Source: a virus (Duplodnaviria; Caudoviricetes). From it: a stretch of 64,000 bases of DNA. The position numbers and the translations under genes are program-made. Shown here one piece after another: positions 1 to 64,000 of the stretch (positions are counted from its first letter, which is position 1; every line of letters starts with the position of its first letter). The stretch covers positions 6,707 through 70,706 of the IMG/VR virus record IMGVR_UViG_3300005805_000078. One strand, given 5' to 3'. The notes under the pieces were generated by a model, which saw only the letters and a program-made list of their open reading frames with translations, was not told the origin of the DNA and ran no database searches.

Positions 1-1
1 T

Positions 2-2173
2 GATCCGTATGAAGCAAAAGAGCCAGTTACTGCTATTTCACTAACGTTTCTAAACGGCGCTACATTTGTTTGGGGCTGCGGCGACTATCAAACAAAAGGT
101 GAAGAGAAATACACAAAGTGTAAAGATGAATATCATCTACTCAAGTTCTTTCTGAAATTCTGGGTTGATAACTATCCTGATGTTCAATCTGGCTGGAATA
201 CAAAGTTCTTCGATATTCCTTATCTTGTGAATCGTATGCGAAAAGTTCTTGGTGAAGATGAAACTAAGAAGCTTTCGCCGTGGAATATGATCAGTGAACG
301 TGAAGCGTTCGTGATGAACAAGCGTTTGAAAGTGTATGATCTTGTCGGCGTTGGCGATCTAGATTATCTAGAATTGTATAAGTGGTATTCACCGAATGGT
401 AAGTCGCAAGAAAGTTACAGACTTGATCATATTGCAAACTTCGAACTCGGTGAAAAGAAGATCGACTACTCCGAATATGAGAATCTGCATCAACTGTATA
501 AGTTGAACTATCAAAAGTTCATTGAGTATAACATCAGAGACGTTAATCTTCTTATCAAGATGGAAGACAAGCTTCGTCTCATCGAACTTGCTCTCACTCT
601 TGCATATGATACTAAAACAAACTACAATGATGTTTTCGCGCAAACTAGAATGTGGGATGCACTCACGTATAATCATTTGATGCAAAAGAGTATTGTTGTT
701 CCGCCGAGAATAATTAAAGAAAAAGATGCAGCGTTTGAAGGCGCATTTGTCAAAGATCCACAAGTTGGTATGCATGAATGGGTTGCGAGTTTCGACTTAA
801 ACTCACTGTATCCACATTTGTTGATGCAGTACAATATCTCGCCTGAGACTTTGATTGAGACTGAGAACTATACACATACGCTAAGAAACATCATTTCTGA
901 AGGCGTGAATGTCGAGAAACTACTGAATAAGGAAGTAGACACAAGTGCATTATTTGATGCCACTTTGACGCCAAATGGGCAATTCTTTAGAACTGATTTT
1001 CAGGGATTTCTACCCAAGATGATGGAAGAAATGTATGAAGATCGTAAGAAGTTCAAGAAAATGATGCTTGCAGCAAAGCAAGAGAAAGAGAACGAAAAAG
1101 ATCCAGCCAAGAAGACTGAAATTGAAAAGAAAGTTGCTCGATACAATAATCTACAACTCGCTAAAAAAGTCTCACTCAACTCAGCTTATGGCGCTCTAGG
1201 CTCTCAATACTTCAGATTCTATGATCTGAGAATGGCACTTGCCGTCACTACTGCTGGTCAATTAAGCATTCGTTGGATCGAAAAGAAGATCAATGAATAC
1301 ATGAATAAACTTCTCTCATCTGAGAATGTTGATTATGTGATTGCTTCTGACACAGATTCAATTTACTTGCGATTGAATGAATTGGTTTTGAAAGTTTACG
1401 GCGTTGACAAAGTTGTTTCTATGCCTAAACAAAAAGTAATTGAATTCATGGATCGTGTTTGTGAAACGAAATTGCAGCCATATATTGACAAGTCGTTCAA
1501 AGAACTATCTGACTATGTAAATGCATTCGATCAGAAAATGCAAATGAAACGTGAAGGTCTTGCAGACAAAGGCATTTGGACTGCTAAGAAGCGTTACATT
1601 ATGCACGTATACAACAACGAAGGCGTTCAGTACGAAGAACCTGATATGAAAGTCATGGGTCTTGAAATGGTCAAGTCTTCTACACCTGCATCAGTGCGTG
1701 AGAAGATGAAAGACTGTCTTGACATTATCATGAAAAAGACTGAAACTGATATGCACGATTTCATTGCAAACTTCAGGGAAGAATTCAAGAAATTGCCAGT
1801 TGAAGAGATTTCTTTTCCTCGTGGCGTGAACGGCTTGGCAGAGTACGCAGATAAAGTTTCCCTACATAAAAAGGGTACACCATTTCATGTTAGAGGCGCT
1901 TTGTTGTATAATCACTATCTCAAAGAGAGAGGTCTTGACAAGAAGTATCCGTACATCAAAGATGGCGAGAAGATCAAGTTCACATATCTAAAGCAGCCAA
2001 ATCCGTTCAAAGATTATGTCGTGTCATTTTCGAATAGACTTCCTGTGGAATTTGAGCTACAGAATTATATCGATTATGAAACTCAGTTCGAAAAGACATT
2101 CTTAGATCCTATTAAGATTGTACTCGACTGTATCGGCTGGACAACAGAAAAAACTAATTCACTATTTGATTGA
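2..2173 (+). CDS. gp43: Family B DNA polymerase, T4 gp43-like (5' part lies outside the window)
   Basis: Frame open from nt 2; motifs SFDLNSLYPH, KKVSLNSAYG, SDTDS, KKRY. Confidence 0.97.
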   Translation, partial: DPYEAKEPVTAISLTFLNGATFVWGCGDYQTKGEEKYTKCKDEYHLLKFFLKFWVDNYPDVQSGWNTKFFDIPYLVNRMRKVLGEDETKKLSPWNMISEREAFVMNKRLKVYDLVGVGDLDYLELYKWYSPNGKSQESYRLDHIANFELGEKKIDYSEYENLHQLYKLNYQKFIEYNIRDVNLLIKMEDKLRLIELALTLAYDTKTNYNDVFAQTRMWDALTYNHLMQKSIVVPPRIIKEKDAAFEGAFVKDPQVGMHEWVASFDLNSLYPHLLMQYNISPETLIETENYTHTLRNIISEGVNVEKLLNKEVDTSALFDATLTPNGQFFRTDFQGFLPKMMEEMYEDRKKFKKMMLAAKQEKENEKDPAKKTEIEKKVARYNNLQLAKKVSLNSAYGALGSQYFRFYDLRMALAVTTAGQLSIRWIEKKINEYMNKLLSSENVDYVIASDTDSIYLRLNELVLKVYGVDKVVSMPKQKVIEFMDRVCETKLQPYIDKSFKELSDYVNAFDQKMQMKREGLADKGIWTAKKRYIMHVYNNEGVQYEEPDMKVMGLEMVKSSTPASVREKMKDCLDIIMKKTETDMHDFIANFREEFKKLPVEEISFPRGVNGLAEYADKVSLHKKGTPFHVRGALLYNHYLKERGLDKKYPYIKDGEKIKFTYLKQPNPFKDYVVSFSNRLPVEFELQNYIDYETQFEKTFLDPIKIVLDCIGWTTEKTNSLFD

Positions 2174-2182
2174 GGTAAAAAT

Positions 2183-3241
2183 ATGAGCATACTAGATAAA
2201 ATTAAGAAGAATACAAGCATTAAAGAAGCATCGATACTTTCGAAATCGAAGTTCTTCACTGACAAGGACATGATTCCAACAAGTGTACCGATTATTAACG
2301 TAGCATTGAGCGGTGACATTGAGGGTGGATTAACTCCAGGTCTGACAATGTGGGCAGGACCATCAAAGCATTTCAAGTCAGCATTCTCGCTTCTGATGGC
2401 TAAATCTTACATGGACAAGTACAGCGACGCGGCTTTGCTTTTCTATGACTCAGAGTTTGGAACACCTAGAAGTTATTTCGACTCGTTTAAAATCGATATG
2501 AATCGAGTCCTACATGCACCAATCACTGATATTGAACAGTTGAAGTTTGATATCATGAATCAGATAACAAACGTTGAACGTGGTGATAAGCTTATCATTG
2601 TCATCGATTCAATCGGTAATCTTGCTTCGAAGAAAGAAGTCGAAGATGCTCTAGAGCAAAAGTCTGCTGCTGATATGACTAGAGCGAAACAAATGAAATC
2701 TCTGTTTCGTATGGTGACGCCACACTTGACTCTGAAAAATATTCCGATGATTGTTGTGAATCACACATACAAAGAAATCGGATTGTACCCGAAAGATATC
2801 GTTGGTGGCGGCACAGGAAGTTATTACTCAGCCGATAATATCTTCATTATCGGTCGTCAACAAGAAAAGGAAGGTACAGAAATTGTTGGATATAATTTTA
2901 TCATCAATGTCGAAAAGTCGAGGTATGTTAAAGAGAAATCTAAGATACCTGTTACTGTTTCTTTCGATGGCGGTATTAGCAAGTGGTCTGGTCTACTTGA
3001 TCTTGCACTCGAATCCGGACATGTTTTCAAGCCTAGCAATGGTTGGTATTCGAAGATGAATCCGAGTACCGGCGAAATTGAAGAAAAGAAATACCGTGAA
3101 AAAGAAACAAATACAAAAGAATTTTGGGCTTCAGTTTTAGAAGACAAATCATTTCATGAATTCGTTCGCAACAGATACCGAGTTGCATCAAGTGACATCA
3201 TGCAACATGAAGAAGAAGGAGTGACAGAAGATGTACAATGA
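2183..3241 (+). CDS. uvsX: UvsX/RecA-like recombinase
   Basis: Walker A-like GPSKHFKS, DSEFG, IVIDSIGNLASKKE; T4 synteny. Confidence 0.96.
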   Translation: MSILDKIKKNTSIKEASILSKSKFFTDKDMIPTSVPIINVALSGDIEGGLTPGLTMWAGPSKHFKSAFSLLMAKSYMDKYSDAALLFYDSEFGTPRSYFDSFKIDMNRVLHAPITDIEQLKFDIMNQITNVERGDKLIIVIDSIGNLASKKEVEDALEQKSAADMTRAKQMKSLFRMVTPHLTLKNIPMIVVNHTYKEIGLYPKDIVGGGTGSYYSADNIFIIGRQQEKEGTEIVGYNFIINVEKSRYVKEKSKIPVTVSFDGGISKWSGLLDLALESGHVFKPSNGWYSKMNPSTGEIEEKKYREKETNTKEFWASVLEDKSFHEFVRNRYRVASSDIMQHEEEGVTEDVQ

Positions 3242-3569
3242 ACTTGAAGAAAACGTCGATTGGATGTATGTTATTCCAGAAGACGTAAGTAAAAACCTAC
3301 AGATAAAAATTTTGAGCGGTGATTTTAAAGACACTGTGTATGGTTATGGCAGTGTTTCGATCAAAGAAGAGGCAAATGAAGAAGTTTACGTAAGTTTCAA
3401 TTATAATATCTACGATACGCCGCTGGTGAAAGAAGAACTGGAAAAAAACACAGAATTCAAAAATTTCATAGGTGATATTTTGATGAGTGTGATTTCTCAA
3501 AAAATTGATAAGGGACTTAAGGATGAAACTGGAACAAACAATACTGAAAAATCTAATATTCAACGATGA
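3231..3569 (+). CDS. gp40: gp40-like head vertex assembly chaperone
   Basis: Small acidic ORF between uvsX and gp41, as in T4. Confidence 0.65.
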   Translation: MYNELEENVDWMYVIPEDVSKNLQIKILSGDFKDTVYGYGSVSIKEEANEEVYVSFNYNIYDTPLVKEELEKNTEFKNFIGDILMSVISQKIDKGLKDETGTNNTEKSNIQR

Positions 3570-4920
3570 GTATTTGCGAAAGGTGTTGCCCTTTTTAAAG
3601 GATGAGTATTTCTCGGAGAAGGTTGAGAAATACATTTTCAAAGAAGTCGAAAACTTCGTAGAAAAGTATAACAGTACGCCGACGATTGAATCAATCGTCA
3701 TCTCTATGCAAGATAAGAAGAACATGACTTCTGAAGAGTATGAATCTTTTCAGGAATACATGGCTAAATTGTCAGCATTAAAAGATGAGCAATCAAAGAT
3801 AGAATGGCTGATTGACAAAACAGAAAAATTCTGTCAGGAAAAAGCTGTATACAATGCAGTTTTGAATTCTATTCACATTCTTGATGGGAAAGATAAAACC
3901 CTCGATAAGGGTTCTATTCCAAAGATTCTCTCTGATGCACTTGCTGTGAGTTTCGATAATTCTGTCGGTCACGATTATCTCGAAAACTACGATGAAAGAT
4001 TTGATTTCTATCATCGTAAGGAAGAAAAGATTCCGTTTGACCTGGAGTATTTCAACAAGATCACAAAGGGTGGTTTGCTTGCCAAGACTTTGAATATCGC
4101 ACTCGCTGGTACTGGCGTCGGTAAATCACTCTTTATGTGTCACGTTGCATCTGCATGTTTAGTTCAGGGTAAAAATGTACTATACATCACGATGGAAATG
4201 GCTGAAGAAAAGATCGCAGAACGTATCGACGCGAATCTACTAAACGTTTCTCTTGATAGTCTGATGGACTTGTCAAGGGAAATGTATGATAAGAAAATCA
4301 AGCGTGTGAAAGATATGACTGTTGGTAAGTTGATCATCAAAGAATACCCAACAGCCTCTGCATCTTCAACTCACTTTCGTACATTGCTTAACGAATTGAA
4401 TTTGAAGAAGAACTTTATTCCAGATATCATCTTCATTGACTATCTGAATATTTGTTGTTCGTCGCGTATTAAGCCAGGTTCAAATGTGAATTCTTATACT
4501 TATGTGAAAGCAATCGCTGAAGAACTGCGTGGTCTTGCAGTCGAATATAACGTACCTGTTGTGAGTGCTACACAAACTACAAGAAGCGGCTTTACTTCAT
4601 CTGATCCTGGACTCGAAGATACAAGTGAATCTTTCGGTTTGCCCGCTACTGCTGATTTGATGTTTGCTTTGATTTCTTCTGAAGAACTTGAGAACATGAA
4701 TCAGATCATGGTAAAACAACTCAAGAATCGTTATTCGGATCCAACTAGTCACAAAAGATTTGTTCTCGGTATTGATCGTGCAAAGATGCGTCTTTATGAC
4801 GTAGAACAATCAGCACAAAATGACATTGTTGATTCCGGTAAAATTCAAGATAAACCACTAAATTCGTTTGGCACAAGAGAAAGAAATGTTAGCAATAAGT
4901 TTTCTTCGTTGAAGGTATAA
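3523..4920 (+). CDS. gp41: DnaB-like replicative helicase gp41
   Basis: AGTGVGKS Walker A, IFIDYL, SATQTTR, KNRY; ATG 3523 after TAAGG. Confidence 0.96.
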   Translation: MKLEQTILKNLIFNDEYLRKVLPFLKDEYFSEKVEKYIFKEVENFVEKYNSTPTIESIVISMQDKKNMTSEEYESFQEYMAKLSALKDEQSKIEWLIDKTEKFCQEKAVYNAVLNSIHILDGKDKTLDKGSIPKILSDALAVSFDNSVGHDYLENYDERFDFYHRKEEKIPFDLEYFNKITKGGLLAKTLNIALAGTGVGKSLFMCHVASACLVQGKNVLYITMEMAEEKIAERIDANLLNVSLDSLMDLSREMYDKKIKRVKDMTVGKLIIKEYPTASASSTHFRTLLNELNLKKNFIPDIIFIDYLNICCSSRIKPGSNVNSYTYVKAIAEELRGLAVEYNVPVVSATQTTRSGFTSSDPGLEDTSESFGLPATADLMFALISSEELENMNQIMVKQLKNRYSDPTSHKRFVLGIDRAKMRLYDVEQSAQNDIVDSGKIQDKPLNSFGTRERNVSNKFSSLKV

Positions 4921-4923
4921 ATA
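4916..4923 (+). promoter_or_regulatory. T4-type late promoter TATAAATA
   Basis: Exact consensus overlapping the gp41 stop. Confidence 0.7.
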
Positions 4924-4951
4924 TGGGAGTCAAATAAATGTAAAGGCTTCA

Positions 4952-6046
4952 ATGTTTAAACCTAAAGATGTTTATAAAGTTTTCAAGTCTAAAAGTATTT
5001 CTACGCTCATAAGAAATGACAATGATATGTTTTGGGTTTTTTCTGTTGATGAATACTCAAACATCTTGAAAGACAGAATTAATACTGCAAAACGTATTAA
5101 AGATGTTCATCGACCATACCTAACAGGTGTGGTCGATTATATGAACGGTTTAATTACTGAGGCTGAATTAAAATCATTATACGAAAGTATGATGAATAAA
5201 AAAATGACAGTTAAAGTACTTAACAGCGAATTCGGTGAACTCATATCACCGATACTCGCTGTTAAGTTTTTGAAAAGTAAAAATGTAGATTGCATTAATA
5301 ATATAGTATTTCCTGTAAGAGAAAACTATGAGGTGTATGATTTTTTCATTAAAAATGAGTGTCACCATGGATTTAGTGTAAAAGCGGCTGTCGGTGCAAC
5401 AAATACACTTTCTTCTGGTCTGATTTATGAAAGAATTAAAAATATGGAAGATGATGTTGATTTTAAGGGCTATGAGAAAGAACTCATAGTCCTTAAAAAC
5501 TTAGGAAAATATAAAATGTTTCAAGGAGTCTTAATTGCATTTGAACAGATACTAAGAGAAAATGTTATGAATAAGAACTTTGGCGCCGAAACAAATAACT
5601 TGAAAAAAATATTTTCGACTGTTGATTTAATTAGAGATGCAAAAATAATTGAAAACAATAGAAAAAAAAAGTTAAAAGAGTTGAATTTATCCGACACTGA
5701 CGCATATAATCGTTTTCTAAATGAATATATCATTACAAGTGGTTTAAAAAATATAACCGCAGAAGACATAAAGAAATATAAATCTGGTGAGTTGGACTAT
5801 ACAGCTACAAATTTAGTTTATGGATTAATAGATTTTATTTCAAAAGTTGATTTCGATTTTGATTATATTATGGAACAGGCTTTTCAAAACTTGAATATCA
5901 TTAAAGTTTCCTTCACTAAAGGTGTGCCAAAACTTAGAATAGAAAACACGATTCGTGCTGAAAAAATGGCAACATCAACAAATTATGTTTATAGAAATAA
6001 ATCTTCGTTCAAACAAGTTAAACATAAATTAGGAGTGCAGTTATAA
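4952..6046 (+). CDS. Hypothetical protein, possibly PD-(D/E)XK nuclease-like
   Basis: 364-aa AT-rich ORF; FP..ENYEVYDFFI...SVK segment. Confidence 0.5.
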   Translation: MFKPKDVYKVFKSKSISTLIRNDNDMFWVFSVDEYSNILKDRINTAKRIKDVHRPYLTGVVDYMNGLITEAELKSLYESMMNKKMTVKVLNSEFGELISPILAVKFLKSKNVDCINNIVFPVRENYEVYDFFIKNECHHGFSVKAAVGATNTLSSGLIYERIKNMEDDVDFKGYEKELIVLKNLGKYKMFQGVLIAFEQILRENVMNKNFGAETNNLKKIFSTVDLIRDAKIIENNRKKKLKELNLSDTDAYNRFLNEYIITSGLKNITAEDIKKYKSGELDYTATNLVYGLIDFISKVDFDFDYIMEQAFQNLNIIKVSFTKGVPKLRIENTIRAEKMATSTNYVYRNKSSFKQVKHKLGVQL

Positions 6047-6059
6047 TAGAGGAGTTATA

Positions 6060-6791
6060 ATGAATCCAAAAGTGACAGTGATTACGCCAACTACGGCTAG
6101 TGACCAATTAAAAGATGCACTAAAATCAATCGAGAGACAAACATACGATAATATACAACATCTTGTTGTTGTTGATGGCTTCGACAAGTATGGTGTCAGA
6201 GCCACCCAACTCATGGACGGTGTAACACGTTCAATAGCATTCTCTCTTCCACATAATACTGGTTACGACCAATACAACGGCCACAGAATCTATGGCGCAA
6301 TGTCATACATTGCTGAAGGTGATTACATTTGTTTCCTTGACCAAGATAATTGGTACGAAGACAATCACATTGAATCGTTGATTGGAACAATTAAAGCAGG
6401 AAACAAATGGGCATATTCGCTGCGAAAAATTGTCTCACAAGAAGGCGAATATATATGTAATGATGACTGTGAATCATTAGGTAGATGGAAGTCTGTTCTG
6501 AATGACAATTTTATTGATGTTAATTGTTTCATGATACCGAAAATGGCTGCGATTGCATTTTCTCCCTACTGGTATCGAAGAGCGAGACATCCGCAAGAAC
6601 AACCGGAAGTTGATAGAATTCTGTCTGCATTCATGATGCAGAATTTCAATGAATTCAATACAAATGGTATGTACACAGTCAACTATAGAGTTGCAAGCAG
6701 AAAAGATTCAGTTCAAAAAGAATTCTTTCTGCAAGGTAATGAGATTATGAATCGAAAAATGAATGGAGAATATCCGTGGAGAAAGACTTAA
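6060..6791 (+). CDS. GT2-family glycosyltransferase
   Basis: VTVITPT, HLVVVDG, YICFLDQDNW (DxD-like). Confidence 0.85.
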   Translation: MNPKVTVITPTTASDQLKDALKSIERQTYDNIQHLVVVDGFDKYGVRATQLMDGVTRSIAFSLPHNTGYDQYNGHRIYGAMSYIAEGDYICFLDQDNWYEDNHIESLIGTIKAGNKWAYSLRKIVSQEGEYICNDDCESLGRWKSVLNDNFIDVNCFMIPKMAAIAFSPYWYRRARHPQEQPEVDRILSAFMMQNFNEFNTNGMYTVNYRVASRKDSVQKEFFLQGNEIMNRKMNGEYPWRKT

Positions 6792-7663
6792 TTATTGGCG
6801 CTTTTAACAACTTTGAATTCGAAGTTTTAAAGCCTTGGATCTATTCGATTAAAGAAACAAAATTCGATGGTGATATTGTTCTAATTGCTATCGATGCAAA
6901 AGAAGATTTGGTGCGCGATATTGTGAATGCTGGAGTAAAAGTTATTCCGGCACATAATTTAAAGAATATGCGTATTCATATGCTTCGATTCCTTTATATC
7001 TTCGATTATCTAAAAGATACATATCAGAATTATAGATATGTTATCTCAACAGATGTTCGTGATGTCATCTTTCAAAAAAATCCATTTGAGAAATTACACC
7101 ATCATTTAAGTCCAGGATTTGTTGATTTTATCATTGCTCAATCTGAATCCATACTTATCAAAGATGAAGAATGGAATAGAGATAATATACTGAAAAATTT
7201 TGGTCCATATTTCTACGATTCCGTTAAAGATAATGAGGTCTTCAATGTTGGCGTTTTAGCTGGTCATTCAAAATATATTAAAGACCTTTGTTTTTCGTTA
7301 TTTCAAATGTCGATGAATCGTCCAGATTGGGTTGCCGATCAAGCAGCATATAATATGCTACTCTCTTTTGAGCCTTGGAATAGCATAACCCTAAAAACAG
7401 GTTTGATAGATGCTTGGGCTCTGAATGCTCATGTGACGAACAAACCTGATCTACTGGACAAGTACGGACCATTCCTACTTGAACCTAGGCCATATATGGA
7501 AAATGGCATCGTAAAGAATCATCGCGGTGTTCCGTTCTCTATCGTACATCAATATGACCGTGTGCCAGAATGGGCCGATTTTTACTACCGAAAGTACGGT
7601 GTAAACATAACTGAAAAAACAAACACAGGAACAGCACCTAAATATTTCACCTACAAAACATGA
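6776..7663 (+). CDS. GT-A-fold nucleotide-diphospho-sugar transferase-like protein
   Basis: YVISTDVRDVIFQKNPF, NVGVLAG, DQAAYN, IVHQYDR. Confidence 0.75.
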   Translation: MEKDLIIGAFNNFEFEVLKPWIYSIKETKFDGDIVLIAIDAKEDLVRDIVNAGVKVIPAHNLKNMRIHMLRFLYIFDYLKDTYQNYRYVISTDVRDVIFQKNPFEKLHHHLSPGFVDFIIAQSESILIKDEEWNRDNILKNFGPYFYDSVKDNEVFNVGVLAGHSKYIKDLCFSLFQMSMNRPDWVADQAAYNMLLSFEPWNSITLKTGLIDAWALNAHVTNKPDLLDKYGPFLLEPRPYMENGIVKNHRGVPFSIVHQYDRVPEWADFYYRKYGVNITEKTNTGTAPKYFTYKT

Positions 7664-7672
7664 GGACGTGAA

Positions 7673-8497
7673 ATGAGTAAAATATCTATTGTTACAGCAT
7701 TTTTTGACATTGGTAGAGGTGACTGGACTACAGGCGTCCAGAAAAATGGTGGACCACTACCACACTATTTACAAAGATCAGTTGATAAGTATCTGGATCA
7801 CTTTCGTAGAATGTGTGAAATTGATACTGAAATTATTGTTTACACTTCTCCAGATTTAGTTGAAACTATCAAGAGTGTAAGCGATAAAGTTAAAGTAGTT
7901 GCATATGACTATTTCAATACGCACAACGATCTGAGAAATAAAATCGAAGCTATTCAAAAATCGCCAGAATTTTTGAAGAGAATCAATCCATATCAAGTTC
8001 GTAATCCTGAATATTGGTCGAAAGACTACGTAGGTGTAACGTCTCTCAAAGCATTCTACATTAAAGATGCATTTGAAAAGAATTTAATCACTAACGAATG
8101 GGCAGCTTGGGTTGATTTTGGCTATTGCCGAGATGGTGCACATATACCATTGAGTAAGAAGTGGGAGTTCGATTTCACTGAAAACAAAATGCACTATTTC
8201 AATTATAGAGATCCTGTAAATCCGGTTACTGATGTAAACATTGCAGTTCTGAATAACTTAGTCTATATAATTGGCGGCGTTTTCGTCGGTCAAAAAGACG
8301 CATGGAATCTTCTTAGTGAAAGTATGAAGAAATCACTTGAAAGTTTAATGAGTAGAAATCTAGTTGACGATGATCAAGGTCTATTGCTCATGTCATACTT
8401 TTTGAATCCAGAAAAGTATGAACTACATAAGATGCCATTGTCACAAGATATTGAAGATGTTCGTTCTATTTTAAGGAAGTTTAATAAGTATGAATAA
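7673..8497 (+). CDS. HtrL/YibB (WlaTC)-like glycosyltransferase
   Basis: IVTAFFDIGRGDW, AWVDFGY, GGVF, DDDQ. Confidence 0.8.
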   Translation: MSKISIVTAFFDIGRGDWTTGVQKNGGPLPHYLQRSVDKYLDHFRRMCEIDTEIIVYTSPDLVETIKSVSDKVKVVAYDYFNTHNDLRNKIEAIQKSPEFLKRINPYQVRNPEYWSKDYVGVTSLKAFYIKDAFEKNLITNEWAAWVDFGYCRDGAHIPLSKKWEFDFTENKMHYFNYRDPVNPVTDVNIAVLNNLVYIIGGVFVGQKDAWNLLSESMKKSLESLMSRNLVDDDQGLLLMSYFLNPEKYELHKMPLSQDIEDVRSILRKFNKYE

Positions 8498-9878
8498 GTT
8501 GGTAATTTTTGATTTAGATGGTGTTCTAATTGATTCTCGCGAATTACACTTTGACGCACTAAACAATGCTCTTCGAAAAGTTGGTGAACAATACGTGGTA
8601 TCGAGAGAAGAACATTTGAGCCAGTATGATGGTTTGAATACAACAAAAAAATTGAAAATGCTTACAGAGAAAAAGGGTCTACCAATTTCTGTATATGATC
8701 AAGTGTGGTCCGATAAGCAAGAGGCAACATTCAATTTGATTCGTGGATTCAAAAAAGAATATTGGCTTCAAGAGATGTTTCACAAAATCAAACAACGAGG
8801 CTATAAAATTGCTGTTGCTTCGAATTCAATTCGTGAGACAGTTAAACTTTCACTTATTAGTATTGGAGTGATTGAACTTGTTGATTATTTTGTAAGTAAT
8901 GAAGATGTGAGTAGAACAAAGCCATTTCCGGAAATGTACTGGAAATGCATGACTGCAATGAACGTACTTCCTAAGAATACGATTATCATTGAAGATAGTC
9001 ACATTGGACGGCAAGGCGCTCTCGACTCTGGCGCACACCTGCTTGCAGTGGAAAATGCAAGTGAAGTTAATTCTAAACCTATGATGCAAAGAATTGAGGA
9101 TCTTATGAATACGATTGAAGGTACAAGCAAAAAGTCTCTGCCCTGGCGCGATTCCAAGCTGAATGTGTTGATTCCAATGGCTGGCGCAGGCTCACGTTTC
9201 GCAAACGCGGGCTACACTTTCCCTAAACCACTCATCGAGGTGCGCGGAAAGCCGATGATTCAAGTTGTGGTAGAAAACTTGAATATTCAGGCAAACTATA
9301 CTTTCCTTGTGCAAAAAGAGCACTTTCAGAAGTATAATCTGAAATACCTCCTAAACCTGATTGCCCCCGGTTGCAACATTGTCCAAGTAGACGGCCTGAC
9401 TGAGGGTGCAGCTTGCACCACACTACTAGCGAAAGAATTCATCGATAATGATGCACCGCTTGTGATGGCTAACTCAGATCAATTTATCGAGTGGAATTCA
9501 AATGAATGTATGTATGCTTTCTCCGCAGATTCAATCGATGGCGGCATTATCACTTTCGAATCAACGCATCCTAAGTGGTCCTATGCTAAACTGGGTGATG
9601 ATGGCTTTGTGTCTGAAGTAGCTGAAAAGAAGCCTATCAGTAATCTAGCAACAGTCGGTGTTTACTACTGGAAGAAAGGTTCTGATTACGTCAAGTATGC
9701 TGAACAGATGATCGAAAAGAATATTCGTGTCAATAATGAGTTCTATGTTGCACCAGTATTCAATGAAGCTGTTGCAGACTCAAAGAAAATTCGTGTCAAG
9801 TCTATCGATAAGATGTGGGGTATTGGAACCCCAGAAGACTTAGATTATTTCCTAGCTAATTATAAGGAAAAAGTATGA
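8490..9878 (+). CDS. Fusion of HAD phosphatase and sugar-phosphate nucleotidyltransferase
   Basis: N-term FDLDGVLID, KPFPEMY, IEDS; C-term IPMAGAGSRF..PKPLI, EKKPIS, GIGTPEDL. Confidence 0.88.
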   Translation: MNKLVIFDLDGVLIDSRELHFDALNNALRKVGEQYVVSREEHLSQYDGLNTTKKLKMLTEKKGLPISVYDQVWSDKQEATFNLIRGFKKEYWLQEMFHKIKQRGYKIAVASNSIRETVKLSLISIGVIELVDYFVSNEDVSRTKPFPEMYWKCMTAMNVLPKNTIIIEDSHIGRQGALDSGAHLLAVENASEVNSKPMMQRIEDLMNTIEGTSKKSLPWRDSKLNVLIPMAGAGSRFANAGYTFPKPLIEVRGKPMIQVVVENLNIQANYTFLVQKEHFQKYNLKYLLNLIAPGCNIVQVDGLTEGAACTTLLAKEFIDNDAPLVMANSDQFIEWNSNECMYAFSADSIDGGIITFESTHPKWSYAKLGDDGFVSEVAEKKPISNLATVGVYYWKKGSDYVKYAEQMIEKNIRVNNEFYVAPVFNEAVADSKKIRVKSIDKMWGIGTPEDLDYFLANYKEKV

Positions 9879-10483
9879 GATACTTATTTGATGTTGGTGC
9901 CCACTGGGGGCAAGATTCTTTAGAAATCACTGAAAAAAATGATGATATAGTTTGTTATGCATTTGAGCCGACGCCGGAACTTGCTGATCAATTAGTTCAG
10001 AAATCTAGAACATTCTCAGAACGATATCATGTTGTGCCTGTAGCAATATCAAATTATGATGGTATATCGAATTTCCATCTTGTTGTCGGCGACACTGGCA
10101 GTGCTTCACTGAATGCATTCAATGACAATTTGAGTGAAACGTGGCCCGGTAGAACTGACTTCGTGGTTAGAAAGACGATTAAAGTTCCTGTATTCAAGCT
10201 AAGTACTTGGATTAGCCAATATGCGCCGCATGTTACTGAAATTTATCATCTTCATATCGATGCACAGGGCTCTGATCTAAAAGTATTAGAAGGCCTTGAA
10301 GATATGATTTCAATTGTTCAAAGCGGCGTTATTGAAGTTCCACAAGAAGAAAAACTTCGTTTATATAAAGGTCAACACACAAAAGAAGATTGTTTAAATT
10401 TCTTGAACAGAAATAATTTTGTAATTACTAACGTTGTTTCTCAAGTCAATGAAGACAACATTTTCTTTGAGAGAAAGAAATGA
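9875..10483 (+). CDS. FkbM-family SAM methyltransferase
   Basis: FDVGAHWG, AFEPTP, HIDAQGSDL. Confidence 0.85.
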   Translation: MRYLFDVGAHWGQDSLEITEKNDDIVCYAFEPTPELADQLVQKSRTFSERYHVVPVAISNYDGISNFHLVVGDTGSASLNAFNDNLSETWPGRTDFVVRKTIKVPVFKLSTWISQYAPHVTEIYHLHIDAQGSDLKVLEGLEDMISIVQSGVIEVPQEEKLRLYKGQHTKEDCLNFLNRNNFVITNVVSQVNEDNIFFERKK

Positions 10484-11193
10484 ATGTAGCATTAGTATTG
10501 ACTGGTCATTTGCGTTGCTGGGAAAAAGTATTTCGAAATACTAAACATCACATCATTGACAAGTACAATGCTGATGTTTTCATTCATACATGGGAACGCG
10601 AAGCATATTGGGATCCACATTCGGCAAAAGGTGTTACTGAAAACGGTCCCAGACTAAATGTTGATAATGTGCGTGAAGCATATCGACCAGTTAATATGCA
10701 AGTTGATAACTTCGAAGATTATGAATTGATGTTTCAGAATAGATCAAAAATCTATGAGAACTTCTATCATGTTCCTAAAAATCAGATATCGATGTGGTAC
10801 AAAGTCGGTGCTGGCGTTTCCATGGTCGAAAATCACATGCTCTTGACAGGCAAAACGTATGATCTTATAATTCGTATGCGACCGGATCTAGTTTTCAATC
10901 AGAATCTTCCCGACTTTGACCCAACAAAATTCTATACTCTTGCTTTCCGAAATCATACCGGTCAAGGAACATCCGACATGATTCAAGTTGGTAACTTCTT
11001 CACTGTCGGCTTGTTTGGTAAGATTTTGATACATCTTCCGTTCTTGTACAATGAAACTAAATTGTTATGTCCACATGTAATATCGCAACATTTCATACAG
11101 AGATTGGGTTTGCCATGGCAAGAATTCATGGTCGATAAAACAATCATGCATACACCGCTAGGTGAGTACAAACACAAAAGCTTATATCAATAA
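10480..11193 (+). CDS. Putative glycosyltransferase-like protein
   Basis: ALVLTGHLR, DVFIHTW, YDLIIRMRPD; paralogous to 11639-12370. Confidence 0.6.
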   Translation: MNVALVLTGHLRCWEKVFRNTKHHIIDKYNADVFIHTWEREAYWDPHSAKGVTENGPRLNVDNVREAYRPVNMQVDNFEDYELMFQNRSKIYENFYHVPKNQISMWYKVGAGVSMVENHMLLTGKTYDLIIRMRPDLVFNQNLPDFDPTKFYTLAFRNHTGQGTSDMIQVGNFFTVGLFGKILIHLPFLYNETKLLCPHVISQHFIQRLGLPWQEFMVDKTIMHTPLGEYKHKSLYQ

Positions 11194-11208
11194 CAAGGAG
11201 TTTTCGTT

Positions 11209-11721
11209 ATGTTCTATATTGCACATAGAGGTTTGATTGACGGTCCGAATGAAGCACTGGAAAATAATCCGGAGCATATCCTTCACGTTACACAAGAACT
11301 ATATTACGATTGTGAAGTCGATGTGCGTCTGATTAAAAATGAATGGTGGATCGGGCACGATGAACCGCAATATAAAGTTGATGAGTCATTCATTGGTAAA
11401 AAGGGTCTTTGGTTGCATTGTAAAAATCTAGATGCACTCTATGAATTGTCAAGTAGAAATTTACACTATGAATTTTTCTGGCATCAAGAAGACGATTTCA
11501 CTCTCACTTCTGGCGGATACATATGGACTTATCCAGGCAAACATCTGACAGCAAACTCAATTGCTGTTGTGCCTGAATCATGTGACAATTATTGGGACTA
11601 CGTTAAATCATTAAATTTACAAGGTGTTTGTACGAAATATGTCAAAAAGTTCATCGCTGAAACTAGCACTATGCATGTCGGGACAACCGAGAAGTTACAG
11701 GAAGGCTTATCATTTTATTAA
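11209..11721 (+). CDS. Glycerophosphodiester phosphodiesterase/PI-PLC-like protein
   Basis: IAHRG, EN, CEVDV, GHDEPQY, LWLHCKN, FFWHQEDD. Confidence 0.72.
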   Translation: MFYIAHRGLIDGPNEALENNPEHILHVTQELYYDCEVDVRLIKNEWWIGHDEPQYKVDESFIGKKGLWLHCKNLDALYELSSRNLHYEFFWHQEDDFTLTSGGYIWTYPGKHLTANSIAVVPESCDNYWDYVKSLNLQGVCTKYVKKFIAETSTMHVGTTEKLQEGLSFY

Positions 11722-12370
11722 AAACAATTTACTTGATCGTTATGATGTTGACGTTTTCGCACACGCTTGGCGTCCAGACGGTGCAAATCTGGGTGTATAC
11801 GTAGACATACAAAATCTGTACAAACCTAGTAGTTTCATAACAGAAGAAAAATTACCTGAAGATGCAAACTCTGATTTACATGTACCGAATGCATCCCATC
11901 CGGCTAATTTTTGTACGTCAATGTTCTATTCGATTTATCGTGCAAATGATTTTAGAGTTAAGAGAGAGACAACATTAAACAAAAAATATGACTTCGTAAT
12001 TAGATGCCGATATGACTTCGCACTGAACAAAAAAATTGTTTTTGAAGAACTGGAAAAAGGTAAAATTTACGTTTCAAAAGATACAGATGGACCAAACCCT
12101 CTACTAAACGATCAATTTGCAATTGGCGATTCAGAGTCGATGAACATCTATTCATCGACTTTTTTGTTTTTAAGATGGCACTATTTAAATCACAATGTCC
12201 AACTGTGTGGGCATTCGATGCTCGAAGCACAATTAAAACATTTCAATATACCAGTTGAGAGAATAGATTTGAATCATCCGTTTGTTGATGGTAAATATAA
12301 TATCGGAAAACACTCAATTATTCGTGATGATATGGATAAATGGATTGATATTAAAATCTGGGGTTACTAA
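11639..12370 (+). CDS. Putative glycosyltransferase-like protein
   Basis: LALCMSGQPR, DVFAHAW, YDFVIRCRYD, NDQFAIG. Confidence 0.6.
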   Translation: MSKSSSLKLALCMSGQPRSYRKAYHFIKNNLLDRYDVDVFAHAWRPDGANLGVYVDIQNLYKPSSFITEEKLPEDANSDLHVPNASHPANFCTSMFYSIYRANDFRVKRETTLNKKYDFVIRCRYDFALNKKIVFEELEKGKIYVSKDTDGPNPLLNDQFAIGDSESMNIYSSTFLFLRWHYLNHNVQLCGHSMLEAQLKHFNIPVERIDLNHPFVDGKYNIGKHSIIRDDMDKWIDIKIWGY

Positions 12371-12373
12371 ATA
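12366..12373 (+). promoter_or_regulatory. Late-promoter-like ACTAAATA
   Basis: Near-consensus motif upstream of the capsid-targeting-signal gene block. Confidence 0.45.
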
Positions 12374-12408
12374 CTTCCTAGTCACAGTGTACTAAATTCG
12401 GGGAGTAT

Positions 12409-13581
12409 ATGAAATCTTTTTTGAATTATTTGATAGAACAATATGATGAAGAAAGTGGCGCCAGTCGTCAAATAAAACATCTATCGCAAATAGAAGACAA
12501 ACCTTTTCACACAGGTGAGAAAGGCGCATTACATTCGATTAAAGCACTCTCTGATGTAGCAACACATATTCTCAATGGTGAAAAGACTTCACAATTAAAA
12601 ACAAAATATGATGGTTCACCATCAATTGTATATGGCTATCATCCGGAGAAGAAAAAGTTTTTTGTGGCAGAAAAAGGTGCATTCAATAAAACACCTAAAA
12701 TAAACTACACACCACAAGATGTTGAAAAAAATCACGGTCACACACCAGAACTAGCATCTAAACTTAAAGATGCTCTCTTACACCTACCTAAGATTGCGCC
12801 GAAAGAAGGCGTATATCAAGGTGATATTTTGTTTACTGATGGTGATAAGAAAGTTAAGAATGATTCCGTGTCTTTTAAATCTGGTTCTCCTGGCATTAAA
12901 TATATTGCCAATGGTTCAAACGCCGATAAAGCAAAAAAATCAAAAATTGGCATCGTAACACACGTATCTTATCAGGGTAATAATGCTGGAAGCTTAAATG
13001 CTTCTCATGAAGTGGATCATGAGAATTTCGGCACACACAAAGATGTAATGCATGTTGATCCGAGAATGGACACAGCAAAAGTACATTTTGGACCAAAGTA
13101 CCGCGCAGAATTTAATAAACAATTGAGTGATGCTAAAAAGATGCATGATACACACGGTAATCAAATGTATGATGGCACTTCCGATCACCATGGTGTAAAA
13201 GGTGATTTGCAAAATTTTATAACACATTCTTCCGATAATGGTATTGAATTGAATCATTCTAATTTTAGAAAATGGTTAGAACAATACAAAAATAAAGAAC
13301 TTGGAAAAATAAAGAACGAGAAGAATAAACCGAAAGCGCAAGAAGAATTAAAAAATGAATTGTCTAAATTAGATAGGAATAAGAGACATTATGACAATTT
13401 ATTTAAAATGCATAAACATCTACAAAAAGCAAAGGACGTTTTAGTTGACGTACTAGATCAACATCAAGAGTTTCAACATGAACATTTCGGAGAAACAAAA
13501 TCACCTGAAGGTTATATTTTTCATAATGGTAAAAATGGTGATTTGTTTTCGAAAAGAAAATTAACAGGAAGAAATACATAA
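12409..13581 (+). CDS. DUF6267-like protein with ligase-like KxDG motif and CTS-like N-terminus
   Basis: MKSFLNYLIE start; KYDGSPS, YQGDILF, PEGYIF. Confidence 0.6.
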   Translation: MKSFLNYLIEQYDEESGASRQIKHLSQIEDKPFHTGEKGALHSIKALSDVATHILNGEKTSQLKTKYDGSPSIVYGYHPEKKKFFVAEKGAFNKTPKINYTPQDVEKNHGHTPELASKLKDALLHLPKIAPKEGVYQGDILFTDGDKKVKNDSVSFKSGSPGIKYIANGSNADKAKKSKIGIVTHVSYQGNNAGSLNASHEVDHENFGTHKDVMHVDPRMDTAKVHFGPKYRAEFNKQLSDAKKMHDTHGNQMYDGTSDHHGVKGDLQNFITHSSDNGIELNHSNFRKWLEQYKNKELGKIKNEKNKPKAQEELKNELSKLDRNKRHYDNLFKMHKHLQKAKDVLVDVLDQHQEFQHEHFGETKSPEGYIFHNGKNGDLFSKRKLTGRNT

Positions 13582-13582
13582 A

Positions 13583-15508
13583 ATGAAAAGATTTCTACAG
13601 AAACTCGTTGAAGAAGCACAAACAGAGAATCCAGTAGTAATGGCATTCGCTAAAATGAATCCACCAACGTCTGCACATGAAAAATTAGTCAATAAAGTTA
13701 AAGAAATCGCTAGAGATTATAAAGCGCCTTATTACTTAATACTTTCACACTCAAATGATTCTAAAAAAAATCCGTTAGATTCGAAAACTAAATTAAAACA
13801 CGCTAAAAGATTTTTTCCAGATACTAACATAGATGTGACGAATAAACAATTATCAACATTTTTACATCAGGCACAAAAGTTAAATGCGATGGGTCATGAT
13901 CACTTAATAATGGTTGCTGCATCTGATCGTTTAGAAGAATATGAGGATCTTCTAAATCAATATAACGGCGCAAACAATGATGATCCGAAAGCAATGTTTC
14001 ATTTTAAAAGAATTGAAGTGAAATCTTTTGGAAATAAAGATCCTGATTCTGATAGTTTGGATACTATAGAACACGCTAAAAATAATAATTTTCAAGAATT
14101 TAAGAAAACTACACCTTCACATGTGTCAGAAAAACACTCAAAAGAACTTTTCGACAATATTCGTTCCGGAATGGGTATTCAAGACACTGCATTAAATCGC
14201 GAAGATGTCAATCAAAAATTCAAAGCATTTTTCATTTGTGGTGGTCCAGGTTCTGGTAAAGATATAATTATTCGCGAATGTTTCGGTGAAAACATCACCG
14301 AAATTAATAGTACAGTTGCGTTGAATATACTGAATGATAAGCATAACTTTTCTGAGAGAAGTAGTGATCTAAGAAAAGAATCAATTCGAAATAGAAAGCC
14401 ATTACTCATCAACAGTAGTATTCAAGACGAATATTCAATTTATGCTATCAAAGAAGAATTAGAAGAACTCGGCTATGAAACAATGATGATATTTGTTAAT
14501 ACGACAAATGAGTCTTCTAAAGAAAGAAATTCAAAATTGGAAAGAATGCTATCCGAATCTGTAAGATTTGAGAGATGGCAAAACACTCAAAAATGTTTAG
14601 ATAACTTTAAAAATCAGTTTGATGCTTTATTTGAGTATGATAATTCATTGAATTTAAATGATGCAAGTTACGTACAAAAAGTTAAAAAAGAAGAAGAAAT
14701 ATCTTCGATCTATGAAATGATAAATGTCTTTTTAGATGTACCAATTAAAAACAAAAATGCAGAACATTGGTTAATCAGAAACACTGATTTCAGAAAAGAC
14801 TCTTTATTTGAAAATTATCTAAACAAAAAACTAAAGGAGAATAATAATGAGCATTATCAAAAAAATAGCAGCACTCTTTCAGAAAAAACCTGCACAAGTT
14901 GTGGAGGAAAAACCACACGCACTGGATGGCTCCCTGAGAGTAGCAGAAGAAAGGGCGGAAAAGTTAGAGTCTTCGATAACATCTGTCCAAGTTGCCAAGT
15001 TAGAGCAAAAGAAGGAAGAGCCGACGATGTTAGAGACGGTGACATCGCCTCAAATACAAAATACACCTTCAGAACCTACCACGAAGGCGCCAGCACCAAA
15101 GAAGAAAAAGTATTACCCACCAAAACACAATACAACATCGAACCCAAAGAAACAAGATTTCAGCAAGACGCAGACAAGCAAAGAGCAAAAAAGCAAAAAA
15201 CGCAACAAATCGGCCAACCAGGGAAATACATGAGTGTTGATGGTGTATCGTCAACATACGATACTAGAGGCTCAGGAACTGTTTACCCAATGTCAGGTCT
15301 CGGTCAAGTAACTTATAGAGAACAGAAGGAAAATAAATACTCTAAATCATTCAAAAAATTTAGAGAAGCGATTGATTCACCTTCAGTTGAGATGGGTGTA
15401 ACAGGTGGTGAATACGGACCTTCGAACAAAGAACCTATGCAAACCCAAGCTGATGTTGTGTTGAATAAAGTTTCAAATAAAGTAAAACTAAAGAAAAAAA
15501 CAGGATGA
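13583..15508 (+). CDS. Cytidylyltransferase-like (HIGH) domain fused to a P-loop kinase-like domain, CTS-like N-terminus
   Basis: MKRFLQKLVEE; FAKMNPPTSAHEKL, KNPL, SDR; FICGGPGSGKD. Confidence 0.7.
   Translation: MKRFLQKLVEEAQTENPVVMAFAKMNPPTSAHEKLVNKVKEIARDYKAPYYLILSHSNDSKKNPLDSKTKLKHAKRFFPDTNIDVTNKQLSTFLHQAQKLNAMGHDHLIMVAASDRLEEYEDLLNQYNGANNDDPKAMFHFKRIEVKSFGNKDPDSDSLDTIEHAKNNNFQEFKKTTPSHVSEKHSKELFDNIRSGMGIQDTALNREDVNQKFKAFFICGGPGSGKDIIIRECFGENITEINSTVALNILNDKHNFSERSSDLRKESIRNRKPLLINSSIQDEYSIYAIKEELEELGYETMMIFVNTTNESSKERNSKLERMLSESVRFERWQNTQKCLDNFKNQFDALFEYDNSLNLNDASYVQKVKKEEEISSIYEMINVFLDVPIKNKNAEHWLIRNTDFRKDSLFENYLNKKLKENNNEHYQKNSSTLSEKTCTSCGGKTTRTGWLPESSRRKGGKVRVFDNICPSCQVRAKEGRADDVRDGDIASNTKYTFRTYHEGASTKEEKVLPTKTQYNIEPKETRFQQDADKQRAKKQKTQQIGQPGKYMSVDGVSSTYDTRGSGTVYPMSGLGQVTYREQKENKYSKSFKKFREAIDSPSVEMGVTGGEYGPSNKEPMQTQADVVLNKVSNKVKLKKKTG
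14847..15233 (+). CDS. Candidate overprinted protein nested in the +1 frame of 13583-15508
   Basis: Strong SD AAGGAG with 8-nt spacing; 128 open codons, K/P/E-rich. Confidence 0.45.
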   Translation: MSIIKKIAALFQKKPAQVVEEKPHALDGSLRVAEERAEKLESSITSVQVAKLEQKKEEPTMLETVTSPQIQNTPSEPTTKAPAPKKKKYYPPKHNTTSNPKKQDFSKTQTSKEQKSKKRNKSANQGNT

Positions 15509-15717
15509 AATCTTTTCTACAATACAGCAAAGAAGTTGAAAAACAAGAATTCATAAGGCAAATGAATCGTTTTTATGAAATGGCTAACAAAAGCCGAGAA
15601 ACTGCTGAGTCTTTAAAAGCCATTGGTGATAATGATGGCTATTTAACTTTTATGGCAAAAGAATATCATCAAAGAACACAAGGTGACATTTTAAAGAAAG
15701 CATTGGGAGAACAATAA
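15505..15717 (+). CDS. Small protein with CTS-like N-terminus
   Basis: MKSFLQYSKE; ATGA coupling to the upstream gene. Confidence 0.7.
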   Translation: MKSFLQYSKEVEKQEFIRQMNRFYEMANKSRETAESLKAIGDNDGYLTFMAKEYHQRTQGDILKKALGEQ

Positions 15718-16481
15718 TGTTAAGATTCAAACAATACATTAATGAAGCAAAAAGTGAACCTCACTACACGGATGAAAGAGGTAATAAGTATCATTATGGT
15801 TCTTCTGGTTACGTTTCAGTCACAAATAAAAGTGGCATAGATCAGGGTCTTCAACATATCAGCAATATGTCTGATGTGCATAAGAAAAATTATGAAAAAG
15901 TTCACGGCATGTCTGCAAGCAAAACAAATGAAGAAGTTAGACAGGATGTTGGACCGGATGTTGAAGCTAAAAGAAAGCATAGACTTTCATCGCTAATGAC
16001 TCCAGGTGATCGTTTAAGTGAACCTGATAATGTAACTAAAATAAGGCATCACCTTCTAAAACAACCAGAAACAAAAAAAGCTACACAAGATATTCTTAAA
16101 ACCACGATTAAAGATAGATTGGGTAAAAGTGATTTATATTCAAAATCTATTCATGCCAAAAAATCTAGACTACCTGAAGAAATTGAACATGATGTAACTG
16201 AAGGTTTAGACGAAGCAAGTGCTGCATGGCAAAGAAAAGAAGGTAAAAATCCGTCTGGTGGTCTAAACAGAAAGGGTATTGCTTCGTATCGCCGTGAAAA
16301 TCCAGGTTCTAAACTTTCGATGGCAGTAACTACAAAGCCATCGAAGTTGAAAAAAGGTTCTAAGGCATGGAATAGACGCAAGTCATTCTGTGCGAGAATG
16401 GGTGGAATGCCAGGCCCAATGAAGGACGAAAAGGGCAGACCAACAAGAAAAGCACTATCACTACGCAAATGGAATTGCTAA
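15717..16481 (+). CDS. Modular putative internal head protein with DUF6321-like C-terminal module
   Basis: MLRFKQYINE; LDE followed by AAWQRKEGKNPSGGLN...RRKSFCARM. Confidence 0.7.
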   Translation: MLRFKQYINEAKSEPHYTDERGNKYHYGSSGYVSVTNKSGIDQGLQHISNMSDVHKKNYEKVHGMSASKTNEEVRQDVGPDVEAKRKHRLSSLMTPGDRLSEPDNVTKIRHHLLKQPETKKATQDILKTTIKDRLGKSDLYSKSIHAKKSRLPEEIEHDVTEGLDEASAAWQRKEGKNPSGGLNRKGIASYRRENPGSKLSMAVTTKPSKLKKGSKAWNRRKSFCARMGGMPGPMKDEKGRPTRKALSLRKWNC

Positions 16482-16495
16482 TTAAGGGGTAATAA

Positions 16496-18196
16496 ATGTT
16501 TACAAAAAATATCTTTACAAATAAAGATGGTATTGCTGACCTTGTTGGCAATATCCTAGAAGCTGATTACAAAAATAAAATGGAAGAGTTGAAAGGTAAT
16601 CAACACAAAATCGATAAGAATAAAAATAACAAAATCGATGCTCACGATTTCAAAATTCTTCGCGGCGAAAAAAGCGCACAAAAAGAAGAAGTTGATCCAA
16701 CTGACACAACTACAGATACACTAAGAGGACGTGAAAAAACTTCAAAGAATCCTATGCTTTCAAAGAAAGTGATGATGGATGTTCCGGATAATGTGAAAGA
16801 AGAAGTTGTAGAAGAAGATAAAAACAAAGAATCTCCAAAAGAATTTAAGGCGAGAATGAATCGCTTATCTCAACCCAATGATACTACGGGGTCCACATGG
16901 CTGAAAGATCCGAGACGCCAGGCATTTTTAGATAAAATTCCCGGATATAAGGATGCTATGGCTTTAGCTCACAAAACTACAAATAAAGGCGTGAAAGAAG
17001 AGGCCGAGCAGATCGATGAATTAAAGAAGTCAACTCTCGGTTCATATATTTCAAAAGCATCGCGTGATGCTGCATCAACGTGGCGCCGCGCTAAAAATGC
17101 AGAAACACCAACTTCTGACAAGTTTAAAGCTAAAACAAGATCACGCCTTGCTGGAATTGATAAAGCTGTTGGTCGTTTGGCGAAAGAAGAGGCCGAACAG
17201 GTTGATGAAGAACAATTAAATGAATTGTCTCCAGATACTTTAAACAGATATATGAAAGCTGCTAAAAAAGATATAAACAAAAATAAACCATCAATGGATG
17301 CGGCTCCAGGTTCAAAGAGATTGTTTAATATCAACAAGAGAGTTTCTGGTTATAGAAAAGCATGGGCTAAGAGAGACGATAAAGAATCGAGTCAAGCAAA
17401 TACAAATAGCATGAATGTTCGTAAAGAAGAAACTGAACCGGAACAGATTGATGAATTAAAAAAGTCAACTTTGACAAGTTATGCTACTAAAGCAAGAGCG
17501 CATGGTGAAAAGTTGAGCAGAGAAGGTGAAGCTGCAATGAAAAGAACGTCACCTAAGTCATTGAATACAGCATATCAAAAATTTAGAAAAGCCACATTAA
17601 GACATCTAGGCGCTTCAACTGCTGAAAGAAAAGCCAGCATGAAAAGAGAAGATGTCGAGCAGGTTGATGAAGAACAATTGGATGAGTTATCAACAAAAAC
17701 TCTATCTAGTTATGTAAAATCTAGAGGAGCCCAACTTGTTGGTGGATATGGAGACGCGAAAAAGGTAAAAGGTATCAATAAAGCTCTAAGAAAAATCAAA
17801 CAAAAAAATGAAGATATAGAACAAGTTGACGAAGAACAATTGGATGAGTTGAAGAAGTCTACATTAGTAAGATACGCAACTAAAGCTAACAAATCATCTA
17901 TTGATTTAGGTGTTAAAGCTTCTCGCGCAAGAGATAATGATGACATGGAAACATGGGCCAAAAATAGAAATAAAGCCGAAAAGCGCGATAAAGGTATTCA
18001 AAAAGCGATGGGTAAGATTAGAAAAGAAGAAACCGAACAGATTGATGAACGCACACTAACAAAAGGTGAAACGGCAGAAAAAGAACGTATCGTCAAAGGT
18101 ATGAAGAAGTCTCTTTCTGGATTCAAAGCACGTTACGGCGATAAAGCAAAATCAGTTATGTATGCAACAGCTACAGCAAGAGCCAAGAAGGACTAA
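16496..18196 (+). CDS. Repeat polyprotein of basic modules separated by acidic EQ(I/L)DE linkers
   Basis: Five L(K/S)xxTLxxY modules, each after (I/L)(D/N)E. Confidence 0.8.
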   Translation: MFTKNIFTNKDGIADLVGNILEADYKNKMEELKGNQHKIDKNKNNKIDAHDFKILRGEKSAQKEEVDPTDTTTDTLRGREKTSKNPMLSKKVMMDVPDNVKEEVVEEDKNKESPKEFKARMNRLSQPNDTTGSTWLKDPRRQAFLDKIPGYKDAMALAHKTTNKGVKEEAEQIDELKKSTLGSYISKASRDAASTWRRAKNAETPTSDKFKAKTRSRLAGIDKAVGRLAKEEAEQVDEEQLNELSPDTLNRYMKAAKKDINKNKPSMDAAPGSKRLFNINKRVSGYRKAWAKRDDKESSQANTNSMNVRKEETEPEQIDELKKSTLTSYATKARAHGEKLSREGEAAMKRTSPKSLNTAYQKFRKATLRHLGASTAERKASMKREDVEQVDEEQLDELSTKTLSSYVKSRGAQLVGGYGDAKKVKGINKALRKIKQKNEDIEQVDEEQLDELKKSTLVRYATKANKSSIDLGVKASRARDNDDMETWAKNRNKAEKRDKGIQKAMGKIRKEETEQIDERTLTKGETAEKERIVKGMKKSLSGFKARYGDKAKSVMYATATARAKKD

Positions 18197-18197
18197 A

Positions 18198-19865
18198 ATG
18201 TCAAAAGCTTCGAAATTAGTTAAAGATATGGTGAAATCGAAGAGAGAATCTGTTATGGGTAAACTAGGCGATTCACCATATGAAGATCCTATGGAACCAT
18301 GGTCAGCAAAATATAATTCACCAGTAAAAAATGAAGAAGTTGAACAAATTGATGAAGCGGGCACCGGTCTATTGATGTCATACATTAAAGCAAAAGGTGT
18401 TGACCCTTCTATGATGGATACTAATAAGAAAAATGCATATTCTAAATCTTCAGAATACAGAATGTTTAGAAGAAATCATAGAATGAAGCAAGAAACATCT
18501 GGCATGGGTGAACGCGGCGATGACTGGAATGAAGAAAAGAAAGCGGTGAAAGAAGAAGTTGACGAAAAAGATACTGTCACCTTGGATATTCCTCTAATGA
18601 TTCGTATCGTTGAATATGCAAGAGAAGATGCAAAGACAGATATGGATTTACATCGAATTGTAGAAAATCTAATTAACCTTCGACATGAAGGTGTATTGAC
18701 AATGGATCATTATGAACAAATTGTCAACATAAAGAAAATCAAAGAAGATGTTGAAGACCTCGATGAAATGTCCGGTGCGAACATGGACACACGCGCATTA
18801 CATTCACACATCAAAAAGTTAGGTTGGAAATTATCACGAACAACTGGCAGCCATGATGTGTTTACGCATCCGCAAGCGAAACATCATATTTCTGTGCCAA
18901 GACACAGACAATTAAAAGCACCATTAGTTAAAGATTTGATTAAACAATCAAAAATAACTGAAGATGTTGAACAGATTGATGAATTGAAAAAAATGCCAGA
19001 TAACATGGATGCTGACGATCATATCACACGCGAAGATTTGCGTAAATGGTTCAGCAAAACAGATCCGGAAGGTGATTGGAAACGTATCAATTCTAAAGGT
19101 GAGGTGGCTGGTCCTTGCGCGAGAGAACCGGGTGAGCCAAAACCTAAGTGCATGTCAAAAGAAAAAAGATCACAGTTAAGTAAATCGGAAAGAGCCTCTG
19201 CTGTTGCTGCAAAGAGAAAACATGATCCTAACCCAGAAAGAAAGGGTAAGCCGATCAATGTTTCAAATTACGGCAAAGGTAAGTTAAGCGAAGATTCAAT
19301 TGATGAAGCATGTTGGGATACACATAAACAAGTCGGCGTGAAAAAGAAGGGTGGTAAAATGGTTCCAGACTGTGTGCCTAAAAATGAAGAAGTCGAACAG
19401 ATTGATGAGAAAAACAAACCCACAAATCCAAAATTGTGGTCTAGAGCCGTTTCCATGGCTCGCTCAAAGTTTTCTGTATATCCATCTGCATACGCTAATG
19501 GCTGGGCATCGAAATGGTACAAATCTAAAGGTGGCGGTTGGAAATCTGTGAAAGAAGAAGTCCTAGATGAGCAAGGTCTGGGCAATAAAGAAACATCACC
19601 GATGGCTGCAACTGATTCAGTCAAAGCAATGGAATCTTCACACAGAAGTAAACAAATGAAGTCTGCGCGAATCATCAAATCGATATACAAGAAAAAGGTT
19701 CGCGAGACAATGTATGATTGGGAAAAAGACGATAAAGGTGGTAAAACACCAAATGCAAAAATTGTTCTTACAGGCGGTAAAACCATGACAGGTAAAGATA
19801 GAGACACTGTAGAAATTGATCCCGTGCTTAGAACAAGACCTAATTTAGGTAAACCTACAGTTTAA
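18198..19865 (+). CDS. Modular polyprotein with HicA-like and DUF5872-like modules
   Basis: GWKLSRTTGSHDVFTHP..ISVPRH; NPKLWSRA...YPSAYANGW; EQIDE linkers. Confidence 0.78.
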   Translation: MSKASKLVKDMVKSKRESVMGKLGDSPYEDPMEPWSAKYNSPVKNEEVEQIDEAGTGLLMSYIKAKGVDPSMMDTNKKNAYSKSSEYRMFRRNHRMKQETSGMGERGDDWNEEKKAVKEEVDEKDTVTLDIPLMIRIVEYAREDAKTDMDLHRIVENLINLRHEGVLTMDHYEQIVNIKKIKEDVEDLDEMSGANMDTRALHSHIKKLGWKLSRTTGSHDVFTHPQAKHHISVPRHRQLKAPLVKDLIKQSKITEDVEQIDELKKMPDNMDADDHITREDLRKWFSKTDPEGDWKRINSKGEVAGPCAREPGEPKPKCMSKEKRSQLSKSERASAVAAKRKHDPNPERKGKPINVSNYGKGKLSEDSIDEACWDTHKQVGVKKKGGKMVPDCVPKNEEVEQIDEKNKPTNPKLWSRAVSMARSKFSVYPSAYANGWASKWYKSKGGGWKSVKEEVLDEQGLGNKETSPMAATDSVKAMESSHRSKQMKSARIIKSIYKKKVRETMYDWEKDDKGGKTPNAKIVLTGGKTMTGKDRDTVEIDPVLRTRPNLGKPTV

Positions 19866-19904
19866 TAAATAATAAATAAATTTCTTTCATAGGAGAAAAT
19901 ACAA

Positions 19905-20453
19905 ATGTCAACATCTTTTTGGACAATGACAGATGCTAATACCGGTGTGCCACTTTTTGCACCTACAGCACTAAAGTTAGCACCGACAAGAGCAAACGCG
20001 AATGTAATCTTCGCTAACGCTAATGTAGCACAAGCATTCAGTTCAGCAGTTGGTGTTTATGGCGTAGATACAGAAGAAGCTACGAATACACAAGTAACGC
20101 CTGCAGCTACAAGAATGGCACACGCTGGTTGGGTACAGAGAACTGCCGGTATGGGTGCTGTGTTAACAATCACAGCAAACGCATCATCATATGGCACAAA
20201 TAGTTTTGTGACATTCTCTAATGGTGGTACTGGCAACACAGCAGCAAACGCTACAGTTGCAGTTGCATCAAACGGTTTAATTCAATCGGTTACATTGAAT
20301 TCTGGTGGTTTGTATCTAACTACACCAACTGCAGTTCCCGTTTCTGGAAACGCCGCATTCACTCTTACAATGGGTGGAAGAGCAAACAGAACACAATATG
20401 AAACTATAGTTGCTTCTGGTACAATCACCGGTAACGGCGCAGTTATAATTTAA
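19905..20453 (+). CDS. Putative virion structural protein
   Basis: A/T/G/N-rich, AHAGWV motif, SD AGGAG, ATAAATA upstream. Confidence 0.55.
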   Translation: MSTSFWTMTDANTGVPLFAPTALKLAPTRANANVIFANANVAQAFSSAVGVYGVDTEEATNTQVTPAATRMAHAGWVQRTAGMGAVLTITANASSYGTNSFVTFSNGGTGNTAANATVAVASNGLIQSVTLNSGGLYLTTPTAVPVSGNAAFTLTMGGRANRTQYETIVASGTITGNGAVII

Positions 20454-20456
20454 TAA

Positions 20457-20477
20457 AAGGGGGATTTATTCCCCCTT
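20457..20477. terminator. Hairpin, probable terminator
   Basis: AAGGGGGA-TTTAT-TCCCCCTT perfect 8-bp stem between genes. Confidence 0.5.
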
Positions 20478-20483
20478 AATTTT

Positions 20484-20870
20484 ATGTTTGATGATTTGAA
20501 CGAAGACAATATTTTATTATTTTCTATAAAGGCTTACAATTCACCACATTGCATAATGAGTGAATTTGAAAGTGATTATAAAAGAATAAAATATATCAAA
20601 AGACTCATACGAAAGTATAAAGTAACCAAAAAATTAAAAGATAGGTTATTGCTGAATCACATAATATTGTTTTTCAATGTATTTGAAACTGAATCTGCTA
20701 CGAGAATTCTTTTTTATAAGATAGAAGAAAAAGATCACGATGTTCTAAAAACTTTTCTCGAATACTTGAATTACTTACCAGAGATGATCAAAGGGATTAA
20801 AGGTAAGAACATAATGAGCAAAGACATTATACCAGATTTAATAGTAAAAGAGCAACTGCAACAATTATGA
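20484..20870 (+). CDS. Conserved T4-like hypothetical protein
   Basis: F.SD.KRIKYIKRL...RLLLNHII motif. Confidence 0.7.
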   Translation: MFDDLNEDNILLFSIKAYNSPHCIMSEFESDYKRIKYIKRLIRKYKVTKKLKDRLLLNHIILFFNVFETESATRILFYKIEEKDHDVLKTFLEYLNYLPEMIKGIKGKNIMSKDIIPDLIVKEQLQQL

Positions 20871-21037
20871 AAAAATTCAAACAATTTCTAGAAGATTTTA
20901 GTGCAGGTCCAGCTAATGTTGTTTCAACTGGAGCTATTGCAGGCACTGGTGAAAAAGGTGGTGAGCCAGGTGTGAATTTAAAGAAAAGAAAAACTGTTGT
21001 TATTGGACCTATGTTCAAAAGAAAAAAGATGAAATAG
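20867..21037 (+). CDS. 56-aa protein with CTS-like N-terminus (absent from ORF track)
   Basis: MKKFKQFLEDFSAGPANVVSTGAIAG...; ATGA overlap with the upstream stop. Confidence 0.7.
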   Translation: MKKFKQFLEDFSAGPANVVSTGAIAGTGEKGGEPGVNLKKRKTVVIGPMFKRKKMK

Positions 21038-21038
21038 T

Positions 21039-21452
21039 ATGTGGTTCTTGCAATTTTTACCGCACTGGATTTTTTATGTTATTTTGATTTTAGGTATTAT
21101 CGGTGTTATTGCTCAAAGGTTTATACCTACTTATTATAAAACTCTAGTTTTCAGTATATCATTACTTGCTCTTGTTTTCGGTTTATTCATGCTCGGCGCA
21201 ATCTATGAAAACAAATCATGGGTCGCAAAAGTCAAAGAGATGGAATTAAAAATTGCAGAAGCTGAAACTAAATCACAATCAGAAAACGTCAAAATAGTTG
21301 AAAAAATAGTTTATCAAGATAGAATAATAAAACAAAAGGGTCAAGATATAGTTAAATACATCGACAGAGAAATTGTTAAATATGATAGTCAATGTGTTAT
21401 ACCGAGTGAAGTCATTAATGTGTTAAACGATGCTTCAGCACTAAAGAAATGA
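21039..21452 (+). CDS. Rz-like inner-membrane spanin
   Basis: N-terminal TM helices, coiled coil, upstream of a lipoprotein. Confidence 0.65.
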   Translation: MWFLQFLPHWIFYVILILGIIGVIAQRFIPTYYKTLVFSISLLALVFGLFMLGAIYENKSWVAKVKEMELKIAEAETKSQSENVKIVEKIVYQDRIIKQKGQDIVKYIDREIVKYDSQCVIPSEVINVLNDASALKK

Positions 21453-21715
21453 AAATTCTTCTAATCTTATTTTCTTCATTTCTAGTCGGTTGTAGTACGA
21501 TTGTACCTGTCGAGAGAAAGTTTCCGGAAGCGCCTTCTTTATTACTCGAAAAGTGCGCTGAATTGCAAAAGACAAAAGATAATGCTTCATTGAGTGAAGT
21601 GATAAAGGTCGTTAGTTCTAATTATTCGTTATATCATGATTGTTCGTCCAAACATAATGCATTTATTGATTGGTATGAAACACAAAAAAAGATATTCGAA
21701 GGTAAGAAAAAATGA
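21449..21715 (+). CDS. Rz1-like outer-membrane spanin lipoprotein
   Basis: Signal peptide with lipobox LVG-C. Confidence 0.7.
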   Translation: MKILLILFSSFLVGCSTIVPVERKFPEAPSLLLEKCAELQKTKDNASLSEVIKVVSSNYSLYHDCSSKHNAFIDWYETQKKIFEGKKK

Positions 21716-22341
21716 CAGCACTGACAAAACAGCAATTAAATCAACTGATACCAAAAAATCCACATTTGGATTATTGGTATGACGCATTAACACAACTCTT
21801 GCCGGATTACGGCATTGATACACCAAAAAGAATTGCCGCATTTATTGCACAATGTTCACATGAGTCTGGTGGGTTCAGAAGTATTCGTGAAAACTTGAAT
21901 TACAGATGGCAAACACTGAGACAATTATTTCCAAAATATTTTCCATCTGACGAACTTGCACAGAGATATGCTTCGATGCCGAATAAGCAAGAAGCGATTG
22001 CGAACAGAATCTATGCAAACAGAATGGGTAACGGTCCAGAAGACTCGGGTGACGGCTTTAGATATAGAGGTCGCGGACTCATACAACTTACTGGAAAAGA
22101 AAACTATTCTTGGTTTGCAGCATCACTAGAGATAAGCGTCGAAGAGGCTGCTGAGTATCTTGAAACTTTTGAAGGTGCTGCACAATCAGCTTGCTGGTTT
22201 TGGGAAACCAACAGTCTAAATCGCTGGGCAGATACTGGCGATATGTTAACACTCACAAAAAGAATCAATGGCGGAACAATTGGTCTGGACGATAGAATAA
22301 AACATTACAACCATGCACTGCATGTTTTGGGGGAACACTGA
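21712..22341 (+). CDS. GH19 (chitinase-like) endolysin
   Basis: AQCSHESGGF, ENLNY, YRGRGLIQLTG, INGG. Confidence 0.92.
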   Translation: MTALTKQQLNQLIPKNPHLDYWYDALTQLLPDYGIDTPKRIAAFIAQCSHESGGFRSIRENLNYRWQTLRQLFPKYFPSDELAQRYASMPNKQEAIANRIYANRMGNGPEDSGDGFRYRGRGLIQLTGKENYSWFAASLEISVEEAAEYLETFEGAAQSACWFWETNSLNRWADTGDMLTLTKRINGGTIGLDDRIKHYNHALHVLGEH

Positions 22342-22832
22342 TGACTGAAGAAGTAAAAGTAGAAAAACCGCAAGAAGATTGGATGCAAAAGAAATGGCGT
22401 CCAATGATGGCTATCATGTACATGTTGGTGTGTATTTTTGATTTCATTTTATTTCCAATAATGTTCACTGCTGTTCAATTTTGGGAAGTTGAAGCAGCTA
22501 ATGACGCATTTAGACAATGGGTACCAATTACACTCGGTGGCGGCGGTCTATTCCATGTCGCAATGGGTGCTGTTCTTGGTGTGTCTGCTTGGTCTAGAGG
22601 TCAAGAAAAGATTGCTGGCGCCGCAGCAAATAATCAACCTGCGCTACCAGTACCTTCGCCTGCGCCCGCAATAAATATTACGGCTGAAACACCACCTATG
22701 AAAAGAAATGATCCACCTCTCAGTAATGAGCCATCATTATATGCATCGGCAGTTTCACAAGAACAACCAAAAGTAGTTGCTGGCTATAAGGGCAAACCAT
22801 CACCAATAAGCGGCTCTGATCCACTCATTTAA
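22341..22832 (+). CDS. Putative holin
   Basis: KWRP followed by TM helices, GGLFHVAMGAVLG; adjacent to endolysin. Confidence 0.6.
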   Translation: MTEEVKVEKPQEDWMQKKWRPMMAIMYMLVCIFDFILFPIMFTAVQFWEVEAANDAFRQWVPITLGGGGLFHVAMGAVLGVSAWSRGQEKIAGAAANNQPALPVPSPAPAINITAETPPMKRNDPPLSNEPSLYASAVSQEQPKVVAGYKGKPSPISGSDPLI

Positions 22833-22844
22833 AGGAAAAGTAAA

Positions 22845-23048
22845 ATGAAAAAAATCATAACAATCTTGTCACTATGTGTTTTTTCATTAACATCATTTGC
22901 GGCTGAACCTGCAAAAAAAGAACCTGAGAAGAAAAAAGTTTGCGTAATGCAAAAAGACACAAAGAGTGGAAAAGAAAAAGAAGTTTGCCGTGAAATGAAA
23001 GTTCACAAAAAACTTGATGGTACAAAAGTTCCTGAAAATAAAAAATGA
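22845..23048 (+). CDS. Small secreted or periplasmic protein
   Basis: Signal peptide (SFA-A), two Cys. Confidence 0.6.
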   Translation: MKKIITILSLCVFSLTSFAAEPAKKEPEKKKVCVMQKDTKSGKEKEVCREMKVHKKLDGTKVPENKK

Positions 23049-23482
23049 ATGATGAAAAAGAATGCACCGACATAAAGATAGAAGTGGGTGTATTAAAGAC
23101 TAAAGTTGATTCGATCGCAAAGCTTTGTGATAAGATGGACAAAGTAATCGAAAAGTTAACTGAAAATCAAGATAAAATGGTCGAACAAATTTACAATGAT
23201 ATGAGAAAAAGAGAAGATGATAAAAATCAGGATGTAAAAGAACTACATTCGCGTATAACCACAATCAGTAGAGAATTGTCTGATAAAGTTGAATTGACTG
23301 AACGCAGAATTATGGATGAGATAAAATCTCTCCGCAATGACATTGCTGAACATAATAAAAAAGAAGATCAGGAAATCAAAAAAATCCTTGAGTGGAAGTG
23401 GATGGCTGCAGGTGGTATAATTGTTGCGGTATGGTTGATCTCAAACGTAAATTTCGCTAGAATAGCCGAATTCTTCCAATAA
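23045..23482 (+). CDS. Coiled-coil protein with C-terminal TM helix
   Basis: Composition; coupled to the upstream gene. Confidence 0.6.
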   Translation: MNDEKECTDIKIEVGVLKTKVDSIAKLCDKMDKVIEKLTENQDKMVEQIYNDMRKREDDKNQDVKELHSRITTISRELSDKVELTERRIMDEIKSLRNDIAEHNKKEDQEIKKILEWKWMAAGGIIVAVWLISNVNFARIAEFFQ

Positions 23483-23497
23483 AATTTACCATTCGTT

Positions 23498-24505
23498 ATG
23501 AGCATCTTTGTAGACAAGAAGTTCCTCAAGCTTTTATCTCCGAAATTAAACAGGTTCACTCAGAAAAAAGAAGACTTGTTTAATTTCCGTTGCCCGTTTT
23601 GTGGCGACTCCCAGAAAAATAAACTGAAAGCGAGAGGATACATTTATCGTAAAAAGAATGATTACTTTTATAAGTGTCAGAACTGTGGCATTGGTCACAA
23701 TATGTTCAACTTTGTCAATTTAATTGACACCGACTTATCTAAAGAATATACTCTCGAAAAATTCCGTGAGAAGAGTAATAACAAAGTAGAATTCACTGCA
23801 TTGGTCGAAAAGCCACAATTTGTGACAGTGCAGAATAAATTAAACTTACCAAAAATCTGTGATCTTTCTCCTGAGCATTTCGCATATCAATATTGTGATT
23901 CGAGAAAGATTCCAAAAGAAAACTTTTCAGAATTGTTTTATGCGAATGATTTCAAAAAGTTTGTTGACGAAATCAAACCAGAGCATGGTAAAGATTTAAA
24001 AGAAGATGATCCTAGATTGGTGATTCCGTTTCTAAATGAAAAGAATGAGTTGATTGCTTTTCAAGGAAGAGCATTGAGAGATTCAAAACTTAGATACATC
24101 ACGATCAAACTCGGTGAAGATAACATCAAATATTTTGGCATTAATAGAGTTGACACTAATGAAAACATTTATGTCACAGAAGGTCCAATCGACTCTCTGT
24201 TTTTGCCTAATTGTATAGCCACTGCTGATTCAAATTTGATGAGAGTGTCATCATATTTCGCAAAAGAAAAGTTGACACTGATTTTTGATAATGAGCCGAG
24301 AAATAAAGACATATGCAAATTGATAGATGATGCTATTGATAATCACTTCAAAGTTTGCATATGGCCCGAAATGATAGAAGAGAAAGACATCAATGATATG
24401 ATTCTTGCCGGCTATACAAAAGAAGAGGTAATGGATATCATTGAAAAAAATACTTTCGTTAATCTGAGAGCTAAAATTGAATTTATTAATTGGAGAAAAA
24501 TATGA
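23498..24505 (+). CDS. gp61: DNA primase gp61
   Basis: CPFCGDS..C.NC zinc finger, TEGPIDSLF, FDNEPRN, KDINDM. Confidence 0.95.
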   Translation: MSIFVDKKFLKLLSPKLNRFTQKKEDLFNFRCPFCGDSQKNKLKARGYIYRKKNDYFYKCQNCGIGHNMFNFVNLIDTDLSKEYTLEKFREKSNNKVEFTALVEKPQFVTVQNKLNLPKICDLSPEHFAYQYCDSRKIPKENFSELFYANDFKKFVDEIKPEHGKDLKEDDPRLVIPFLNEKNELIAFQGRALRDSKLRYITIKLGEDNIKYFGINRVDTNENIYVTEGPIDSLFLPNCIATADSNLMRVSSYFAKEKLTLIFDNEPRNKDICKLIDDAIDNHFKVCIWPEMIEEKDINDMILAGYTKEEVMDIIEKNTFVNLRAKIEFINWRKI

Positions 24506-25170
24506 CTGTTAAATTGATTAGTTATTCACAAACACCGAATTCGGACATGAGTTTGCTTGAACAGGTAGCATATGCTGCTCGCGTTTCAAATCCGTCGAAT
24601 CAGAACAATATGGATACTGCTGAAAAACTTGTTCGCTATCTAATCAAGCATAATCATTGGTCGCCACTAGAGATGGTTTCGGTCTGTTTGGAAATTGAAA
24701 CCACCCGTGATATTGCAAGACAGATTCTTCGTCATCGTTCATTCTCATTTCAGGAGTTTAGTCAACGTTATGCTGATCCTGTCAAAGAATTGAATTTTGT
24801 GACAAGAGAAGCTAGATTGCAGGATTTGAAGAATAGGCAAAATAGCATTGAATTGGATCTATCAGATTCACAAATACGCGAACTGAACAATATGTGGATG
24901 GATCTTCAAATTGAACAAATAAAGCACACGAAAAAAATGTATAACTGGGCAATAAGTAATGGTATTGCCAAAGAACAGGCGAGAGCAGTATTGCCAGAAG
25001 GCTTGACTTCATCTAGAATGTATATGAATGGCACTCTACGCTCATGGGTACACTATATAGAACTCCGATCTTCGAACGGCACACAAAAAGAACACATGAT
25101 TATTGCACAAGAGTGTGCTGCTGCCATTGAACCAGTTTTCCCTATGATTAAGGAGTTTATTAATGTATAA
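24502..25170 (+). CDS. thyX: Flavin-dependent thymidylate synthase
   Basis: HWSPLE, RQILRHRSFSFQEFSQRY, TQKEH. Confidence 0.96.
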   Translation: MTVKLISYSQTPNSDMSLLEQVAYAARVSNPSNQNNMDTAEKLVRYLIKHNHWSPLEMVSVCLEIETTRDIARQILRHRSFSFQEFSQRYADPVKELNFVTREARLQDLKNRQNSIELDLSDSQIRELNNMWMDLQIEQIKHTKKMYNWAISNGIAKEQARAVLPEGLTSSRMYMNGTLRSWVHYIELRSSNGTQKEHMIIAQECAAAIEPVFPMIKEFINV

Positions 25171-25504
25171 AGATGTGGTAACTTTTATTGAGGCGTGTGA
25201 CCAAGAGAAAAACGCGGTAAATGCTCTACTATATAAGACTCTCATTGAAGAAGAATTCAAAGAATTCGTTGATGCAATTCAACAAAATGATGAAGTAGAG
25301 CAATTAGATGCTTGCATGGACATGATTTGGGTTATTCTAGGCTATTGCTACATGAAAAAGTTTAACGTAGATGATGCATGGGCAGAAGTCGCTCGTTCGA
25401 ATTTGGATAAAATTTCTGAAAATGGTAAAGTAATCAAGAGAGAAGATGGAAAGATTCTTAAGCCAGCTGGGTGGCGTCCACCTGATCTAACTAATTTCGT
25501 GTAA
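25163..25504 (+). CDS. MazG-like/all-alpha NTP pyrophosphatase
   Basis: LIEEE.KE, LDAC.D, SNLDK, DGKILKP. Confidence 0.8.
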   Translation: MYKDVVTFIEACDQEKNAVNALLYKTLIEEEFKEFVDAIQQNDEVEQLDACMDMIWVILGYCYMKKFNVDDAWAEVARSNLDKISENGKVIKREDGKILKPAGWRPPDLTNFV

Positions 25505-25530
25505 TAAAATAATAACTAAAAGGTAAACAA

Positions 25531-27321
25531 ATGGAACATATGGGAATAAAAATTGATCTAGAGAGGGATAAATTATTCGATGAATTGGGTATTAAGAGGC
25601 TCAAAGAGTCATACATGAGAGATGATGAGTCTTCACCGCAAGAAAGGTTCGCATATGTTTCAAAAAAGTTTAGCAGCAATGCTGATCATGCTCAAAGGCT
25701 TTACGATTATTCTTCTAATCATTGGCTTAGTTATTCTACTCCCATTCTATCTTTTGGGCGTTCTAAGCGTGGTCTCCCTATTTCTTGTTTTCTTAACTTT
25801 ATTGAAGATACTGCAGAGGGACTAGTCGATAATCTATCGGAAACAAATTGGCTTTCTATGCTTGGTGGTGGCGTAGGCATTGGTTTCGGTATTCGTTCAG
25901 CGGATGATAAATCTACTGGAGTTATGCCTCACCTCAAAATGTATGATGCATCATCTCTCGCTTACCGACAAGGTAGTACTCGCCGAGGCAGTTATGCTGC
26001 ATATCTCGATATTTCTCATCCTGATATTATTCCTTTTTTAGAAATGCGTAAACCGACAGGTGACCCGAATGTGCGTTGCCTGAATCTACACCATGGCATC
26101 AATATCACAGATGACTTCATGCAGATTATTGAAAACTGTATGTTGGATCCAAAAGCAAGCGATAATTGGAAATTAATTGATCCAAACTCCGGTGAAGTGC
26201 GTGAAACCGTATCAGCCAAACATCTTTGGCAACAAATCATAGAATTGCGTATGCATACTGGTGAACCTTACATACACTTTATTGATGAGTCGAATCGGAA
26301 AATGCCTGATTGGCTAAAAGAAAAAGGTTTGAAAATCAATCAATCAAACCTTTGCTCAGAAATTATTCTTCCGACAAATGAGAAGAGAACTGCTGTTTGT
26401 TGCCTCTCATCGTTGAATTTGGAGTATTATGATGCTTGGAAAAATGACAAACTTTTTCTTCGGGACGTTGCAGAGATGCTCGATAACGTTCTTCAGTATT
26501 TCATTGATAATGCTCCTGACAGCATATCACGCGCAAGATATTCTGCTTCTATGGAACGCTCTATTGGTGTTGGTGCTCTCGGCTTTCATGCGCTTCTACA
26601 GAAGATGAATATTCCTTGGGAATCAGTAATCGCTAAATCACTAAACAACAAAATATTCAAACATGTTAGAGAAGAACTGGACAAGGTTAATAAGCAACTT
26701 GGATCTGAGAGAGGTGAAGCGCCGGATGCTATTGGCACTGGTAATAGGTTCAGCCATCTTATGGCAATTGCTCCCAATGCTAGTTCTTCCATTATTATGG
26801 GCAATACCTCTCCTTCTATTGAACCTTATCGGGCTAACGCTTATCGCCAGGACACTCTTTCGGGTTCTTTCTTGAATAAGAACAAGTATCTCGATAAAAT
26901 CATTAAGAAAGAAGCAGAATCACATGTAGATTCATGGTATGATGAAACTTGGAGCAGTATCATTGCAAATGATGGTTCTGTTCAACATCTGACATGGATG
27001 GACGAATATACTAAAGACGTATTTAAAACATCAATGGAAATTGATCAGCGTTGGATTATTGAACACGCTTCTGATAGACAACAATACATTGATCAAGCAC
27101 AATCGTTGAATTTATTCTTTAGACCAGACTCTAATATCAAGTATCTACATGCAGTACACTTTATGGCATGGAAAAAGAACTTGAAGACACTATACTATTG
27201 CCGTTCAGAGAAACTAGCTAAAGCTGATAAAGTGTCTAAGAAAATTGAACGCAAAGTAATTGATGAAATAGATATGACAGAAATAGCTAAAGGTAATGAT
27301 TGTATTGCATGTGAGGGATAA
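25531..27321 (+). CDS. nrdA: Class I ribonucleotide reductase alpha subunit, short form
   Basis: PISCF, QSNLCSEI, APNASSS, TLYY, C-term CIACEG. Confidence 0.96.
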   Translation: MEHMGIKIDLERDKLFDELGIKRLKESYMRDDESSPQERFAYVSKKFSSNADHAQRLYDYSSNHWLSYSTPILSFGRSKRGLPISCFLNFIEDTAEGLVDNLSETNWLSMLGGGVGIGFGIRSADDKSTGVMPHLKMYDASSLAYRQGSTRRGSYAAYLDISHPDIIPFLEMRKPTGDPNVRCLNLHHGINITDDFMQIIENCMLDPKASDNWKLIDPNSGEVRETVSAKHLWQQIIELRMHTGEPYIHFIDESNRKMPDWLKEKGLKINQSNLCSEIILPTNEKRTAVCCLSSLNLEYYDAWKNDKLFLRDVAEMLDNVLQYFIDNAPDSISRARYSASMERSIGVGALGFHALLQKMNIPWESVIAKSLNNKIFKHVREELDKVNKQLGSERGEAPDAIGTGNRFSHLMAIAPNASSSIIMGNTSPSIEPYRANAYRQDTLSGSFLNKNKYLDKIIKKEAESHVDSWYDETWSSIIANDGSVQHLTWMDEYTKDVFKTSMEIDQRWIIEHASDRQQYIDQAQSLNLFFRPDSNIKYLHAVHFMAWKKNLKTLYYCRSEKLAKADKVSKKIERKVIDEIDMTEIAKGNDCIACEG

Positions 27322-27960
27322 ATGGCACATATAATCGCAAATTTACCAACAGTCAGATGTTTTGTTCGTAAAGAATTTCTTTATGATTTTGAAAAGGGTT
27401 ATGGTCAACTAGAACCTTGCTGGTGGGTCAGCATCAAATCGTTGAGGGGGCAAGCATTTAGAATCGAATCGTATTTGAATCAATATGGTGCGCTGTACGA
27501 TAAATTACCGATCAGTGCATACTGCTGGAAACCAATCGAAGGCGAACCATTACCACTCGACTACTTGCAATTATGGGACTGTTTGAGTTATGATATCACT
27601 GTCTTGAAGAAGGCACAACTTCAGTCAATGAAGTGCAAGTTCAAATTGAAGAACGGTGATTGGATGTACGGCGAATATTTGTTCACAGTAGATTCGGCAC
27701 ATCCAGATTTCAACATTATAGATACCGGCTTATCTGAAGATATTGAAGATCATAAATCTTATAATTTCATCAAATGTGATAATGGTCAATTTGCTTGTCA
27801 GCCTAATAACAGATTGATCGTGTTCGAGCCTTCGAGCAATCCAAAAGAATTAAAATACCCAGATTTTAAAGTATCAACTAAACGATGGTCAGTAGAAACA
27901 GAATCAAAGTGGGCTCTCGGTGATACTGACACCGTTATGTACGAAAGAGAAGAAAAATGA
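27322..27960 (+). CDS. Conserved phage hypothetical protein
   Basis: 212-aa ORF abutting nrdA. Confidence 0.7.
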   Translation: MAHIIANLPTVRCFVRKEFLYDFEKGYGQLEPCWWVSIKSLRGQAFRIESYLNQYGALYDKLPISAYCWKPIEGEPLPLDYLQLWDCLSYDITVLKKAQLQSMKCKFKLKNGDWMYGEYLFTVDSAHPDFNIIDTGLSEDIEDHKSYNFIKCDNGQFACQPNNRLIVFEPSSNPKELKYPDFKVSTKRWSVETESKWALGDTDTVMYEREEK

Positions 27961-28205
27961 AAATAATGAAATTTTACGCAGACTGGTGCCAACCATGTAA
28001 AAATTTAACTAAAGTTATGGAGAATATTAATTTTCCATATCCAGTTGAAGAAATCAATATTGAGAAAAACATGGAGGCTTCAATTTACTTCGGTGTAACA
28101 AGTGTACCGATGCTAATTCTTGTTGATGAGAATCAGAATGTGCTGAAACGCATACGCGGTCTAAAGACCGAATCAGAACTAAGAAAAGAACTAACTTTGG
28201 AGTAA
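27957..28205 (+). CDS. Thioredoxin
   Basis: FYADWCQPCK. Confidence 0.92.
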   Translation: MKIMKFYADWCQPCKNLTKVMENINFPYPVEEINIEKNMEASIYFGVTSVPMLILVDENQNVLKRIRGLKTESELRKELTLE

Positions 28206-28207
28206 AG

Positions 28208-29179
28208 ATGGTCAAATCTAAAATTAACATAACTGACGAAAGAAGTTATTTCAAACCGTTTTCGTATCCATGGGCTTATGAAGCCTGGTTGAAGCATGAG
28301 CAAGCACATTGGCTTCACACGGAAGTTCCCATGGCTGAAGATGTTAAAGATTGGAAGAATCGTCTAACAAATGAAGAAAAACACTTTCTAACCAACATTT
28401 TCCGCTTTTTTACGCAGGGAGATATTGACGTTGCTGGTGGTTATGTTCGTAATTACTTGCCTTATTTTCCACAACCTGAAGTTCGAATGATGCTTGCTGG
28501 TTTCGCAGCAAGAGAAGCACTTCATATTGCAGCTTACTCACATCTAATTGAAACTCTCGGTATGCCAGAGTCTACTTATAAGGACTTCTTAGAATATCAA
28601 GAGATGCGTGATAAGCATGATTATGTTATGGAACTTTCACTAAAAAACGGAACACTCGAATCTACTGCTACACACATTGCAGTCTTCTCAGCATTTACTG
28701 AAGGTATGCAGTTGTTCTCTTCGTTCATTATGTTGTTGAATTTCCCAAGAAACGGTCTAATGAAGGGCATGGGTCAAATCGTCACTTGGTCTATCGTGGA
28801 TGAAACTTTGCATTCTGAATCTATGATCAAGCTTTTCAGAACCTATATAGAAGAAAATAAAGAAATTTGGAACGATGAATTGAAATCGAAAATTTACAGC
28901 ATAGCCGAAAAGATGGTTTCGCTTGAAGATAAATTTATCGATCTTTGTGGTGAAGCTAAAAACTTATCAAAATCTGATTTGAAGCAATACATTCGATATA
29001 TTGCTGATCGTCGTTTGATATCTATGGGTCTAAAAGGTATTTTCAAAGTAAAGAAAAATCCTTTGCCCTGGGTAGAAGAAATGATCAATGCACCGACTCA
29101 TACAAATTTCTTCGAAAACAGAGCAACCGATTATGCCAAGGGTGCCACAAAGGGTAGCTGGAGTGAAGTCTGGGCATAA
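28208..29179 (+). CDS. nrdB: Ribonucleotide reductase beta subunit
   Basis: EALHIAAY, EGMQLFSSF, DETLH, NFFE. Confidence 0.96.
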   Translation: MVKSKINITDERSYFKPFSYPWAYEAWLKHEQAHWLHTEVPMAEDVKDWKNRLTNEEKHFLTNIFRFFTQGDIDVAGGYVRNYLPYFPQPEVRMMLAGFAAREALHIAAYSHLIETLGMPESTYKDFLEYQEMRDKHDYVMELSLKNGTLESTATHIAVFSAFTEGMQLFSSFIMLLNFPRNGLMKGMGQIVTWSIVDETLHSESMIKLFRTYIEENKEIWNDELKSKIYSIAEKMVSLEDKFIDLCGEAKNLSKSDLKQYIRYIADRRLISMGLKGIFKVKKNPLPWVEEMINAPTHTNFFENRATDYAKGATKGSWSEVWA

Positions 29180-29197
29180 TATTAAAAAGGATAATAA

Positions 29198-29395
29198 ATG
29201 ACAGAAAGATCAATTATAGCGGAATGTGAAAATTGTGAATCAAGTTTTGAAATTAACTACTCAGAAGAATTTGTTTCTTCTGAAACGCCGAACTTTTGCC
29301 CATTCTGTGGTGATGAAATAGAAAATTTGAGCGAATCTGATGATTATGATGACGATGAATTAGATGATGATTCAAATGAAGAATGGAAAGCTTAA
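29198..29395 (+). CDS. Zinc-ribbon protein with acidic tail
   Basis: CENC...CPFCG. Confidence 0.7.
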   Translation: MTERSIIAECENCESSFEINYSEEFVSSETPNFCPFCGDEIENLSESDDYDDDELDDDSNEEWKA

Positions 29396-29799
29396 ACTGG
29401 AAATACAAAGGCGAATATTTCACCGATGAAAACATAGGTGAGCATACCGGTTTTGTATATTTAATAACGAATAAGAAAACCAATAAAAAGTATATTGGCA
29501 AAAAAACTTTTTTCTTTCTCAAAACCAAAGTCACTAAGGGAAAAAAGAAACGGCAAAAAACGCCATCGGATTGGAAAACTTATTACGGATCTAACACCTC
29601 GCTTCAAGAAGATGTTAAGATGCATGGTGTAGAATTCTTCGAAAGAGAAATCCTACACCTCTGTAAAACCAAAGGCCAGTGTAATTATTTGGAAGCAAAA
29701 GAACAATTCAAACTATGTGTTTTAGAGTCTGAAAACTACTACAATGACTGGATAATGGTTAAAGTTCGTAAATCACATTTAGGAAATTTGAATGAGTGA
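29383..29799 (+). CDS. GIY-YIG-type endonuclease
   Basis: GFVYLITN...KYIGKK, YYGS, E.KEQ. Confidence 0.75.
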   Translation: MESLNWKYKGEYFTDENIGEHTGFVYLITNKKTNKKYIGKKTFFFLKTKVTKGKKKRQKTPSDWKTYYGSNTSLQEDVKMHGVEFFEREILHLCKTKGQCNYLEAKEQFKLCVLESENYYNDWIMVKVRKSHLGNLNE

Positions 29800-30175
29800 A
29801 ATGCCATTTGATCTTGATAATGAAAACTGTGACGGCTTCAACTTCTTTGTGGACAAAGAGGGTAACAAAGTGGTTCAAACCTTTGAATACTCCGAATCTG
29901 GTCAAAAACTTAAGGGTTCTGATCTAGGTGATCTTTTCGAAATCATCATTGTTCCACAAAAACCTCTGAAAGAGGCGGAAAGATTCCGCGCAATTTTAAT
30001 CTCACCGAAAGTTTATATCAATCGACTTCTCGATGATGGTTTTATTGGAATTGTTGGCAAAGCAACGACACAATCCGAAAAACGATTCATTGAATGGGAA
30101 AACGAGATTAACGCAAAAATTTCTTTGATTAAAGATAAAAATATGTCAGTACATTTTTCTAATGCTAAGGAGTGA
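29792..30175 (+). CDS. Hypothetical protein
   Basis: Coupled ORF in the operon. Confidence 0.6.
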   Translation: MSEMPFDLDNENCDGFNFFVDKEGNKVVQTFEYSESGQKLKGSDLGDLFEIIIVPQKPLKEAERFRAILISPKVYINRLLDDGFIGIVGKATTQSEKRFIEWENEINAKISLIKDKNMSVHFSNAKE

Positions 30176-30453
30176 ATATGATGAATAATATGAAAGCTGA
30201 ATTGAAAGAAATCATTCAAAATAATATTGTCACCGTTGTTTTTACAAAGGTTGACGGCACCGAACGTACAATGAAATGTACACTTCTTCCAGAGTATCTT
30301 CCGCAAAAGCACTCTGACGGCGCACAGTTGCTGCAAGAATCTGTAAGAGCGGAAAATCCGAATAATCTATCTGTATGGGACCTCGAAACGAATTCATGGC
30401 GTTCATTCAGATGCGATTCTGTACAAAAAGTTCAAATGATGACTCTAGAGTAA
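30172..30453 (+). CDS. Conserved T4-like Sm/SH3-fold (WYL-like) protein
   Basis: VVFTKVDGTERTMKCTL...VWDLE...WRSFR. Confidence 0.7.
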   Translation: MNMMNNMKAELKEIIQNNIVTVVFTKVDGTERTMKCTLLPEYLPQKHSDGAQLLQESVRAENPNNLSVWDLETNSWRSFRCDSVQKVQMMTLE

Positions 30454-30454
30454 A

Positions 30455-31558
30455 ATGAGATACACTTCAGTTAAAGAATATGAGAAGACTCTTTCCGGTG
30501 GTGAACCCTCATGGAAAAATAAAGAGACTTCTTTAACTCAGGCACTAAACTGGTACAATTATCATTCAGACTATGCCGAGAGTAAGAAATTCACTATTGA
30601 GTATTTGAAAGAAATCAAAGAAAATAAAAATGTAATTTCTTTGATTGAAAAAGTACCTGATCAAAAGTTTCAAAACTTAGGTTTCGTTTGTCGAATGAAA
30701 CTTAGAGGTGCACCTTTAACTGAAAAAAACAATATGTGGATTCAAAAGTTCATTGATGAACTTAAGAAAGAAAAACAGCCGCAAGAAAAAGAAAAAATTG
30801 AATCTCCGGTAAATTTGGAAACACCTGTCATTTCAGTTCAAGAAAAGACTGCAGAAAAGTCTAAAGAATATATTTCAGAATTGGATTCATTGATTGATGA
30901 CTTTGTAATTACTAAAAATCTGAAAAAAGTAAATACCTATGAGATGATGATCAAACTTGGCATCAAGAAAGGTCATGTGTCTCATATTAAGAAATTTTTC
31001 GAAAAGAGATTAAAAGAGTATAATGAAGTTCAGAATTCAAAAGACGCGCAAGTAAAAGAAGGATATTCGAATTTCAATAAAAAACAATTGAAAGAATTAA
31101 TTTCATTGGTTGAATTGATTCTAACAGACTTGGATAGAATCGTACATAATGCTAAGGTTACACGTAAACCCAGAAAAAAGAAATCAGTATCTGTAGAGAA
31201 AGTTTTATCAAAAATTCAATACAAGAAAGCAGATGAAGACCTTAAAATTAGTTCTATTAATCCTTCTGACATTTTGGGCGGTTCTCAACTATGGGTATTT
31301 AATACCAAAACGAGAAAACTTGGATGTTATTATGCAAAAGATCAATCCGGATTCTCAATCAAAGGTACTACACTTTTAAATTTCAACGAAGAATCATCTG
31401 TGCAGAAAAATGTACGAAAACCCGATGTGATTATTCCCGATATTATCAAATCGGGTAAGATTGCAATCAAGAAATTATTTGTAGCAATTAATTCTGTCGA
31501 ACAACAGTTGACAGGCAGATTGAATGCAGATACAATTTTGCTGAAAGTGATAAAATAA
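30455..31558 (+). CDS. Conserved T4-like hypothetical protein
   Basis: ALNWYNY, LWVFNTKTRKL, LTGRLN. Confidence 0.7.
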   Translation: MRYTSVKEYEKTLSGGEPSWKNKETSLTQALNWYNYHSDYAESKKFTIEYLKEIKENKNVISLIEKVPDQKFQNLGFVCRMKLRGAPLTEKNNMWIQKFIDELKKEKQPQEKEKIESPVNLETPVISVQEKTAEKSKEYISELDSLIDDFVITKNLKKVNTYEMMIKLGIKKGHVSHIKKFFEKRLKEYNEVQNSKDAQVKEGYSNFNKKQLKELISLVELILTDLDRIVHNAKVTRKPRKKKSVSVEKVLSKIQYKKADEDLKISSINPSDILGGSQLWVFNTKTRKLGCYYAKDQSGFSIKGTTLLNFNEESSVQKNVRKPDVIIPDIIKSGKIAIKKLFVAINSVEQQLTGRLNADTILLKVIK

Positions 31559-31567
31559 GGAATTACA

Positions 31568-31999
31568 ATGGCTAAGAATATCTATGAAATTTTAGATGAA
31601 GTGAGAAATGCTGATTCTAAAAAGGACAAACTAAATGTGTTGGCTAATAATTGGAATCCAACACTTAAACTTGTATTACAGCTTGCTTATCATCCGGATA
31701 TAAAGTGGACGGTTAAAGGCCAGTATCCAGAGATGTATGTGACACCGGATACAAAACCTGGCATATCATACTCAAATCTTACGAATGAAATAAAAAGACT
31801 TTATATTTTTCGACAAGATCATCCGACTGCTCATGCCTTAACCGAAAAAAGACGTAGCGAACTTCTTTTAATCATGCTAGAATCTCTAGAACCCAGAGAA
31901 GCTGATGTTGTAATTGGAATCTTTAAGAAAGATTTGGGTGTAAAAGGGTTAAATCATAAGTTTTTGAACGATAACATTCCGGGTATTTTTACAGAGTAA
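31568..31999 (+). CDS. Conserved T4-like hypothetical protein
   Basis: LLLIMLESL.P.EA motif. Confidence 0.7.
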   Translation: MAKNIYEILDEVRNADSKKDKLNVLANNWNPTLKLVLQLAYHPDIKWTVKGQYPEMYVTPDTKPGISYSNLTNEIKRLYIFRQDHPTAHALTEKRRSELLLIMLESLEPREADVVIGIFKKDLGVKGLNHKFLNDNIPGIFTE

Positions 32000-32014
32000 A
32001 GGAGTAAATAAAAA

Positions 32015-32203
32015 GTGGCTAAATTTGTAGGTAAGTTTCGTCGTGAAGAAGATAGTTCTGACGAATATGGTTATGCAAAAAGTTTTAATAAGTCGAAGAA
32101 AAAGAAAAACGAGACAAGAGAACTACGTCGTCTAAAAAGACTTCAGACAGAAGAAGATTATAGCTACAGCGACCAGTCATTTTCGAAATATGTAAAGTAC
32201 TAA
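32015..32203 (+). CDS. Small basic hypothetical protein
   Basis: SD AAGGAG, GTG start. Confidence 0.55.
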   Translation: MAKFVGKFRREEDSSDEYGYAKSFNKSKKKKNETRELRRLKRLQTEEDYSYSDQSFSKYVKY

Positions 32204-32214
32204 GGTTCTTTTTT

Positions 32215-32550
32215 ATGATGATTCATGTGAAACTTCCGAAGTCGAAGAGGAAGCTCGGTTCTAAAAAAGAACGTGAGCAGTATGAACAGTGGCTCAAGAA
32301 ACACGAATCGAGTGCTAAGAAAGTCACTGCTACAAACTCTTACGAATGGAAACAAACCTTCACTGTACCGAAAGGTCGTGAAAAAGTTGAAATTCGTTCA
32401 CTGAACACCGGGCTTGGATATGCAAAAGCACCGGAAAAGAAAACATACACTGGAACTAACATGTTAGGCATTGGAACTCTTCATAAATCTAATGCTGTTC
32501 CTGTTTTTTCAAAAGAAGAAGCAGTTGACATGTCTAAAATGCGGAGATAA
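32215..32550 (+). CDS. Conserved T4-like hypothetical protein
   Basis: YTGT..LGIGTLHKSNAVPV...MRR. Confidence 0.75.
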   Translation: MMIHVKLPKSKRKLGSKKEREQYEQWLKKHESSAKKVTATNSYEWKQTFTVPKGREKVEIRSLNTGLGYAKAPEKKTYTGTNMLGIGTLHKSNAVPVFSKEEAVDMSKMRR

Positions 32551-32727
32551 ATTATGGGAAACGAAGAAAATTATAAGAATCTAGAGAATGTCATGCAAAA
32601 ATGGGCAAATCCTGACGGATTTCACAAAAAGGGACTTTTTTTCAACAAAAATACATGTGAAGCACTTGATTTTTCTCTCCTAAAACAACAAAATATCAAA
32701 ATTTCTGATGCCGACAACATTTTTCTC

Positions 32728-32756
32728 TTGACGAAGTGAAAAAAACACTATAAAAT
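32728..32756 (+). promoter_or_regulatory. Sigma70-type promoter
   Basis: TTGACG-N17-TAAAAT upstream of 32789. Confidence 0.55.
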
Positions 32757-32788
32757 CTTAAAAACTCACTTTTTAAGGAATTTTTACG

Positions 32789-34978
32789 ATGTTGCTCGAA
32801 GAAAAATCGATTCTTGCTCGCCTCATGGCAACCGAAAACCTCTTTATTGAAGAGAGGAACGTTTCGACTGCATATTTTGATCTAAAAAATCGTGTTCTCA
32901 CTGTTCCTATTCTAAATGGAAACTTGTCGAATCACGTTTATGATCTTTTTCTTGGGCACGAAGTCGGTCATGCGCTCGAAACGCCAATTAATGGCTATCA
33001 CAATTCAGTTTACAATAAGAAACTGAATCAAAGTATTCTTAATGTATGTGAAGACGCACGTATTGAGAAAAAGATTAAGCGTAAATTCCCTGGTATTCGC
33101 CATTCATTCAACAACGCATATAAAGAATTGATGGAGATGGATTTCTTCTCAATCAAAGACGTTAATGTGAATGAACTGAATCTGATTGACAGAATCAACC
33201 TTCATACTAAAGTTGGTATTTCTCTGAATATCCAATTTAATGAAGTTGAGCAATCTCTTTTGAATGAAGTTGAAAATACTGAAACATTCAAAGAAGTTGT
33301 TGCCGTCGCAATTAAAATTCAGAAGTACATGAGGGAGCAAAGTCGTAAAGAGAAAAACCAAGGTGAAAATATTTTCCAAAAAATGATGGATCAATTCCCG
33401 GAGAGTTTCACTCCACCGGAGAATGTTGAAACTGTTGTCGAAAAGGAAGAAGATCCTTCAGGAAACGGTGAAACTCACACTGTTAACGTTCCCTCTGGCA
33501 ATAAAAAAGAAGAATCGGCTGACGAAAATGGAATAGATGACGACAACCAAGATTTGTCTTCACTCGACTCGAAGACGCATGATGCGTTTAGAAAGAACGA
33601 AAAGAAGTTGTTTGAAACAAATCCAAAGGGCGATGTTGTATATTGTAATGTGCCAAAAATTCATGAAGATGATTTTCTTATTCCATATAAGAAAATATTG
33701 AATTTGGTTTCAAAGTATCCTAAAAGCATGAGAAGCGAATCCATTGCAATATATGAGAATCTTAAGAAAATCAATTTCAATGAATTTCAGAAGTTCAAAA
33801 ACTCGAATGATCGTATTGTCTCACATCTGGTAAAAGAGTTCGAGCTTCGTAAAAATGCGGATCAAAACTCCCGAGCCCGTGTTGCGAAGAGCGGTGATAT
33901 CAATATGTCGAGACTTCATGATTATCAGTTCACGGATGATATCTTCCGACGCATCACTCGCGTACCAAACGGTAAGTCGCATGGGCTTGTGATGTTCATT
34001 GACTGGTCTGGTTCAATGTCGAATCATATTCACTCGACAATTAAGCAATTGCTAACACTTGTATATTTTTGTCGGAAAGTGAATATACCTTTTGAAGTCT
34101 ATGCGTTCACATCCGGATTTCATGAAGAGAATTCTCCACAGAAACTTACGAAAACTAAGTTTAAAATTGGTGATCTCTATTTCTCCAATACTCATATGGC
34201 TTTGATGAATTTCTTTTCTTCAAAAATGAAGAATTCTGAGATCACTCAAATGGCATCTTTCCTCTATTCTTACAATCGGAGGGGTAGTTATATGCCAAAC
34301 GGTTTTTCTCTGAGCGGAACACCATTGAACGAATGTGTTATGGCTGCGTTTGAGGTTGTTCCAGAGTTTAAGAAGAAGAACAATCTACAAATTGTAAATA
34401 CGATTTTTCTCACTGATGGTGATGGTCATGAATGCCGCTCAATTGTGAATTATAAGGACAATAAAAACGCTAACAATATAGGTCTCAATTCTATTCTTTC
34501 GGGTAGAATTTCGAAATTGTTCTTTCGAGATGTAGAGACGAAGTGTACTGTTGAAGTTTCAAAGTATTTTGGATACACAAAAAATCATCAGACAGTCGCA
34601 CTTCTTCAACTTCTGAAGCAACGTGCGAGATGTAACATTATCTCGTTCTTTGTTTCATCGACTTCTGGATTGAAAGATAAAATTATAGAGCGGAATAATA
34701 TAGAAAATAAACTGAGCGGCATATATAGAGTCCAATCTCGCGAAGAAGAGAAGCAAATTAGTGAACTGAGAAAAAACAAATTTTACATTCTGAAAACATC
34801 TTACTATGATGAAATGTATCTGATCAAATCTGATACAATTGATATTGAAGATGAAGAATTCGAAATTGAAGCGGATAAAACAAACACACGTTCAATTGCG
34901 TCTGCATTCACTAAATATAACGAAAACAAAATGCACTCTCGCATTTTCTTGAATCGTTTCGTCAAAATGATTTCTTGA
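32789..34978 (+). CDS. Metallopeptidase-like (HExxH) plus vWA-domain protein (CobT-like partner of MoxR ATPases)
   Basis: HEVGHALET, NVCEDARIE; MIDAS DWSGS, GTPL, FLTDG. Confidence 0.85.
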   Translation: MLLEEKSILARLMATENLFIEERNVSTAYFDLKNRVLTVPILNGNLSNHVYDLFLGHEVGHALETPINGYHNSVYNKKLNQSILNVCEDARIEKKIKRKFPGIRHSFNNAYKELMEMDFFSIKDVNVNELNLIDRINLHTKVGISLNIQFNEVEQSLLNEVENTETFKEVVAVAIKIQKYMREQSRKEKNQGENIFQKMMDQFPESFTPPENVETVVEKEEDPSGNGETHTVNVPSGNKKEESADENGIDDDNQDLSSLDSKTHDAFRKNEKKLFETNPKGDVVYCNVPKIHEDDFLIPYKKILNLVSKYPKSMRSESIAIYENLKKINFNEFQKFKNSNDRIVSHLVKEFELRKNADQNSRARVAKSGDINMSRLHDYQFTDDIFRRITRVPNGKSHGLVMFIDWSGSMSNHIHSTIKQLLTLVYFCRKVNIPFEVYAFTSGFHEENSPQKLTKTKFKIGDLYFSNTHMALMNFFSSKMKNSEITQMASFLYSYNRRGSYMPNGFSLSGTPLNECVMAAFEVVPEFKKKNNLQIVNTIFLTDGDGHECRSIVNYKDNKNANNIGLNSILSGRISKLFFRDVETKCTVEVSKYFGYTKNHQTVALLQLLKQRARCNIISFFVSSTSGLKDKIIERNNIENKLSGIYRVQSREEEKQISELRKNKFYILKTSYYDEMYLIKSDTIDIEDEEFEIEADKTNTRSIASAFTKYNENKMHSRIFLNRFVKMIS

Positions 34979-35004
34979 TTCCGATTGATACGAGGTTATA
35001 AAAT

Positions 35005-35559
35005 ATGATCACTGTACAAAATGATACACTCTCAGAGAGCCTCATTGATGATATAATGAGCTGGAATAGAGATACACAGATGAATGACGTTTGGGCTACG
35101 AATCAAACAAAATGGACACACTCACTTAAGTATGCAACAACTGGTGTGATTCTTTCGCGTGTCATGCCGGATAATCTCTCTGCTCGAATATATGATGAAC
35201 TACAGTTGAGGGGTAAGATTGACTACGCGCCGTGGTCGCGCTCTTGTCTCTTTTATATCGGGCTGCCGAACTCCTGCGTTAACTGGCACGCAGACTATCG
35301 AGACTATAATGCAATGTCGATTTACTTGAATCGTACTTGGATTTCAAACTGGGGCGGCTGGTTCGGCTACACAGAGAAATACAATTTCGTCGAGGGTGAT
35401 GTAAACCCGGAGGACGGTAAGTTCATCGTACCGAGGTTCAATCTCTCTGTACTCTCTACTGAAATGGAGTGGCACTGCACAACGCCAATGAGCCCGATTG
35501 CAGAGCCGAGATATTCAATTCAACTCTTCTTCTCTAAGAAAGACTTCGTACAAAAATGA
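35005..35559 (+). CDS. 2OG-Fe(II) oxygenase
   Basis: WHAD, WGG, WHC, R.SIQ. Confidence 0.82.
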   Translation: MITVQNDTLSESLIDDIMSWNRDTQMNDVWATNQTKWTHSLKYATTGVILSRVMPDNLSARIYDELQLRGKIDYAPWSRSCLFYIGLPNSCVNWHADYRDYNAMSIYLNRTWISNWGGWFGYTEKYNFVEGDVNPEDGKFIVPRFNLSVLSTEMEWHCTTPMSPIAEPRYSIQLFFSKKDFVQK

Positions 35560-35933
35560 TTCTTGGACCGTATCTAATAAAGGTGACTCTACCGACTAAA
35601 GAGATTGTGTGGTACTGGTCACATCATCAGAAGAATTCAAAGCCGATCTCGCCAGTATTCAGAAGAAAGAAGGACGCTGAAGAGTGGCTTGAATCTTTCA
35701 TGAGAGTATATAGTGAAATGAATGAATTAATTGACCGTGCAAAGAACGGGCAATTCTACTCCGTGAAAGCAATTATAGATTCAAGTGTAATTGAACAGTA
35801 TGATTATCCGCCATTTCCGATTACAATCAATGCGGAAGACGGAACAATTTCAACAAAGATACTTGCAAAAACACTTGAAGACGCGAGAAACAAATTCACA
35901 AAATACTTTGAAGTAATTGAATGGATTGAATAA
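35556..35933 (+). CDS. Hypothetical protein
   Basis: Coupled ORF. Confidence 0.55.
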   Translation: MILGPYLIKVTLPTKEIVWYWSHHQKNSKPISPVFRRKKDAEEWLESFMRVYSEMNELIDRAKNGQFYSVKAIIDSSVIEQYDYPPFPITINAEDGTISTKILAKTLEDARNKFTKYFEVIEWIE

Positions 35934-35944
35934 GAGAGGAAACT

Positions 35945-36967
35945 ATGAAAAGCAAACTTAAATACTACATTTCAGCCTTTGTACTTGGAATATCGGGAGC
36001 AGCATACTCAGCAGACATCACGGGCGCTGGAGCAACGTTCCCGTATCCAGTCTATGCGAAGTGGGCAGAGTCATACAAGAAGCAGACTGGCGTAGGGCTT
36101 AATTACCAGAGCATTGGTAGCTCAGGCGGTATTCGACAAATCAATGCAGGCACTGTCACGTTCGGCGCTACAGATGCACCAGTGAGAGGAGAAGAGCTGG
36201 AGAGCAGAAAGCAAGTACAATTTCCAGCAATCATCGGTGGTACAGTACCCATCGTGAACCTGGACGGCTTCAAACCCGGTGAACTTCGAATCACCGGAGA
36301 AGTACTCGCTCAAATCTACCTCGGCTCAATCACTAAGTGGAACGACAGTAGACTCTCTGCACTGAATCCGGGAAAAGCGTTACCGAACCAGAACATCACA
36401 GTAGTGCATAGAGCGGATGGTTCAGGCACTACATTCAACTTCACGGACTATCTATCATCAGCATCAGAAGAATGGGCACAGAAAGTCGGGAAAAACGCAG
36501 CAGTGAAATGGCCAGCACCGAGTAGCATAGGTGGAAAGGGCAATGAAGGCGTAGCAGCAAACGTCGAACGTATCAAAGGCTCTATCGGCTACGTCGAATA
36601 TGCATATGTAAAGAAGAATAGACTCAACTTCCTGCAACTACAGAATAGAAGCGGAAAGTGGGTAAATCCAGATGACTTGACATTTGCAGCAGCAGCATCA
36701 GGCGCAAACTGGTTCTCAGTACCTGGCATGGGCATTTCAATCGTAAACCAAGCAGGCGATAACGTATGGCCAATCAGTACTGCAAGCTTCATTATCATGT
36801 ATAAGGAACCAAAAGACAAAGAACAGAGTAGAGAAGTGCTAAAGTTCTTTGACTGGGCATTCAAGAACGGTAAGAAAGACGCAGAAGAACTCGATTACGT
36901 TTCCCTTCCAGATACACTGACGAACGAAATCCGAAGCAAAGTGTGGTCACAAATCTCAAATAAATAA
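35945..36967 (+). CDS. pstS: Phosphate ABC transporter substrate-binding protein
   Basis: GAGATFP, YQSIGSSGG, RADGSGTT, GKGNEGV, IGYVE. Confidence 0.96.
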   Translation: MKSKLKYYISAFVLGISGAAYSADITGAGATFPYPVYAKWAESYKKQTGVGLNYQSIGSSGGIRQINAGTVTFGATDAPVRGEELESRKQVQFPAIIGGTVPIVNLDGFKPGELRITGEVLAQIYLGSITKWNDSRLSALNPGKALPNQNITVVHRADGSGTTFNFTDYLSSASEEWAQKVGKNAAVKWPAPSSIGGKGNEGVAANVERIKGSIGYVEYAYVKKNRLNFLQLQNRSGKWVNPDDLTFAAAASGANWFSVPGMGISIVNQAGDNVWPISTASFIIMYKEPKDKEQSREVLKFFDWAFKNGKKDAEELDYVSLPDTLTNEIRSKVWSQISNK

Positions 36968-37004
36968 ACCGTTTAAACCACAAACGGAAACGGAGAGAAA
37001 AGAC

Positions 37005-37226
37005 ATGAACCAAGTAAACCAATTCGGAGACGGTGTTAGTAAAGAAGCAAACGTATATGAGATGGACGGAGGTTTATTCCTCGTAGAATACAGCAACACA
37101 GAAGTGGGGCATTTTGTTAGAGCAGGCTTCTTCTCAACGAAAGAACTCGCCGATGCAAAAGCTGTAGAATTGCTTGAAGCAGAATGTATTACGGGAGAGA
37201 TGCTTACTGGTGATGTAGCGGCGTAA
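37005..37226 (+). CDS. Small acidic hypothetical protein
   Basis: SD GGAG, 73 aa. Confidence 0.65.
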   Translation: MNQVNQFGDGVSKEANVYEMDGGLFLVEYSNTEVGHFVRAGFFSTKELADAKAVELLEAECITGEMLTGDVAA

Positions 37227-37251
37227 AGATAAAGAAGATAGTAGAGAAAAG

Positions 37252-37281
37252 AAAAGAGGTGCATTGAGCACCTCTTTTTTT
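37252..37281 (+). terminator. Intrinsic (probably bidirectional) terminator
   Basis: AAAAGAGGTGC-ATTGA-GCACCTCTTTT followed by T-run. Confidence 0.85.
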
Positions 37282-37541
37282 ATGGGTAGTGGGTAGGAGG
37301 AAAATTCGAAAACCGTATGGGAGCTCCTGAAAAAATTTTTAGAATGGAAGGGAGTAGAAAATTCGAAATTCGTGGAGGGGGTGGAAAAATAAAAAAAAGA
37401 AAAAAAAAGTTTGGGCCATATCGCCGAATAACTCATACTCAATAAGTTTTAGTATACTGCTCGCAAAAGTTTAATATACTCTGTATAACTGCTGTATTAC
37501 TCTGTATTATAATATTGCATATTACTTACTTAGTTACTTAC

Positions 37542-37625
37542 TTACTTTGTAAATATTAGCACAAGTGTTGCGAAAATATATGCTGCAATAAATGCAGCAT
37601 TTTCGAATCGATTATCTGAAAACAT
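37542..37625 (-). CDS. 27-aa membrane peptide (absent from ORF track)
   Basis: MFSDNRFENAAFIAAYIFATLVLIFTK; leader GAAAGCGAGTATCAAA identical to that of 38024-38368. Confidence 0.55.
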   Translation of the reverse strand: MFSDNRFENAAFIAAYIFATLVLIFTK

Positions 37626-37665
37626 TTTGATACTCGCTTTCTGAATTTAGATTTGTTGATTAATT

Positions 37666-37911
37666 TCAATCAAAAATCAGATAGCATCCCGCGTTATCGA
37701 GATTATAATAATCGATGAGTGTTTCGAAGCATTCTTCGAGAGTATCACATTCATCGCCCCCGATATCGCGACCATTTTCGATATAGTGCAAATCCAAGAT
37801 TATGTCGCGATCAACAATCTTTGCGATCAATTCATCGTTGAAATACACTTTTCGAATCGTCGAATCTTCAACGATATTGAATTCGACATTGTTGAAAATG
37901 ATCTTCTTCAT
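37666..37911 (-). CDS. Small acidic protein
   Basis: Own promoter and GAAAGCGAG leader; CDTLEEC motif shared with 38414-38656. Confidence 0.75.
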   Translation of the reverse strand: MKKIIFNNVEFNIVEDSTIRKVYFNDELIAKIVDRDIILDLHYIENGRDIGGDECDTLEECFETLIDYYNLDNAGCYLIFD

Positions 37912-37994
37912 TTGTCTACTCGCTTTCGTGTGCTGTGTTGATCGAATGAAGACAGTATAGCAGTGTCGCGATATCTGTCAAGTGTTGCGTGAGA

Positions 37995-38015
37995 AGTTGA
38001 CTAGATCAGTCAACT
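37995..38015 (-). repeat. Palindromic cassette element 1 (GG/CC-free variant) plus promoter
   Basis: AGTTGACT-AGATC-AGTCAACT; minus promoter TTGACA 37976-81, N16, TATACT 37954-59. Confidence 0.9.
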
Positions 38016-38023
38016 ATTTTTGA

Positions 38024-38368
38024 TCAATACTTCGACAGTTTTTCAATAAAAGAATAAAACATATTCGAAGCATAATCTAGAATGACATTTTCACTCTCAA
38101 AATTTGAGATAAAATAATCAGAATATGCATTGAAATAATCAGAACGCGAACGACGATATTCTCGCAAGAATTCGACAGTAGAATGAATCGCGTCACTGTC
38201 GCGTTTTTCGATCATTACTTCAATATTGTTGATTTGTGAAGTATCTTCATTAAAATTGATTTGAATAATGACGCATACTTGATCATTATTTGAAACAGTA
38301 TATGTTTCAAAATCTCTGTCATAATCGATAAGAACAACATTCTCATAATCGACAAGAACAACATTCAT
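38024..38368 (-). CDS. Acidic protein lacking Gly, Pro and Trp
   Basis: 114 aa; GAAAGCGAG leader. Confidence 0.7.
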   Translation of the reverse strand: MNVVLVDYENVVLIDYDRDFETYTVSNNDQVCVIIQINFNEDTSQINNIEVMIEKRDSDAIHSTVEFLREYRRSRSDYFNAYSDYFISNFESENVILDYASNMFYSFIEKLSKY

Positions 38369-38413
38369 TTTGATACTCGCTTTCTGATTTGATGATTGAA
38401 TGATGATTATCGA

Positions 38414-38656
38414 TTAGTCGAGATATTCAAGACATTCTTCGATAGAATCGCATGTTGCAGAAGCGACAAATTCGTCATCTTCACGATTGTATTCATAATA
38501 CACTTCGAAGAGTGCATTATCGTACTTTTGATTGTCGATATCAACGAAATATTCGATGATATATGCAACACGCTTTTTGCTTCGCGAATTCGCACGAAAC
38601 ACATTATATTCATTGCAATCTGAAGATTCGTAAGTCTTGACGATACGATACTTCAT
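38414..38656 (-). CDS. Acidic protein lacking Gly, Pro and Trp
   Basis: MKYRIV...CDSIEECLEYLD; leader duplicated from 37912-37950. Confidence 0.72.
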   Translation of the reverse strand: MKYRIVKTYESSDCNEYNVFRANSRSKKRVAYIIEYFVDIDNQKYDNALFEVYYEYNREDDEFVASATCDSIEECLEYLD

Positions 38657-38739
38657 TTGTCTACTCGCTTTCGTGTGCTGTGTTGATCGAATGAATGCAT
38701 TATGTGTCAGACACACGAACGATACAAGCGATCTTTGCA

Positions 38740-38762
38740 TAGTTGACTAGATCGCTCGACTA
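38740..38762 (-). repeat. Palindromic element 2 plus promoter
   Basis: TAGTTGACT-AGATC-GCTCGACTA; TTGTAT 38722-27, N17, CATAAT 38699-704. Confidence 0.8.
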
Positions 38763-38958
38763 TGAAAAAAAGCTTGACAGAGTGTGCAGAGTGTGCTATT
38801 CGCGCGTGTGCGTGTGCGCGCGTGTTTGTGAGTCAGCGCAATTCTTGACAAGACAGGTCTGATTACCTCTTGACAAATTTTTTACCTGCGATCTAGAATG
38901 AAATAAACACGAATCATGTCTGCAAATAGTATATTCAATATTCAATCGAGTATCTCGA

Positions 38959-39041
38959 CACATACTCTCGCGAGTATCGAGACATACTATATGTCGAGTA
39001 TGTGCTGTGATACTCATATTATATACTCGCGAGAGTATGTG
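38959..39041. repeat. Perfect 19-bp inverted repeat in a GAGTAT/ATACTC-rich tract
   Basis: CACATACTCTCGCGAGTAT (38959-77) and ATACTCGCGAGAGTATGTG (39023-41). Confidence 0.85.
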
Positions 39042-39078
39042 CTGATATACTCGACAGTCTTAATTACTGTATTGATTG

Positions 39079-39167
39079 CACTTAATAGTTACCGCATCAC
39101 TTAATAGTCTCATTACTCACTTAATAGCTGCCCGGGGCACTTAATAGCTGCCCGGGGCACTTAATAG
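39079..39167. repeat. Five direct repeats CACTTAATAG at 19-20 bp period
   Basis: Copies at 39079, 39098, 39118, 39138, 39158. Confidence 0.9.
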
Positions 39168-39172
39168 TTTAT

Positions 39173-39397
39173 TTACTGACGATTCTTGACCGATTCAATC
39201 GTGGCTTCGATTTCTTTACGAATCTCGGGACTGCTATTCGCCATGCCTTGAATCATAGAACCGAGATAGCCGGCGATATATGCATATGCATTCGCTGAAT
39301 CGTAACCGCGCTTATTCTCGCAATCATTCTTCAGAGCATCGATCAGCTGGTCAACGAGAGTGGGTTCGTGCTTCATTTGGATCTCCGTATTCATCAT
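39173..39397 (-). CDS. Hypothetical protein, paralog of 45545-45739
   Basis: AY..GYL.SM..G.A motif; the start may be 39376 (GGAG SD). Confidence 0.7.
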   Translation of the reverse strand: MMNTEIQMKHEPTLVDQLIDALKNDCENKRGYDSANAYAYIAGYLGSMIQGMANSSPEIRKEIEATIESVKNRQ

Positions 39398-39446
39398 GGA
39401 GTGGACTATAGCACAGTCGGTCGGCTCGGCAAGTGTTCTCTGGCAA

Positions 39447-39469
39447 TAGTCGACCGGCTTGATCGACTA
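39447..39469 (-). repeat. Palindromic element 3 plus promoter
   Basis: TAGTCGACC-GGCTT-GATCGACTA; TTGCCG 39427-32, N16, TATAGT 39405-10. Confidence 0.85.
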
Positions 39470-39476
39470 CTGATCA

Positions 39477-39620
39477 TCAAGCCCAGCGGACGGACTCGCT
39501 TCGTGCCTCATCATCGAAGAACGCATACCAACCGCGCTTCCAATCGCCGGTTTCGCTAGCATCGAAAGCCTCGCCGAGAGCGGCTGCATTGTAGCCTTGG
39601 GTGTATTTGCTAGGTGTCAT
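39477..39620 (-). CDS. 47-aa hypothetical protein
   Basis: Downstream of promoter 39650-77. Confidence 0.6.
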   Translation of the reverse strand: MTPSKYTQGYNAAALGEAFDASETGDWKRGWYAFFDDEARSESVRWA

Positions 39621-39688
39621 TTTGTGTCCCGCGTTGATCGAATGAAGACAGTATAGCAGTGTCGGACGGTTCGTCAAGTGTCTGGCAA

Positions 39689-39711
39689 TAGTTGACCAGA
39701 TCGCTCGACTA
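39689..39711 (-). repeat. Palindromic element 4 plus promoter
   Basis: TAGTTGACC-AGATC-GCTCGACTA; TTGACG 39672-77, N16, TATACT 39650-55. Confidence 0.85.
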
Positions 39712-39843
39712 TTACCGCTTCGTCACACTCGACACCAGCTGCACAGTGGAATCATACGTGCGGTCGATAAACTGTGCGATCGGAACAATGCCGAAATGCA
39801 TGATCGCGACGCCGAGAATAAGACCGAAGAGTATCTTTGCCAT
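39712..39843 (-). CDS. 43-aa membrane protein
   Basis: MAKILFGLILGVAIMHFG. Confidence 0.6.
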   Translation of the reverse strand: MAKILFGLILGVAIMHFGIVPIAQFIDRTYDSTVQLVSSVTKR

Positions 39844-39909
39844 TTCGTTCACCGTGTTTTGATGGTTGTATCTTACAGGCGCCGGTGCGATTGGCAACCA
39901 GTTGGAAAA

Positions 39910-39932
39910 TAGTCTACCAATCCGGTCAGACA
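39910..39932. repeat. Degenerate element 5 between divergent promoters
   Basis: TAGTCTACC-AATCC-GGTCAGACA; minus TTGCCA 39892-97/TAAGAT 39870-75; plus TTGCCG 39937-42/TATAAT 39959-64. Confidence 0.75.
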
Positions 39933-39970
39933 CCGGTTGCCGGCACTAAAGCTGGTGCTATAATGGCTCC

Positions 39971-40076
39971 ATAGCACTGGTCGTCCGAGGCTCTAATCCA
40001 ACCCTGCGCGTCAAACGTGCCTCGGCTCCGCCTGCGCGGGTTCAAATTCTTGATCGCTCCGCTCAAGTATTTTTTT
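39971..40076 (+). ncRNA. Candidate small structured RNA (possible pseudoknot)
   Basis: Consensus TGn-TATAAT promoter, no ORF, two interleaved stems, terminal hairpin plus T7. Confidence 0.45.
40046..40070 (+). repeat. Palindromic element 6 plus promoter
   Basis: ATTCTTGATC-GCTCC-GCTCAAGTAT then T-run; TTGCCA 40084-89, N16, TACAGT 40106-11. Confidence 0.7.
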
Positions 40077-40132
40077 GCGCTGGTTGCCATCCACCACGGT
40101 ATCGTTACAGTCTAAGCACGTTTCAACAAAAG

Positions 40133-40330
40133 GTGATATTCGATATGCGTTATTCGGCACTGCGTGTTGCACAAGATATTGCATTTAAACACGGCGTCGA
40201 TAATATATTCGCTGAAGTATATACTATGCGCCGAGAGTATGACGATATATTCGATTCTGTCGAGTATACTATGGAGTATCTCGGTCTGTACGATGACTGG
40301 TATAATACGTGGGTGAATCAAGTGGAATAA
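40133..40330 (+). CDS. Small acidic hypothetical protein
   Basis: ORF after promoter 40084. Confidence 0.55.
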   Translation: MIFDMRYSALRVAQDIAFKHGVDNIFAEVYTMRREYDDIFDSVEYTMEYLGLYDDWYNTWVNQVE

Positions 40331-40512
40331 TATGCGTGTGTAGTGTGTGTGGGGGAAAATAGAATCCTAGGAATTGGCTTAGTCCCACCACACCATATAT
40401 AATCGCGATACACCGCGATACGACCGCATATTATGCTACAATATCGCATTTCATCGAAATTAAACACTACACAATGTCATATCCGCGACATACTCCGCGA
40501 CAATGCGACACC

Positions 40513-40563
40513 ATACACTACCCATAGTGTACTATGGAATATCAGACACTATGGGTAGTGTAT
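40513..40563. repeat. Perfect 18-bp inverted repeat with 15-nt loop
   Basis: ATACACTACCCATAGTGT / ACACTATGGGTAGTGTAT. Confidence 0.88.
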
Positions 40564-40579
40564 ACTTCCTTCAATCATC

Positions 40580-41017
40580 ATGAAAATGGCAAATGAAATG
40601 ACAAAGGCTGTATTTTATATTCAATATGACGACGGTTCTTACACTCAGACCGTATTCGAATCGGCGATTATGGCTAAACGTGCTTATAATCGTTATGCAA
40701 AAAGATTGGAACATAATGTAAAAGAATATGGTTGGGAAGTATTATCAGAACCTATGACATTATCTCATCGTATACGAGAAAAGTTGAGACAATTGGAGTT
40801 AAATAATATGAATGAACGAATTAAACAACTTGAGATTCAATCTGTTTTCTATAATGAAGACACCCAATTGTGGGAGTTTGATCGAGAGAAATTCGCTGAA
40901 TTGTTGATTCAGGAATGTGCTAATGTTTGTTTATCTCAGCGTAATCCTTCTAATCTAAACTATAAACCGTCCGAAAAATTTGCTCAAGCATTGAAACAAC
41001 ATTTTGGAGTTAAATGA
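40580..41017 (+). CDS. Hypothetical protein in frame with an MNERI-family domain (internal start 40808)
   Basis: GGAG-N9-ATG at 40808; EKFAELLIQEC...QHFGVK. Confidence 0.65.
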   Translation: MKMANEMTKAVFYIQYDDGSYTQTVFESAIMAKRAYNRYAKRLEHNVKEYGWEVLSEPMTLSHRIREKLRQLELNNMNERIKQLEIQSVFYNEDTQLWEFDREKFAELLIQECANVCLSQRNPSNLNYKPSEKFAQALKQHFGVK

Positions 41018-41018
41018 T

Positions 41019-41234
41019 ATGAACGAAAGAATTAAAGAACTAATGATTGAATCTGGTTCTACTGGCACTTATCAAGTTTGGTTTACTCGAAACGAAGTCC
41101 ATAAACTCGCCGAGTTACTAATTAAAGAATGTATCAAAGCATCTATGGTATCGATTCTTGATAATAATATCGGTGATCGTGAAGATTGTGTTATTGTTGG
41201 TTCTGATATTTCTGATCATTTTGGAATGGAGTGA
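41019..41234 (+). CDS. MNERI-family protein
   Basis: MNERIKEL...KLAELLIKEC...DHFGME. Confidence 0.75.
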   Translation: MNERIKELMIESGSTGTYQVWFTRNEVHKLAELLIKECIKASMVSILDNNIGDREDCVIVGSDISDHFGME

Positions 41235-41242
41235 AATAATAT

Positions 41243-41458
41243 ATGGAAATCAAAAAGGTTTACAAAACAAGTAAGGGTCTTTTTTGGACTAAAGAAGAGG
41301 CGGAGAAGAAAAAGAATCGGGCGAAAGAAAAGGAATTCTATAACACTGAATATCAATATGAAAAAGTGCGTGAAGTATATGTTCTCGTTACTTGGAAAGA
41401 CCAAGACTACGGTATCTACGGTATGGCTTTTGAATTAAACCCTGTGGAGATTCAATAA
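41243..41458 (+). CDS. Hypothetical protein
   Basis: SD GGAG. Confidence 0.6.
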   Translation: MEIKKVYKTSKGLFWTKEEAEKKKNRAKEKEFYNTEYQYEKVREVYVLVTWKDQDYGIYGMAFELNPVEIQ

Positions 41459-41643
41459 TGAACGATGATAAAATGGCTCAATATTTCTCTTATCTTGATA
41501 TTCTTCGAGAATCTGGCGTTACGAATATGTTCGGTGCTGTGCCGTATCTTATGCACCAATTCGATATTCCAAAGGCAGAGGCGCGGAATGTTTTGCTTGC
41601 GTGGATGGACTTCAAAGAAAAGGCAAGTATGGCGCAGAAATGA
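41458..41643 (+). CDS. Small conserved phage protein
   Basis: YLDILRESGVTNMFGAVPYL motif. Confidence 0.75.
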   Translation: MNDDKMAQYFSYLDILRESGVTNMFGAVPYLMHQFDIPKAEARNVLLAWMDFKEKASMAQK

Positions 41644-41663
41644 CTGACCGGATCGGTCAACTA
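41642..41663 (+). repeat. Palindromic element 7 plus promoter
   Basis: GACTGACC-GGATC-GGTCAACTA; TTGCCT 41678-83, N16, TATAGT 41700-05. Confidence 0.88.
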
Positions 41664-41741
41664 TTTTACCTAGGTGCTTGCCTCGTTTTCCTACTCTGCT
41701 ATAGTCCACTCCATCGAAAGACACATGAGAGGTGACAGAAG

Positions 41742-42233
41742 ATGATTCCGAAGTTTGAAACGCAGACCGAAATGATCGCTTACGTTCATTCGCTCACCGA
41801 TGCTGATCGTATTCGTATCGTCGCCGAGCATGGCATCGCACCGAAGAATCGCTCAGAAGCATCCGTTCTCGCCGATTACATTGTGCAAGGCGTTTCGAAG
41901 GGTCTGACCGGCGCGGCTCTCACCGCGTATGCTGAAGAACGGACGAAGCGCCTGATCGCGATTATGCCTCATCTCGGTCGCGCACAGCCTGACGAAGAGC
42001 CGATCATTGTCGAGGTCGCACCTGTCGCACCTGTCGCGGTTCCTGCTGCACCTAAGGCACCTCGCGTCGCCAAGACCAAGTATCCTGACGGTACGATTGT
42101 CGCCCGCCCTGATCGCGGCGGCTTCGAAGGCTGGTACGCTGGCAAGGCTGAAGCCTTCCGCCCGACTGTGGAGAAGGTCGCTTCGTTCTTTGCGAAAAAG
42201 TATCCCGAAGTCAAGACTGTGGTTCTTGCCTGA
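41742..42233 (+). CDS. Two-domain protein, paralog of 47251-47874
   Basis: KFETQ...ADYIVQG...; KTKYPDG...GGFEGWYAG.AEAFRPTVEKV. Confidence 0.8.
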   Translation: MIPKFETQTEMIAYVHSLTDADRIRIVAEHGIAPKNRSEASVLADYIVQGVSKGLTGAALTAYAEERTKRLIAIMPHLGRAQPDEEPIIVEVAPVAPVAVPAAPKAPRVAKTKYPDGTIVARPDRGGFEGWYAGKAEAFRPTVEKVASFFAKKYPEVKTVVLA

Positions 42234-42249
42234 CCGGATCGGTCAACAA
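42229..42249 (+). repeat. Palindromic element 8 plus promoter
   Basis: TGACC-GGATC-GGTCA containing the upstream TGA stop; TGC-TATAAT downstream. Confidence 0.88.
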
Positions 42250-42310
42250 TCGCGCCAAAGTCCAAAACCACTGCTATAATCCAGACCGTTCTAAGATAAG
42301 AGGTGGAAAA

Positions 42311-42505
42311 ATGACTGACATGGAAAAGGCTTTTGATGTTCTCTCCGAAGCTGGAATGAATCCAACGTGGGTAGGCGGTGATTACATTATCGCAAACGTC
42401 ACCGGAATCAGGCTCTTGCCAGGCAAAAAGACCGAGGCATACACCGAAACCGAGATTGTTCGGAGTCTCGCCTCTGCACTCTGGTTGGTCGGAATTTGCG
42501 AGTAA
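42311..42505 (+). CDS. Hypothetical protein
   Basis: SD GAGGTGG. Confidence 0.6.
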   Translation: MTDMEKAFDVLSEAGMNPTWVGGDYIIANVTGIRLLPGKKTEAYTETEIVRSLASALWLVGICE

Positions 42506-42508
42506 ACG

Positions 42509-42533
42509 ATTGTCGACCAAATCGGTCAACAAT
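42509..42533 (+). repeat. Palindromic element 9 plus promoter
   Basis: ATTGTCGACC-AAATC-GGTCAACAAT; TTGCCA-N17-TATAGT (42556-61). Confidence 0.9.
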
Positions 42534-42568
42534 TGCCAAAGTCCAAAACCACTGCTATAGTCCACTCC

Positions 42569-42796
42569 ATGATGACGCTGAAAACCGAAACGAAGCAAAA
42601 CTGGTTCAATACACTGAATGCGGCTCTCGAATCTGAGGGCTTGCTTGATACGTGGGATTGTTCCTGGGCACCGATCAACTATGGCAAGACCCGCACGTAC
42701 CGCGTCGATGACGGTTCTCGGTACGGTCGCCAAGTCTCCATCTATCGTGATGAAATGGGACGATATGAACGTCCGGTCCACTATTCTCGGGGTTGA
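42569..42796 (+). CDS. Small conserved phage protein, possibly leaderless
   Basis: SIYRDEMGRYERPVHY motif; ATG 7 nt after the -10 box. Confidence 0.65.
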   Translation: MMTLKTETKQNWFNTLNAALESEGLLDTWDCSWAPINYGKTRTYRVDDGSRYGRQVSIYRDEMGRYERPVHYSRG

Positions 42797-43002
42797 ATAT
42801 GTCCACTCAACATATTGTTGGTATTGTCGGAGGGTCGAATTTTCGCGACCAATATACTATCGATAAAATAAGATTCGATAAAGAAACCGATGCGTTCCAA
42901 TTCATGCGGAACTATAATCGTTCTTTCGATTCTGGTAAATCGCATTATGTTCGCGCAGAGTATCTCGGTGAAATCGACACGGATACTGGCGACTACGTTT
43001 AA
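42793..43002 (+). CDS. Hypothetical protein
   Basis: Coupled ORF. Confidence 0.55.
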   Translation: MNMSTQHIVGIVGGSNFRDQYTIDKIRFDKETDAFQFMRNYNRSFDSGKSHYVRAEYLGEIDTDTGDYV

Positions 43003-43035
43003 TAACCGTAACCATAAACAAGGAAGGTAAACAAA

Positions 43036-43350
43036 ATGTTTTTCACTTTTCGACAAAACAATTCATTCGGCGTATTTGATGTGGACGATAATGTCGATCA
43101 CTTCGTGATTATCGAAGCAGAGTCATCCGGCGAAGCCGATGATATCGGCGAGCATATCGGTATCTATTTCGATGGTGTCGAAAAAGGTATTGATTGTGAA
43201 TGCTGCGGTGATAGGTGGTATTGAAACTATGGACGTGGTACAGAAAAGCCTGAAATATATGGTAAGAGCCCGTCCGAGCATTCTTATGAATATATTATTC
43301 ACTATAAGGATGGCAGAATCGAACGTGATGGAGTAATCAAGAATGTCTAA
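43036..43350 (+). pseudogene. DUF7296-like gene with an in-frame TGA at 43222-43224 (nonsense mutation, readthrough or sequence error)
   Basis: F.QNNS.G...CECCGDRWY*NYGRGTEKPEIYG...IHYKDGR; extended frame ends overlapping the next ATG (43343). Confidence 0.65.
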
Positions 43351-43609
43351 TGAAACTATACAAAATGAATTGTATGAATACATTTTGAGTAAGGGTGTAT
43401 TCGATGCGCCGTACGGTGTATTACTCTCGGATCATGTTTCGAAAAAGGGCTTTAAATCAAAAGCTATTACCTTTGGGCGCGCACGGACACTCGACGCGAC
43501 AATTGAAATATATAATCGGAAGTATTTCATTCTGAAGGCTTCTCGATTTAATCAGAATAAAGTCCTGTTCTCAGTAGCGGATCTTAAGGCTGAAATTGAT
43601 ACTCTATAG
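43343..43609 (+). CDS. Hypothetical protein
   Basis: SD GGAG; stop lies inside element 10. Confidence 0.65.
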   Translation: MSNETIQNELYEYILSKGVFDAPYGVLLSDHVSKKGFKSKAITFGRARTLDATIEIYNRKYFILKASRFNQNKVLFSVADLKAEIDTL

Positions 43610-43629
43610 TTGACCGGAGAAGTCAACAA
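43607..43629 (+). repeat. Palindromic element 10 plus promoter
   Basis: TAGTTGACC-GGAGA-AGTCAACAA; TTGCCA 43642-47, N16, TAGAAT 43664-69. Confidence 0.85.
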
Positions 43630-43702
43630 TCCGAATGCTGGTTGCCAGTCTTACGGAAACCTGTAGAATCCATTCTGTTGACGGTTGATAAGGAGTTCGG
43701 AA

Positions 43703-43960
43703 ATGACTGATCGATATGTCCAGACGGTTGAAATGCGAAGGTGCGTTCTCGGGCTTGTGGAGCATAGCGTTACTGTTCGCCGCATCGATAATCGGTACCA
43801 TGTCCGCGTTTACGTTGACGGTCTACTGAATCAGGAAGCATATTGCACCGATAAGTCCGACATTGGTTACACTGCACGTTCCCTCCTGCGCTGGGAAGAT
43901 AAGTGTGGCAATATCTCAGAATTCGCATCCGCCGCACGGAAGCGCCTGTTCCAAGAGTAA
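43703..43960 (+). CDS. Hypothetical protein
   Basis: SD AAGGAG. Confidence 0.7.
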   Translation: MTDRYVQTVEMRRCVLGLVEHSVTVRRIDNRYHVRVYVDGLLNQEAYCTDKSDIGYTARSLLRWEDKCGNISEFASAARKRLFQE

Positions 43961-44145
43961 GACTAAGGATTCCCGACTAATGACGTGGTATGACCAGATT
44001 TTCGCCCATGCTGCGTGGACCGAATTCGCAAGAATCTTCCCGCGTGAGGCTCAGATTTACAGGCTATTGCCTGTGCACCGTGGACCCTATCGTTCGATGG
44101 TCGAGGACTTTTTCAAGGCTTTCGAAGGACGCTAGGCGCGAGAGT

Positions 44146-44167
44146 GTCTGACCGATCCGGTCAACTA
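44146..44167 (+). repeat. Palindromic element 11 plus promoter
   Basis: GTCTGACC-GATCC-GGTCAACTA; TTGCCA 44180-85, N16, TAGAAT 44202-07. Confidence 0.88.
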
Positions 44168-44242
44168 TTCTTGGCGTGGTTGCCAGCCCTACCAAAATCT
44201 ATAGAATCCATTCTGTTGAGTCGATAAACGAAGGGAAAAACG

Positions 44243-44980
44243 ATGTTCGAATTTTCTTCTGAGTGGGATGCGGATGCTTCGCGGACTCTCGGTTCGCTGG
44301 TCAAGTATAATGCCGGCTTGTTTAAGTCGGAAAAGCAAGCATCGTTCATTCTGAAGACATTCCCGCGTGATTATTCGACTAAGTGGACGCAAGAAACCGC
44401 GGATTTTGCACGCAAGAATTTCGGCATCGAATTGCCGGAGGGCACCGTAATGTGCATGATCTCCGCCTATGTGCGATGGGTCGATTACGGCGCTAAGTCC
44501 ATTCGCCCAGTATCGTGGATTTACGTCCTTGATACCCGAGGCGTGGTTGCACAATACAAACTGGGTTATGTCGGCGATATGCGTTCCGGCACTGCACCTG
44601 ATCCGTCGCGGACCCAATGCTTGTTTACCCGTGGTGGTGATGTTGCACCTATCGTCGATAAGGCTGCCGCCGCACCTGTGGTTTCCGAATCTAATTCGAC
44701 GCATATCGGTACTGTCGGCTCGCGTGTCACGATCAAGGCGACGATTGTAATGGTGAAAGAATTCGAAGGACAAAAGTTTCACTATTATGATTCTGGTCGC
44801 CGGACTCTGACTCGCCTTGTCTCCGAGGGTAATGATATTGTGTATTTCGGCTTTCTCGGTGATAAGGGCGCTGAAATTGAAATGAAATGCACTATCAAGG
44901 AGCATTCTGAGTATAACGGTGCAAAACAAACCGTTATCTCCCGCCCGAAGGTTCTTAATCAAGCTGTTACTGTGGAGTAA
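44243..44980 (+). CDS. Protein with C-terminal OB-fold-like domain
   Basis: STHIGTVGSRVTI...KCTIKEHSEYNGAKQTVISRPK. Confidence 0.7.
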   Translation: MFEFSSEWDADASRTLGSLVKYNAGLFKSEKQASFILKTFPRDYSTKWTQETADFARKNFGIELPEGTVMCMISAYVRWVDYGAKSIRPVSWIYVLDTRGVVAQYKLGYVGDMRSGTAPDPSRTQCLFTRGGDVAPIVDKAAAAPVVSESNSTHIGTVGSRVTIKATIVMVKEFEGQKFHYYDSGRRTLTRLVSEGNDIVYFGFLGDKGAEIEMKCTIKEHSEYNGAKQTVISRPKVLNQAVTVE

Positions 44981-44985
44981 ATAAA

Positions 44986-45171
44986 ATGATTGCATATCTG
45001 ATCGTGAATGTTATTTTCTGCGGACTTCTTTCTATTATGTGGAAAAGTAGTGATTGGGCGAATACACTTATCAAATTGTTTCTAATCATTATGACAGTAT
45101 GGAGCGGATTTCATCTATTCAATCAATTGGGTTTCATTGTCGCAGCGCCTGAAGGTATGCGCTGGTTTTAA
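44986..45171 (+). CDS. Small two-TM membrane protein
   Basis: Hydrophobic; SD GGAG. Confidence 0.6.
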   Translation: MIAYLIVNVIFCGLLSIMWKSSDWANTLIKLFLIIMTVWSGFHLFNQLGFIVAAPEGMRWF

Positions 45172-45195
45172 ATCAAAGAAAGTTGGGGTAATATT

Positions 45196-45447
45196 ATGAA
45201 ATTGACTTATCATACTGATCCCGGTCACGGTTGGATTGAAATGTCATGGGATGTTTTTCAATCTCTTGATATCTCTGAGAGTATTTCGTCATATTCGTAT
45301 ATGAATAACAATTCCGTATTCTTGGAGGAAGATTGTGACGCACCGGCTGCAATTAAGCGACTAAAGGAAATGGGTTTCACCGTCGAATTGGTCGAATCGT
45401 ATAAAGAGAATACTCCGATTCGCCATTACAGGCGTTACACCGCATAG
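45196..45447 (+). CDS. Conserved small phage protein (DPGHGW family)
   Basis: YHTDPGHGW...SYSY...FLEEDCDA. Confidence 0.75.
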   Translation: MKLTYHTDPGHGWIEMSWDVFQSLDISESISSYSYMNNNSVFLEEDCDAPAAIKRLKEMGFTVELVESYKENTPIRHYRRYTA

Positions 45448-45468
45448 TTGACCGGCGTGGTCAACTAT
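45444..45468 (+). repeat. Palindromic element 12 plus promoter
   Basis: ATAGTTGACC-GGCGT-GGTCAACTAT (perfect 10 bp); TTGCCA 45480-85, N16, TAGGAT 45502-07. Confidence 0.92.
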
Positions 45469-45544
45469 TCAAGTGGTAGTTGCCATTCCGTCCAGTGCCT
45501 GTAGGATACAACCATTGATTGATGACGTTCGAAAGGAAAACGAA

Positions 45545-45739
45545 ATGACCTCAGTGAACAAAATGATGGAAGTTATCCGCAATGATCTTAGGAATCGCAC
45601 CGATTGTCCTATCAAGGATCTTTCCGATCAAAATGCATATCTTGTAGGGTATCTTTCGTCGATGTTGGCTGGCTATGCTGCAGTCGATAAGAAAATAACC
45701 GAAGATATCGAATGGAAGATTAAGTATCATACCAAGTAA
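45545..45739 (+). CDS. Hypothetical protein, paralog of 39173-39397
   Basis: NAYLVGYLSSMLAGYA. Confidence 0.65.
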   Translation: MTSVNKMMEVIRNDLRNRTDCPIKDLSDQNAYLVGYLSSMLAGYAAVDKKITEDIEWKIKYHTK

Positions 45740-45907
45740 GAGTATATGGACTACGATTCGAGTCTAGTTTCAGAATTACATTTAGATGCATATGGACGCG
45801 CACCATCGCCAGTTTTCTGGGTACTCTGGAATACTGGCTCGGATGAAGATCGCGAAAATATGTGGCGGAAGATTCTCGCCGATCTAAACGTTGATATCGT
45901 CTAATAT

Positions 45908-46498
45908 ATGCTTTTCGCGACCGATAATAAGATCGAATTGGTTCGGACTAAAAAGTCCGACCCCCGACTAATAGAACGGATGAAAAACCACTATTCAAAG
46001 CCGCGTGGTTTTGTCGGTCGCCAAATATTCTACGCCGTAATGTATAACGGCGAGTATTACGGGCATATTGTCGGCGGTTCTGCGACTATGCACCTTCCCG
46101 GTCGGAATGAATTCTTCGGTGTATCTAAAGAAGATATGGCGAAGAAAATACATTCCATTGTAAATAACGTTTTCTTTAACGTCACGCCGATTGACGGTAA
46201 ATATCCGGTTCGTAATTTCACTACCGCCGTGGTAAAAGAATTCATGCGTGTTATCGTGCATGATTGGAAAATGGAATACGGCGATGACGTAATCGGCTTT
46301 GAAACGCTGGTCGAACCGCCGCGCACGGGTGACCTGTACATGAGAGCCGGTTGGTCGGCTGTCGGCATGACGAAAGGCTACACCTGTAAACGCATTGCAG
46401 GCAACGGAGGCGAACGGTGGGGCGGTGTTCGAGTCTGGAACAAGGACGCCGACAGTTTGCGCCCTAAGATTGTTCTATGCGCCAAGGCGAAAGCTTGA
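45908..46498 (+). CDS. DUF4338/Mom-like GNAT-fold protein
   Basis: HY.K...GRQIFYAV, VNNVFF, FETLVEPPRTGDLYMRAGW..VG.TKG. Confidence 0.6.
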   Translation: MLFATDNKIELVRTKKSDPRLIERMKNHYSKPRGFVGRQIFYAVMYNGEYYGHIVGGSATMHLPGRNEFFGVSKEDMAKKIHSIVNNVFFNVTPIDGKYPVRNFTTAVVKEFMRVIVHDWKMEYGDDVIGFETLVEPPRTGDLYMRAGWSAVGMTKGYTCKRIAGNGGERWGGVRVWNKDADSLRPKIVLCAKAKA

Positions 46499-46514
46499 CC
46501 GATCCGGTCGACAA
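46495..46514 (+). repeat. Palindromic element 13 plus promoter
   Basis: TTGACC-GATCC-GGTCGACAA; TTGACA 46527-32, N16, TAGGAT 46549-54. Confidence 0.88.
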
Positions 46515-46560
46515 TCCACGAATCGATTGACAAACGAACCAGAACCTGTAGGATCCAACC

Positions 46561-46923
46561 ATGATGAACAAAACGACGAACACGGTGATGACTGAAGATT
46601 TCAAGTCCTGGCAAATTCGGAATCAGTCCAAAAAGAAGTATCGGCACCACACGGGTCGTCCTTCCACATATCGGAGAAAAGAATTCGGCTATCTTGCGGA
46701 AGTTATCCGCCTCGAGGACGAAGCGCGCCGCGCAGACCAGCACCGTGCCATTGTGCGGTTTTCTGAGCGAATCGAAAGAATGATTCTCAGTGGCGCCAAA
46801 GATCGGGAAACCGCCCTCCGTTGGATCCATGAGGCTGATGGCTCGAATAGTGACGAAGAGTACCTGGCTTACCTGAACGGCTTGCCTTACGGCTACTTTA
46901 AGTCGACCGATTCGGTCAACTAA
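46561..46923 (+). CDS. Hypothetical protein
   Basis: ATG 6 nt after the -10 box; last codons are element 14. Confidence 0.7.
   Translation: MMNKTTNTVMTEDFKSWQIRNQSKKKYRHHTGRPSTYRRKEFGYLAEVIRLEDEARRADQHRAIVRFSERIERMILSGAKDRETALRWIHEADGSNSDEEYLAYLNGLPYGYFKSTDSVN
46901..46921 (+). repeat. Palindromic element 14 plus promoter
   Basis: AGTCGACC-GATTC-GGTCAACT; TTGCCG 46935-40, N16, TATAGT 46957-62. Confidence 0.9.
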
Positions 46924-46998
46924 TCGGCCGCTGGTTGCCGAACCGTCCGACTCTGCTATAGTACATACATCGATTGACGAAAACTGAAAGGAAATCGA

Positions 46999-47211
46999 AT
47001 GAACGGCTGGACTAATCGTGCTACTTGGTTGGTGAATATGTGGTTTGAACCTCAATCTAAGGAGGATGTTGCGATGGCTCGCGAGGAATTCGAAAATACT
47101 ATTGACAATCTTCCGGCTTGGCTCCGTGATTTTGTCGATCAGGACATCAACTGGGAAGAAATTGAAGAACACTTCGATGATATCGAAGTTGAAGAAAACG
47201 AAGATGAATAA
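46999..47211 (+). CDS. Small very acidic phage protein (NGWTN family)
   Basis: MNGWTNRATW...INWEEI; D/E-rich tail. Confidence 0.75.
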   Translation: MNGWTNRATWLVNMWFEPQSKEDVAMAREEFENTIDNLPAWLRDFVDQDINWEEIEEHFDDIEVEENEDE

Positions 47212-47250
47212 GCTTTAATCGTAAACTGTAAATCCAAAGAGGAGTATATT

Positions 47251-47874
47251 ATGGAAACTGTGAATCTGAAGTTTGAAACCCAATCTGGAATGGCTGCCTT
47301 TCTCAAGGGTCTTAAGTATAACGATCATTTGAAAATGGCTTCTCGTTTCGGCGTGAAACCCATTCCTCGCAGTAAGGAGCAAGCGGCTCTGGTCGCTGAC
47401 TATCTGGTGCAAGGTATTAACAAGGGTCTTACCGGCGAGGCTCTCGCTGAATATGCAAAGGAGCGTACCAACCGACTGGCTGCGATTATTCCCGAATTGA
47501 CGAATGTGGATTCTGAAATGGCTGTGGGAAATGATCCCGTCACCGAAACCGTCGCCGAAGCCTCGGTCGAAATCGAAACCCAAGGCGAGGCTACGGTTGA
47601 AGAAAGCGCCAGTGTCGAGGAAACAGCGGCTCCGATCGAAGAATCGACCACTGATGCTACGGTGACCACGGCTATTGTTGCGGAGACTCCTAAGCGCGCC
47701 AGGAAAGTCTCCAAGACCAAGTATCCTGATGGCAGCATTGTGGCGCGACTTGATCGTGGTGGCTTCGATGGCTGGTATGCTGGTCGTGCCGAAGCCTTCC
47801 GCCCGACCGTCGAGAAGGTTCAACAATTCTTTGCCAAAAAGTATCCGGATATCGTGACTGTGGTTGTTGAGTAA
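47251..47874 (+). CDS. Two-domain protein, paralog of 41742-42233
   Basis: SD GAGGAG; shared N- and C-domains, acidic linker. Confidence 0.8.
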   Translation: METVNLKFETQSGMAAFLKGLKYNDHLKMASRFGVKPIPRSKEQAALVADYLVQGINKGLTGEALAEYAKERTNRLAAIIPELTNVDSEMAVGNDPVTETVAEASVEIETQGEATVEESASVEETAAPIEESTTDATVTTAIVAETPKRARKVSKTKYPDGSIVARLDRGGFDGWYAGRAEAFRPTVEKVQQFFAKKYPDIVTVVVE

Positions 47875-47886
47875 TCCGGTCAACAA
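47864..47886 (+). repeat. Palindromic element 15 plus promoter enclosed in an extra 11-bp inverted repeat
   Basis: TTGTTGAGT-AATCC-GGTCAACAA; TTGCCG 47900-05, N17, TAGAAT 47923-28. Confidence 0.82.
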
Positions 47887-47966
47887 TTCGATGCGGTGGT
47901 TGCCGAACGGACACCGCATCGATAGAATCATTTTTGTAACGTCAATTTTTAAACAAGGAGTGTCTG

Positions 47967-48191
47967 ATGACCACCAGTATTGATATTTCCCAAGCCCTTG
48001 ACAATCTGATGAAGATCAAGGCCGCTCTTCGCGAGGCGCGCGCCAAGGAACGTGCCGAAAAGGTCGCCGCGGCTAAAGCCTCTGCAAAGGCGAAGGCTGC
48101 GAATCTTCGCGCCGTGAAGGCTCAAATCCGCGCACTCATGAAGGCGCATGATATCAAGGTCGAAGACCTGGCGGAAGAGACTGTACATTAA
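47967..48191 (+). CDS. Small basic Ala/Lys-rich coiled-coil protein
   Basis: SD AAGGAG; KAKAANLRAVK. Confidence 0.7.
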   Translation: MTTSIDISQALDNLMKIKAALREARAKERAEKVAAAKASAKAKAANLRAVKAQIRALMKAHDIKVEDLAEETVH

Positions 48192-48212
48192 AAACCGGTC
48201 GAACCCAGTACC

Positions 48213-48245
48213 AAAGCCGATGGCTCACGCTATCGGCTTTTTTTT
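48213..48245 (+). terminator. Intrinsic terminator
   Basis: AAAGCCGATGGC-TCAC-GCTATCGGCTTT followed by T-run. Confidence 0.85.
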
Positions 48246-48398
48246 CGTCCTATGAAAACGTTCCAATCGTTCTCCAATGCTTCGGTTTTGCGTGAGCATA
48301 CACCGCATAGTGTCGGCGAACCAATCGATCCTGGCGTGTCCTGGTTCGTCCTTCAGACCATGCATAGAATGAGAAAGTGTGGCACGGCGCTGACACAA

Positions 48399-48419
48399 TG
48401 TCGACCGGATCGGTCAAGC
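48399..48419 (+). repeat. Palindromic element 16 plus promoter
   Basis: TGTCGACC-GGATC-GGTCAAGC; TTGCCG 48434-39, N17, CAGAAT 48457-62. Confidence 0.82.
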
Positions 48420-48495
48420 TTTCGCAACAATGGTTGCCGCTCTGTTCAGAGTCTGACAGAATTCATTCTGTCGTAACAAGAAAGGTGCTTCGAAA

Positions 48496-48681
48496 ATGTT
48501 GACTCGCTACTTTGTTCAATTCGGCGAAAACTCCCGTATGTGGGAGGTTGTCGATATTCAGACTAACGGCGCCATTGCATGGTACGAATATCCATATGCT
48601 GCCGAAGATCATGCGACCGATCTAAATGTGGTCGATGAATTCGAATATGAAATGGCTGCGTATAACGCCGACACGTACTAA
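48496..48681 (+). CDS. Small acidic hypothetical protein
   Basis: SD AAGGTG. Confidence 0.6.
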   Translation: MLTRYFVQFGENSRMWEVVDIQTNGAIAWYEYPYAAEDHATDLNVVDEFEYEMAAYNADTY

Positions 48682-48698
48682 TTCAAGGAGTTTTGAAA

Positions 48699-48926
48699 AT
48701 GGAAATTTTCAATCGTGGCGATAAGGTTCGTGTCGAATATTCATATCGCAAATTCTTCGAAGGTACTGTACTCTGGACTGAAAAATCTGGTTCTCTTGAA
48801 TTTGTCACGGTTAGACCAGATGATTTGAAAATGATTTACACGTTCGGTTCCTCTCGCGATATGGACAATCAATATAAAGCATATATTGCGAATGACGAAA
48901 TTCTCGGGCGTGTCAAAAAGATTTAA
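48699..48926 (+). CDS. Small SH3/KOW-like protein
   Basis: FNRGDKVRV..FEGTV; SD AAGGAG. Confidence 0.6.
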   Translation: MEIFNRGDKVRVEYSYRKFFEGTVLWTEKSGSLEFVTVRPDDLKMIYTFGSSRDMDNQYKAYIANDEILGRVKKI

Positions 48927-48938
48927 TTAGGAAGTATA

Positions 48939-49145
48939 TTGAATATGATTACCGCAAACTACATGGCGCCTCGTTATGAATTTCGCGCCGAATACTTGAC
49001 CGATGATTATACGTATCATGGTTTTGGTATTGAGCCTCTCGATGCACCGGAGTCCATTTCTGCGGGTTCCCATGTCTGGGTGGACTATCTTTCGATACCA
49101 GGTGGTACTTGGCTTCCTTCTGTCGTGACTCGCGAGTGGCAATGA
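48939..49145 (+). CDS. Hypothetical protein
   Basis: Stop abuts element 17. Confidence 0.55.
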   Translation: MNMITANYMAPRYEFRAEYLTDDYTYHGFGIEPLDAPESISAGSHVWVDYLSIPGGTWLPSVVTREWQ

Positions 49146-49167
49146 TAGTCGACCAGTCCGGTAGACT
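49146..49167 (+). repeat. Palindromic element 17 plus promoter
   Basis: TAGTCGACC-AGTCC-GGTAGACT; TTGCCA 49182-87, N16, TAGAAT 49204-09. Confidence 0.85.
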
Positions 49168-49262
49168 TTCGAACGGACTGGTTGCCAACCTCTGACGGTT
49201 GTATAGAATTCATTCTGTTGTCCCCCTCTACCGCCGCAGTAACCAACCAAAGGCAAGACACC

Positions 49263-49991
49263 ATGATTCTCCTGAGCACCGGCAACCCGAAGATTCTTAA
49301 GGGTCAGAGCCAAGGCTACATGACCTTCATTCTTCATCTTGCACCCTACACACTGTCTGGTCACAATACCTGCCCGAAGGCGACGCCTGGCTGTGCTGCG
49401 GCATGCCTTAACACCGCTGGTCGTGGTGGTATGTTCAAGCGAGGCGAGAATACCAACGTCATTCAAAAGGCACGTATTCGCAAGACCAATTGGTTTTTCG
49501 AAGACCGTGCATCGTTTATGGCGGCTCTTGTTAATGACATTCAAAAAGCTATTCGCCACGCAGAAAAGCGTGGTTATATTCCCGTGTTTCGTTTGAATGG
49601 TACTTCCGATCTTGCATGGGAAAAGTATCCCGTGATTCGTAATGGCATCGAATATAAGAATATCTTCGATGCATTCTCTACCGTCCAATTCTATGATTAC
49701 ACCAAAATTCTTGGTCGTAAGATCAAAGATATTCAGAATTATCATCTGACGTTTTCAAAGGCAGAATCGAACCGATTTGATGTTGCATATGCACTCAATC
49801 TCGGTTATAACGTGGCTGTAGTATTCTCGACAAAGAAAGGTGCTGCATTGCCTGATAATTATCTGAATCGCCCGGTGTTTAACGGCGACGAATCCGATCT
49901 TCGATTCTTGGATCCGAAGAATGTGATTGTTGGTCTTTACGCCAAAGGCCGTGCAAAGAAAGACACCTCTGGTTTTGTGGTTCAAGTTTAA
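49263..49991 (+). CDS. GP88-family (radical-SAM-like Cys cluster) protein
   Basis: NTCPKATPGCAAACLNTAGRG, RLNGTSD, FYDYTK, GDESDLRFLD. Confidence 0.75.
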   Translation: MILLSTGNPKILKGQSQGYMTFILHLAPYTLSGHNTCPKATPGCAAACLNTAGRGGMFKRGENTNVIQKARIRKTNWFFEDRASFMAALVNDIQKAIRHAEKRGYIPVFRLNGTSDLAWEKYPVIRNGIEYKNIFDAFSTVQFYDYTKILGRKIKDIQNYHLTFSKAESNRFDVAYALNLGYNVAVVFSTKKGAALPDNYLNRPVFNGDESDLRFLDPKNVIVGLYAKGRAKKDTSGFVVQV

Positions 49992-50171
49992 TAGGAGTAA
50001 ATAAAATGATGACGATTCTCGGTATGGTTCCCTACATGATTGTAGGTGGTATTCTTGCTTCCATGGGTTATGGTGTTATGAATATGAATTGGCAACTTTT
50101 TGCCATTCTTGGTTGTATGTGTATCTCTGAATTTATTTCTATGTTCAAGTATTCTCGTTAAGGATATAAAA

Positions 50172-50378
50172 ATGAAAGATAATACTCTATATCGAGTGAT
50201 TGAAAGGGATACTAACGAAATTCGAGAATTTGAAGATCCTTATGATATTTCGATATATTTTTTGGGTCGGGTTGTCAGTGATTACATTGTTGTAAAAAGC
50301 GATGAAAATGGTGATCGTGTGGTGATTTTCAATGATTATGAAATGAACGCTATTAAAAAAGCTTTGATCGCAGGTTAA
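50172..50378 (+). CDS. Hypothetical protein
   Basis: SD AAGGA. Confidence 0.55.
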   Translation: MKDNTLYRVIERDTNEIREFEDPYDISIYFLGRVVSDYIVVKSDENGDRVVIFNDYEMNAIKKALIAG

Positions 50379-50393
50379 ATAGAAGTAAACAAA

Positions 50394-50582
50394 ATGCCCT
50401 ATATTCTTCAAATTTTCAAAGTTGATCCTGTTTCGGGTTCTAAGGAACTATTTAAGGAAATTTCTTACGCATTTGTATCCGGTACTGAAATGATGGATAT
50501 ACTTTATGGTGCTCGACATTTTGGTATTGCGGAATATTTTAATCTTCCTTTGAAAAATCAATACGATATGACGTTTAAGTGA
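50394..50582 (+). CDS. Hypothetical protein
   Basis: Stop abuts element 18. Confidence 0.5.
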   Translation: MPYILQIFKVDPVSGSKELFKEISYAFVSGTEMMDILYGARHFGIAEYFNLPLKNQYDMTFK

Positions 50583-50607
50583 GAAGTTGATTGATCCGGT
50601 CAACTTC
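50583..50607 (+). repeat. Palindromic element 18 plus promoter
   Basis: GAAGTTGATT-GATCC-GGTCAACTTC; TTGCCA 50620-25, N17, TACACT 50643-48. Confidence 0.88.
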
Positions 50608-50677
50608 TTTTCTTGATGCTTGCCACCCCACCAACGTAGTGCTACACTGTATTCAAGTTAGAAAAAAGAGGTAATAA

Positions 50678-51691
50678 ATGCGTAAAATGGCTTCAATTCG
50701 TAAGATCGATAACATTGTGCCGATTCTCGGTGCCGATGCTATCGAATGCGCCATGATTGGCGGGTGGTCTGTCGTGGTAAAGCGCGGCGAATTCAATATC
50801 GGCGACCTTGCAGTATATGTGGAAATTGATGCATGGGTGCCGACTGAGATTGCACCGTTCCTTTCTAAGGGTCACGAACCACGCGAATATAATGGCGTGA
50901 AAGGTGAACGGCTGAAGACTGTCCGCCTTCGTGGTCAATTGAGCCAGGGTCTTTTGTTGTCTCGTTATCTTATCTTGGATAAGATCGGCGAAATCTACGA
51001 AGGTATTGACGTTACCGAAGCCCTTGGCATTCAAAAGTGGGAACCTCCTGTATCTCCGCAATTGGCTGGACAAACTAAGGGTACTTTTCCGTCTTTTATT
51101 CCGAAGACCGATCAAGAGCGAGTGCAGAATCTGGTTCCGATTATCTCTGTTGCATTTAATCGTTCTGATACTTTCGAGATTACAGAAAAACTTGAAGGTT
51201 CTTCTATGACCGTTTTCATGCACCAAGGTGAATTCGGCGTTTGTTCTCGAAATCAAGAATTGAAGCAAACGGAAGACAATACTTTCTGGAAGGTTGCACT
51301 CGAAAACGATATTGAGAATCGTATTCGCTCCCTTGATCTGGATAACATTGCGATTCAAGGTGAATTGGTCGGTCCAGGTATTCAAGGCAATATCTACAAG
51401 TTTGTGAATCATAAGTTTTTCGTATTCGACATTTACGATATCAAGAGTGGTCGATATTTGAATCCGAATGAACGGTGTGTAATTGTTTCCCGCCTTCGCC
51501 TGATGCATGTTCCGATTATTGCTTTGAATAAGAGTCTTCCTTCTGCCGATGTTTCTGTTATTCTTAACATGGCTGAAGGCAAGAGTATTCTCTCCGTAAA
51601 TCAGGAACGTGAAGGTATTGTGTTTAAGGATACAAAAGGTGGATTTAGCTTTAAGGCTATTTCTAATAAGTATCTGTTGAAGCAAGGTTAA
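50678..51691 (+). CDS. RNA ligase, Rnl2/DRB0094-like with N-terminal OB domain
   Basis: ASIRKI..I.PI.GAD.IE, TEKLEGSS, QGEL.GPGIQGN, EREGIV, FKAISN. Confidence 0.9.
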   Translation: MRKMASIRKIDNIVPILGADAIECAMIGGWSVVVKRGEFNIGDLAVYVEIDAWVPTEIAPFLSKGHEPREYNGVKGERLKTVRLRGQLSQGLLLSRYLILDKIGEIYEGIDVTEALGIQKWEPPVSPQLAGQTKGTFPSFIPKTDQERVQNLVPIISVAFNRSDTFEITEKLEGSSMTVFMHQGEFGVCSRNQELKQTEDNTFWKVALENDIENRIRSLDLDNIAIQGELVGPGIQGNIYKFVNHKFFVFDIYDIKSGRYLNPNERCVIVSRLRLMHVPIIALNKSLPSADVSVILNMAEGKSILSVNQEREGIVFKDTKGGFSFKAISNKYLLKQG

Positions 51692-51705
51692 AAGGAGCAT
51701 TTAGA

Positions 51706-51891
51706 ATGAAGTATGTTATTCTTTCTCTTCTCGTTCTTTCTCTCACCGGTTGCGGCTGGTTTGAACGGAAGGTTGTAGCCAATTTCACAGGCTATGGTAA
51801 GGTGTGCGTGGATGGCGTCCAGTATCTACAATTCGCATCCGGTGCCACCGTGCAATACGATAAGGACGGCAAGGTTGTGTTGTGCAAGTGA
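51706..51891 (+). CDS. Small lipoprotein
   Basis: Lipobox LTG-C. Confidence 0.7.
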   Translation: MKYVILSLLVLSLTGCGWFERKVVANFTGYGKVCVDGVQYLQFASGATVQYDKDGKVVLCK

Positions 51892-51892
51892 T

Positions 51893-51915
51893 TAGTTGAC
51901 CAGACCGGTCGACTA
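51893..51915 (+). repeat. Palindromic element 19 plus promoter
   Basis: TAGTTGACC-AGACC-GGTCGACTA; TTGCCA 51929-34, N17, TAGAAT 51952-57. Confidence 0.9.
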
Positions 51916-52004
51916 CTTCGAGCAGTGGTTGCCAGAGCCACCGCCCTGCACTAGAATTCATTTTGTGGTGAATGACAGGTAACGAAACAATCAAGGAATG
52001 TGAA

Positions 52005-52292
52005 ATGCACAATCATACTGAATATGGCGTTTGTCCTGTGTGCAATGGCTCTGGTCGTGTTCCTGCTGGTAAATACCGCGGTATTTACGGCTACGATAAG
52101 GCAACCGATACGATTGGTTGCCGAAACTGTGGCGGTCAAACCATGAGTATGCGTGCCACGGGAAAGGTTCGTCTCCGTCGCGATGGTACGCCGTGCGAAC
52201 ATAAGTATGTCGGTCATAATGCCGGTCGGTGCTACACTGTTTACACATGCGAGCATTGCGGCGATACTTTTTCCATCGATTCTGGCGATTGA
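52005..52292 (+). CDS. Zinc-finger protein
   Basis: CPVCNGSG, CRNCGG, CEH, CEHCG. Confidence 0.75.
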   Translation: MHNHTEYGVCPVCNGSGRVPAGKYRGIYGYDKATDTIGCRNCGGQTMSMRATGKVRLRRDGTPCEHKYVGHNAGRCYTVYTCEHCGDTFSIDSGD

Positions 52293-52313
52293 AGTTGACA
52301 GAAACGGTCGACT
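52293..52313 (+). repeat. Palindromic element 20 plus promoter
   Basis: AGTTGACA-GAAAC-GGTCGACT; TTGCCA 52327-32, N17, TAGAAT 52350-55. Confidence 0.85.
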
Positions 52314-52386
52314 ATTTTCGTGGCGGTTGCCAAAACACCTGCCGAGAATTAGAATCTGTTCTGTTGATTGATGAGGGCTTCTGAAA

Positions 52387-52617
52387 ATGAAAGTGCAATT
52401 GAATAACTATCCGATGCTTGAAAACGAAATGTATTGCATTTCAAAGTCTTGGTCTTTCGATTTTATCGATTGCCTTCGTTACATTTACGATAATCGTAAA
52501 GAGTATGACGGCACTGACGTCTGGACCGAATTCGTGCAATTTACCTCTGAAATTGGTTTTCTTTCTGGTCTAGGTGATTCTTCGGAAAGTGATTTTTTTT
52601 CTGGCGTAGGTGAATAA
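52387..52617 (+). CDS. Hypothetical protein
   Basis: ORF after promoter 52327. Confidence 0.6.
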   Translation: MKVQLNNYPMLENEMYCISKSWSFDFIDCLRYIYDNRKEYDGTDVWTEFVQFTSEIGFLSGLGDSSESDFFSGVGE

Positions 52618-52968
52618 AATGTCCATCTTTTCTGAAATCGATATGGTAATCGTTGATTCTATAGTCTCAGGCGATTCTTCTTCGAAGATTGTCGAAACTC
52701 TGATTCGTGATTATAATATCAATATGAAGTTTGCAAAAAAGCTGGTTGAAAACTATTTCGACCAAGAACAAAATGAATATGAGGCTGAATATGACTGATT
52801 TTCAAGATGATGAATTTGACATTGTTGGTGGTCGTATGAAGATGAAACAAGATAAAACCATTCGATTCAAGGCGCCGAAGCCTTTTACTCGGAAACCTAT
52901 CAAGCCGCGGCAGGCACATAAGATTGCCACGCGGTATGATCGGAAGTCCACTAAGGACTTCGATTACG

Positions 52969-52993
52969 ATTCTTGACCGGATCGCTCAAGAAT
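52969..52993 (+). repeat. Palindromic element 21 plus promoter
   Basis: ATTCTTGACC-GGATC-GCTCAAGAAT; TTGCCA 53005-10, N17, TAGAAT 53028-33. Confidence 0.85.
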
Positions 52994-53070
52994 TCTAAGA
53001 ACGTTTGCCAAACCATGCAATGTATCTTAGAATTCTTCTATCGATTAACAAGTAACTCGGAGATTTTCTA

Positions 53071-53907
53071 ATGCCTCGTGGTGTTCCTGCTGCTGGTTTT
53101 CGTATGACCAAGAATCGTGTCGGTATGCTTGATTCGAATGGCGTTCTCACTGAGAAAAATGCCGCAGAATCTCGATTCTCGATCATTGATCGGTTCGAAT
53201 TCGTTTCCGATATGGTTCGGATGCTTGCACAAGGCATCCAAGCATCCGTTATCGTTACTGGTCCTGGCGGTCTTGGTAAGTCTTTCACTGTGATGGAAGC
53301 ACTCAATACTGCCGGTCTTATGGACATTACTCTCGTTGACGATCTTCCCGTCGGTTTCTCCTTGAATGGCGGGAAGACCTTCCGCGTGATCAAAGGCTAC
53401 TCGACTGCTAAGGGTCTGTATCGTACTCTGTACGAAAACCGTGAAGGCGTGGTAGTTTTCGATGATTGCGATTCGGTACTTCGTGATCCAGTTTCTCTTA
53501 ATTTGCTTAAGGCGGCTCTTGATTCTTACGATAAGCGTGTTATTTCGTGGCGTGCTGATATTCGTGATGAAGATTTGCCGACCTCTTTTCTCTTCAACGG
53601 TCGTGTGGTCTTTATTTCGAATCAATCTTCGAATTCAATTGATCAGGCGATCATTACTCGCTCGATGGCGGTTGATCTTTCGATGACCACTGCACAAAAA
53701 ATCGAACGTATGCGCTGGTTGATTTCGAAAGATGATTTCATGCCTGAATATGAAATTGGCTATAAGAATGATGCAATTGAGCTTATCGCCTCTATTATGG
53801 ACAGTGTAAAGGAATTGTCTCTTCGTACTCTGATTCAAGTTACCAAGATTCGCAAGGCTGGCGGTCCTCGCTGGCGTGATCTTGCAGAGTACACTATCGC
53901 TGGTTGA
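53071..53907 (+). CDS. Phage AAA+ ATPase
   Basis: GPGGLGKS, VVFDDCD, FISN, SRS. Confidence 0.85.
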   Translation: MPRGVPAAGFRMTKNRVGMLDSNGVLTEKNAAESRFSIIDRFEFVSDMVRMLAQGIQASVIVTGPGGLGKSFTVMEALNTAGLMDITLVDDLPVGFSLNGGKTFRVIKGYSTAKGLYRTLYENREGVVVFDDCDSVLRDPVSLNLLKAALDSYDKRVISWRADIRDEDLPTSFLFNGRVVFISNQSSNSIDQAIITRSMAVDLSMTTAQKIERMRWLISKDDFMPEYEIGYKNDAIELIASIMDSVKELSLRTLIQVTKIRKAGGPRWRDLAEYTIAG

Positions 53908-54272
53908 GTATAAGGAGAGAAAAGTCACCATGACTTTTTGGGTAATGCTTAATATCTTTTGTGCCGTTATGTTTATACAAATGGCAATCAATGATTTTAA
54001 ACAAGGTAATAATAAACTTGGTTGGCTCGGAATATTTGTATCCGCCATGAATGCTGCTGGTGCTCTTTCTTATCTCATCTAAAGGACTTAATAAATGAAT
54101 TCCCAAATCGCATGGTCTTATCTCGTTAACTTTCTCTCCGGTGAGTTTCAGACTCATTCAGAGGCTGCATATCTTGCATTCAAGTTTGCAGAAAAAGCGG
54201 GTAAAGTCGATTCTATTCCGCCTGTGAAGCACAAGTTCTAATTTTGTTTAATGTAAAAAGGAGTAAATTGAA

Positions 54273-54533
54273 ATGAGCAAAGTCTATTTTATGCATATTC
54301 GTAACGTTGATGCCCGCGGTGAAATTAATAATTTTGGCGGTGCAACCATCGCATATCGAGAAATCGATGGTGGTGTTGAATTCGCTGAAGCATGGTGCAG
54401 TAATCGTGATAACTTTAACAAGGCATACGGTCGTGCAAAGGCACAAGGTCGACTGAATAGTCCGAAGTATAATCGAAAGTTTTATGGTACTTTTGAACAG
54501 TTTCGCGAAGGTATTATGATGAATGTGATCTAA
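54273..54533 (+). CDS. Conserved small phage protein
   Basis: GGATIAY...AWCS.RDNFNKAYGR..A.GR. Confidence 0.7.
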   Translation: MSKVYFMHIRNVDARGEINNFGGATIAYREIDGGVEFAEAWCSNRDNFNKAYGRAKAQGRLNSPKYNRKFYGTFEQFREGIMMNVI

Positions 54534-54811
54534 TATATGACTGACCGTGAATTTCTGATCTGGCTTACTTTCCGCCTTATCAATGTTTATAATGAAAACG
54601 AACTGACTGATTTTGTTCAGAGGCTTAAAGCCATTGCAAAATCTATTGATGAAAAACAAGTATCTGATTGGTAAATTATGCAACTACAATTTGATTACTA
54701 TCTCGATGCATGGAATTACTGCAGGGTAAATGGCATAGATATCAAAAACATTCGAAAACTTAATTTTCGAAAGTGGTATCTTTCTTTTAAAGAAGTGAAA
54801 GGGTCTTAATT

Positions 54812-55066
54812 ATGACTAATACACGTTTTGATCTTGAACAACAAATCATGCAATGCTGGGGTATTGTTGATGATCTTGATTATGTGCTTCAAGCAATTGA
54901 AAGCAAAGATGAAGATCGAATGATGAATATTGTGATTGGTCTAAAAGAACTTTATAATATGAAGTTTGACAAGGCATTTAATACTTTTGAAAAGATGATT
55001 GCAGAACAAGCTATCGTTAAACCTAATGAAACGGAACAAAAGTCGGTAGAACCATTCGGATGGTGA
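54812..55066 (+). CDS. Conserved small phage protein
   Basis: RFDLEQQIMQCW.IVDDL...IGLKELY. Confidence 0.7.
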   Translation: MTNTRFDLEQQIMQCWGIVDDLDYVLQAIESKDEDRMMNIVIGLKELYNMKFDKAFNTFEKMIAEQAIVKPNETEQKSVEPFGW

Positions 55067-55258
55067 AATGCGTAAGAAGAACGAGGTCACAATTTCCTGC
55101 TCCAGTGTGGTCAATGGTTGGACCACACTGCTTGAACGACCAGGATTCGAACCTGTGTGTGTTGGACCCGTTTTTCTTCGCCTTACTGAGCTTTGGTCGT
55201 GGCAGAAACAAAACATGGAAGCACTAAAAAGCGGTGATCTTTCAAATCTAAAGTAAAA

Positions 55259-55298
55259 CATAAATACAGGTAACTTTATTCTATAAAGAAAGTTACCT
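55259..55298 (+). promoter_or_regulatory. Late promoter CATAAATA followed by a leader hairpin
   Basis: CATAAATA 55259-66; AGGTAACTTT (55268-77)/AAAGTTACCT (55289-98) ending at the ATG. Confidence 0.6.
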
Positions 55299-56024
55299 AT
55301 GCTAAGATTTAAACAATATTTTCTTTTCAATGAAGGCGTGCATGATCCGGGTATTTTCCACGCAGTATTCATGGCTGGTGGTCCAGGCTCCGGTAAAGAC
55401 TATGTAATGAGCCGCACACTGCACGGGCATGGCCTTCGAGAAATTAATTCTGATATTGCATTTGAACATGCAATGAAGAAACACGGTTTAAGTATGTTAA
55501 TGCCCAAAGAAGAAGAAGAAAAAAGAGATGTGCTTCGTTCCGGTGCTAAGGAAACTACACAAAAGATGCAGAATCTTTCTCAAGAAGGCAGAAATGGCTT
55601 AATTATCAATGGAACTGGTGCTAACCCAGAAAAATATGCTAAAATCAAAGATCATCTAGAATCTCTTGGTTATAAGACGCATATGGTTTTTGTACATACG
55701 AAAAATTCAATTTCGCATAAGAGAAATATTGAAAGAGGTTTACGTGGCGGAAGAGAAGTTGATGAAGATATAAGACAACAAAGCTGGAATGATGTTCAAA
55801 ACGCAAAAGAACATTATAAAAAAATGTTCGGCGATAATTACCATGAAGTTGATAATAATATTGATAAAAGATATGCCTCTAAAGAAATGAAAGATAAACA
55901 TGATGCCCGTTTAAATCAAGTTTTTAAACATTTTAGAAAGCAAACTGGTTCTAAACAGTATTCGCCGCAGGCAAAAGAATGGATACAAACACAACAACGA
56001 TTAAAGAGACAACAGAATGAGTAA
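55299..56024 (+). CDS. Zeta-toxin/AAA_33-like P-loop kinase with CTS-like N-terminus
   Basis: MLRFKQYFLFNE; AVFMAGGPGSGKD, INSD, IINGTG, RN.ER. Confidence 0.75.
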   Translation: MLRFKQYFLFNEGVHDPGIFHAVFMAGGPGSGKDYVMSRTLHGHGLREINSDIAFEHAMKKHGLSMLMPKEEEEKRDVLRSGAKETTQKMQNLSQEGRNGLIINGTGANPEKYAKIKDHLESLGYKTHMVFVHTKNSISHKRNIERGLRGGREVDEDIRQQSWNDVQNAKEHYKKMFGDNYHEVDNNIDKRYASKEMKDKHDARLNQVFKHFRKQTGSKQYSPQAKEWIQTQQRLKRQQNE

Positions 56025-56197
56025 TGAAAAACAATATCGGAAAGACTTAATTCGAAATTTCAAGCGTGAATATACACAAAAAGATGCTGAAGAATGGGCT
56101 GAACGTGTAACTTCAAAGGAAGAATATTATGATATATTAGACACCTCAGACATATTTGATGATGAATACTTTGAAAGTAAGCGCGAGACATAATATC

Positions 56198-56431
56198 ATG
56201 AATGAAAAATTTAGGAGTATTGCTAATGATGCAGGATTTGTACTGTGGAGTGATGAAGATTGGAAACCAGAAAATGGAATTGTTGATTGGTCATCAAACT
56301 ATGATCATGAGCTTTATAAGCATTCTCAGCTGCTGGTTCAGGAGTGTTCTAACTTAATTGCTGGTTTTGTTGATCAAAGGATTCCAGCATCGGAATATCC
56401 AGCACTTCTGAAACAACATTTTGGCATGTAA
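56198..56431 (+). CDS. Divergent MNERI-family protein
   Basis: MNEKFRSIA...LLVQEC...KQHFGM. Confidence 0.65.
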   Translation: MNEKFRSIANDAGFVLWSDEDWKPENGIVDWSSNYDHELYKHSQLLVQECSNLIAGFVDQRIPASEYPALLKQHFGM

Positions 56432-56438
56432 AAAACAC

Positions 56439-56467
56439 TTGCCATTTTTTCTTTGCTATGTCACAAT
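56439..56467 (+). promoter_or_regulatory. Sigma70-type promoter
   Basis: TTGCCA-N17-CACAAT. Confidence 0.5.
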
Positions 56468-56501
56468 CACTTTATTGTGATTTTTTGAATGAGGTTTATT
56501 A

Positions 56502-57671
56502 ATGAAAAATAATGCAATGTTGTTCATCGATGCTGCTACCGACATTTTCGGTGCAGGTGCGATTCTGAACCGAGAACAAATTCAGAAGGTAGTCGATGAA
56601 CGTTCTGTTCCGTATCCATACTGGTTTGTGACAAAGCCGGAATATCGTTCCGGTCGCGGAAGTTATATTCTTCCGAATCTAAATGTGAATAGTACGGTTC
56701 AGCCTGTACAAATTTCGGCGGCAACAGAACCAATGCCCGCTCTTTCAGTTCTGCAACCAGTTTCAAATGTGCATGTTCTGAAGCAAAAGAAACTGCAAGA
56801 TGACTCAGACTCTGCGGTACCGGAAGAATTCCCAGGCTTTATTGCATTCGGTTTTTATAATGAGATGGTGAAGATTATCCGCTCGAAGCAATTCTTCCCT
56901 GTCTTTATTACCGGTCATTCTGGTAACGGCAAGACACTCATGGTCGAACAAGCCTGCGCTAAACTGAAGCGTGAATGTATTCGAGTGAATATCTCAATTG
57001 AGACTGATGAATCCGACTTAATTGGTACGAATACTCTTATTGACGGTAACATTGTTTATCGTGACGGTCCTGTGATGATTGCAATGAAACGCGGTTCTGT
57101 TCTTCTTATTGATGAAGTAGATCGTGGTTCAAATAAACTTCTCTGCCTTCAAGGTATTCTAGAAGGTAAACCATACTTTAATAAAAAGTCTGGCGAGTAT
57201 GTTCAACCGAAGCCTGGCTTTAACATTATTGCTACTGCAAACACCAAGGGTCTTGGCTCAGATGAGGGCAAGTATCTTGCACAAATTCTAGATGCTGCAT
57301 TCTTGGAACGTTTTCCGATTACCATTGAGCAGAATTATCCTTCATCTAAAATCGAACTTGAAATTCTAAATCAGATTTGCACTGATAAGAGTTTCACAGA
57401 GAATCTCGTTAAGTGGGCTGAAGTAATTCGCAAGACATTTAATGAAGGTGCTATCGATGAAGTAATTTCTACCCGACGCCTTGTGCATATTGTGAAAGCA
57501 TATTCAATCTTCAATAATCGTAAGAAGGCTATTGAGTATTGTGTTTCGCGATATGATACTGATACGAAAAATAGCTTTATTGATCTTTATACGAAGGTTG
57601 ATGCAGAGGTTGTGGTTCCCGTATCTCCCGTGGCGGCTGAAGAAACCAATGTAGAAAGTGTGGAATATTAA
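56502..57671 (+). CDS. MoxR/CbbQ/NirQ-type AAA+ ATPase (CobS-like)
   Basis: GHSGNGKT, LLIDEVD, ATANTKG, AFLERF, ISTRRL. Confidence 0.92.
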   Translation: MKNNAMLFIDAATDIFGAGAILNREQIQKVVDERSVPYPYWFVTKPEYRSGRGSYILPNLNVNSTVQPVQISAATEPMPALSVLQPVSNVHVLKQKKLQDDSDSAVPEEFPGFIAFGFYNEMVKIIRSKQFFPVFITGHSGNGKTLMVEQACAKLKRECIRVNISIETDESDLIGTNTLIDGNIVYRDGPVMIAMKRGSVLLIDEVDRGSNKLLCLQGILEGKPYFNKKSGEYVQPKPGFNIIATANTKGLGSDEGKYLAQILDAAFLERFPITIEQNYPSSKIELEILNQICTDKSFTENLVKWAEVIRKTFNEGAIDEVISTRRLVHIVKAYSIFNNRKKAIEYCVSRYDTDTKNSFIDLYTKVDAEVVVPVSPVAAEETNVESVEY

Positions 57672-57672
57672 A

Positions 57673-57942
57673 ATGCGCCGCAATACGAAGATTAATCGTC
57701 ACGAAAAGATTGCGGCAATTCTGAAAAATGGTCAACCCATTTCTCCAGAAGATATCCGTAACGCACTCAAGGGCACGGACCAAGAAGAAGTGCTTTACAG
57801 GCTATCGACAAACATCTACAATATCAAGAAAGATGGCGGCGTAATTAGAGTTTATAAAGATAAACGGCGAGTATCTGCATATCAACTAATTAATGCTGAC
57901 CAGTTTAATGAGCATGGACGATATATCGGAACAAGAAAGTAA
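57673..57942 (+). CDS. Putative winged-helix DNA-binding protein
   Basis: Helix pattern, RLSTNIYNIKK.GGVI..Y. Confidence 0.5.
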   Translation: MRRNTKINRHEKIAAILKNGQPISPEDIRNALKGTDQEEVLYRLSTNIYNIKKDGGVIRVYKDKRRVSAYQLINADQFNEHGRYIGTRK

Positions 57943-57946
57943 TGAA

Positions 57947-59056
57947 ATGTCTGCTTTGGTTAGATTATCTAGAAGAATAAAAAAACTCAAGAAAAGAAAA
58001 TATATCACATTTCAAGATAAAGAAAAAGCATTTAAAATGAAGACACAATACCCGGAAAACGAATCTTTCATTGGCTCTTATTCTGTCGATGAGCATTTCG
58101 AGAATAAGATTATGCTTCGGCGCTTTAATGCTGAAGTAAAGACCTTTCATGAAAAAATCAGTTTCATGTGTTCTCGTAATACGTGGAAGACTTATGTCGA
58201 AAAACAATTTGAAAATGATAACTTCAACGTTTGTCAATTTCAATCGACTAGCGGTGTAATTCATTGTAAAGAAACTGATACTCTTATCAAATACAAAATT
58301 AATCAGAATCACATTGAAACTGAAATTACTGGCTCGAAAGACTTTATTAAGAAATTCGTTTCTGACATTTCGGAGAAGTTTGAAATTGTCAATGCGAATA
58401 TTGAATGGATTTATTCTACGAACGGCGATGCTGTAAGTATTCCTCTTACAAATGACAAGATGCCGGTTGATGAAATGTATCCGTTCATTAATCGCCCGAT
58501 CAAAGAATATTATGACGATTACATTAATTCGTCAGCATCTATTCTGTTGTTGTTTGGACCGCCTGGCACTGGTAAGACCACCTTTATTCGCGGATTGCTT
58601 CAACATACGAATAAGTCTGCCATCGTGACGTATGATTCTTCACTTCTCGATAAAGATTATATCTTCTCCTCATTTATTGAAGGTGATAAGTCCATCTTTA
58701 TTATCGAAGATGCAGACTTGTTTCTAAAGTCGCGTCAAGAAGGTAATACGATGATGCATAAGTTTCTGAACGTCGGTGATGGTCTTGTTTCTACAAAAGA
58801 AAAGAAGATGATTTTCTCTACGAATCTTCCTTCTGTTCGAGACATTGATCCGGCACTAATCCGTCCTGGTAGGTGCTATGATATTCTTGAATTTAGAAAT
58901 CTTTCTGTAGATGAATCTCTTCATCTTGCAAAGAAAGTGAATATCAATCTTGAAATTGGTGATAAGAGTGATATTTCTCTTGCAGAAATCTTTCACTCTG
59001 ATAACCAAATTAAGAATGTCTCTTTCACTAAAAAGAGTAAAGTTGGTTTCATTTAA
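57947..59056 (+). CDS. AAA ATPase (BCS1-like)
   Basis: LLFGPPGTGKT, IIEDAD, STNL, DPALIRPGR. Confidence 0.88.
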   Translation: MSALVRLSRRIKKLKKRKYITFQDKEKAFKMKTQYPENESFIGSYSVDEHFENKIMLRRFNAEVKTFHEKISFMCSRNTWKTYVEKQFENDNFNVCQFQSTSGVIHCKETDTLIKYKINQNHIETEITGSKDFIKKFVSDISEKFEIVNANIEWIYSTNGDAVSIPLTNDKMPVDEMYPFINRPIKEYYDDYINSSASILLLFGPPGTGKTTFIRGLLQHTNKSAIVTYDSSLLDKDYIFSSFIEGDKSIFIIEDADLFLKSRQEGNTMMHKFLNVGDGLVSTKEKKMIFSTNLPSVRDIDPALIRPGRCYDILEFRNLSVDESLHLAKKVNINLEIGDKSDISLAEIFHSDNQIKNVSFTKKSKVGFI

Positions 59057-59069
59057 TTGTGCGCTGCAG

Positions 59070-59077
59070 CATAAATA
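59070..59077 (+). promoter_or_regulatory. Late promoter CATAAATA
   Basis: Upstream of the GGAG-preceded ORF at 59102. Confidence 0.55.
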
Positions 59078-59101
59078 GTTTATTTAATAGGAGACATACC
59101 C

Positions 59102-59284
59102 ATGCAACAACTAAACGTTTATATCGATGCAGTTTCTTCTGCCAAGAGTAATATGCTTAAGACTCTAGTTACTGAAGAATCGCTGCGTAAGCCAATGCAA
59201 AATATGATTGATGCAGAAGCTCAATTGTCAAAAGCAGTTGTTACTTACTACGAAAATCTATTTGCAAAGTTTAAGACAAATTAA
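59102..59284 (+). CDS. Small helical late protein
   Basis: SD AGGAG. Confidence 0.65.
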   Translation: MQQLNVYIDAVSSAKSNMLKTLVTEESLRKPMQNMIDAEAQLSKAVVTYYENLFAKFKTN

Positions 59285-59448
59285 TGTCGTGTCCAACTTT
59301 GAGTTTTTCATAGATCAATGCAAACTACAGCAAGAGATATATAGAAGACAAAGAATCAAAAAATATGGTTTAATTTGTCTTTTTCTCTTGCTGTTTTTGT
59401 TTATAGCCATAATGTACAAAGTGTTTTTTTATTGAAAGGTGATGTCCT

Positions 59449-59766
59449 ATGATGTTTATTGAAGTTGATTCGGTACAACCGAAGAATTGTAAGTTAATTG
59501 TGAATCTTGAGAATGTTGTTGAAATTGCACCTCTCGTTCAAGGCGGTTGTGTTCTTTTCTTTAATGCACTAGAAGCTGGTGTTGCAAAGACGATTACAGT
59601 TTCAAATGATTACAATACTTTTAAGCAGTTTGTGCTTCAGACTGTAACTTCTGAAAGTATTGAGAAGCGTTTCCCGACTAAGCGTGGTTCTTCCGCTAAT
59701 ATCAAGCCGCAAGAAGAAGGGAAGGGTGTTCAATTCGCAGATACTCAATATGGAGAATCTAAGTGA
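59449..59766 (+). CDS. Hypothetical protein
   Basis: SD AAGGTG. Confidence 0.65.
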   Translation: MMFIEVDSVQPKNCKLIVNLENVVEIAPLVQGGCVLFFNALEAGVAKTITVSNDYNTFKQFVLQTVTSESIEKRFPTKRGSSANIKPQEEGKGVQFADTQYGESK

Positions 59767-59978
59767 AATTTCAATTAATTGCTACTGAAGGGACAACTCG
59801 TTCTATTCGCGAGTTTGAAACTGATTATCTCTATGAAGTTCTTCCTGAACTGGAAGACTTTCTACGGGGCGCAGGTTTTCCTTTTGACGGTAATCTAGAA
59901 ATTGTAGAACCTGTCGTTTCTTCGAGAACAGATTCTGGTCATGTAATTGACGATTTTGATGATGACGGTAGATGCTAA
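59763..59978 (+). CDS. Hypothetical protein
   Basis: EDFLRGAGF motif; GTG start. Confidence 0.6.
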   Translation: MKFQLIATEGTTRSIREFETDYLYEVLPELEDFLRGAGFPFDGNLEIVEPVVSSRTDSGHVIDDFDDDGRC

Positions 59979-59984
59979 ATTGAA

Positions 59985-60788
59985 ATGAAAGTTAAAGTTT
60001 TTATATTGACATGGCAAGACGCTAATGCACTGAATAACAATTTAAAGACTCTTTTTGACGGATTTCAATGTCTCGATAGAGTTAAAGATGTACACATTGA
60101 AGTCAATATAATTAACAATCATACGAATTTCTCAATAGATCCGAGATATGTGCCACATGTGAAAGTCATTCATAATGTGGCACAACCAGATTTTGCTACT
60201 GCAATGCTTGCACGTATGTGGAATCTTGCCATCATTCACGGCTTTAAATCTCTCGCAGAACCAGATTGTGATATTGTTCTTACTTCACAAGACGATACAG
60301 TATGGGAAAAAGACTGGATTCAACGTCTAGTCTCTATTCGTAATAATTATGATTTTTATGCAGATGATGCAGGCGACATGGTCTGTATGCATACGCCAAA
60401 TTCTGTGCGTAAAATTGGACTCTGGGACGAACGTTTTCATTACGGTTTCGGCGAAGGTGATTACTTCTTAAGAGCAATTAAGTATCTGCCGAAAGAATCG
60501 AGTATCAATGATTATGCACACGGGCGGGTTTGGAACTCTTACATTCGATTAGCAAAAAGACCGGAGCCGGACGATAGCCGCTACACTGAACAGAATAGGG
60601 CGCATCGATTCCGCGGACTTTCTTGGGCTAATTTTCTTTATAAGTGGGGCTCTGAGGATCTGGAAGGAAAATGGCCAGATGATGTACAGAAAAGAGTCTT
60701 GACAATTGAGCCGGTGCCCAGTACAATTCTTTATCCTTATTTCGAACTTGATGTTGAAGACTTGAAAGGTAAAGGTTATATACTGTGA
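59985..60788 (+). CDS. Orphan glycosyltransferase-like protein
   Basis: LTSQDD, IGLWDERF..GFGEGDY. Confidence 0.6.
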   Translation: MKVKVFILTWQDANALNNNLKTLFDGFQCLDRVKDVHIEVNIINNHTNFSIDPRYVPHVKVIHNVAQPDFATAMLARMWNLAIIHGFKSLAEPDCDIVLTSQDDTVWEKDWIQRLVSIRNNYDFYADDAGDMVCMHTPNSVRKIGLWDERFHYGFGEGDYFLRAIKYLPKESSINDYAHGRVWNSYIRLAKRPEPDDSRYTEQNRAHRFRGLSWANFLYKWGSEDLEGKWPDDVQKRVLTIEPVPSTILYPYFELDVEDLKGKGYIL

Positions 60789-61045
60789 AAAAGATCCTTG
60801 TTGATGAAAGTGTGTTGAAGCAGGCAGAAGACATGAAAGACACCGGAGGACCGGCGTTTCCGACTAGCGCCCATACTTGGCACTACGAGGGCATGACTTT
60901 GCGCGATTACTTTGCGGCGAAGGCGATGCAGGGGCTATTAGCCGGCGAATACAATGTGCCCGATGTCTTTGCGGAGTGGGCTTATAAATATGCCGACGCC
61001 CTGCTGGCAGAAAGGAACAAGAATAATTATGAGTCCAGAACTTGA
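60785..61045 (+). CDS. GGPAFP/TLRDYFAAKAM-family small phage protein
   Basis: Family motif; GC-rich patch. Confidence 0.75.
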   Translation: MKKILVDESVLKQAEDMKDTGGPAFPTSAHTWHYEGMTLRDYFAAKAMQGLLAGEYNVPDVFAEWAYKYADALLAERNKNNYESRT

Positions 61046-61700
61046 TGAAAAGCTGTGTGAAAAGTATCCGAAGATTTTTGTGAATCGCCATGCAGATATG
61101 AGAACCACTGCTATGTGCTGGGGTTTTGAATGCGGAGACGGATGGTATAACATCATCGATGCATTATGTCAAAATATTCAGCATAGTATTGATTGGTCTG
61201 AAAGGATGTACCGAATTGATACTGAGCATAATAATATGCTTGAGCAAGTTCTCTCTGGAAATAGAAAAGCGTATGACGAATACTTTACTACTTCTAGTAC
61301 TGATGAGAAGAAGAAAGAAGAGTATTTTCAACTCTGGCTAAAAACTGCAAAGATGCGGGAAGTAAAAGAACCGATTCCACAAGTAATTGCAGTACAGGTA
61401 AAAGAAAAATTCGGCACTCTACGTTTCTATATTGATGGTGGTAATGAAGTTACATATGCAATGATTAGCATGGCTGAGAGTATGAGTGCTCGAACATGTG
61501 AGAAATGTGGTGCGCCAGGCAAACTTCGCGGCAAGACTTGGCTTTATACTGCATGTGATGAACATACAGAAGAATGGGATAAGTTTGAAGAGAATGAAGA
61601 TGAGGACGAAGGTAATTGTCCAAAATGTGATGAACCCTGGAGTGGAACTAGTTGTGGTTCCGAATGCGGTTGGATTAAAGGTGATGGCGATGGAGAATAA
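61029..61700 (+). CDS. Conserved phage protein with C-terminal zinc ribbons
   Basis: GFECGDGW, QVKEKFGTLRFY, TCEKCG. Confidence 0.8.
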   Translation: MSPELDEKLCEKYPKIFVNRHADMRTTAMCWGFECGDGWYNIIDALCQNIQHSIDWSERMYRIDTEHNNMLEQVLSGNRKAYDEYFTTSSTDEKKKEEYFQLWLKTAKMREVKEPIPQVIAVQVKEKFGTLRFYIDGGNEVTYAMISMAESMSARTCEKCGAPGKLRGKTWLYTACDEHTEEWDKFEENEDEDEGNCPKCDEPWSGTSCGSECGWIKGDGDGE

Positions 61701-61857
61701 AACTTGGACTCTTTCTGTTGAAGAGGGTGAGGACGGCGATCAATACATCACTTTGCCGGAAGAAGTTCTTCAACAACTTAATTTGAGGGAAGGTGATACT
61801 GTCGAATGGATCGATAATAAAGACGGTTCTTGGACTTTAATGAAGAAAGAAGTTTAA
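61690..61857 (+). CDS. AbrB/MazE/SpoVT-like DNA-binding protein
   Basis: YITLPEEVLQQLNLREGDTVEW. Confidence 0.75.
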   Translation: MENKTWTLSVEEGEDGDQYITLPEEVLQQLNLREGDTVEWIDNKDGSWTLMKKEV

Positions 61858-62232
61858 TCGTGGATAAAAATTCTGCACCTACTGGAAGTTATGAAATTTT
61901 AAAACTGCCGAAACATTCCGATTGGCTATGTTACATGTTCGGTAACAGGCCTGGTGGTGTAGGATTAGTCTATCGTCCGGCAAAAAATCAGGTGCCAAAC
62001 TTTTTCGTTCGTGCTATGATGCGTCTATGTTTTGATTGCCTCTGGGTGAAAGATAAGAAATGAACGAAGAATTCAAAATGGCATGGAACACAACCGTCAG
62101 GAAATTTACACTACCTACTCTAGAATGGCTAGCGTGGTGCGGTCAGCCTATGCTGTATGATGGTGGTCTGTGTGTGAATCGTACACCGGAAGAACATCAA
62201 GAGAGTCTCAAGCAGAAAGGTAGTTTAACAGT

Positions 62233-62517
62233 ATGAACGAACGAATTCGAGAACTTGCTCTACAGGCTAGAAACTATGCTTTGGATGAAAAGCGAATTTA
62301 TGAACGAGTCCATAACATTGAACAATGTATGGAAGAATATCGTGAAGTGTATAATGAAAAGTTCGCCGAGTTGCTCATTGAAAAATGTATCAAAGCAGCT
62401 AGTGATCCCGGTGATGGTTTGATTAAAGGTAATACTTGGCATGATGGAGTTCGTGCCTGTGTGTGGAGTATTCAACAAGAGTTCAATTTGGATCGTAGTT
62501 TTGGAGTAGAACCATGA
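62233..62517 (+). CDS. MNERI-family protein
   Basis: MNERIRELA...EKFAELLIEKC...FGVE. Confidence 0.8.
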   Translation: MNERIRELALQARNYALDEKRIYERVHNIEQCMEEYREVYNEKFAELLIEKCIKAASDPGDGLIKGNTWHDGVRACVWSIQQEFNLDRSFGVEP

Positions 62518-62720
62518 ACGAACGTATCCGAGAGCTTGCTGTAAAAGCTGGTATGTCACAGATGAACCGTCGCAGTGACGGTTTCTATGTTGTCAGTGAA
62601 GACGTTTTTGATAAGTTTGCCGCTGAACTGATTCGAGAATCTGCCGCACAGCTAGATGATGGTGCTGAGGACGGTATGTGGGCTAGGGGAGTTTTGTATC
62701 GGCATTTCGGAGTAGAATGA
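62514..62720 (+). CDS. MNERI-family protein
   Basis: MNERIRELA...KFAAELIRE...HFGVE. Confidence 0.8.
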   Translation: MNERIRELAVKAGMSQMNRRSDGFYVVSEDVFDKFAAELIRESAAQLDDGAEDGMWARGVLYRHFGVE

Positions 62721-62920
62721 TGAACGAAAAAATTCGCCAGATTGCTGAACAAGTATATGGATCAGCAGCAACAGAGCAAGAAATAAAATTCGCCGAAGCC
62801 ATTGTGCGGGAATGTGCTATATTTGTGAATAATGTTTTGCCGGTCTATTCCAAACAGGAGTTAGACTGGTGTAAGCGAACCGCAAAACAAATGAAAATGT
62901 ACTTCGGAGTTAAAAAATGA
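62717..62920 (+). CDS. MNERI-family protein
   Basis: MNEKIRQIA...KFAEAIVREC...YFGVK. Confidence 0.8.
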   Translation: MMNEKIRQIAEQVYGSAATEQEIKFAEAIVRECAIFVNNVLPVYSKQELDWCKRTAKQMKMYFGVKK

Positions 62921-63141
62921 ACGAAAGAATCCGTGAATTGGCTGTTCAAATTCTGCCTAACGAAAAGGAATTCCATCAAGGTGATCCTAAGGAATGGGGG
63001 TATTTCTTCACCGGAGAAGAATTGGAAAAGTTCGCCGAGTTGATTGTCAAGGAATGTGCTCATATTACCGAAGTGAATCAAGCAGAAAATATGGGCTGGA
63101 ATATTGGTGAAATTTTGAAAGAACATTTTGGAGTTGAATAA
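62917..63141 (+). CDS. MNERI-family protein
   Basis: MNERIRELA...EKFAELIVKEC...EHFGVE. Confidence 0.8.
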   Translation: MNERIRELAVQILPNEKEFHQGDPKEWGYFFTGEELEKFAELIVKECAHITEVNQAENMGWNIGEILKEHFGVE

Positions 63142-63301
63142 TGACTTATATTCTAGTGATCTGGACCATCGTTGCTATGAATGTTAATTATATTAAAAAT
63201 GATTGGCGTCCTATCGGTGAGTTTCATGGTCAACAACTATGCCATGATGCCGCAAAAGAGATGGGCATCAAGTCTACTGACTATCGTTGTGTGAGGTCAA
63301 A

Positions 63302-63583
63302 ATGAACGAACGAATTGAACAACTTGCAGTGCGGGCCGGTGCTACCTTAGAAAAAGGATACATTGAATTGTCCGATGGACAATTTATGCTGTCTGACAAT
63401 ATAGACCTAGATAAAACTAACCTAGATTTGGAAAAGTTCGCCGAGTTGATTATCAAGGAACTACTGGGAGACCTGAAAGAGCGAATTGCTCTGCGTTATC
63501 AAGGTAGCGAAAAGGACCGCGATATTGCCTACGGTATGGAAATTGTCTATTTTGATATCGTTGACAAGTTTGGAGTTAAATAG
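63302..63583 (+). CDS. MNERI-family protein
   Basis: MNERIEQLA...EKFAELIIKE...KFGVK. Confidence 0.8.
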   Translation: MNERIEQLAVRAGATLEKGYIELSDGQFMLSDNIDLDKTNLDLEKFAELIIKELLGDLKERIALRYQGSEKDRDIAYGMEIVYFDIVDKFGVK

Positions 63584-63591
63584 CCCGTTAC

Positions 63592-63620
63592 TTGACAGGG
63601 TCTTTGTTTGAGCACATAAT
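63592..63620 (+). promoter_or_regulatory. Sigma70 promoter inside the array
   Basis: TTGACA-N17-CATAAT. Confidence 0.75.
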
Positions 63621-63649
63621 ACACACATAGACAGCAAGGAGCAAACGAA

Positions 63650-63916
63650 ATGAACGAACGAATTCAAGCCTTGATCAACCAATCTTGGCAAACTGTCGAG
63701 GGTACTCCTCGTGAAGGTATGGAAGATATCCGTCAAGCATTGATGGAAGAACTCAATCCTGTATTCCTTGAATTTGCTCGGTTGATGGTTCGGGAATGTA
63801 TGCTGATCTGTGGTGCAGTTCAGGGTGCAGGTGAGTTTCGCAATATGCATGAATTCGCTTCAGGTGCCGCACAATGTAAAGTAATTATCAAAAGAGATTT
63901 CGGAGTTGAAGAATGA
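63650..63916 (+). CDS. MNERI-family protein
   Basis: MNERIQALI...EFARLMVREC...DFGVEE. Confidence 0.8.
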   Translation: MNERIQALINQSWQTVEGTPREGMEDIRQALMEELNPVFLEFARLMVRECMLICGAVQGAGEFRNMHEFASGAAQCKVIIKRDFGVEE

Positions 63917-64000
63917 ACGAACGGATTCGAAAATTAGCATTAGAAACTGATGTCTGGTGTGACCAAAATTGGGCTGGCCATGAATTATATAATATTAAGT
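63913..64000 (+). CDS. MNERI-family protein, truncated by the window end
   Basis: MNERIRKLALE. Confidence 0.7.
   Translation, partial: MNERIRKLALETDVWCDQNWAGHELYNIK

Follow-up and report, generated by a model that had tools for sequence, protein, structure and literature searches.

A near-total ban on the dinucleotides GG and CC, confined to an island of about 1.7 kb, was found in the genome of an uncultured freshwater T4-like phage, and the literature searched for this study holds no described equivalent, as a previous sequence-only reading of the same DNA had also stated. Comparison with orthologous islands indicates that the ban is actively maintained through divergence and that it goes with individual cassettes, not with the locus. 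To judge from its parts, the island is a set of mobile early gene cassettes of the PeSL type. The selective agent is probably a sequence reader, and we lean slightly towards the view that selection keeps the transcription units of the island untouchable by a factor reading the CC:GG step.

The assignment of the phage follows from a T4-type DNA polymerase (54% identity to cyanomyoviruses), a DnaB-like helicase and UvsX, all encoded in the contig; the host is probably a member of Burkholderiales. The contig comprises about 43% of the phage genome, and absence of a gene from it does not show absence from the phage. The window is the whole stretch of DNA that was analysed (64,000 nucleotides), and all positions refer to it.

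Extent and parts of the island

The counts confirm the GG/CC-free island reported before. The longest gap (37795-38855, 1061 bp) contains no GG or CC at all, where about 65 are expected from the local base composition and 50-65 had been estimated earlier. Two further gaps extend over 37425-37687 (263 bp) and 38886-39091 (206 bp). Outside the island, the longest GG/CC-free gap in the whole 70,706-bp contig measures 163 bp, and in a check by windows no other 300-bp window of the contig has an observed/expected ratio of GG/CC below 0.26. The features of the region are as follows.

37249-37281: bidirectional terminator hairpin adjoining the left boundary block
37282-37424, no strand: left boundary, a block rich in G runs (C-rich on the message strand) with a repeat spaced at 57 bp; conserved in relatives L001, L017 and L022
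37425-39091, no strand: GG/CC-poor island of about 1.7 kb, with 11 GG/CC against about 107 expected
37542-37625, minus strand: gene of a 27-aa hydrophobic peptide, last cistron of its unit; known from its translation and conserved in L001, L017, L022 and L023
37666-37911, minus strand: gene of an 81-aa acidic protein of the IGGD-C-x5-EEC family, dN/dS 0.23
37954-37981, minus strand: sigma-70-type promoter TTGACA-16-TATACT (11 of 12 matches), the counterpart without GG/CC of the TTGCCA-type promoters in the other cassettes
37995-38017, no strand: PeSL-type palindrome with arms GACT/AGTC, not GACC/GGTC
38024-38368, minus strand: gene of a 114-aa protein without Gly, Pro or Trp, a member of the 106-aa family lengthened by a 24-nt tandem duplication
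38414-38656, minus strand: gene of an 80-aa acidic protein that lacks Gly, Pro and Trp and is distantly paralogous to the 81-aa protein
38664-38672, minus strand: split Shine-Dalgarno sequence GAAAGCGAG (AGAAAG-C-GAG), with further copies at 37633, 37919 and 38376
38741-38763, no strand: second PeSL-type palindrome, GG/CC-free
38801-38830, no strand: alternating purine-pyrimidine CG/TG tract, which also scores as a terminator-like hairpin
38845-38899, plus strand: rightward promoter TTGACA-18-TAGAAT, preceded by another TTGACA; L001 and L023 conserve it
38946-39054, no strand: 32-nt inverted repeat that forms a long hairpin without GG/CC, downstream of the rightward promoter (z -6.4 and -5.5)
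39078-39172, no strand: right boundary, five iteron-like repeats CACTTAATAG, 20 bp apart, with C3G4 runs

The purge is equally strong in coding DNA (8 GG/CC versus 53 expected) and in noncoding DNA (3 versus 54) of the island. All coding exceptions are CC runs within the gene of the 81-aa protein (37688-89, 37757-60, 37772 and 37794), and a G5 run encodes the conserved Gly-Gly of this protein. The three noncoding sites (38856, 38866 and 38885) all lie at the rightward promoter and all read AGGT/ACCT; this triple is probably a protein-binding site. On the message strand of the leftward unit no CC occurs over about 1275 nt, and the stretch of about 200 bp that separates the divergent promoters is depleted as well, with these 3 sites. 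Amino acid composition alone is ruled out as the cause, since noncoding DNA and synonymous sites are purged too. Likewise, plain AT-richness is ruled out by the enrichment of CG and GC steps, whose abundance had been claimed before and which reach observed/expected ratios of 1.85 for CpG and 1.27 for GpC. TC and GA steps are somewhat enriched.

The regulatory parts are rewritten without GG/CC. The changed palindrome arms and the altered Shine-Dalgarno sequence, both noticed in the sequence-only reading, were found again, the former as GACC/GGTC to GACT/AGTC and the latter in four copies, and the -35 element is changed from TTGCCA to TTGACA. The Shine-Dalgarno sequence is split by a single C, and GAAAGCGAG is predicted to pair with the 16S rRNA tail CCUCCUUUCU if this C is bulged out; of 61 genomes from the putative host family, 34 have the matching tail. 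Besides the two reading frames already said to do without Gly, Pro and Trp, those of the 114-aa and 80-aa proteins, the 27-aa frame also lacks these residues. The dN/dS values of the island genes are 0.14-0.23, and the reading frames are therefore real genes. Pfam gave no match over the cut-off for them, Rfam gave sub-threshold chance matches only for the island, and the ESM Atlas gave no usable match for its proteins. A profile search with the 106-aa family against 1.84 billion protein representatives returned nothing beyond the cluster of that family and two giant proteins of repetitive sequence, and an AlphaFold model (pLDDT 67) found no match in the PDB by Foldseek at E<=0.001.

Maintenance and mobility of the ban

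Orthologous islands share the near-absence of GG/CC, and islands with normal usage, which would have spoken against the earlier claim, were not what we found. At least 20 independent metagenome assemblies have an orthologous island with the same purge, and in independent JGI, ENA, Logan and GenBank assemblies the gaps measure 1053, 302 and 264 bp. This agreement excludes an assembly artefact. Homopolymer collapse is ruled out by intact A8/T9 and C5 runs in the island (G5 on the opposite strand).

Between the island of the window and its orthologue in L011 there are 103 substitutions, and the numbers of GG/CC are 11 and 9, respectively. Random placement of 103 substitutions of the same spectrum leads to about 27 GG/CC, and none of 5000 simulations was as low as L011 (P<0.001). 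In the 106-aa cassette, L011 and L017 differ by 60 substitutions in 361 bp and both have 0 GG/CC; simulations give 4-11, with P(0)<0.01. Possible synonymous changes would create GG/CC in 22-24% of cases, and none of 25 synonymous differences did so (P=0.0013). When synonymous codons were resampled with the codon usage of the genome, 6.7 GG/CC were expected in the 114-aa gene and 4.9 in the 80-aa gene, and each gene has 0. Noncoding DNA, synonymous sites and diverged orthologues all obey the ban, and the earlier claim of selection on the DNA itself is thus supported.

A mutational origin, in which a CC-specific cytosine deaminase or another context mutator erased CC on both strands, would explain the palindrome automatically, as exhaustive CC-to-CT change turns GACC/GGTC into GACT/AGTC, and the enriched TC and GA steps would agree with it. 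We consider it extremely improbable: the substitutions relative to L011 form an ordinary spectrum (61 transitions and 42 transversions) in which C-to-T is not dominant, TTGCCA to TTGACA is a transversion, and CpG is enriched. Moreover, GG/CC-rich flanks and inserted genes with normal use of GG/CC are conserved beside purged DNA. Regional hypermutation is rejected by the same ordinary spectrum, by sharp boundaries which follow the cassettes and by intact reading frames under purifying selection.

The relatives show how the ban is linked to cassettes. In L017-L021 the 106-aa cassette (510 bp) is the only one without GG/CC, with normal DNA around it and a normal palindrome upstream; the cassette of this 114-aa/106-aa family is the one present alone in distant phages. 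L001 and L003 carry a GG/CC-normal 63-aa gene within the island (16 sites), which, searched for with the L001 version, was not found in the 70.7-kb contig of the present phage, and L023 carries a GG/CC-normal paralogue (14 sites). The dS of the 106-aa cassette is 0.56, against saturation (1.5 or more) in the core genes next to it, which argues for horizontal movement of the cassette with its ban intact. Four gene arrangements occur among the relatives. Their breakpoints fall at the palindrome/promoter/leader or at the gene of the 27-aa peptide, and the 5' part of this gene serves there as a recombination handle as well. In this phage the strict palindrome pattern gives 12 copies (21 in the sequence-only reading), each followed by a promoter of the type TTGCCA/TTGACA ... 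TAGAAT, and the other PeSL early cassettes use GG/CC normally. No match to the island was obtained by blastn against 50,697 phage records, nor by scans of viral contigs with two island-region proteins and the leader pattern.

A requirement of position would be a different explanation, either because first-entering DNA, as in the first-step transfer of T5, must lack GG/CC or because a physical or origin function forbids them. The pre-early region of T5 is an example of an early region without a target word, in a phage whose DNA enters in two steps from a fixed end. The island is flanked by repeat blocks (G-run-rich on the left, five 20-bp iterons on the right) and holds a strong inverted repeat and promoters, which resembles an origin, and many metagenome contigs end at its flanks. 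These ends coincide with repeats, which is usual assembly behaviour; contigs of relatives read through the island, and in the 70.7-kb contig it is internal. T4-like phages package by headful, and the DNA polymerase, UvsX and helicase place this phage among them. In Autographiviridae, local absence of a motif from the first-injected region decides the escape from restriction (PMC12455610). Absence from a whole segment, as in such first-injected regions, is not seen here: L001/L003 and L023 tolerate 16 and 14 GG/CC within the island and L017-L021 hold the property in a single 510-bp cassette amid normal DNA. Accordingly, we regard a positional requirement as very improbable, and neither the physical requirement of the locus nor the first entry of this DNA, both proposed earlier, is upheld, given an internal island in a T4-like phage, a lone 510-bp cassette in a distant relative and GG/CC-normal genes inside the islands of close ones.

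Candidate readers of the CC:GG step

In the explanation that we slightly favour, purifying selection on the nucleotides would keep each unit clear of the CC:GG duplex step, from its promoter to its 3' UTR. A CC/GG-dependent factor would thereby be unable to bind, mark or cut these genes in the first minutes of infection, and their small acidic products, candidate counter-defence or takeover proteins, could be made while ordinary genes cannot be expressed. Each leftover site would carry a finite cost and would be kept where function demands it, as for the Gly-Gly and the AGGT/ACCT triple of the promoter. Several observations stand against this explanation. GG/CC-normal genes lie within the islands of L001/L003 and L023, the proteins have no relatives or fold matches, so that their roles are a guess, and simple avoidance does not explain a CpG ratio of 1.85 or the occurrence of TCGA and CGCG at 3-4.6 times the genome rate. 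Since the other PeSL early cassettes of the phage are GG/CC-normal, the supposed reader must matter for the island genes only.

We infer that such a reader acts on duplex DNA rather than on RNA, with a mild preference for the former. That it is an activity of phage or host which marks or nicks DNA with dinucleotide specificity seems rather unlikely, a CRISPR system with a CC PAM or an RNA-level factor has in each case a still smaller chance, and most of the remaining probability goes to an agent that has not been described so far.

Marking of DNA at CC/GG by the phage or the host, bulky or regulatory, would demand that the first genes which the unmodified host RNA polymerase reads from the marked parental DNA lack the target, so that neither recognition of the promoter nor elongation is hindered. 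The AGGT/ACCT triple of the rightward promoter could then be a mark-dependent switch. The purge of whole transcription units on both strands, from upstream of the -35 element to the 3' UTR, is in line with this, as is the CC in the -35 element of ordinary cassette promoters (TTGCCA) and in none of the island promoters. Furthermore, the only noncoding exceptions fall exactly on one promoter, and the contig holds a large operon of glycosyltransferases and nucleotidyltransferases, the target of which is not assigned. Marking enzymes with a two- or three-letter specificity exist, for example GpC- and CCD-specific methyltransferases. However, neither a DNA methyltransferase nor a hydroxymethylase or base-exchange enzyme was found in the fragment; dCMP hydroxymethylase/ThyA, C5-methyltransferase and RegB are absent from the 43%-complete contig, and its annotated genes include no DNA-modifying enzyme with a defined motif. 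To our knowledge, the DNA hypermodifications of phages do not block host RNA polymerase, and the other early cassettes, which would be read from marked DNA as well, are not purged. Taken together, escape from such marking appears unlikely. For the earlier proposal that this DNA evades a CC/GG-directed modification or nuclease of the phage itself, the evidence speaks neither for nor against, and no enzyme of this kind is seen in the 43% of the genome covered.

Escape from a CRISPR system is another candidate: cassettes free of the type I-F CC PAM (or of a Cas9-type GG) could not be silenced or cut by any spacer, and their genes may be CRISPR inhibitors common to several phages. A reader of the CC PAM would recognise precisely CC:GG, on whichever strand it lies, and the 106-aa cassette moves between diverged phages. 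In sampled genomes of the putative host family, type I-F (Csy3) was present in 16 of 151 and type I-C, about as common, in 18 of 151; Cas1 was present in 53 of 151, a tally which includes one unpublished genome (G148). The PAM of type I-C is TTC, and the island does not avoid it, with GAA/TTC at 0.93 of the genome rate and enriched GA/TC steps. Thousands of CC/GG sites elsewhere leave the phage targetable, and the conserved Gly-Gly as a G5 run maximises the number of PAMs. Among 38 Cas-bearing genomes, a small sample, no spacer-like match to positions 30000-49999 of the window was found, only PstS homology. We therefore give this candidate a low probability. Restriction-palindrome avoidance is rejected, as CG-containing palindromic sites and GATC are enriched relative to the rest of the genome (TCGA 3.1x, CGCG 4.6x, GATC 2x and TCGCGA 12x); ACGT does not occur in the island, and GTAC, CATG and AGCT occur 1-2 times each. 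Of the former proposal of first-entering DNA which CC/GG-directed defences cannot see, a weaker form may still hold, invisibility of these genes to a CC/GG reader, yet TTC is not avoided and these palindromes are enriched.

Immunity at the level of RNA was considered as well, with messages and the rightward RNA kept GG/CC-free against an RNase or RNA-binding factor, such as a RegB-like nuclease that cuts Shine-Dalgarno sequences or an RNase that is injected or belongs to a defence system. The lack of any CC in the message strand of the leftward unit would fit, as would the rewritten Shine-Dalgarno sequence, which avoids GGAG and is predicted to pair still with 16S rRNA. In addition, the purge stops near the putative transcript end, and a HicA-like module had been noticed among probably injected proteins in the first reading of the sequence. 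This explanation needs two banned words, GG and CC, on one strand, whereas a single duplex-DNA step covers both; the DNA between the divergent promoters is depleted too, and RegB was not found in the fragment. Its probability is, in our estimation, as small as that of PAM escape. Avoidance of Rho is rejected, as UC is enriched on the message strand (n=135, observed/expected 1.5) and the shares of C and G hardly differ (17.4% and 17.9%).

As a tentative generalisation, which we hold to be possible at best, some undescribed activity in infected bacterial cells may read bare CC:GG in DNA, or GG and CC in RNA, and disable the genes that carry it, and unrelated phages may independently have evolved "reader-proof" early cassettes forgoing Gly, Pro and Trp. 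If this were true, such cassettes would mark the first-line counter-measures of phages and lead to the reader.

Relation to known systems

The ban implies a reader with two-letter specificity which acts on few early genes. Its strength is such that three amino acids are removed from proteins, a bulged Shine-Dalgarno sequence is forced, and divergence and horizontal transfer are survived. Once found, the reader, be it a nuclease, marking enzyme, CRISPR effector or RNA factor, would be a new player in phage-host conflict or in phage gene regulation. The signature is trivially computed and could help to recognise the early or counter-defence genes that uncultured phages use as their first line.

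T4-type phages are where promoter-early stem-loop (PeSL) cassettes were described (Arbiol et al. 2010, PMC2839356; Comeau et al. 2014, PMC4122927), and excised mini-circles in infected cells are one of the traits of these cassettes. They share with the island a stem-loop directly before a sigma-70-type early promoter, many copies between small open reading frames, a hyperplastic region, and gain, loss or replacement of genes between relatives bounded by the elements. The abstracts of the two papers give no compositional rule, whereas in the present phage some of the cassettes are rewritten without GG/CC down to their regulatory parts, and the 5' part of the 27-aa gene is used as an additional recombination handle.

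Under-representation of a short DNA word, presumably through selection against a DNA reader, is also known from the avoidance of restriction sites, from CRISPR PAM depletion (PMC4246573) and from Pseudomonas phages targeted by type I-F, whose genomes as a whole are depleted of CC (PMC12174588); CC:GG is the type I-F PAM. However, published motif avoidance is mild, genome-wide and statistical, whereas the ban described here is much stronger and more local than any of it, being near-total and confined to cassettes of 0.5-1.9 kb, at the price of three amino acids and with the rest of the genome spared. The first-injected region of Autographiviridae (PMC12455610) shares the principle that local absence of the target in an early region rich in anti-defence genes can suffice for escape, although other parts of the genome contain the word; there, entry is slow or two-step from a fixed end and a specific longer motif is concerned, whereas the island is internal in a T4-like phage and the property is linked to cassettes. 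To known anti-CRISPR and anti-restriction DNA-mimic inhibitors, the island proteins are alike only in small size and acidity, and Pfam, profile and fold searches (E<=0.001) gave no match to such inhibitors.

Messages without ACA escape MazF, and RegB of T4 cuts GGAG in early Shine-Dalgarno sequences. The logic shared with such target-free messages is that genes needed during a shut-off lack the word of the shut-off enzyme, and the Shine-Dalgarno sequences of the island avoid GGAG. The difference is that no such RNase was found in the fragment and that GG and CC are banned here on both strands and in promoter DNA.

GG/CC depletion and gene content of the island

The island free of GG and CC that had been described from the sequence alone was confirmed by direct count. 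Three gaps without either dinucleotide, at 37795-38855 (1061 bp), 37425-37687 (263 bp) and 38886-39091 (206 bp), lie within window positions 37425-39091, and the next-longest gap, in the window and likewise in the whole 70,706-bp contig, is 163 bp. The island contains one GG and ten CC versus about 107 predicted from the local base composition, with 3 observed against 54 expected in noncoding DNA and 8 against 53 in coding DNA. Within the contig only the island falls below an observed/expected ratio of 0.26, every 300-bp window elsewhere having at least this value. Both CpG (observed/expected 1.85) and GpC (1.27) are enriched, and runs of A8/T9 and C5 are preserved, so the pattern is due neither to AT-richness nor to homopolymer collapse. 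The enrichment of TCGA, CGCG, GATC and TCGCGA runs counter to avoidance of restriction palindromes; TCGA, CGCG and TCGCGA have 3 to 12 times the frequency seen in the rest of the genome. Enrichment of TCGA, CGCG, GATC and TGCA forms a second compositional signature together with the absence of ACGT from 37425-39091 (about 3.7 expected at the genome rate); GTAC, CATG and AGCT are rare.

With its four ORFs, the island makes up the promoter-distal end of a leftward early region.

Open reading frames of the island (window coordinates)
37542-37625, minus strand, 27-aa hydrophobic peptide
37666-37911, minus strand, 81-aa protein
38024-38368, minus strand, 114-aa protein
38414-38656, minus strand, 80-aa protein

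The 80-aa and 81-aa proteins are distant paralogues with a common C-x5-EEC motif. Gly, Pro and Trp are missing from the 114-, 80- and 27-aa products, versus a usage of 9.5% in the large genes of the phage. The dN/dS values of 0.14-0.23 show that the island proteins are under purifying selection. Codon resampling with the phage's own usage predicts 6.7 GG/CC in the 114-aa gene and 4.9 in the 80-aa gene, where none is present in either. An exact 24-nt tandem duplication (38319-38366) at the 5' end of the 114-aa gene accounts for 8 extra residues compared with the 106-aa orthologues of all relatives.

Maintenance of the depletion in relatives

Searches with three island proteins retrieved very close families only; the contigs encoding them (L001-L024) belong to over 20 separate assemblies in JGI, ENA, Logan and GenBank. 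One lineage (L007-L016) is about 90.5% identical to the window across the island and has GG/CC-free gaps of 1053, 302 and 264 bp. Its member L011 differs from the window by 103 substitutions (61 transitions, 42 transversions). The same spectrum placed at random raises the number of GG/CC from 11 to about 27; the actual number in the L011 orthologue is 9, and a value as low as this did not arise in any of 5000 simulations. In the more distant lineage L017-L021, whose flanking core genes are synonymously saturated (dS at least 1.5), only the 106-aa cassette, the orthologue of the 114-aa gene unit, is present. Here, the GG/CC-free DNA is exactly this cassette, 510 bp from just upstream of its -35 element into the following 27-aa gene, and the neighbouring DNA is normal. 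The L011 and L017 versions of the cassette show 60 differences over 361 sites, yet each lacks GG/CC altogether, where simulations expect 4-11 (P(0)<0.01). Although 22-24% of the possible synonymous changes in it would create GG/CC, none of the 25 actual ones did (P=0.0013).

The ban on GG/CC is thus real, independent of any single assembly, exerted at the nucleotide level and kept across substantial divergence. The sequence-only reading had proposed selection on the DNA itself; this is supported, as noncoding and synonymous sites are purged and the ban persists in diverged orthologues. Neither of the two outcomes it had named against itself was found: an assembly artefact does not agree with relatives from more than 20 separate assemblies, and orthologues do not use GG/CC normally, the L007-L016 islands being purged and the L017-L021 cassette free of these dinucleotides.

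Cassettes, regulatory elements and borders

Comparison of the relatives indicates that the GG/CC-free property is attached to cassettes and not to a place. In L001 and L003, the island includes a 63-aa gene with 16 GG/CC in 192 bp, preceded by a promoter and leader of the island type. L023 has another paralogue belonging to the 81-aa family (about 1920-2204), which contains Pro, Gly and Trp and 14 GG/CC, and L022 carries, in place of the 81-aa gene, a 91-aa paralogue which is purged except for a conserved Gly-Gly, encoded by a G5 run as in the 81-aa gene. L023 also has one long ORF at 1068-1540, apparently a fusion of 80-aa-type and 81-aa-type paralogues. Between L022 (235-555) and L017 (845-1165) the dS of the 106-aa cassette is 0.56, amid core genes (peptidase, RNR small subunit and others) with dS of at least 1.5, which suggests either recent horizontal exchange, the ban being carried along, or an extra nucleotide constraint. 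The 5' part of the 27-aa gene stands on both sides of this cassette in L017 (633-740 and 1195-1280), and in the upstream copy it is joined to codons for the C-terminus of a different early gene. This arrangement is the scar of the recombination by which the cassette was inserted, and it shows the 5' part to be a second shuffling handle besides the palindrome.

The units of the island, like the neighbouring 15 kb, are divided by elements of the promoter-early stem-loop (PeSL) type, each made up of a palindrome and, after it, a sigma-70-type promoter. All parts of the island elements are written free of GG/CC: the palindrome arms are GACT/AGTC versus GACC/GGTC in ordinary elements, and the -35 is TTGACA versus TTGCCA. 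The ribosome-binding site of the phage's ordinary genes is GGAG/GAGG; that of the island is AGAAAG-C-GAG, in four copies. With the single C bulged out, it is predicted to pair with a 16S tail ending CCUCCUUUCU, and 34 of 61 genomes from the putative host family contain the tail GGATCACCTCCTTTCT in copy numbers like those of rRNA genes, so that Shine-Dalgarno function appears to be kept although the GG is broken.

Noncoding features at the borders of the island (window coordinates)
37282-37424, left block of G-run repeats, GC skew +0.39, C-rich on the leftward message
435 bp right of the island genes, noncoding control region holding the CG/TG tract, promoter and inverted repeat
within the control region, alternating CG/TG tract
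within the control region, predicted strong rightward promoter TTGACA-18-TAGAAT
38946-39054, 32-nt inverted repeat, 91% complementary, downstream of the rightward promoter
39078-39172, right block of five CACTTAATAG repeats, spaced exactly 20 bp

The only three noncoding GG/CC exceptions, all AGGT/ACCT, lie on the rightward promoter and are kept in relatives. The inverted repeat folds much better than shuffled sequences (plus strand z -6.4, minus strand z -5.5) and may represent a small RNA, a cruciform or an array of protein-binding sites; its GAGTAT/ATACTC units have extra copies in relatives. GG/CC-rich repeat blocks bracket the island on both sides. The left one, with a 57-bp-spaced direct repeat and A8/A9 runs, is kept in L001, L017 and L022; six metagenome contigs end within it, at 37330-37360. 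Two of the five CACTTAATAG repeats are exact 20-mers with CTGCCCGGGG. These repeats look iteron-like and, taken together with promoter and inverted repeat, are reminiscent of an operator array or an origin.

These data do not agree with regional hypermutation: the boundaries are cassette-sharp with conserved GG/CC-rich flanks, the substitution spectrum is ordinary, the change from TTGCCA to TTGACA is a transversion, CpG is enriched and the ORFs are intact. Avoidance of Rho is contradicted by a message strand which is enriched in UC and has about as much C as G.

Candidate readers and relation to known systems

The contig, an IMG/VR virus record estimated to be 43% complete, encodes a T4-type DNA polymerase with 54% identity to cyanomyoviruses as well as DnaB-like helicase, UvsX, ribonucleotide reductase, ThyX, CobS and PstS. 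By gene content the source phage is T4-type. The positional options of the sequence-only reading, DNA that enters first or a physical constraint on the locus, are not supported. They agree poorly with the linkage of the ban to cassettes and with the GG/CC-normal genes inside the islands of relatives, and also with a T4-type phage whose island is situated well inside long contigs. Since the phage PstS (35945-36967) shares 74% protein and 67% DNA identity with Burkholderiales genes, a freshwater member of this order is the best guess for the host. The gene set is cyanophage-like, but PstS thus favours a freshwater betaproteobacterium over a cyanobacterium.

One factor that reads the duplex step CC:GG would be the simplest way to account for GG and CC being banned symmetrically. 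Each leftover site would then have a finite cost; such sites seem costly but tolerable, because those required for function, the Gly-Gly and the AGGT/ACCT triple, have been retained. With slightly better than even confidence, we propose that selection keeps the early transcription units of the island free of the target of such a reader, so that they could stay expressed or intact when other genes cannot.

A candidate reader is CRISPR with a CC PAM. A sample of 151 genomes was drawn from the family to which the best PstS donor belongs: 53 contain Cas1 (counting the unpublished genome G148), 16 the type I-F protein Csy3 and 18 the type I-C protein Csd1; the 16 with Csy3 mean that a CC reader exists in the putative host clade. 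However, type I-C, with the PAM TTC, is equally common, yet the island shows no TTC avoidance. A search of 38 Cas-bearing genomes for spacer-like matches to window positions 30000-49999 found none, and purging 1.7 kb leaves the remaining genome targetable. The reader might also be a marking enzyme or nuclease of the phage itself. None is visible in the available 43% of the genome; the contig carries a glycosyltransferase and nucleotidyltransferase operon. Recognition may instead occur at the RNA level, as the message strand is entirely without CC and the Shine-Dalgarno sequence avoids GGAG, but this would require two banned words on one strand and leaves the depleted promoter DNA unexplained.

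In the features tested, the island cassettes agree with PeSL modules as presented in two abstracts (PMC2839356, PMC4122927); these abstracts state no compositional rule, whereas the island cassettes follow one. A full-text literature search found no published account of phage DNA with a region free of GG/CC. In published cases, motif avoidance takes the form of PAM or restriction-site depletion that is mild and extends over the genome (PMC4246573, PMC12174588). A closer case is found in Autographiviridae, where the first-injected region lacks one Type I motif; it shows that avoiding a motif locally, in an early region, can decide the outcome (PMC12455610). As an instance of motif avoidance, the ban seen here is new, and it is both extreme and local. 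The Autographiviridae case depends on slow entry from a fixed end, whereas the island is internal to contigs of T4-type phages.

Follow-up and report, generated by a model that had tools for sequence, protein, structure and literature searches.

A palindrome-promoter array in the early region of an uncultured T4-like phage and its likeness to IscR type-1 operators

Layout of the array

The window analysed here comprises 64 kb of a 70.7-kb contig, which comes from an uncultured, lytic T4-like phage. Within it lies the hyperplastic early-gene region of this phage, where about 45 small ORFs are grouped into cassettes, each with one to five genes (Table 1). Between 36 and 54 kb the G+C content is 0.41-0.49, compared to 0.33-0.39 before. 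Named cassette genes encode DruA-like (45908-46498), GP88-like and AAA-like proteins as well as an RNA ligase.

The array of palindromes and promoters reported in the original prediction is confirmed. The palindrome, (ATA)GTYGACC-N5-GGTCRAC(TAT), occurs at 37996-52990 in 20 clear copies besides a degenerate one, so the count of 21 holds, and so does the constant spacer of 5 nt. When up to two mismatches are allowed, GTYGACC-N5-GGTCRAC matches 19 times in the window (0.24 expected), a number reached by none of 100 shuffled sequences. Eighteen of these matches fall inside 37996-52312; a looser scan adds copies at 39912, at 52972 and the degenerate one at 40049-40067. The motif scan, which had been proposed together with the prediction, found no copies outside the array in the rest of the contig. 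Closeness to the upstream stop codon was also borne out, as at least 15 of 19 copies overlap it or sit within 11 nt of it, judged by ORF ends.

Table 1. Features of the cassette region (window positions; gap is the distance from palindrome to -35 box)
Feature	Span	Strand	Palindrome	Gap (nt)	-35 box	Spacer (nt)	-10 box	Remarks
Hyperplastic early region	37666-54533	.
Unit 1	37954-38014	-	37996-38014	14	TTGACA at 37981	16	TATACT ending 37954	GACT...AGTC variant
Unit 2	38699-38760	-	38742-38760	14	TTGTAT	17	CATAAT
Unit 3	39405-39467	-	39449-39467	16	TTGCCG	16	TATAGT
Unit 4	39650-39709	-	39691-39709	13	TTGACG	16	TATACT
Unit 5	39870-39964	.	39912-39930	14 (left); 6 (right)	TTGCCA at 39897 (left); TTGCCG at 39937 (right)		TAAGAT (left); TATAAT (right)	divergence point
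Unit 6	40049-40111	+	40049-40067	16	TTGCCA at 40084	16	TACAGT	degenerate, CTTGATC-GCTCC-GCTCAAG
Unit 7	41643-41705	+	41643-41661	16	TTGCCT	16	TATAGT
Unit 8	42229-42280	+	42229-42247	4	GCGCCA	17	TATAAT	arm contains upstream TGA stop
Unit 9	42512-42561	+	42512-42530	2	TTGCCA	17	TATAGT	promoter shares 97% identity with unit 8 promoter
Unit 10	43609-43669	+	43609-43627	14	TTGCCA	16	TAGAAT
Unit 11	44147-44207	+	44147-44165	14	TTGCCA	16	TAGAAT
Unit 12	45447-45507	+	45447-45465	14	TTGCCA	16	TAGGAT	perfect palindrome
Unit 13	46494-46554	+	46494-46512	14	TTGACA	16	TAGGAT	arm contains TGA stop
Unit 14	46902-46962	+	46902-46920	14	TTGCCG	16	TATAGT	inside 3' end of ORF 46561-46923
Unit 15	47866-47928	+	47866-47884	15	TTGCCG	17	TAGAAT
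Terminator	48213-48248	+						canonical intrinsic, sole one inside array; 12-bp stem then T8
Unit 16	48400-48462	+	48400-48418	15	TTGCCG	17	CAGAAT
Unit 17	49148-49209	+	49148-49166	15	TTGCCA	16	TAGAAT	GP88-like gene 49263-49991 next
Unit 18	50586-50648	+	50586-50604	15	TTGCCA	17	TACACT	RNA ligase gene 50678-51691 next
Unit 19	51895-51957	+	51895-51913	15	TTGCCA	17	TAGAAT
Unit 20	52294-52355	+	52294-52312	14	TTGCCA	17	TAGAAT
Unit 21	52972-53033	+	52972-52990	14	TTGCCA	17	TAGAAT	CTTGACC...GCTCAAG; AAA-like gene 53071-53907 next

As predicted, every copy is followed by a -35-like box, 16-17 nt and a -10 box, in the general pattern TTGCCR/TTGACA and TAnAAT. The palindromes thus stand before 22 sigma70-type promoters, five of them leftward (37981, 38727, 39432, 39677, 39897) and 17 rightward. 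One palindrome is common to two divergent promoters, and there the orientation, which follows the genes, changes as had been claimed. The claimed distance of a few to about 20 nt before the -35 box has to be replaced by two classes: 18 promoters have a gap of 13-16 nt and the other four one of 2-6 nt, placing the palindrome centre near -60 and near -50, respectively. Other IMG/VR phage contigs have the same two classes and none at 7-12 nt; in one of them (L039), a palindrome again lies between divergent promoters. The length of the gap is constrained, while its bases differ from copy to copy.

Cassette exchange and comparison with PeSLs

The architecture is that of the published PeSL cassettes of T4-like phages (RB49/phi1, T4/PST, KVP40/nt-1), in which small ORFs of the hyperplastic region are separated by stem-loops, each standing immediately before an early sigma70 promoter (Arbiol et al. 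2010, PMC2839356; Comeau et al. 2014, PMC4122927). Position upstream of the -35 box and strong conservation of the palindrome, originally taken as a difference from PeSLs, therefore do not distinguish the array. In both systems the inverted repeat and its promoter recur between small, mostly unknown ORFs, stems are conserved inside each phage and differ from one phage group to another, and the gene content beside the units varies among relatives. There are differences as well. Unlike the G-run/C-run stems of RB49 or the A3-4G3...C3T3-4 stems of nt-1, the stem found here resembles the operator of a bacterial regulator; most copies have no T-tract, the distance to the -35 box falls into narrow classes, and the same palindrome is essentially single-copy in other phages. 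For RB49 PeSLs, terminator activity and mini-circles have been demonstrated.

The view of the region as a cassette array of small early genes gains support from its gene content. Among about 130 related loci, 33 of the 45 cassette ORFs have no homologue; the few genes shared with relatives differ there in order and orientation. Whole cassettes are duplicated within the region, and ORFs 41742-42233 and 47251-47874 are paralogues.

The copy number of the palindrome ranges from 0 to 21 among related phages. Four large related contigs (G001-G004) carry it essentially as a single copy, still 14 nt before a promoter, with one extra two-mismatch match in each of G003 and G004. Because 60 of 80 related loci lack the palindrome, and some relatives have a different inverted repeat (TGTTGT-N7-ACAACA) before promoters, the position of the stem-loop may be more important than this particular sequence. 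Recombination at the element is plausible by analogy with PeSLs. The repeated units of 60-100 bp would then provide homology for gain, loss and duplication of cassettes, and the PeSL model requires no dedicated recombinase.

The palindrome as an RNA hairpin

In the simplest case, the array would consist of ordinary PeSLs: the RNA stem-loop ends, attenuates or stabilises the transcript of the upstream cassette, the repeat serves mainly as recombination homology, and any likeness to IscR sites is meaningless. Stem-loops of published PeSLs indeed acted as transcription terminators when assayed with a reporter (PMC2839356). The shared layout, the location of most copies at the upstream gene's stop codon and the other inverted repeat at the same place in some relatives are all in agreement with such a role. 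Moreover, all copies fold more stably than they do when shuffled (on average -9.4 against -3.8 kcal/mol), five of them pass a loose terminator scan, and a few double changes (CTT...AAG, GCT...AGC) are symmetric in both arms and hence hairpin-compatible.

Nevertheless, the palindromes are poor terminators. A T-tract (6 or more T among the first 9 nt beyond the stem) follows only 2 of the 21 copies, the stems have 5-9 pairs, and the mean hairpin energy compares with -18.9 kcal/mol for the terminator at 48213, our yardstick for real terminators in this phage. Compensatory change between the arms is almost absent: pairing holds in 81.2% of cells against 78.8% after shuffling, C-A mismatches (9) are about as frequent at the variable position as U-G pairs (11), and deviations in the distal arm are uncompensated. 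Since palindrome 39912-39930 lies between divergent promoters, there is no upstream transcript for it to end. A gap constrained in length and free in sequence likewise speaks against ordinary PeSLs, and so does the match to IscR sites described below. We consider this explanation rather unlikely and suggest that the palindrome most likely acts at the DNA level and not by terminating RNA. The insulating role contained in the original prediction is accordingly doubtful. While the PeSL layout has been published, the poor terminator character, the near absence of compensation and the IscR-like palindrome are new.

Likeness to IscR operators and possible regulators

IscR, a [2Fe-2S] regulator of the Rrf2 family, is a bacterial iron-sulfur sensor, and its known type-1 sites repress by promoter overlap. 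We propose that the palindrome is most likely a near-consensus, fully symmetric operator of the Rrf2/IscR type-1 kind. The type-1 consensus is ATASYYGACTRWWWYAGTCRRSTAT and site B of the P. aeruginosa iscR promoter is ATAGTTGACCTAATTACTCGGATAA (PMC6599224). Phage copies match the consensus at 18-22 of 25 positions, compared to a mean of 9.4 for the window background. Both share a 25-bp layout with outer ATA/TAT, then SYY/RRS, then GAC/GTC, in which 7 nt separate GAC from GTC; the arm variants GTT, GTC, CTT and GCT all stay within the SYY/RRS code. The phage half-site ATAGTTGACC equals the left half of the site B found in the iscR promoters of E. coli as well as P. aeruginosa.

A matrix built from the 20 phage copies alone recovers native iscR-promoter sites. 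Its best match lies 10-250 nt upstream of an iscR-like ORF in 24 of 32 gammaproteobacterial loci, and a matrix of the arms only gives the same number. The reversed matrix succeeds in 2 of these loci, and 200 symmetric column permutations in 3.3 on average and 9 at most. In 3 kb of E. coli K-12, the top two matches are the adjacent sites of the iscR promoter (21.3 and 19.5, the next match being 3.2); the range for the phage copies is 21-32. Resemblance to genuine IscR sites is thus far beyond chance. An exact bacterial match, located in a Porticoccus MAG 22 nt before a monothiol glutaredoxin gene, points the same way.

Several features nevertheless differ from native sites. The phage copies are more symmetric, mostly contain GACC/GGTC instead of GACT/AGTC, and number about 21 in 15 kb of viral DNA, with no iron-sulfur genes downstream of them. 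At positions 10 and 16 they have C and G, not T and A, as in some native sites too, and the centre of many copies in this window, GGATC/GATCC, is less A/T-rich than the consensus RWWWY. Because the phage copies lie upstream of the -35 box and known type-1 sites lie over the promoter, the mode of action would have to differ.

On balance, we lean towards PeSL-type cassettes whose "stem-loop" is a candidate operator for host IscR. The regulatory role originally claimed thereby acquires a concrete, though predicted, candidate. A dimer of host IscR, if the host encodes it, or of a close Rrf2 relative, would bind the 25-bp site ATA-GTY-GACC-N5-GGTC-RAC-TAT at its set distance in front of each of the 22 early promoters, and all cassettes would respond jointly to the iron-sulfur and redox state of the host. 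The effect may be activation, repression or decoy; the regulator might also, or instead, be soaked up by the roughly 21 strong sites that each phage genome carries. If true, phage early genes are tied to the host iron-sulfur regulator. LexA boxes of temperate phages such as GIL01 (PMC6182141) similarly place sites of a global host regulator at phage promoters, making expression follow host state. Here, in contrast, the phage is lytic and T4-like, the candidate regulator senses iron-sulfur status and not DNA damage, and sites stand at every early promoter instead of forming one switch.

Another conceivable binder is a dimeric DNA-binding protein of unrecognised family encoded by the phage, which would regulate early genes or assist cassette recombination; such assistance at PeSL stems was speculated upon by Arbiol et al. 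(PMC2839356). Such a protein would fit with the frequency of the palindrome in phage contigs and its variable copy number there, and with the chance level of exact copies in 185,579 bacterial genomes (20 matches). It could hide among the cassette proteins, most of which belong to no known family. On the other hand, none of the 45 cassette ORFs has a DNA-binding Pfam domain above threshold, and no Rrf2 or TetR domain came up when this contig and four partial relatives were searched in six frames, although this absence is weak evidence as the genomes are 19-69% complete. The close match to a ubiquitous host regulator also makes a separate phage protein unnecessary, and we regard this possibility as improbable.

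A different regulator family could also use the same half-site. Of the 20 exact matches in bacteria, two, in Bacillota/Clostridiales MAGs, immediately precede TetR-family genes, where a self-operator is usually located, as would be expected if a host TetR-family (or other non-Rrf2) regulator recognised TAGTTGACC. We find this very improbable, for these are two cases only, the Gram-positive genomes are unlikely hosts for a T4-like phage with such promoters, and what the matrix test picks out, in two proteobacterial classes, are iscR promoters.

Palindrome-promoter units and their kinship with PeSL cassettes

The source contig (IMG/VR, 70.7 kb, estimated completeness 43%) is that of a T4-like phage, with a gene set comprising T4-type DNA polymerase, ribonucleotide reductase, PstS-like and CobS-like genes and a primase-helicase showing 72% DNA identity to its cyanomyovirus counterpart. 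Megablast of the array region against 50,697 GenBank phages returned no match, and by protein the nearest relatives reach at most 73% identity for the GP88-like protein and at most 66% for the RNA ligase.

Searching for GTYGACC-N5-GGTCRAC, with two mismatches allowed, yielded 19 matches versus 0.24 expected, 18 of them within 37996-52312. Two further clear copies and a degenerate one were added by a looser scan and a repeat finder (see the table). The 21 copies of the original prediction are thereby borne out as 20 clear and one degenerate, and the rest of the 70.7-kb, 43% complete contig contains zero palindrome copies beyond the array region. The full unit reads ATA-GTY-GACC-N5-GGTC-RAC-TAT, an inverted repeat of 7-11 bp around a 5-nt centre, located 2-16 nt ahead of the -35 box of a sigma70-like early promoter. 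The 22 promoters downstream of palindromes consist of TTGCCR or TTGACA, a spacer of 16-17 nt and TAnAAT. Four copies face leftward, 16 rightward, and one lies between divergent promoters. The expected association with stop codons was confirmed: in at least 15 cases the palindrome overlaps the stop codon of the preceding gene or sits no more than 11 nt away from it.

The distance to the -35 box, anticipated to vary loosely from a few to 20 nt, instead falls into two classes, 13-16 nt in 18 promoters and 2-6 nt in four, which places the palindrome centres near -60 or near -50. In other phages the gap is likewise 4-6 nt or 13-16 nt and never 7-12 nt, with variable sequence. That the length is constrained and the sequence is not indicates a spatial relationship to the promoter. 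Helical phasing was dropped as the cause of the two classes, because they are about 8-9 bp apart and not 10.5. Beyond the -10 box the leader is conserved as well (CCATTCTGTTGA and variants), which extends the repeated unit to 60-100 nt, more than a palindrome with a promoter.

PeSL cassettes have received little study, although their part in driving gene shuffling in T4-like phages is accepted. Published PeSLs recur in hyperplastic regions; in a reporter assay they behaved as terminators, and their recombination yields indels and mini-circles (PMC2839356, PMC4122927). Their layout, an inverted repeat just upstream of a promoter (Fig. 3 legend, PMC4122927), is the same architecture as that of the present array. 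As published, the definition of PeSL already includes the conserved palindrome upstream of -35, by which the array had been set apart from PeSL. The array is real, and it is a PeSL kind of cassette system.

Coordinates of features in the window and of selected palindromes or repeats in other contigs
Feature	Position	Remark
Palindrome	37996-38014	left arm GACT; right arm AGTC
Palindrome	38742-38760	left arm GACT; right arm GCTC (GAGC)
Palindrome	39912-39930	between divergent promoters; 14 nt to leftward -35, 6 nt to rightward -35; added by looser search
Degenerate palindrome	40049	added by looser search
Palindrome	52972	added by looser search
Conserved leader	43670-43681
Conserved leader	44208-44219
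Conserved leader	49210-49220
Conserved leader	51958-51968
Conserved leader	52356-52368
Cassette ORF	41742-42233	paralogue of 47251-47874
Cassette ORF	47251-47874	paralogue of 41742-42233
Cassette ORF	45908-46498	196 aa, DruA domain
Canonical terminator	48213-48240	12-bp stem, T8, -18.9 kcal/mol
Bracketing repeat, single-copy relative	L133:7880-7965	spans -35 to -10
Exact palindrome, Bacillota/Clostridiales MAG	L144:1532	directly upstream of a TetR-family gene
Exact palindrome, Bacillota/Clostridiales MAG	L157:2863	directly upstream of a TetR-family gene
Exact palindrome, Porticoccus MAG	L151:446	22 nt ahead of a monothiol glutaredoxin gene

Plasticity of the cassettes and occurrence of the palindrome in other phages

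Each cassette holds one to five genes, altogether about 45 small ORFs. Among their products, a DruA-like domain protein, a GP88-like protein, an Rnl2-type RNA ligase and an AAA-like protein can be recognised; the other ORFs belong to no family or only to uncharacterised phage families. No tblastn match was obtained for 33 of the 45 among about 130 loci of related phages, and the shared genes differ in order and orientation in three of the compared loci (L158, L127 and L229). Two ORFs are paralogues with 82% DNA identity over 113 nt. Each runs at its 3' end into a palindrome but their upstream contexts are unlike, which suggests that gene and downstream element were duplicated together. Units 1, 2 and 4, numbered by position, have promoter and leader in common, and the repeat families D6, D11 and D13 are made up of cassette paralogues ending at the palindrome. 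These families and the altered gene order in L158, L127 and L229 may count as indirect signs of recombination between copies. Whole cassettes have been duplicated within the region. Its G+C content is 0.41-0.49 at 36-54 kb compared with 0.33-0.39 before. The array region is hyperplastic, and, like described PeSLs, which recur between small non-essential ORFs, the element is repeated between small ORFs of a T4-like genome. A putative role of the units in cassette exchange would fit the variable content, shuffled order and internal duplications.

The DruA-like protein mentioned is encoded in an early cassette and matches the Druantia DruA domain (Pfam PF14236, E = 4e-7, just above cut-off). It is possible that this is a decoy or counter-defence gene.

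The exact 23-nt pattern was found in 16 IMG/VR contigs, mostly low-G+C phage contigs, where it lies 14 nt ahead of TTGACA-17-TATAAT. Each of the four large contigs G001-G004 has essentially one copy, with one extra 2-mismatch match each in G003 and G004, and the same scan gave five matches in a fifth, G005. Arrays of 4-6 copies occur in L158, L172 and L219. The palindrome is absent from 60 of 80 loci around GP88-like genes, and the element was seen in none of 34 RNA-ligase loci. L158 (CAIVQI010000123.1, 8.9 kb, binned as "uncultured Bacteroidetes") carries four palindrome-promoter units together with homologues of five cassette genes, and in all likelihood is a phage contig that was wrongly binned with a bacterial MAG. 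The first, loose DNA pattern applied to IMG/VR brought mainly chance and coding-sequence matches, and an apparent 17-nt spacing class turned out to be false, produced by the conserved coding stretch TACGACCATTACGGTCAAC.

A second inverted repeat, TGTTGT-N7-ACAACA, is present 4-19 nt ahead of the -35 box of many early promoters in five related IMG/VR phage contigs (L162, L165, L178, L172 and L219), and L172 contains both palindrome types. It may represent another type of stem-loop or operator that occupies this position. In single-copy relatives (L125-L138), the inverted repeat TATACAGG-N24-CCTGTATA brackets the promoter that follows the palindrome.

RNA stem-loop or DNA operator

The palindrome could be a plain PeSL element acting as RNA stem-loop, and this is the main rival of the explanation we prefer. 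In its favour are the layout shared with known PeSLs and the loose terminator scan passed by five of the 21 copies. An intrinsic (Rho-independent) terminator combines a G+C-rich stem with a U-tract, which the palindromes generally do not: a T-tract (at least 6 T in the 9 nt after the stem) follows two of the 21, and the hairpins of the copies average -9.4 kcal/mol. The array includes a sole canonical terminator, listed in the table. Moreover, the palindrome at the point of divergence is without an upstream transcript to stop.

The pattern of substitutions bears on the same issue. Among 45 distinct copies from the present and other phages, pairing cells amount to 81.2% versus 78.8% after shuffling, so that the conservation of each arm by itself explains nearly all of the pairing. 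The variable Y/R position shows nine C-A mismatches versus 11 U-G pairs. The promoter-proximal arm is more conserved than the distal one, and deviations in the distal arm are uncompensated. Judged from these sequence features, most copies probably do not serve as terminators, and we rate the plain stem-loop explanation as unlikely, though still the most serious competitor.

We suggest that the stem-loop is best read as a putative DNA operator of IscR/Rrf2 type, a reading that we hold to be somewhat favoured by the evidence. The IscR type-1 consensus is the 25-bp palindrome ATASYYGACTRWWWYAGTCRRSTAT, and site B of P. aeruginosa iscR is ATAGTTGACCTAATTACTCGGATAA (PMC6599224). The phage copies match this consensus at 18-22 of 25 positions, versus a mean of 9.4 for the window background, and palindromes account for 17 of the 21 window positions with at least 19 matches. 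All arm variants observed in phages (GTT, GTC, CTT, GCT) fall inside the consensus code SYY/RRS. The two copies in the GG/CC-poor stretch at 37.4-39.1 kb have the canonical IscR form of the left arm, and the first of them of the right arm too. Here the element is retained while CC/GG dinucleotides are purged.

A weight matrix was derived from 20 phage copies alone and run, for the sampled genomes, on the 3.4-kb locus surrounding the best Rrf2 gene. In Gammaproteobacteria its top match was positioned 10-250 nt upstream of the iscR-like ORF in 24 of 32 loci, and a matrix restricted to the arms gave the same count (24/32). The reversed matrix did so in 2/32, and 200 symmetric column permutations in 3.3 on average and nine at maximum. 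In Alphaproteobacteria, nine of 29 loci had the match upstream of iscR; about eight more had it at -820 to -950, probably in the operon promoter. Within 3 kb around iscR of E. coli K-12, the two top matches are adjacent in the iscR promoter (scores 21.3 and 19.5, next best 3.2), and they correspond to the type-1 sites defined by footprinting. With this matrix the phage copies themselves score 21-32. The palindromes resemble native autoregulatory sites of iscR promoters. IscR boxes do not discriminate between host classes, as such sites precede iscR in Gamma- and Alphaproteobacteria alike.

The phage palindromes differ in their placement. Known type-1 sites overlap the promoter and act in repression, whereas the palindromes lie upstream of it and end 2-16 nt before the -35 box. 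The only known site placed similarly is P. aeruginosa site A, at -67 to -43 (PMC6599224).

Candidate binding protein and possible roles

If the palindrome is an operator, its binder could in principle be encoded by the phage. No Rrf2 or TetR domain was found in the contig and four partial relatives, and the cassette ORFs contain no DNA-binding Pfam domain, the nearest thing being a sub-threshold H-NS N-terminal hint (E = 0.0057). Host IscR is therefore the simplest candidate, and its binding could activate, repress or titrate. A phage-encoded binder, next in rank after the plain PeSL, is improbable in our estimate. Of the sampled Gammaproteobacteria 99 of 121 gave an Rrf2 gene, of the Alphaproteobacteria 32 of 46; the former tally includes the unpublished genome G051, from which none of the analysed loci comes.

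Among 185,579 bacterial genomes, the exact palindrome gave 20 matches, which is chance level, and no enrichment in host genomes is therefore demonstrable by exact matches. Because native operators are rarely perfect, this count is weak evidence either way. Three of the exact copies are found next to TetR-family genes or a monothiol glutaredoxin gene (see the table).

With putative host IscR as the binder, we tentatively propose a joint reading, which we consider conceivable but doubtful as a whole: super-consensus IscR sites would stand before all early promoters of a lytic T4-like phage as a sensor or decoy array. As a sensor, the array would make expression of early accessory genes follow the Fe-S, iron and oxidative state of the host. 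As a decoy, the roughly 21 sites in each genome, whose number grows as the phage DNA replicates, would draw holo-IscR away from host promoters; Fe-S cluster assembly would then be derepressed, to the benefit of the phage. In a CRISPRi screen (bioRxiv 10.1101/2024.04.20.590424), T7 fitness rose on knockdown of iscR and fell on knockdown of isc biogenesis genes, which offers a plausible reason for a phage to interfere with IscR. Under either version the PeSL "stem-loop" would be a host operator taken over by the phage, and boxes of other regulators would stand at this position in related phages.

The original authors of PeSL wondered about protein binding to the stem-loops, which have so far been treated as terminators (PMC2839356). 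The stem described here has the sequence of a known and widespread host operator, and the protein-binding question becomes tractable in E. coli. If binding is confirmed, a lytic environmental phage would tie its whole set of early accessory genes to host iron-sulfur status, or titrate the sensor of it. Otherwise the array still adds a clear example to a cassette type already known.

A GATC (as GGATC, GATCC or AGATC) occupies the centre of about 11 of the 21 copies; in related phages the centres are A/T-rich and it is seldom seen. Possibly a Dam or restriction site is here overlaid on the putative operator.
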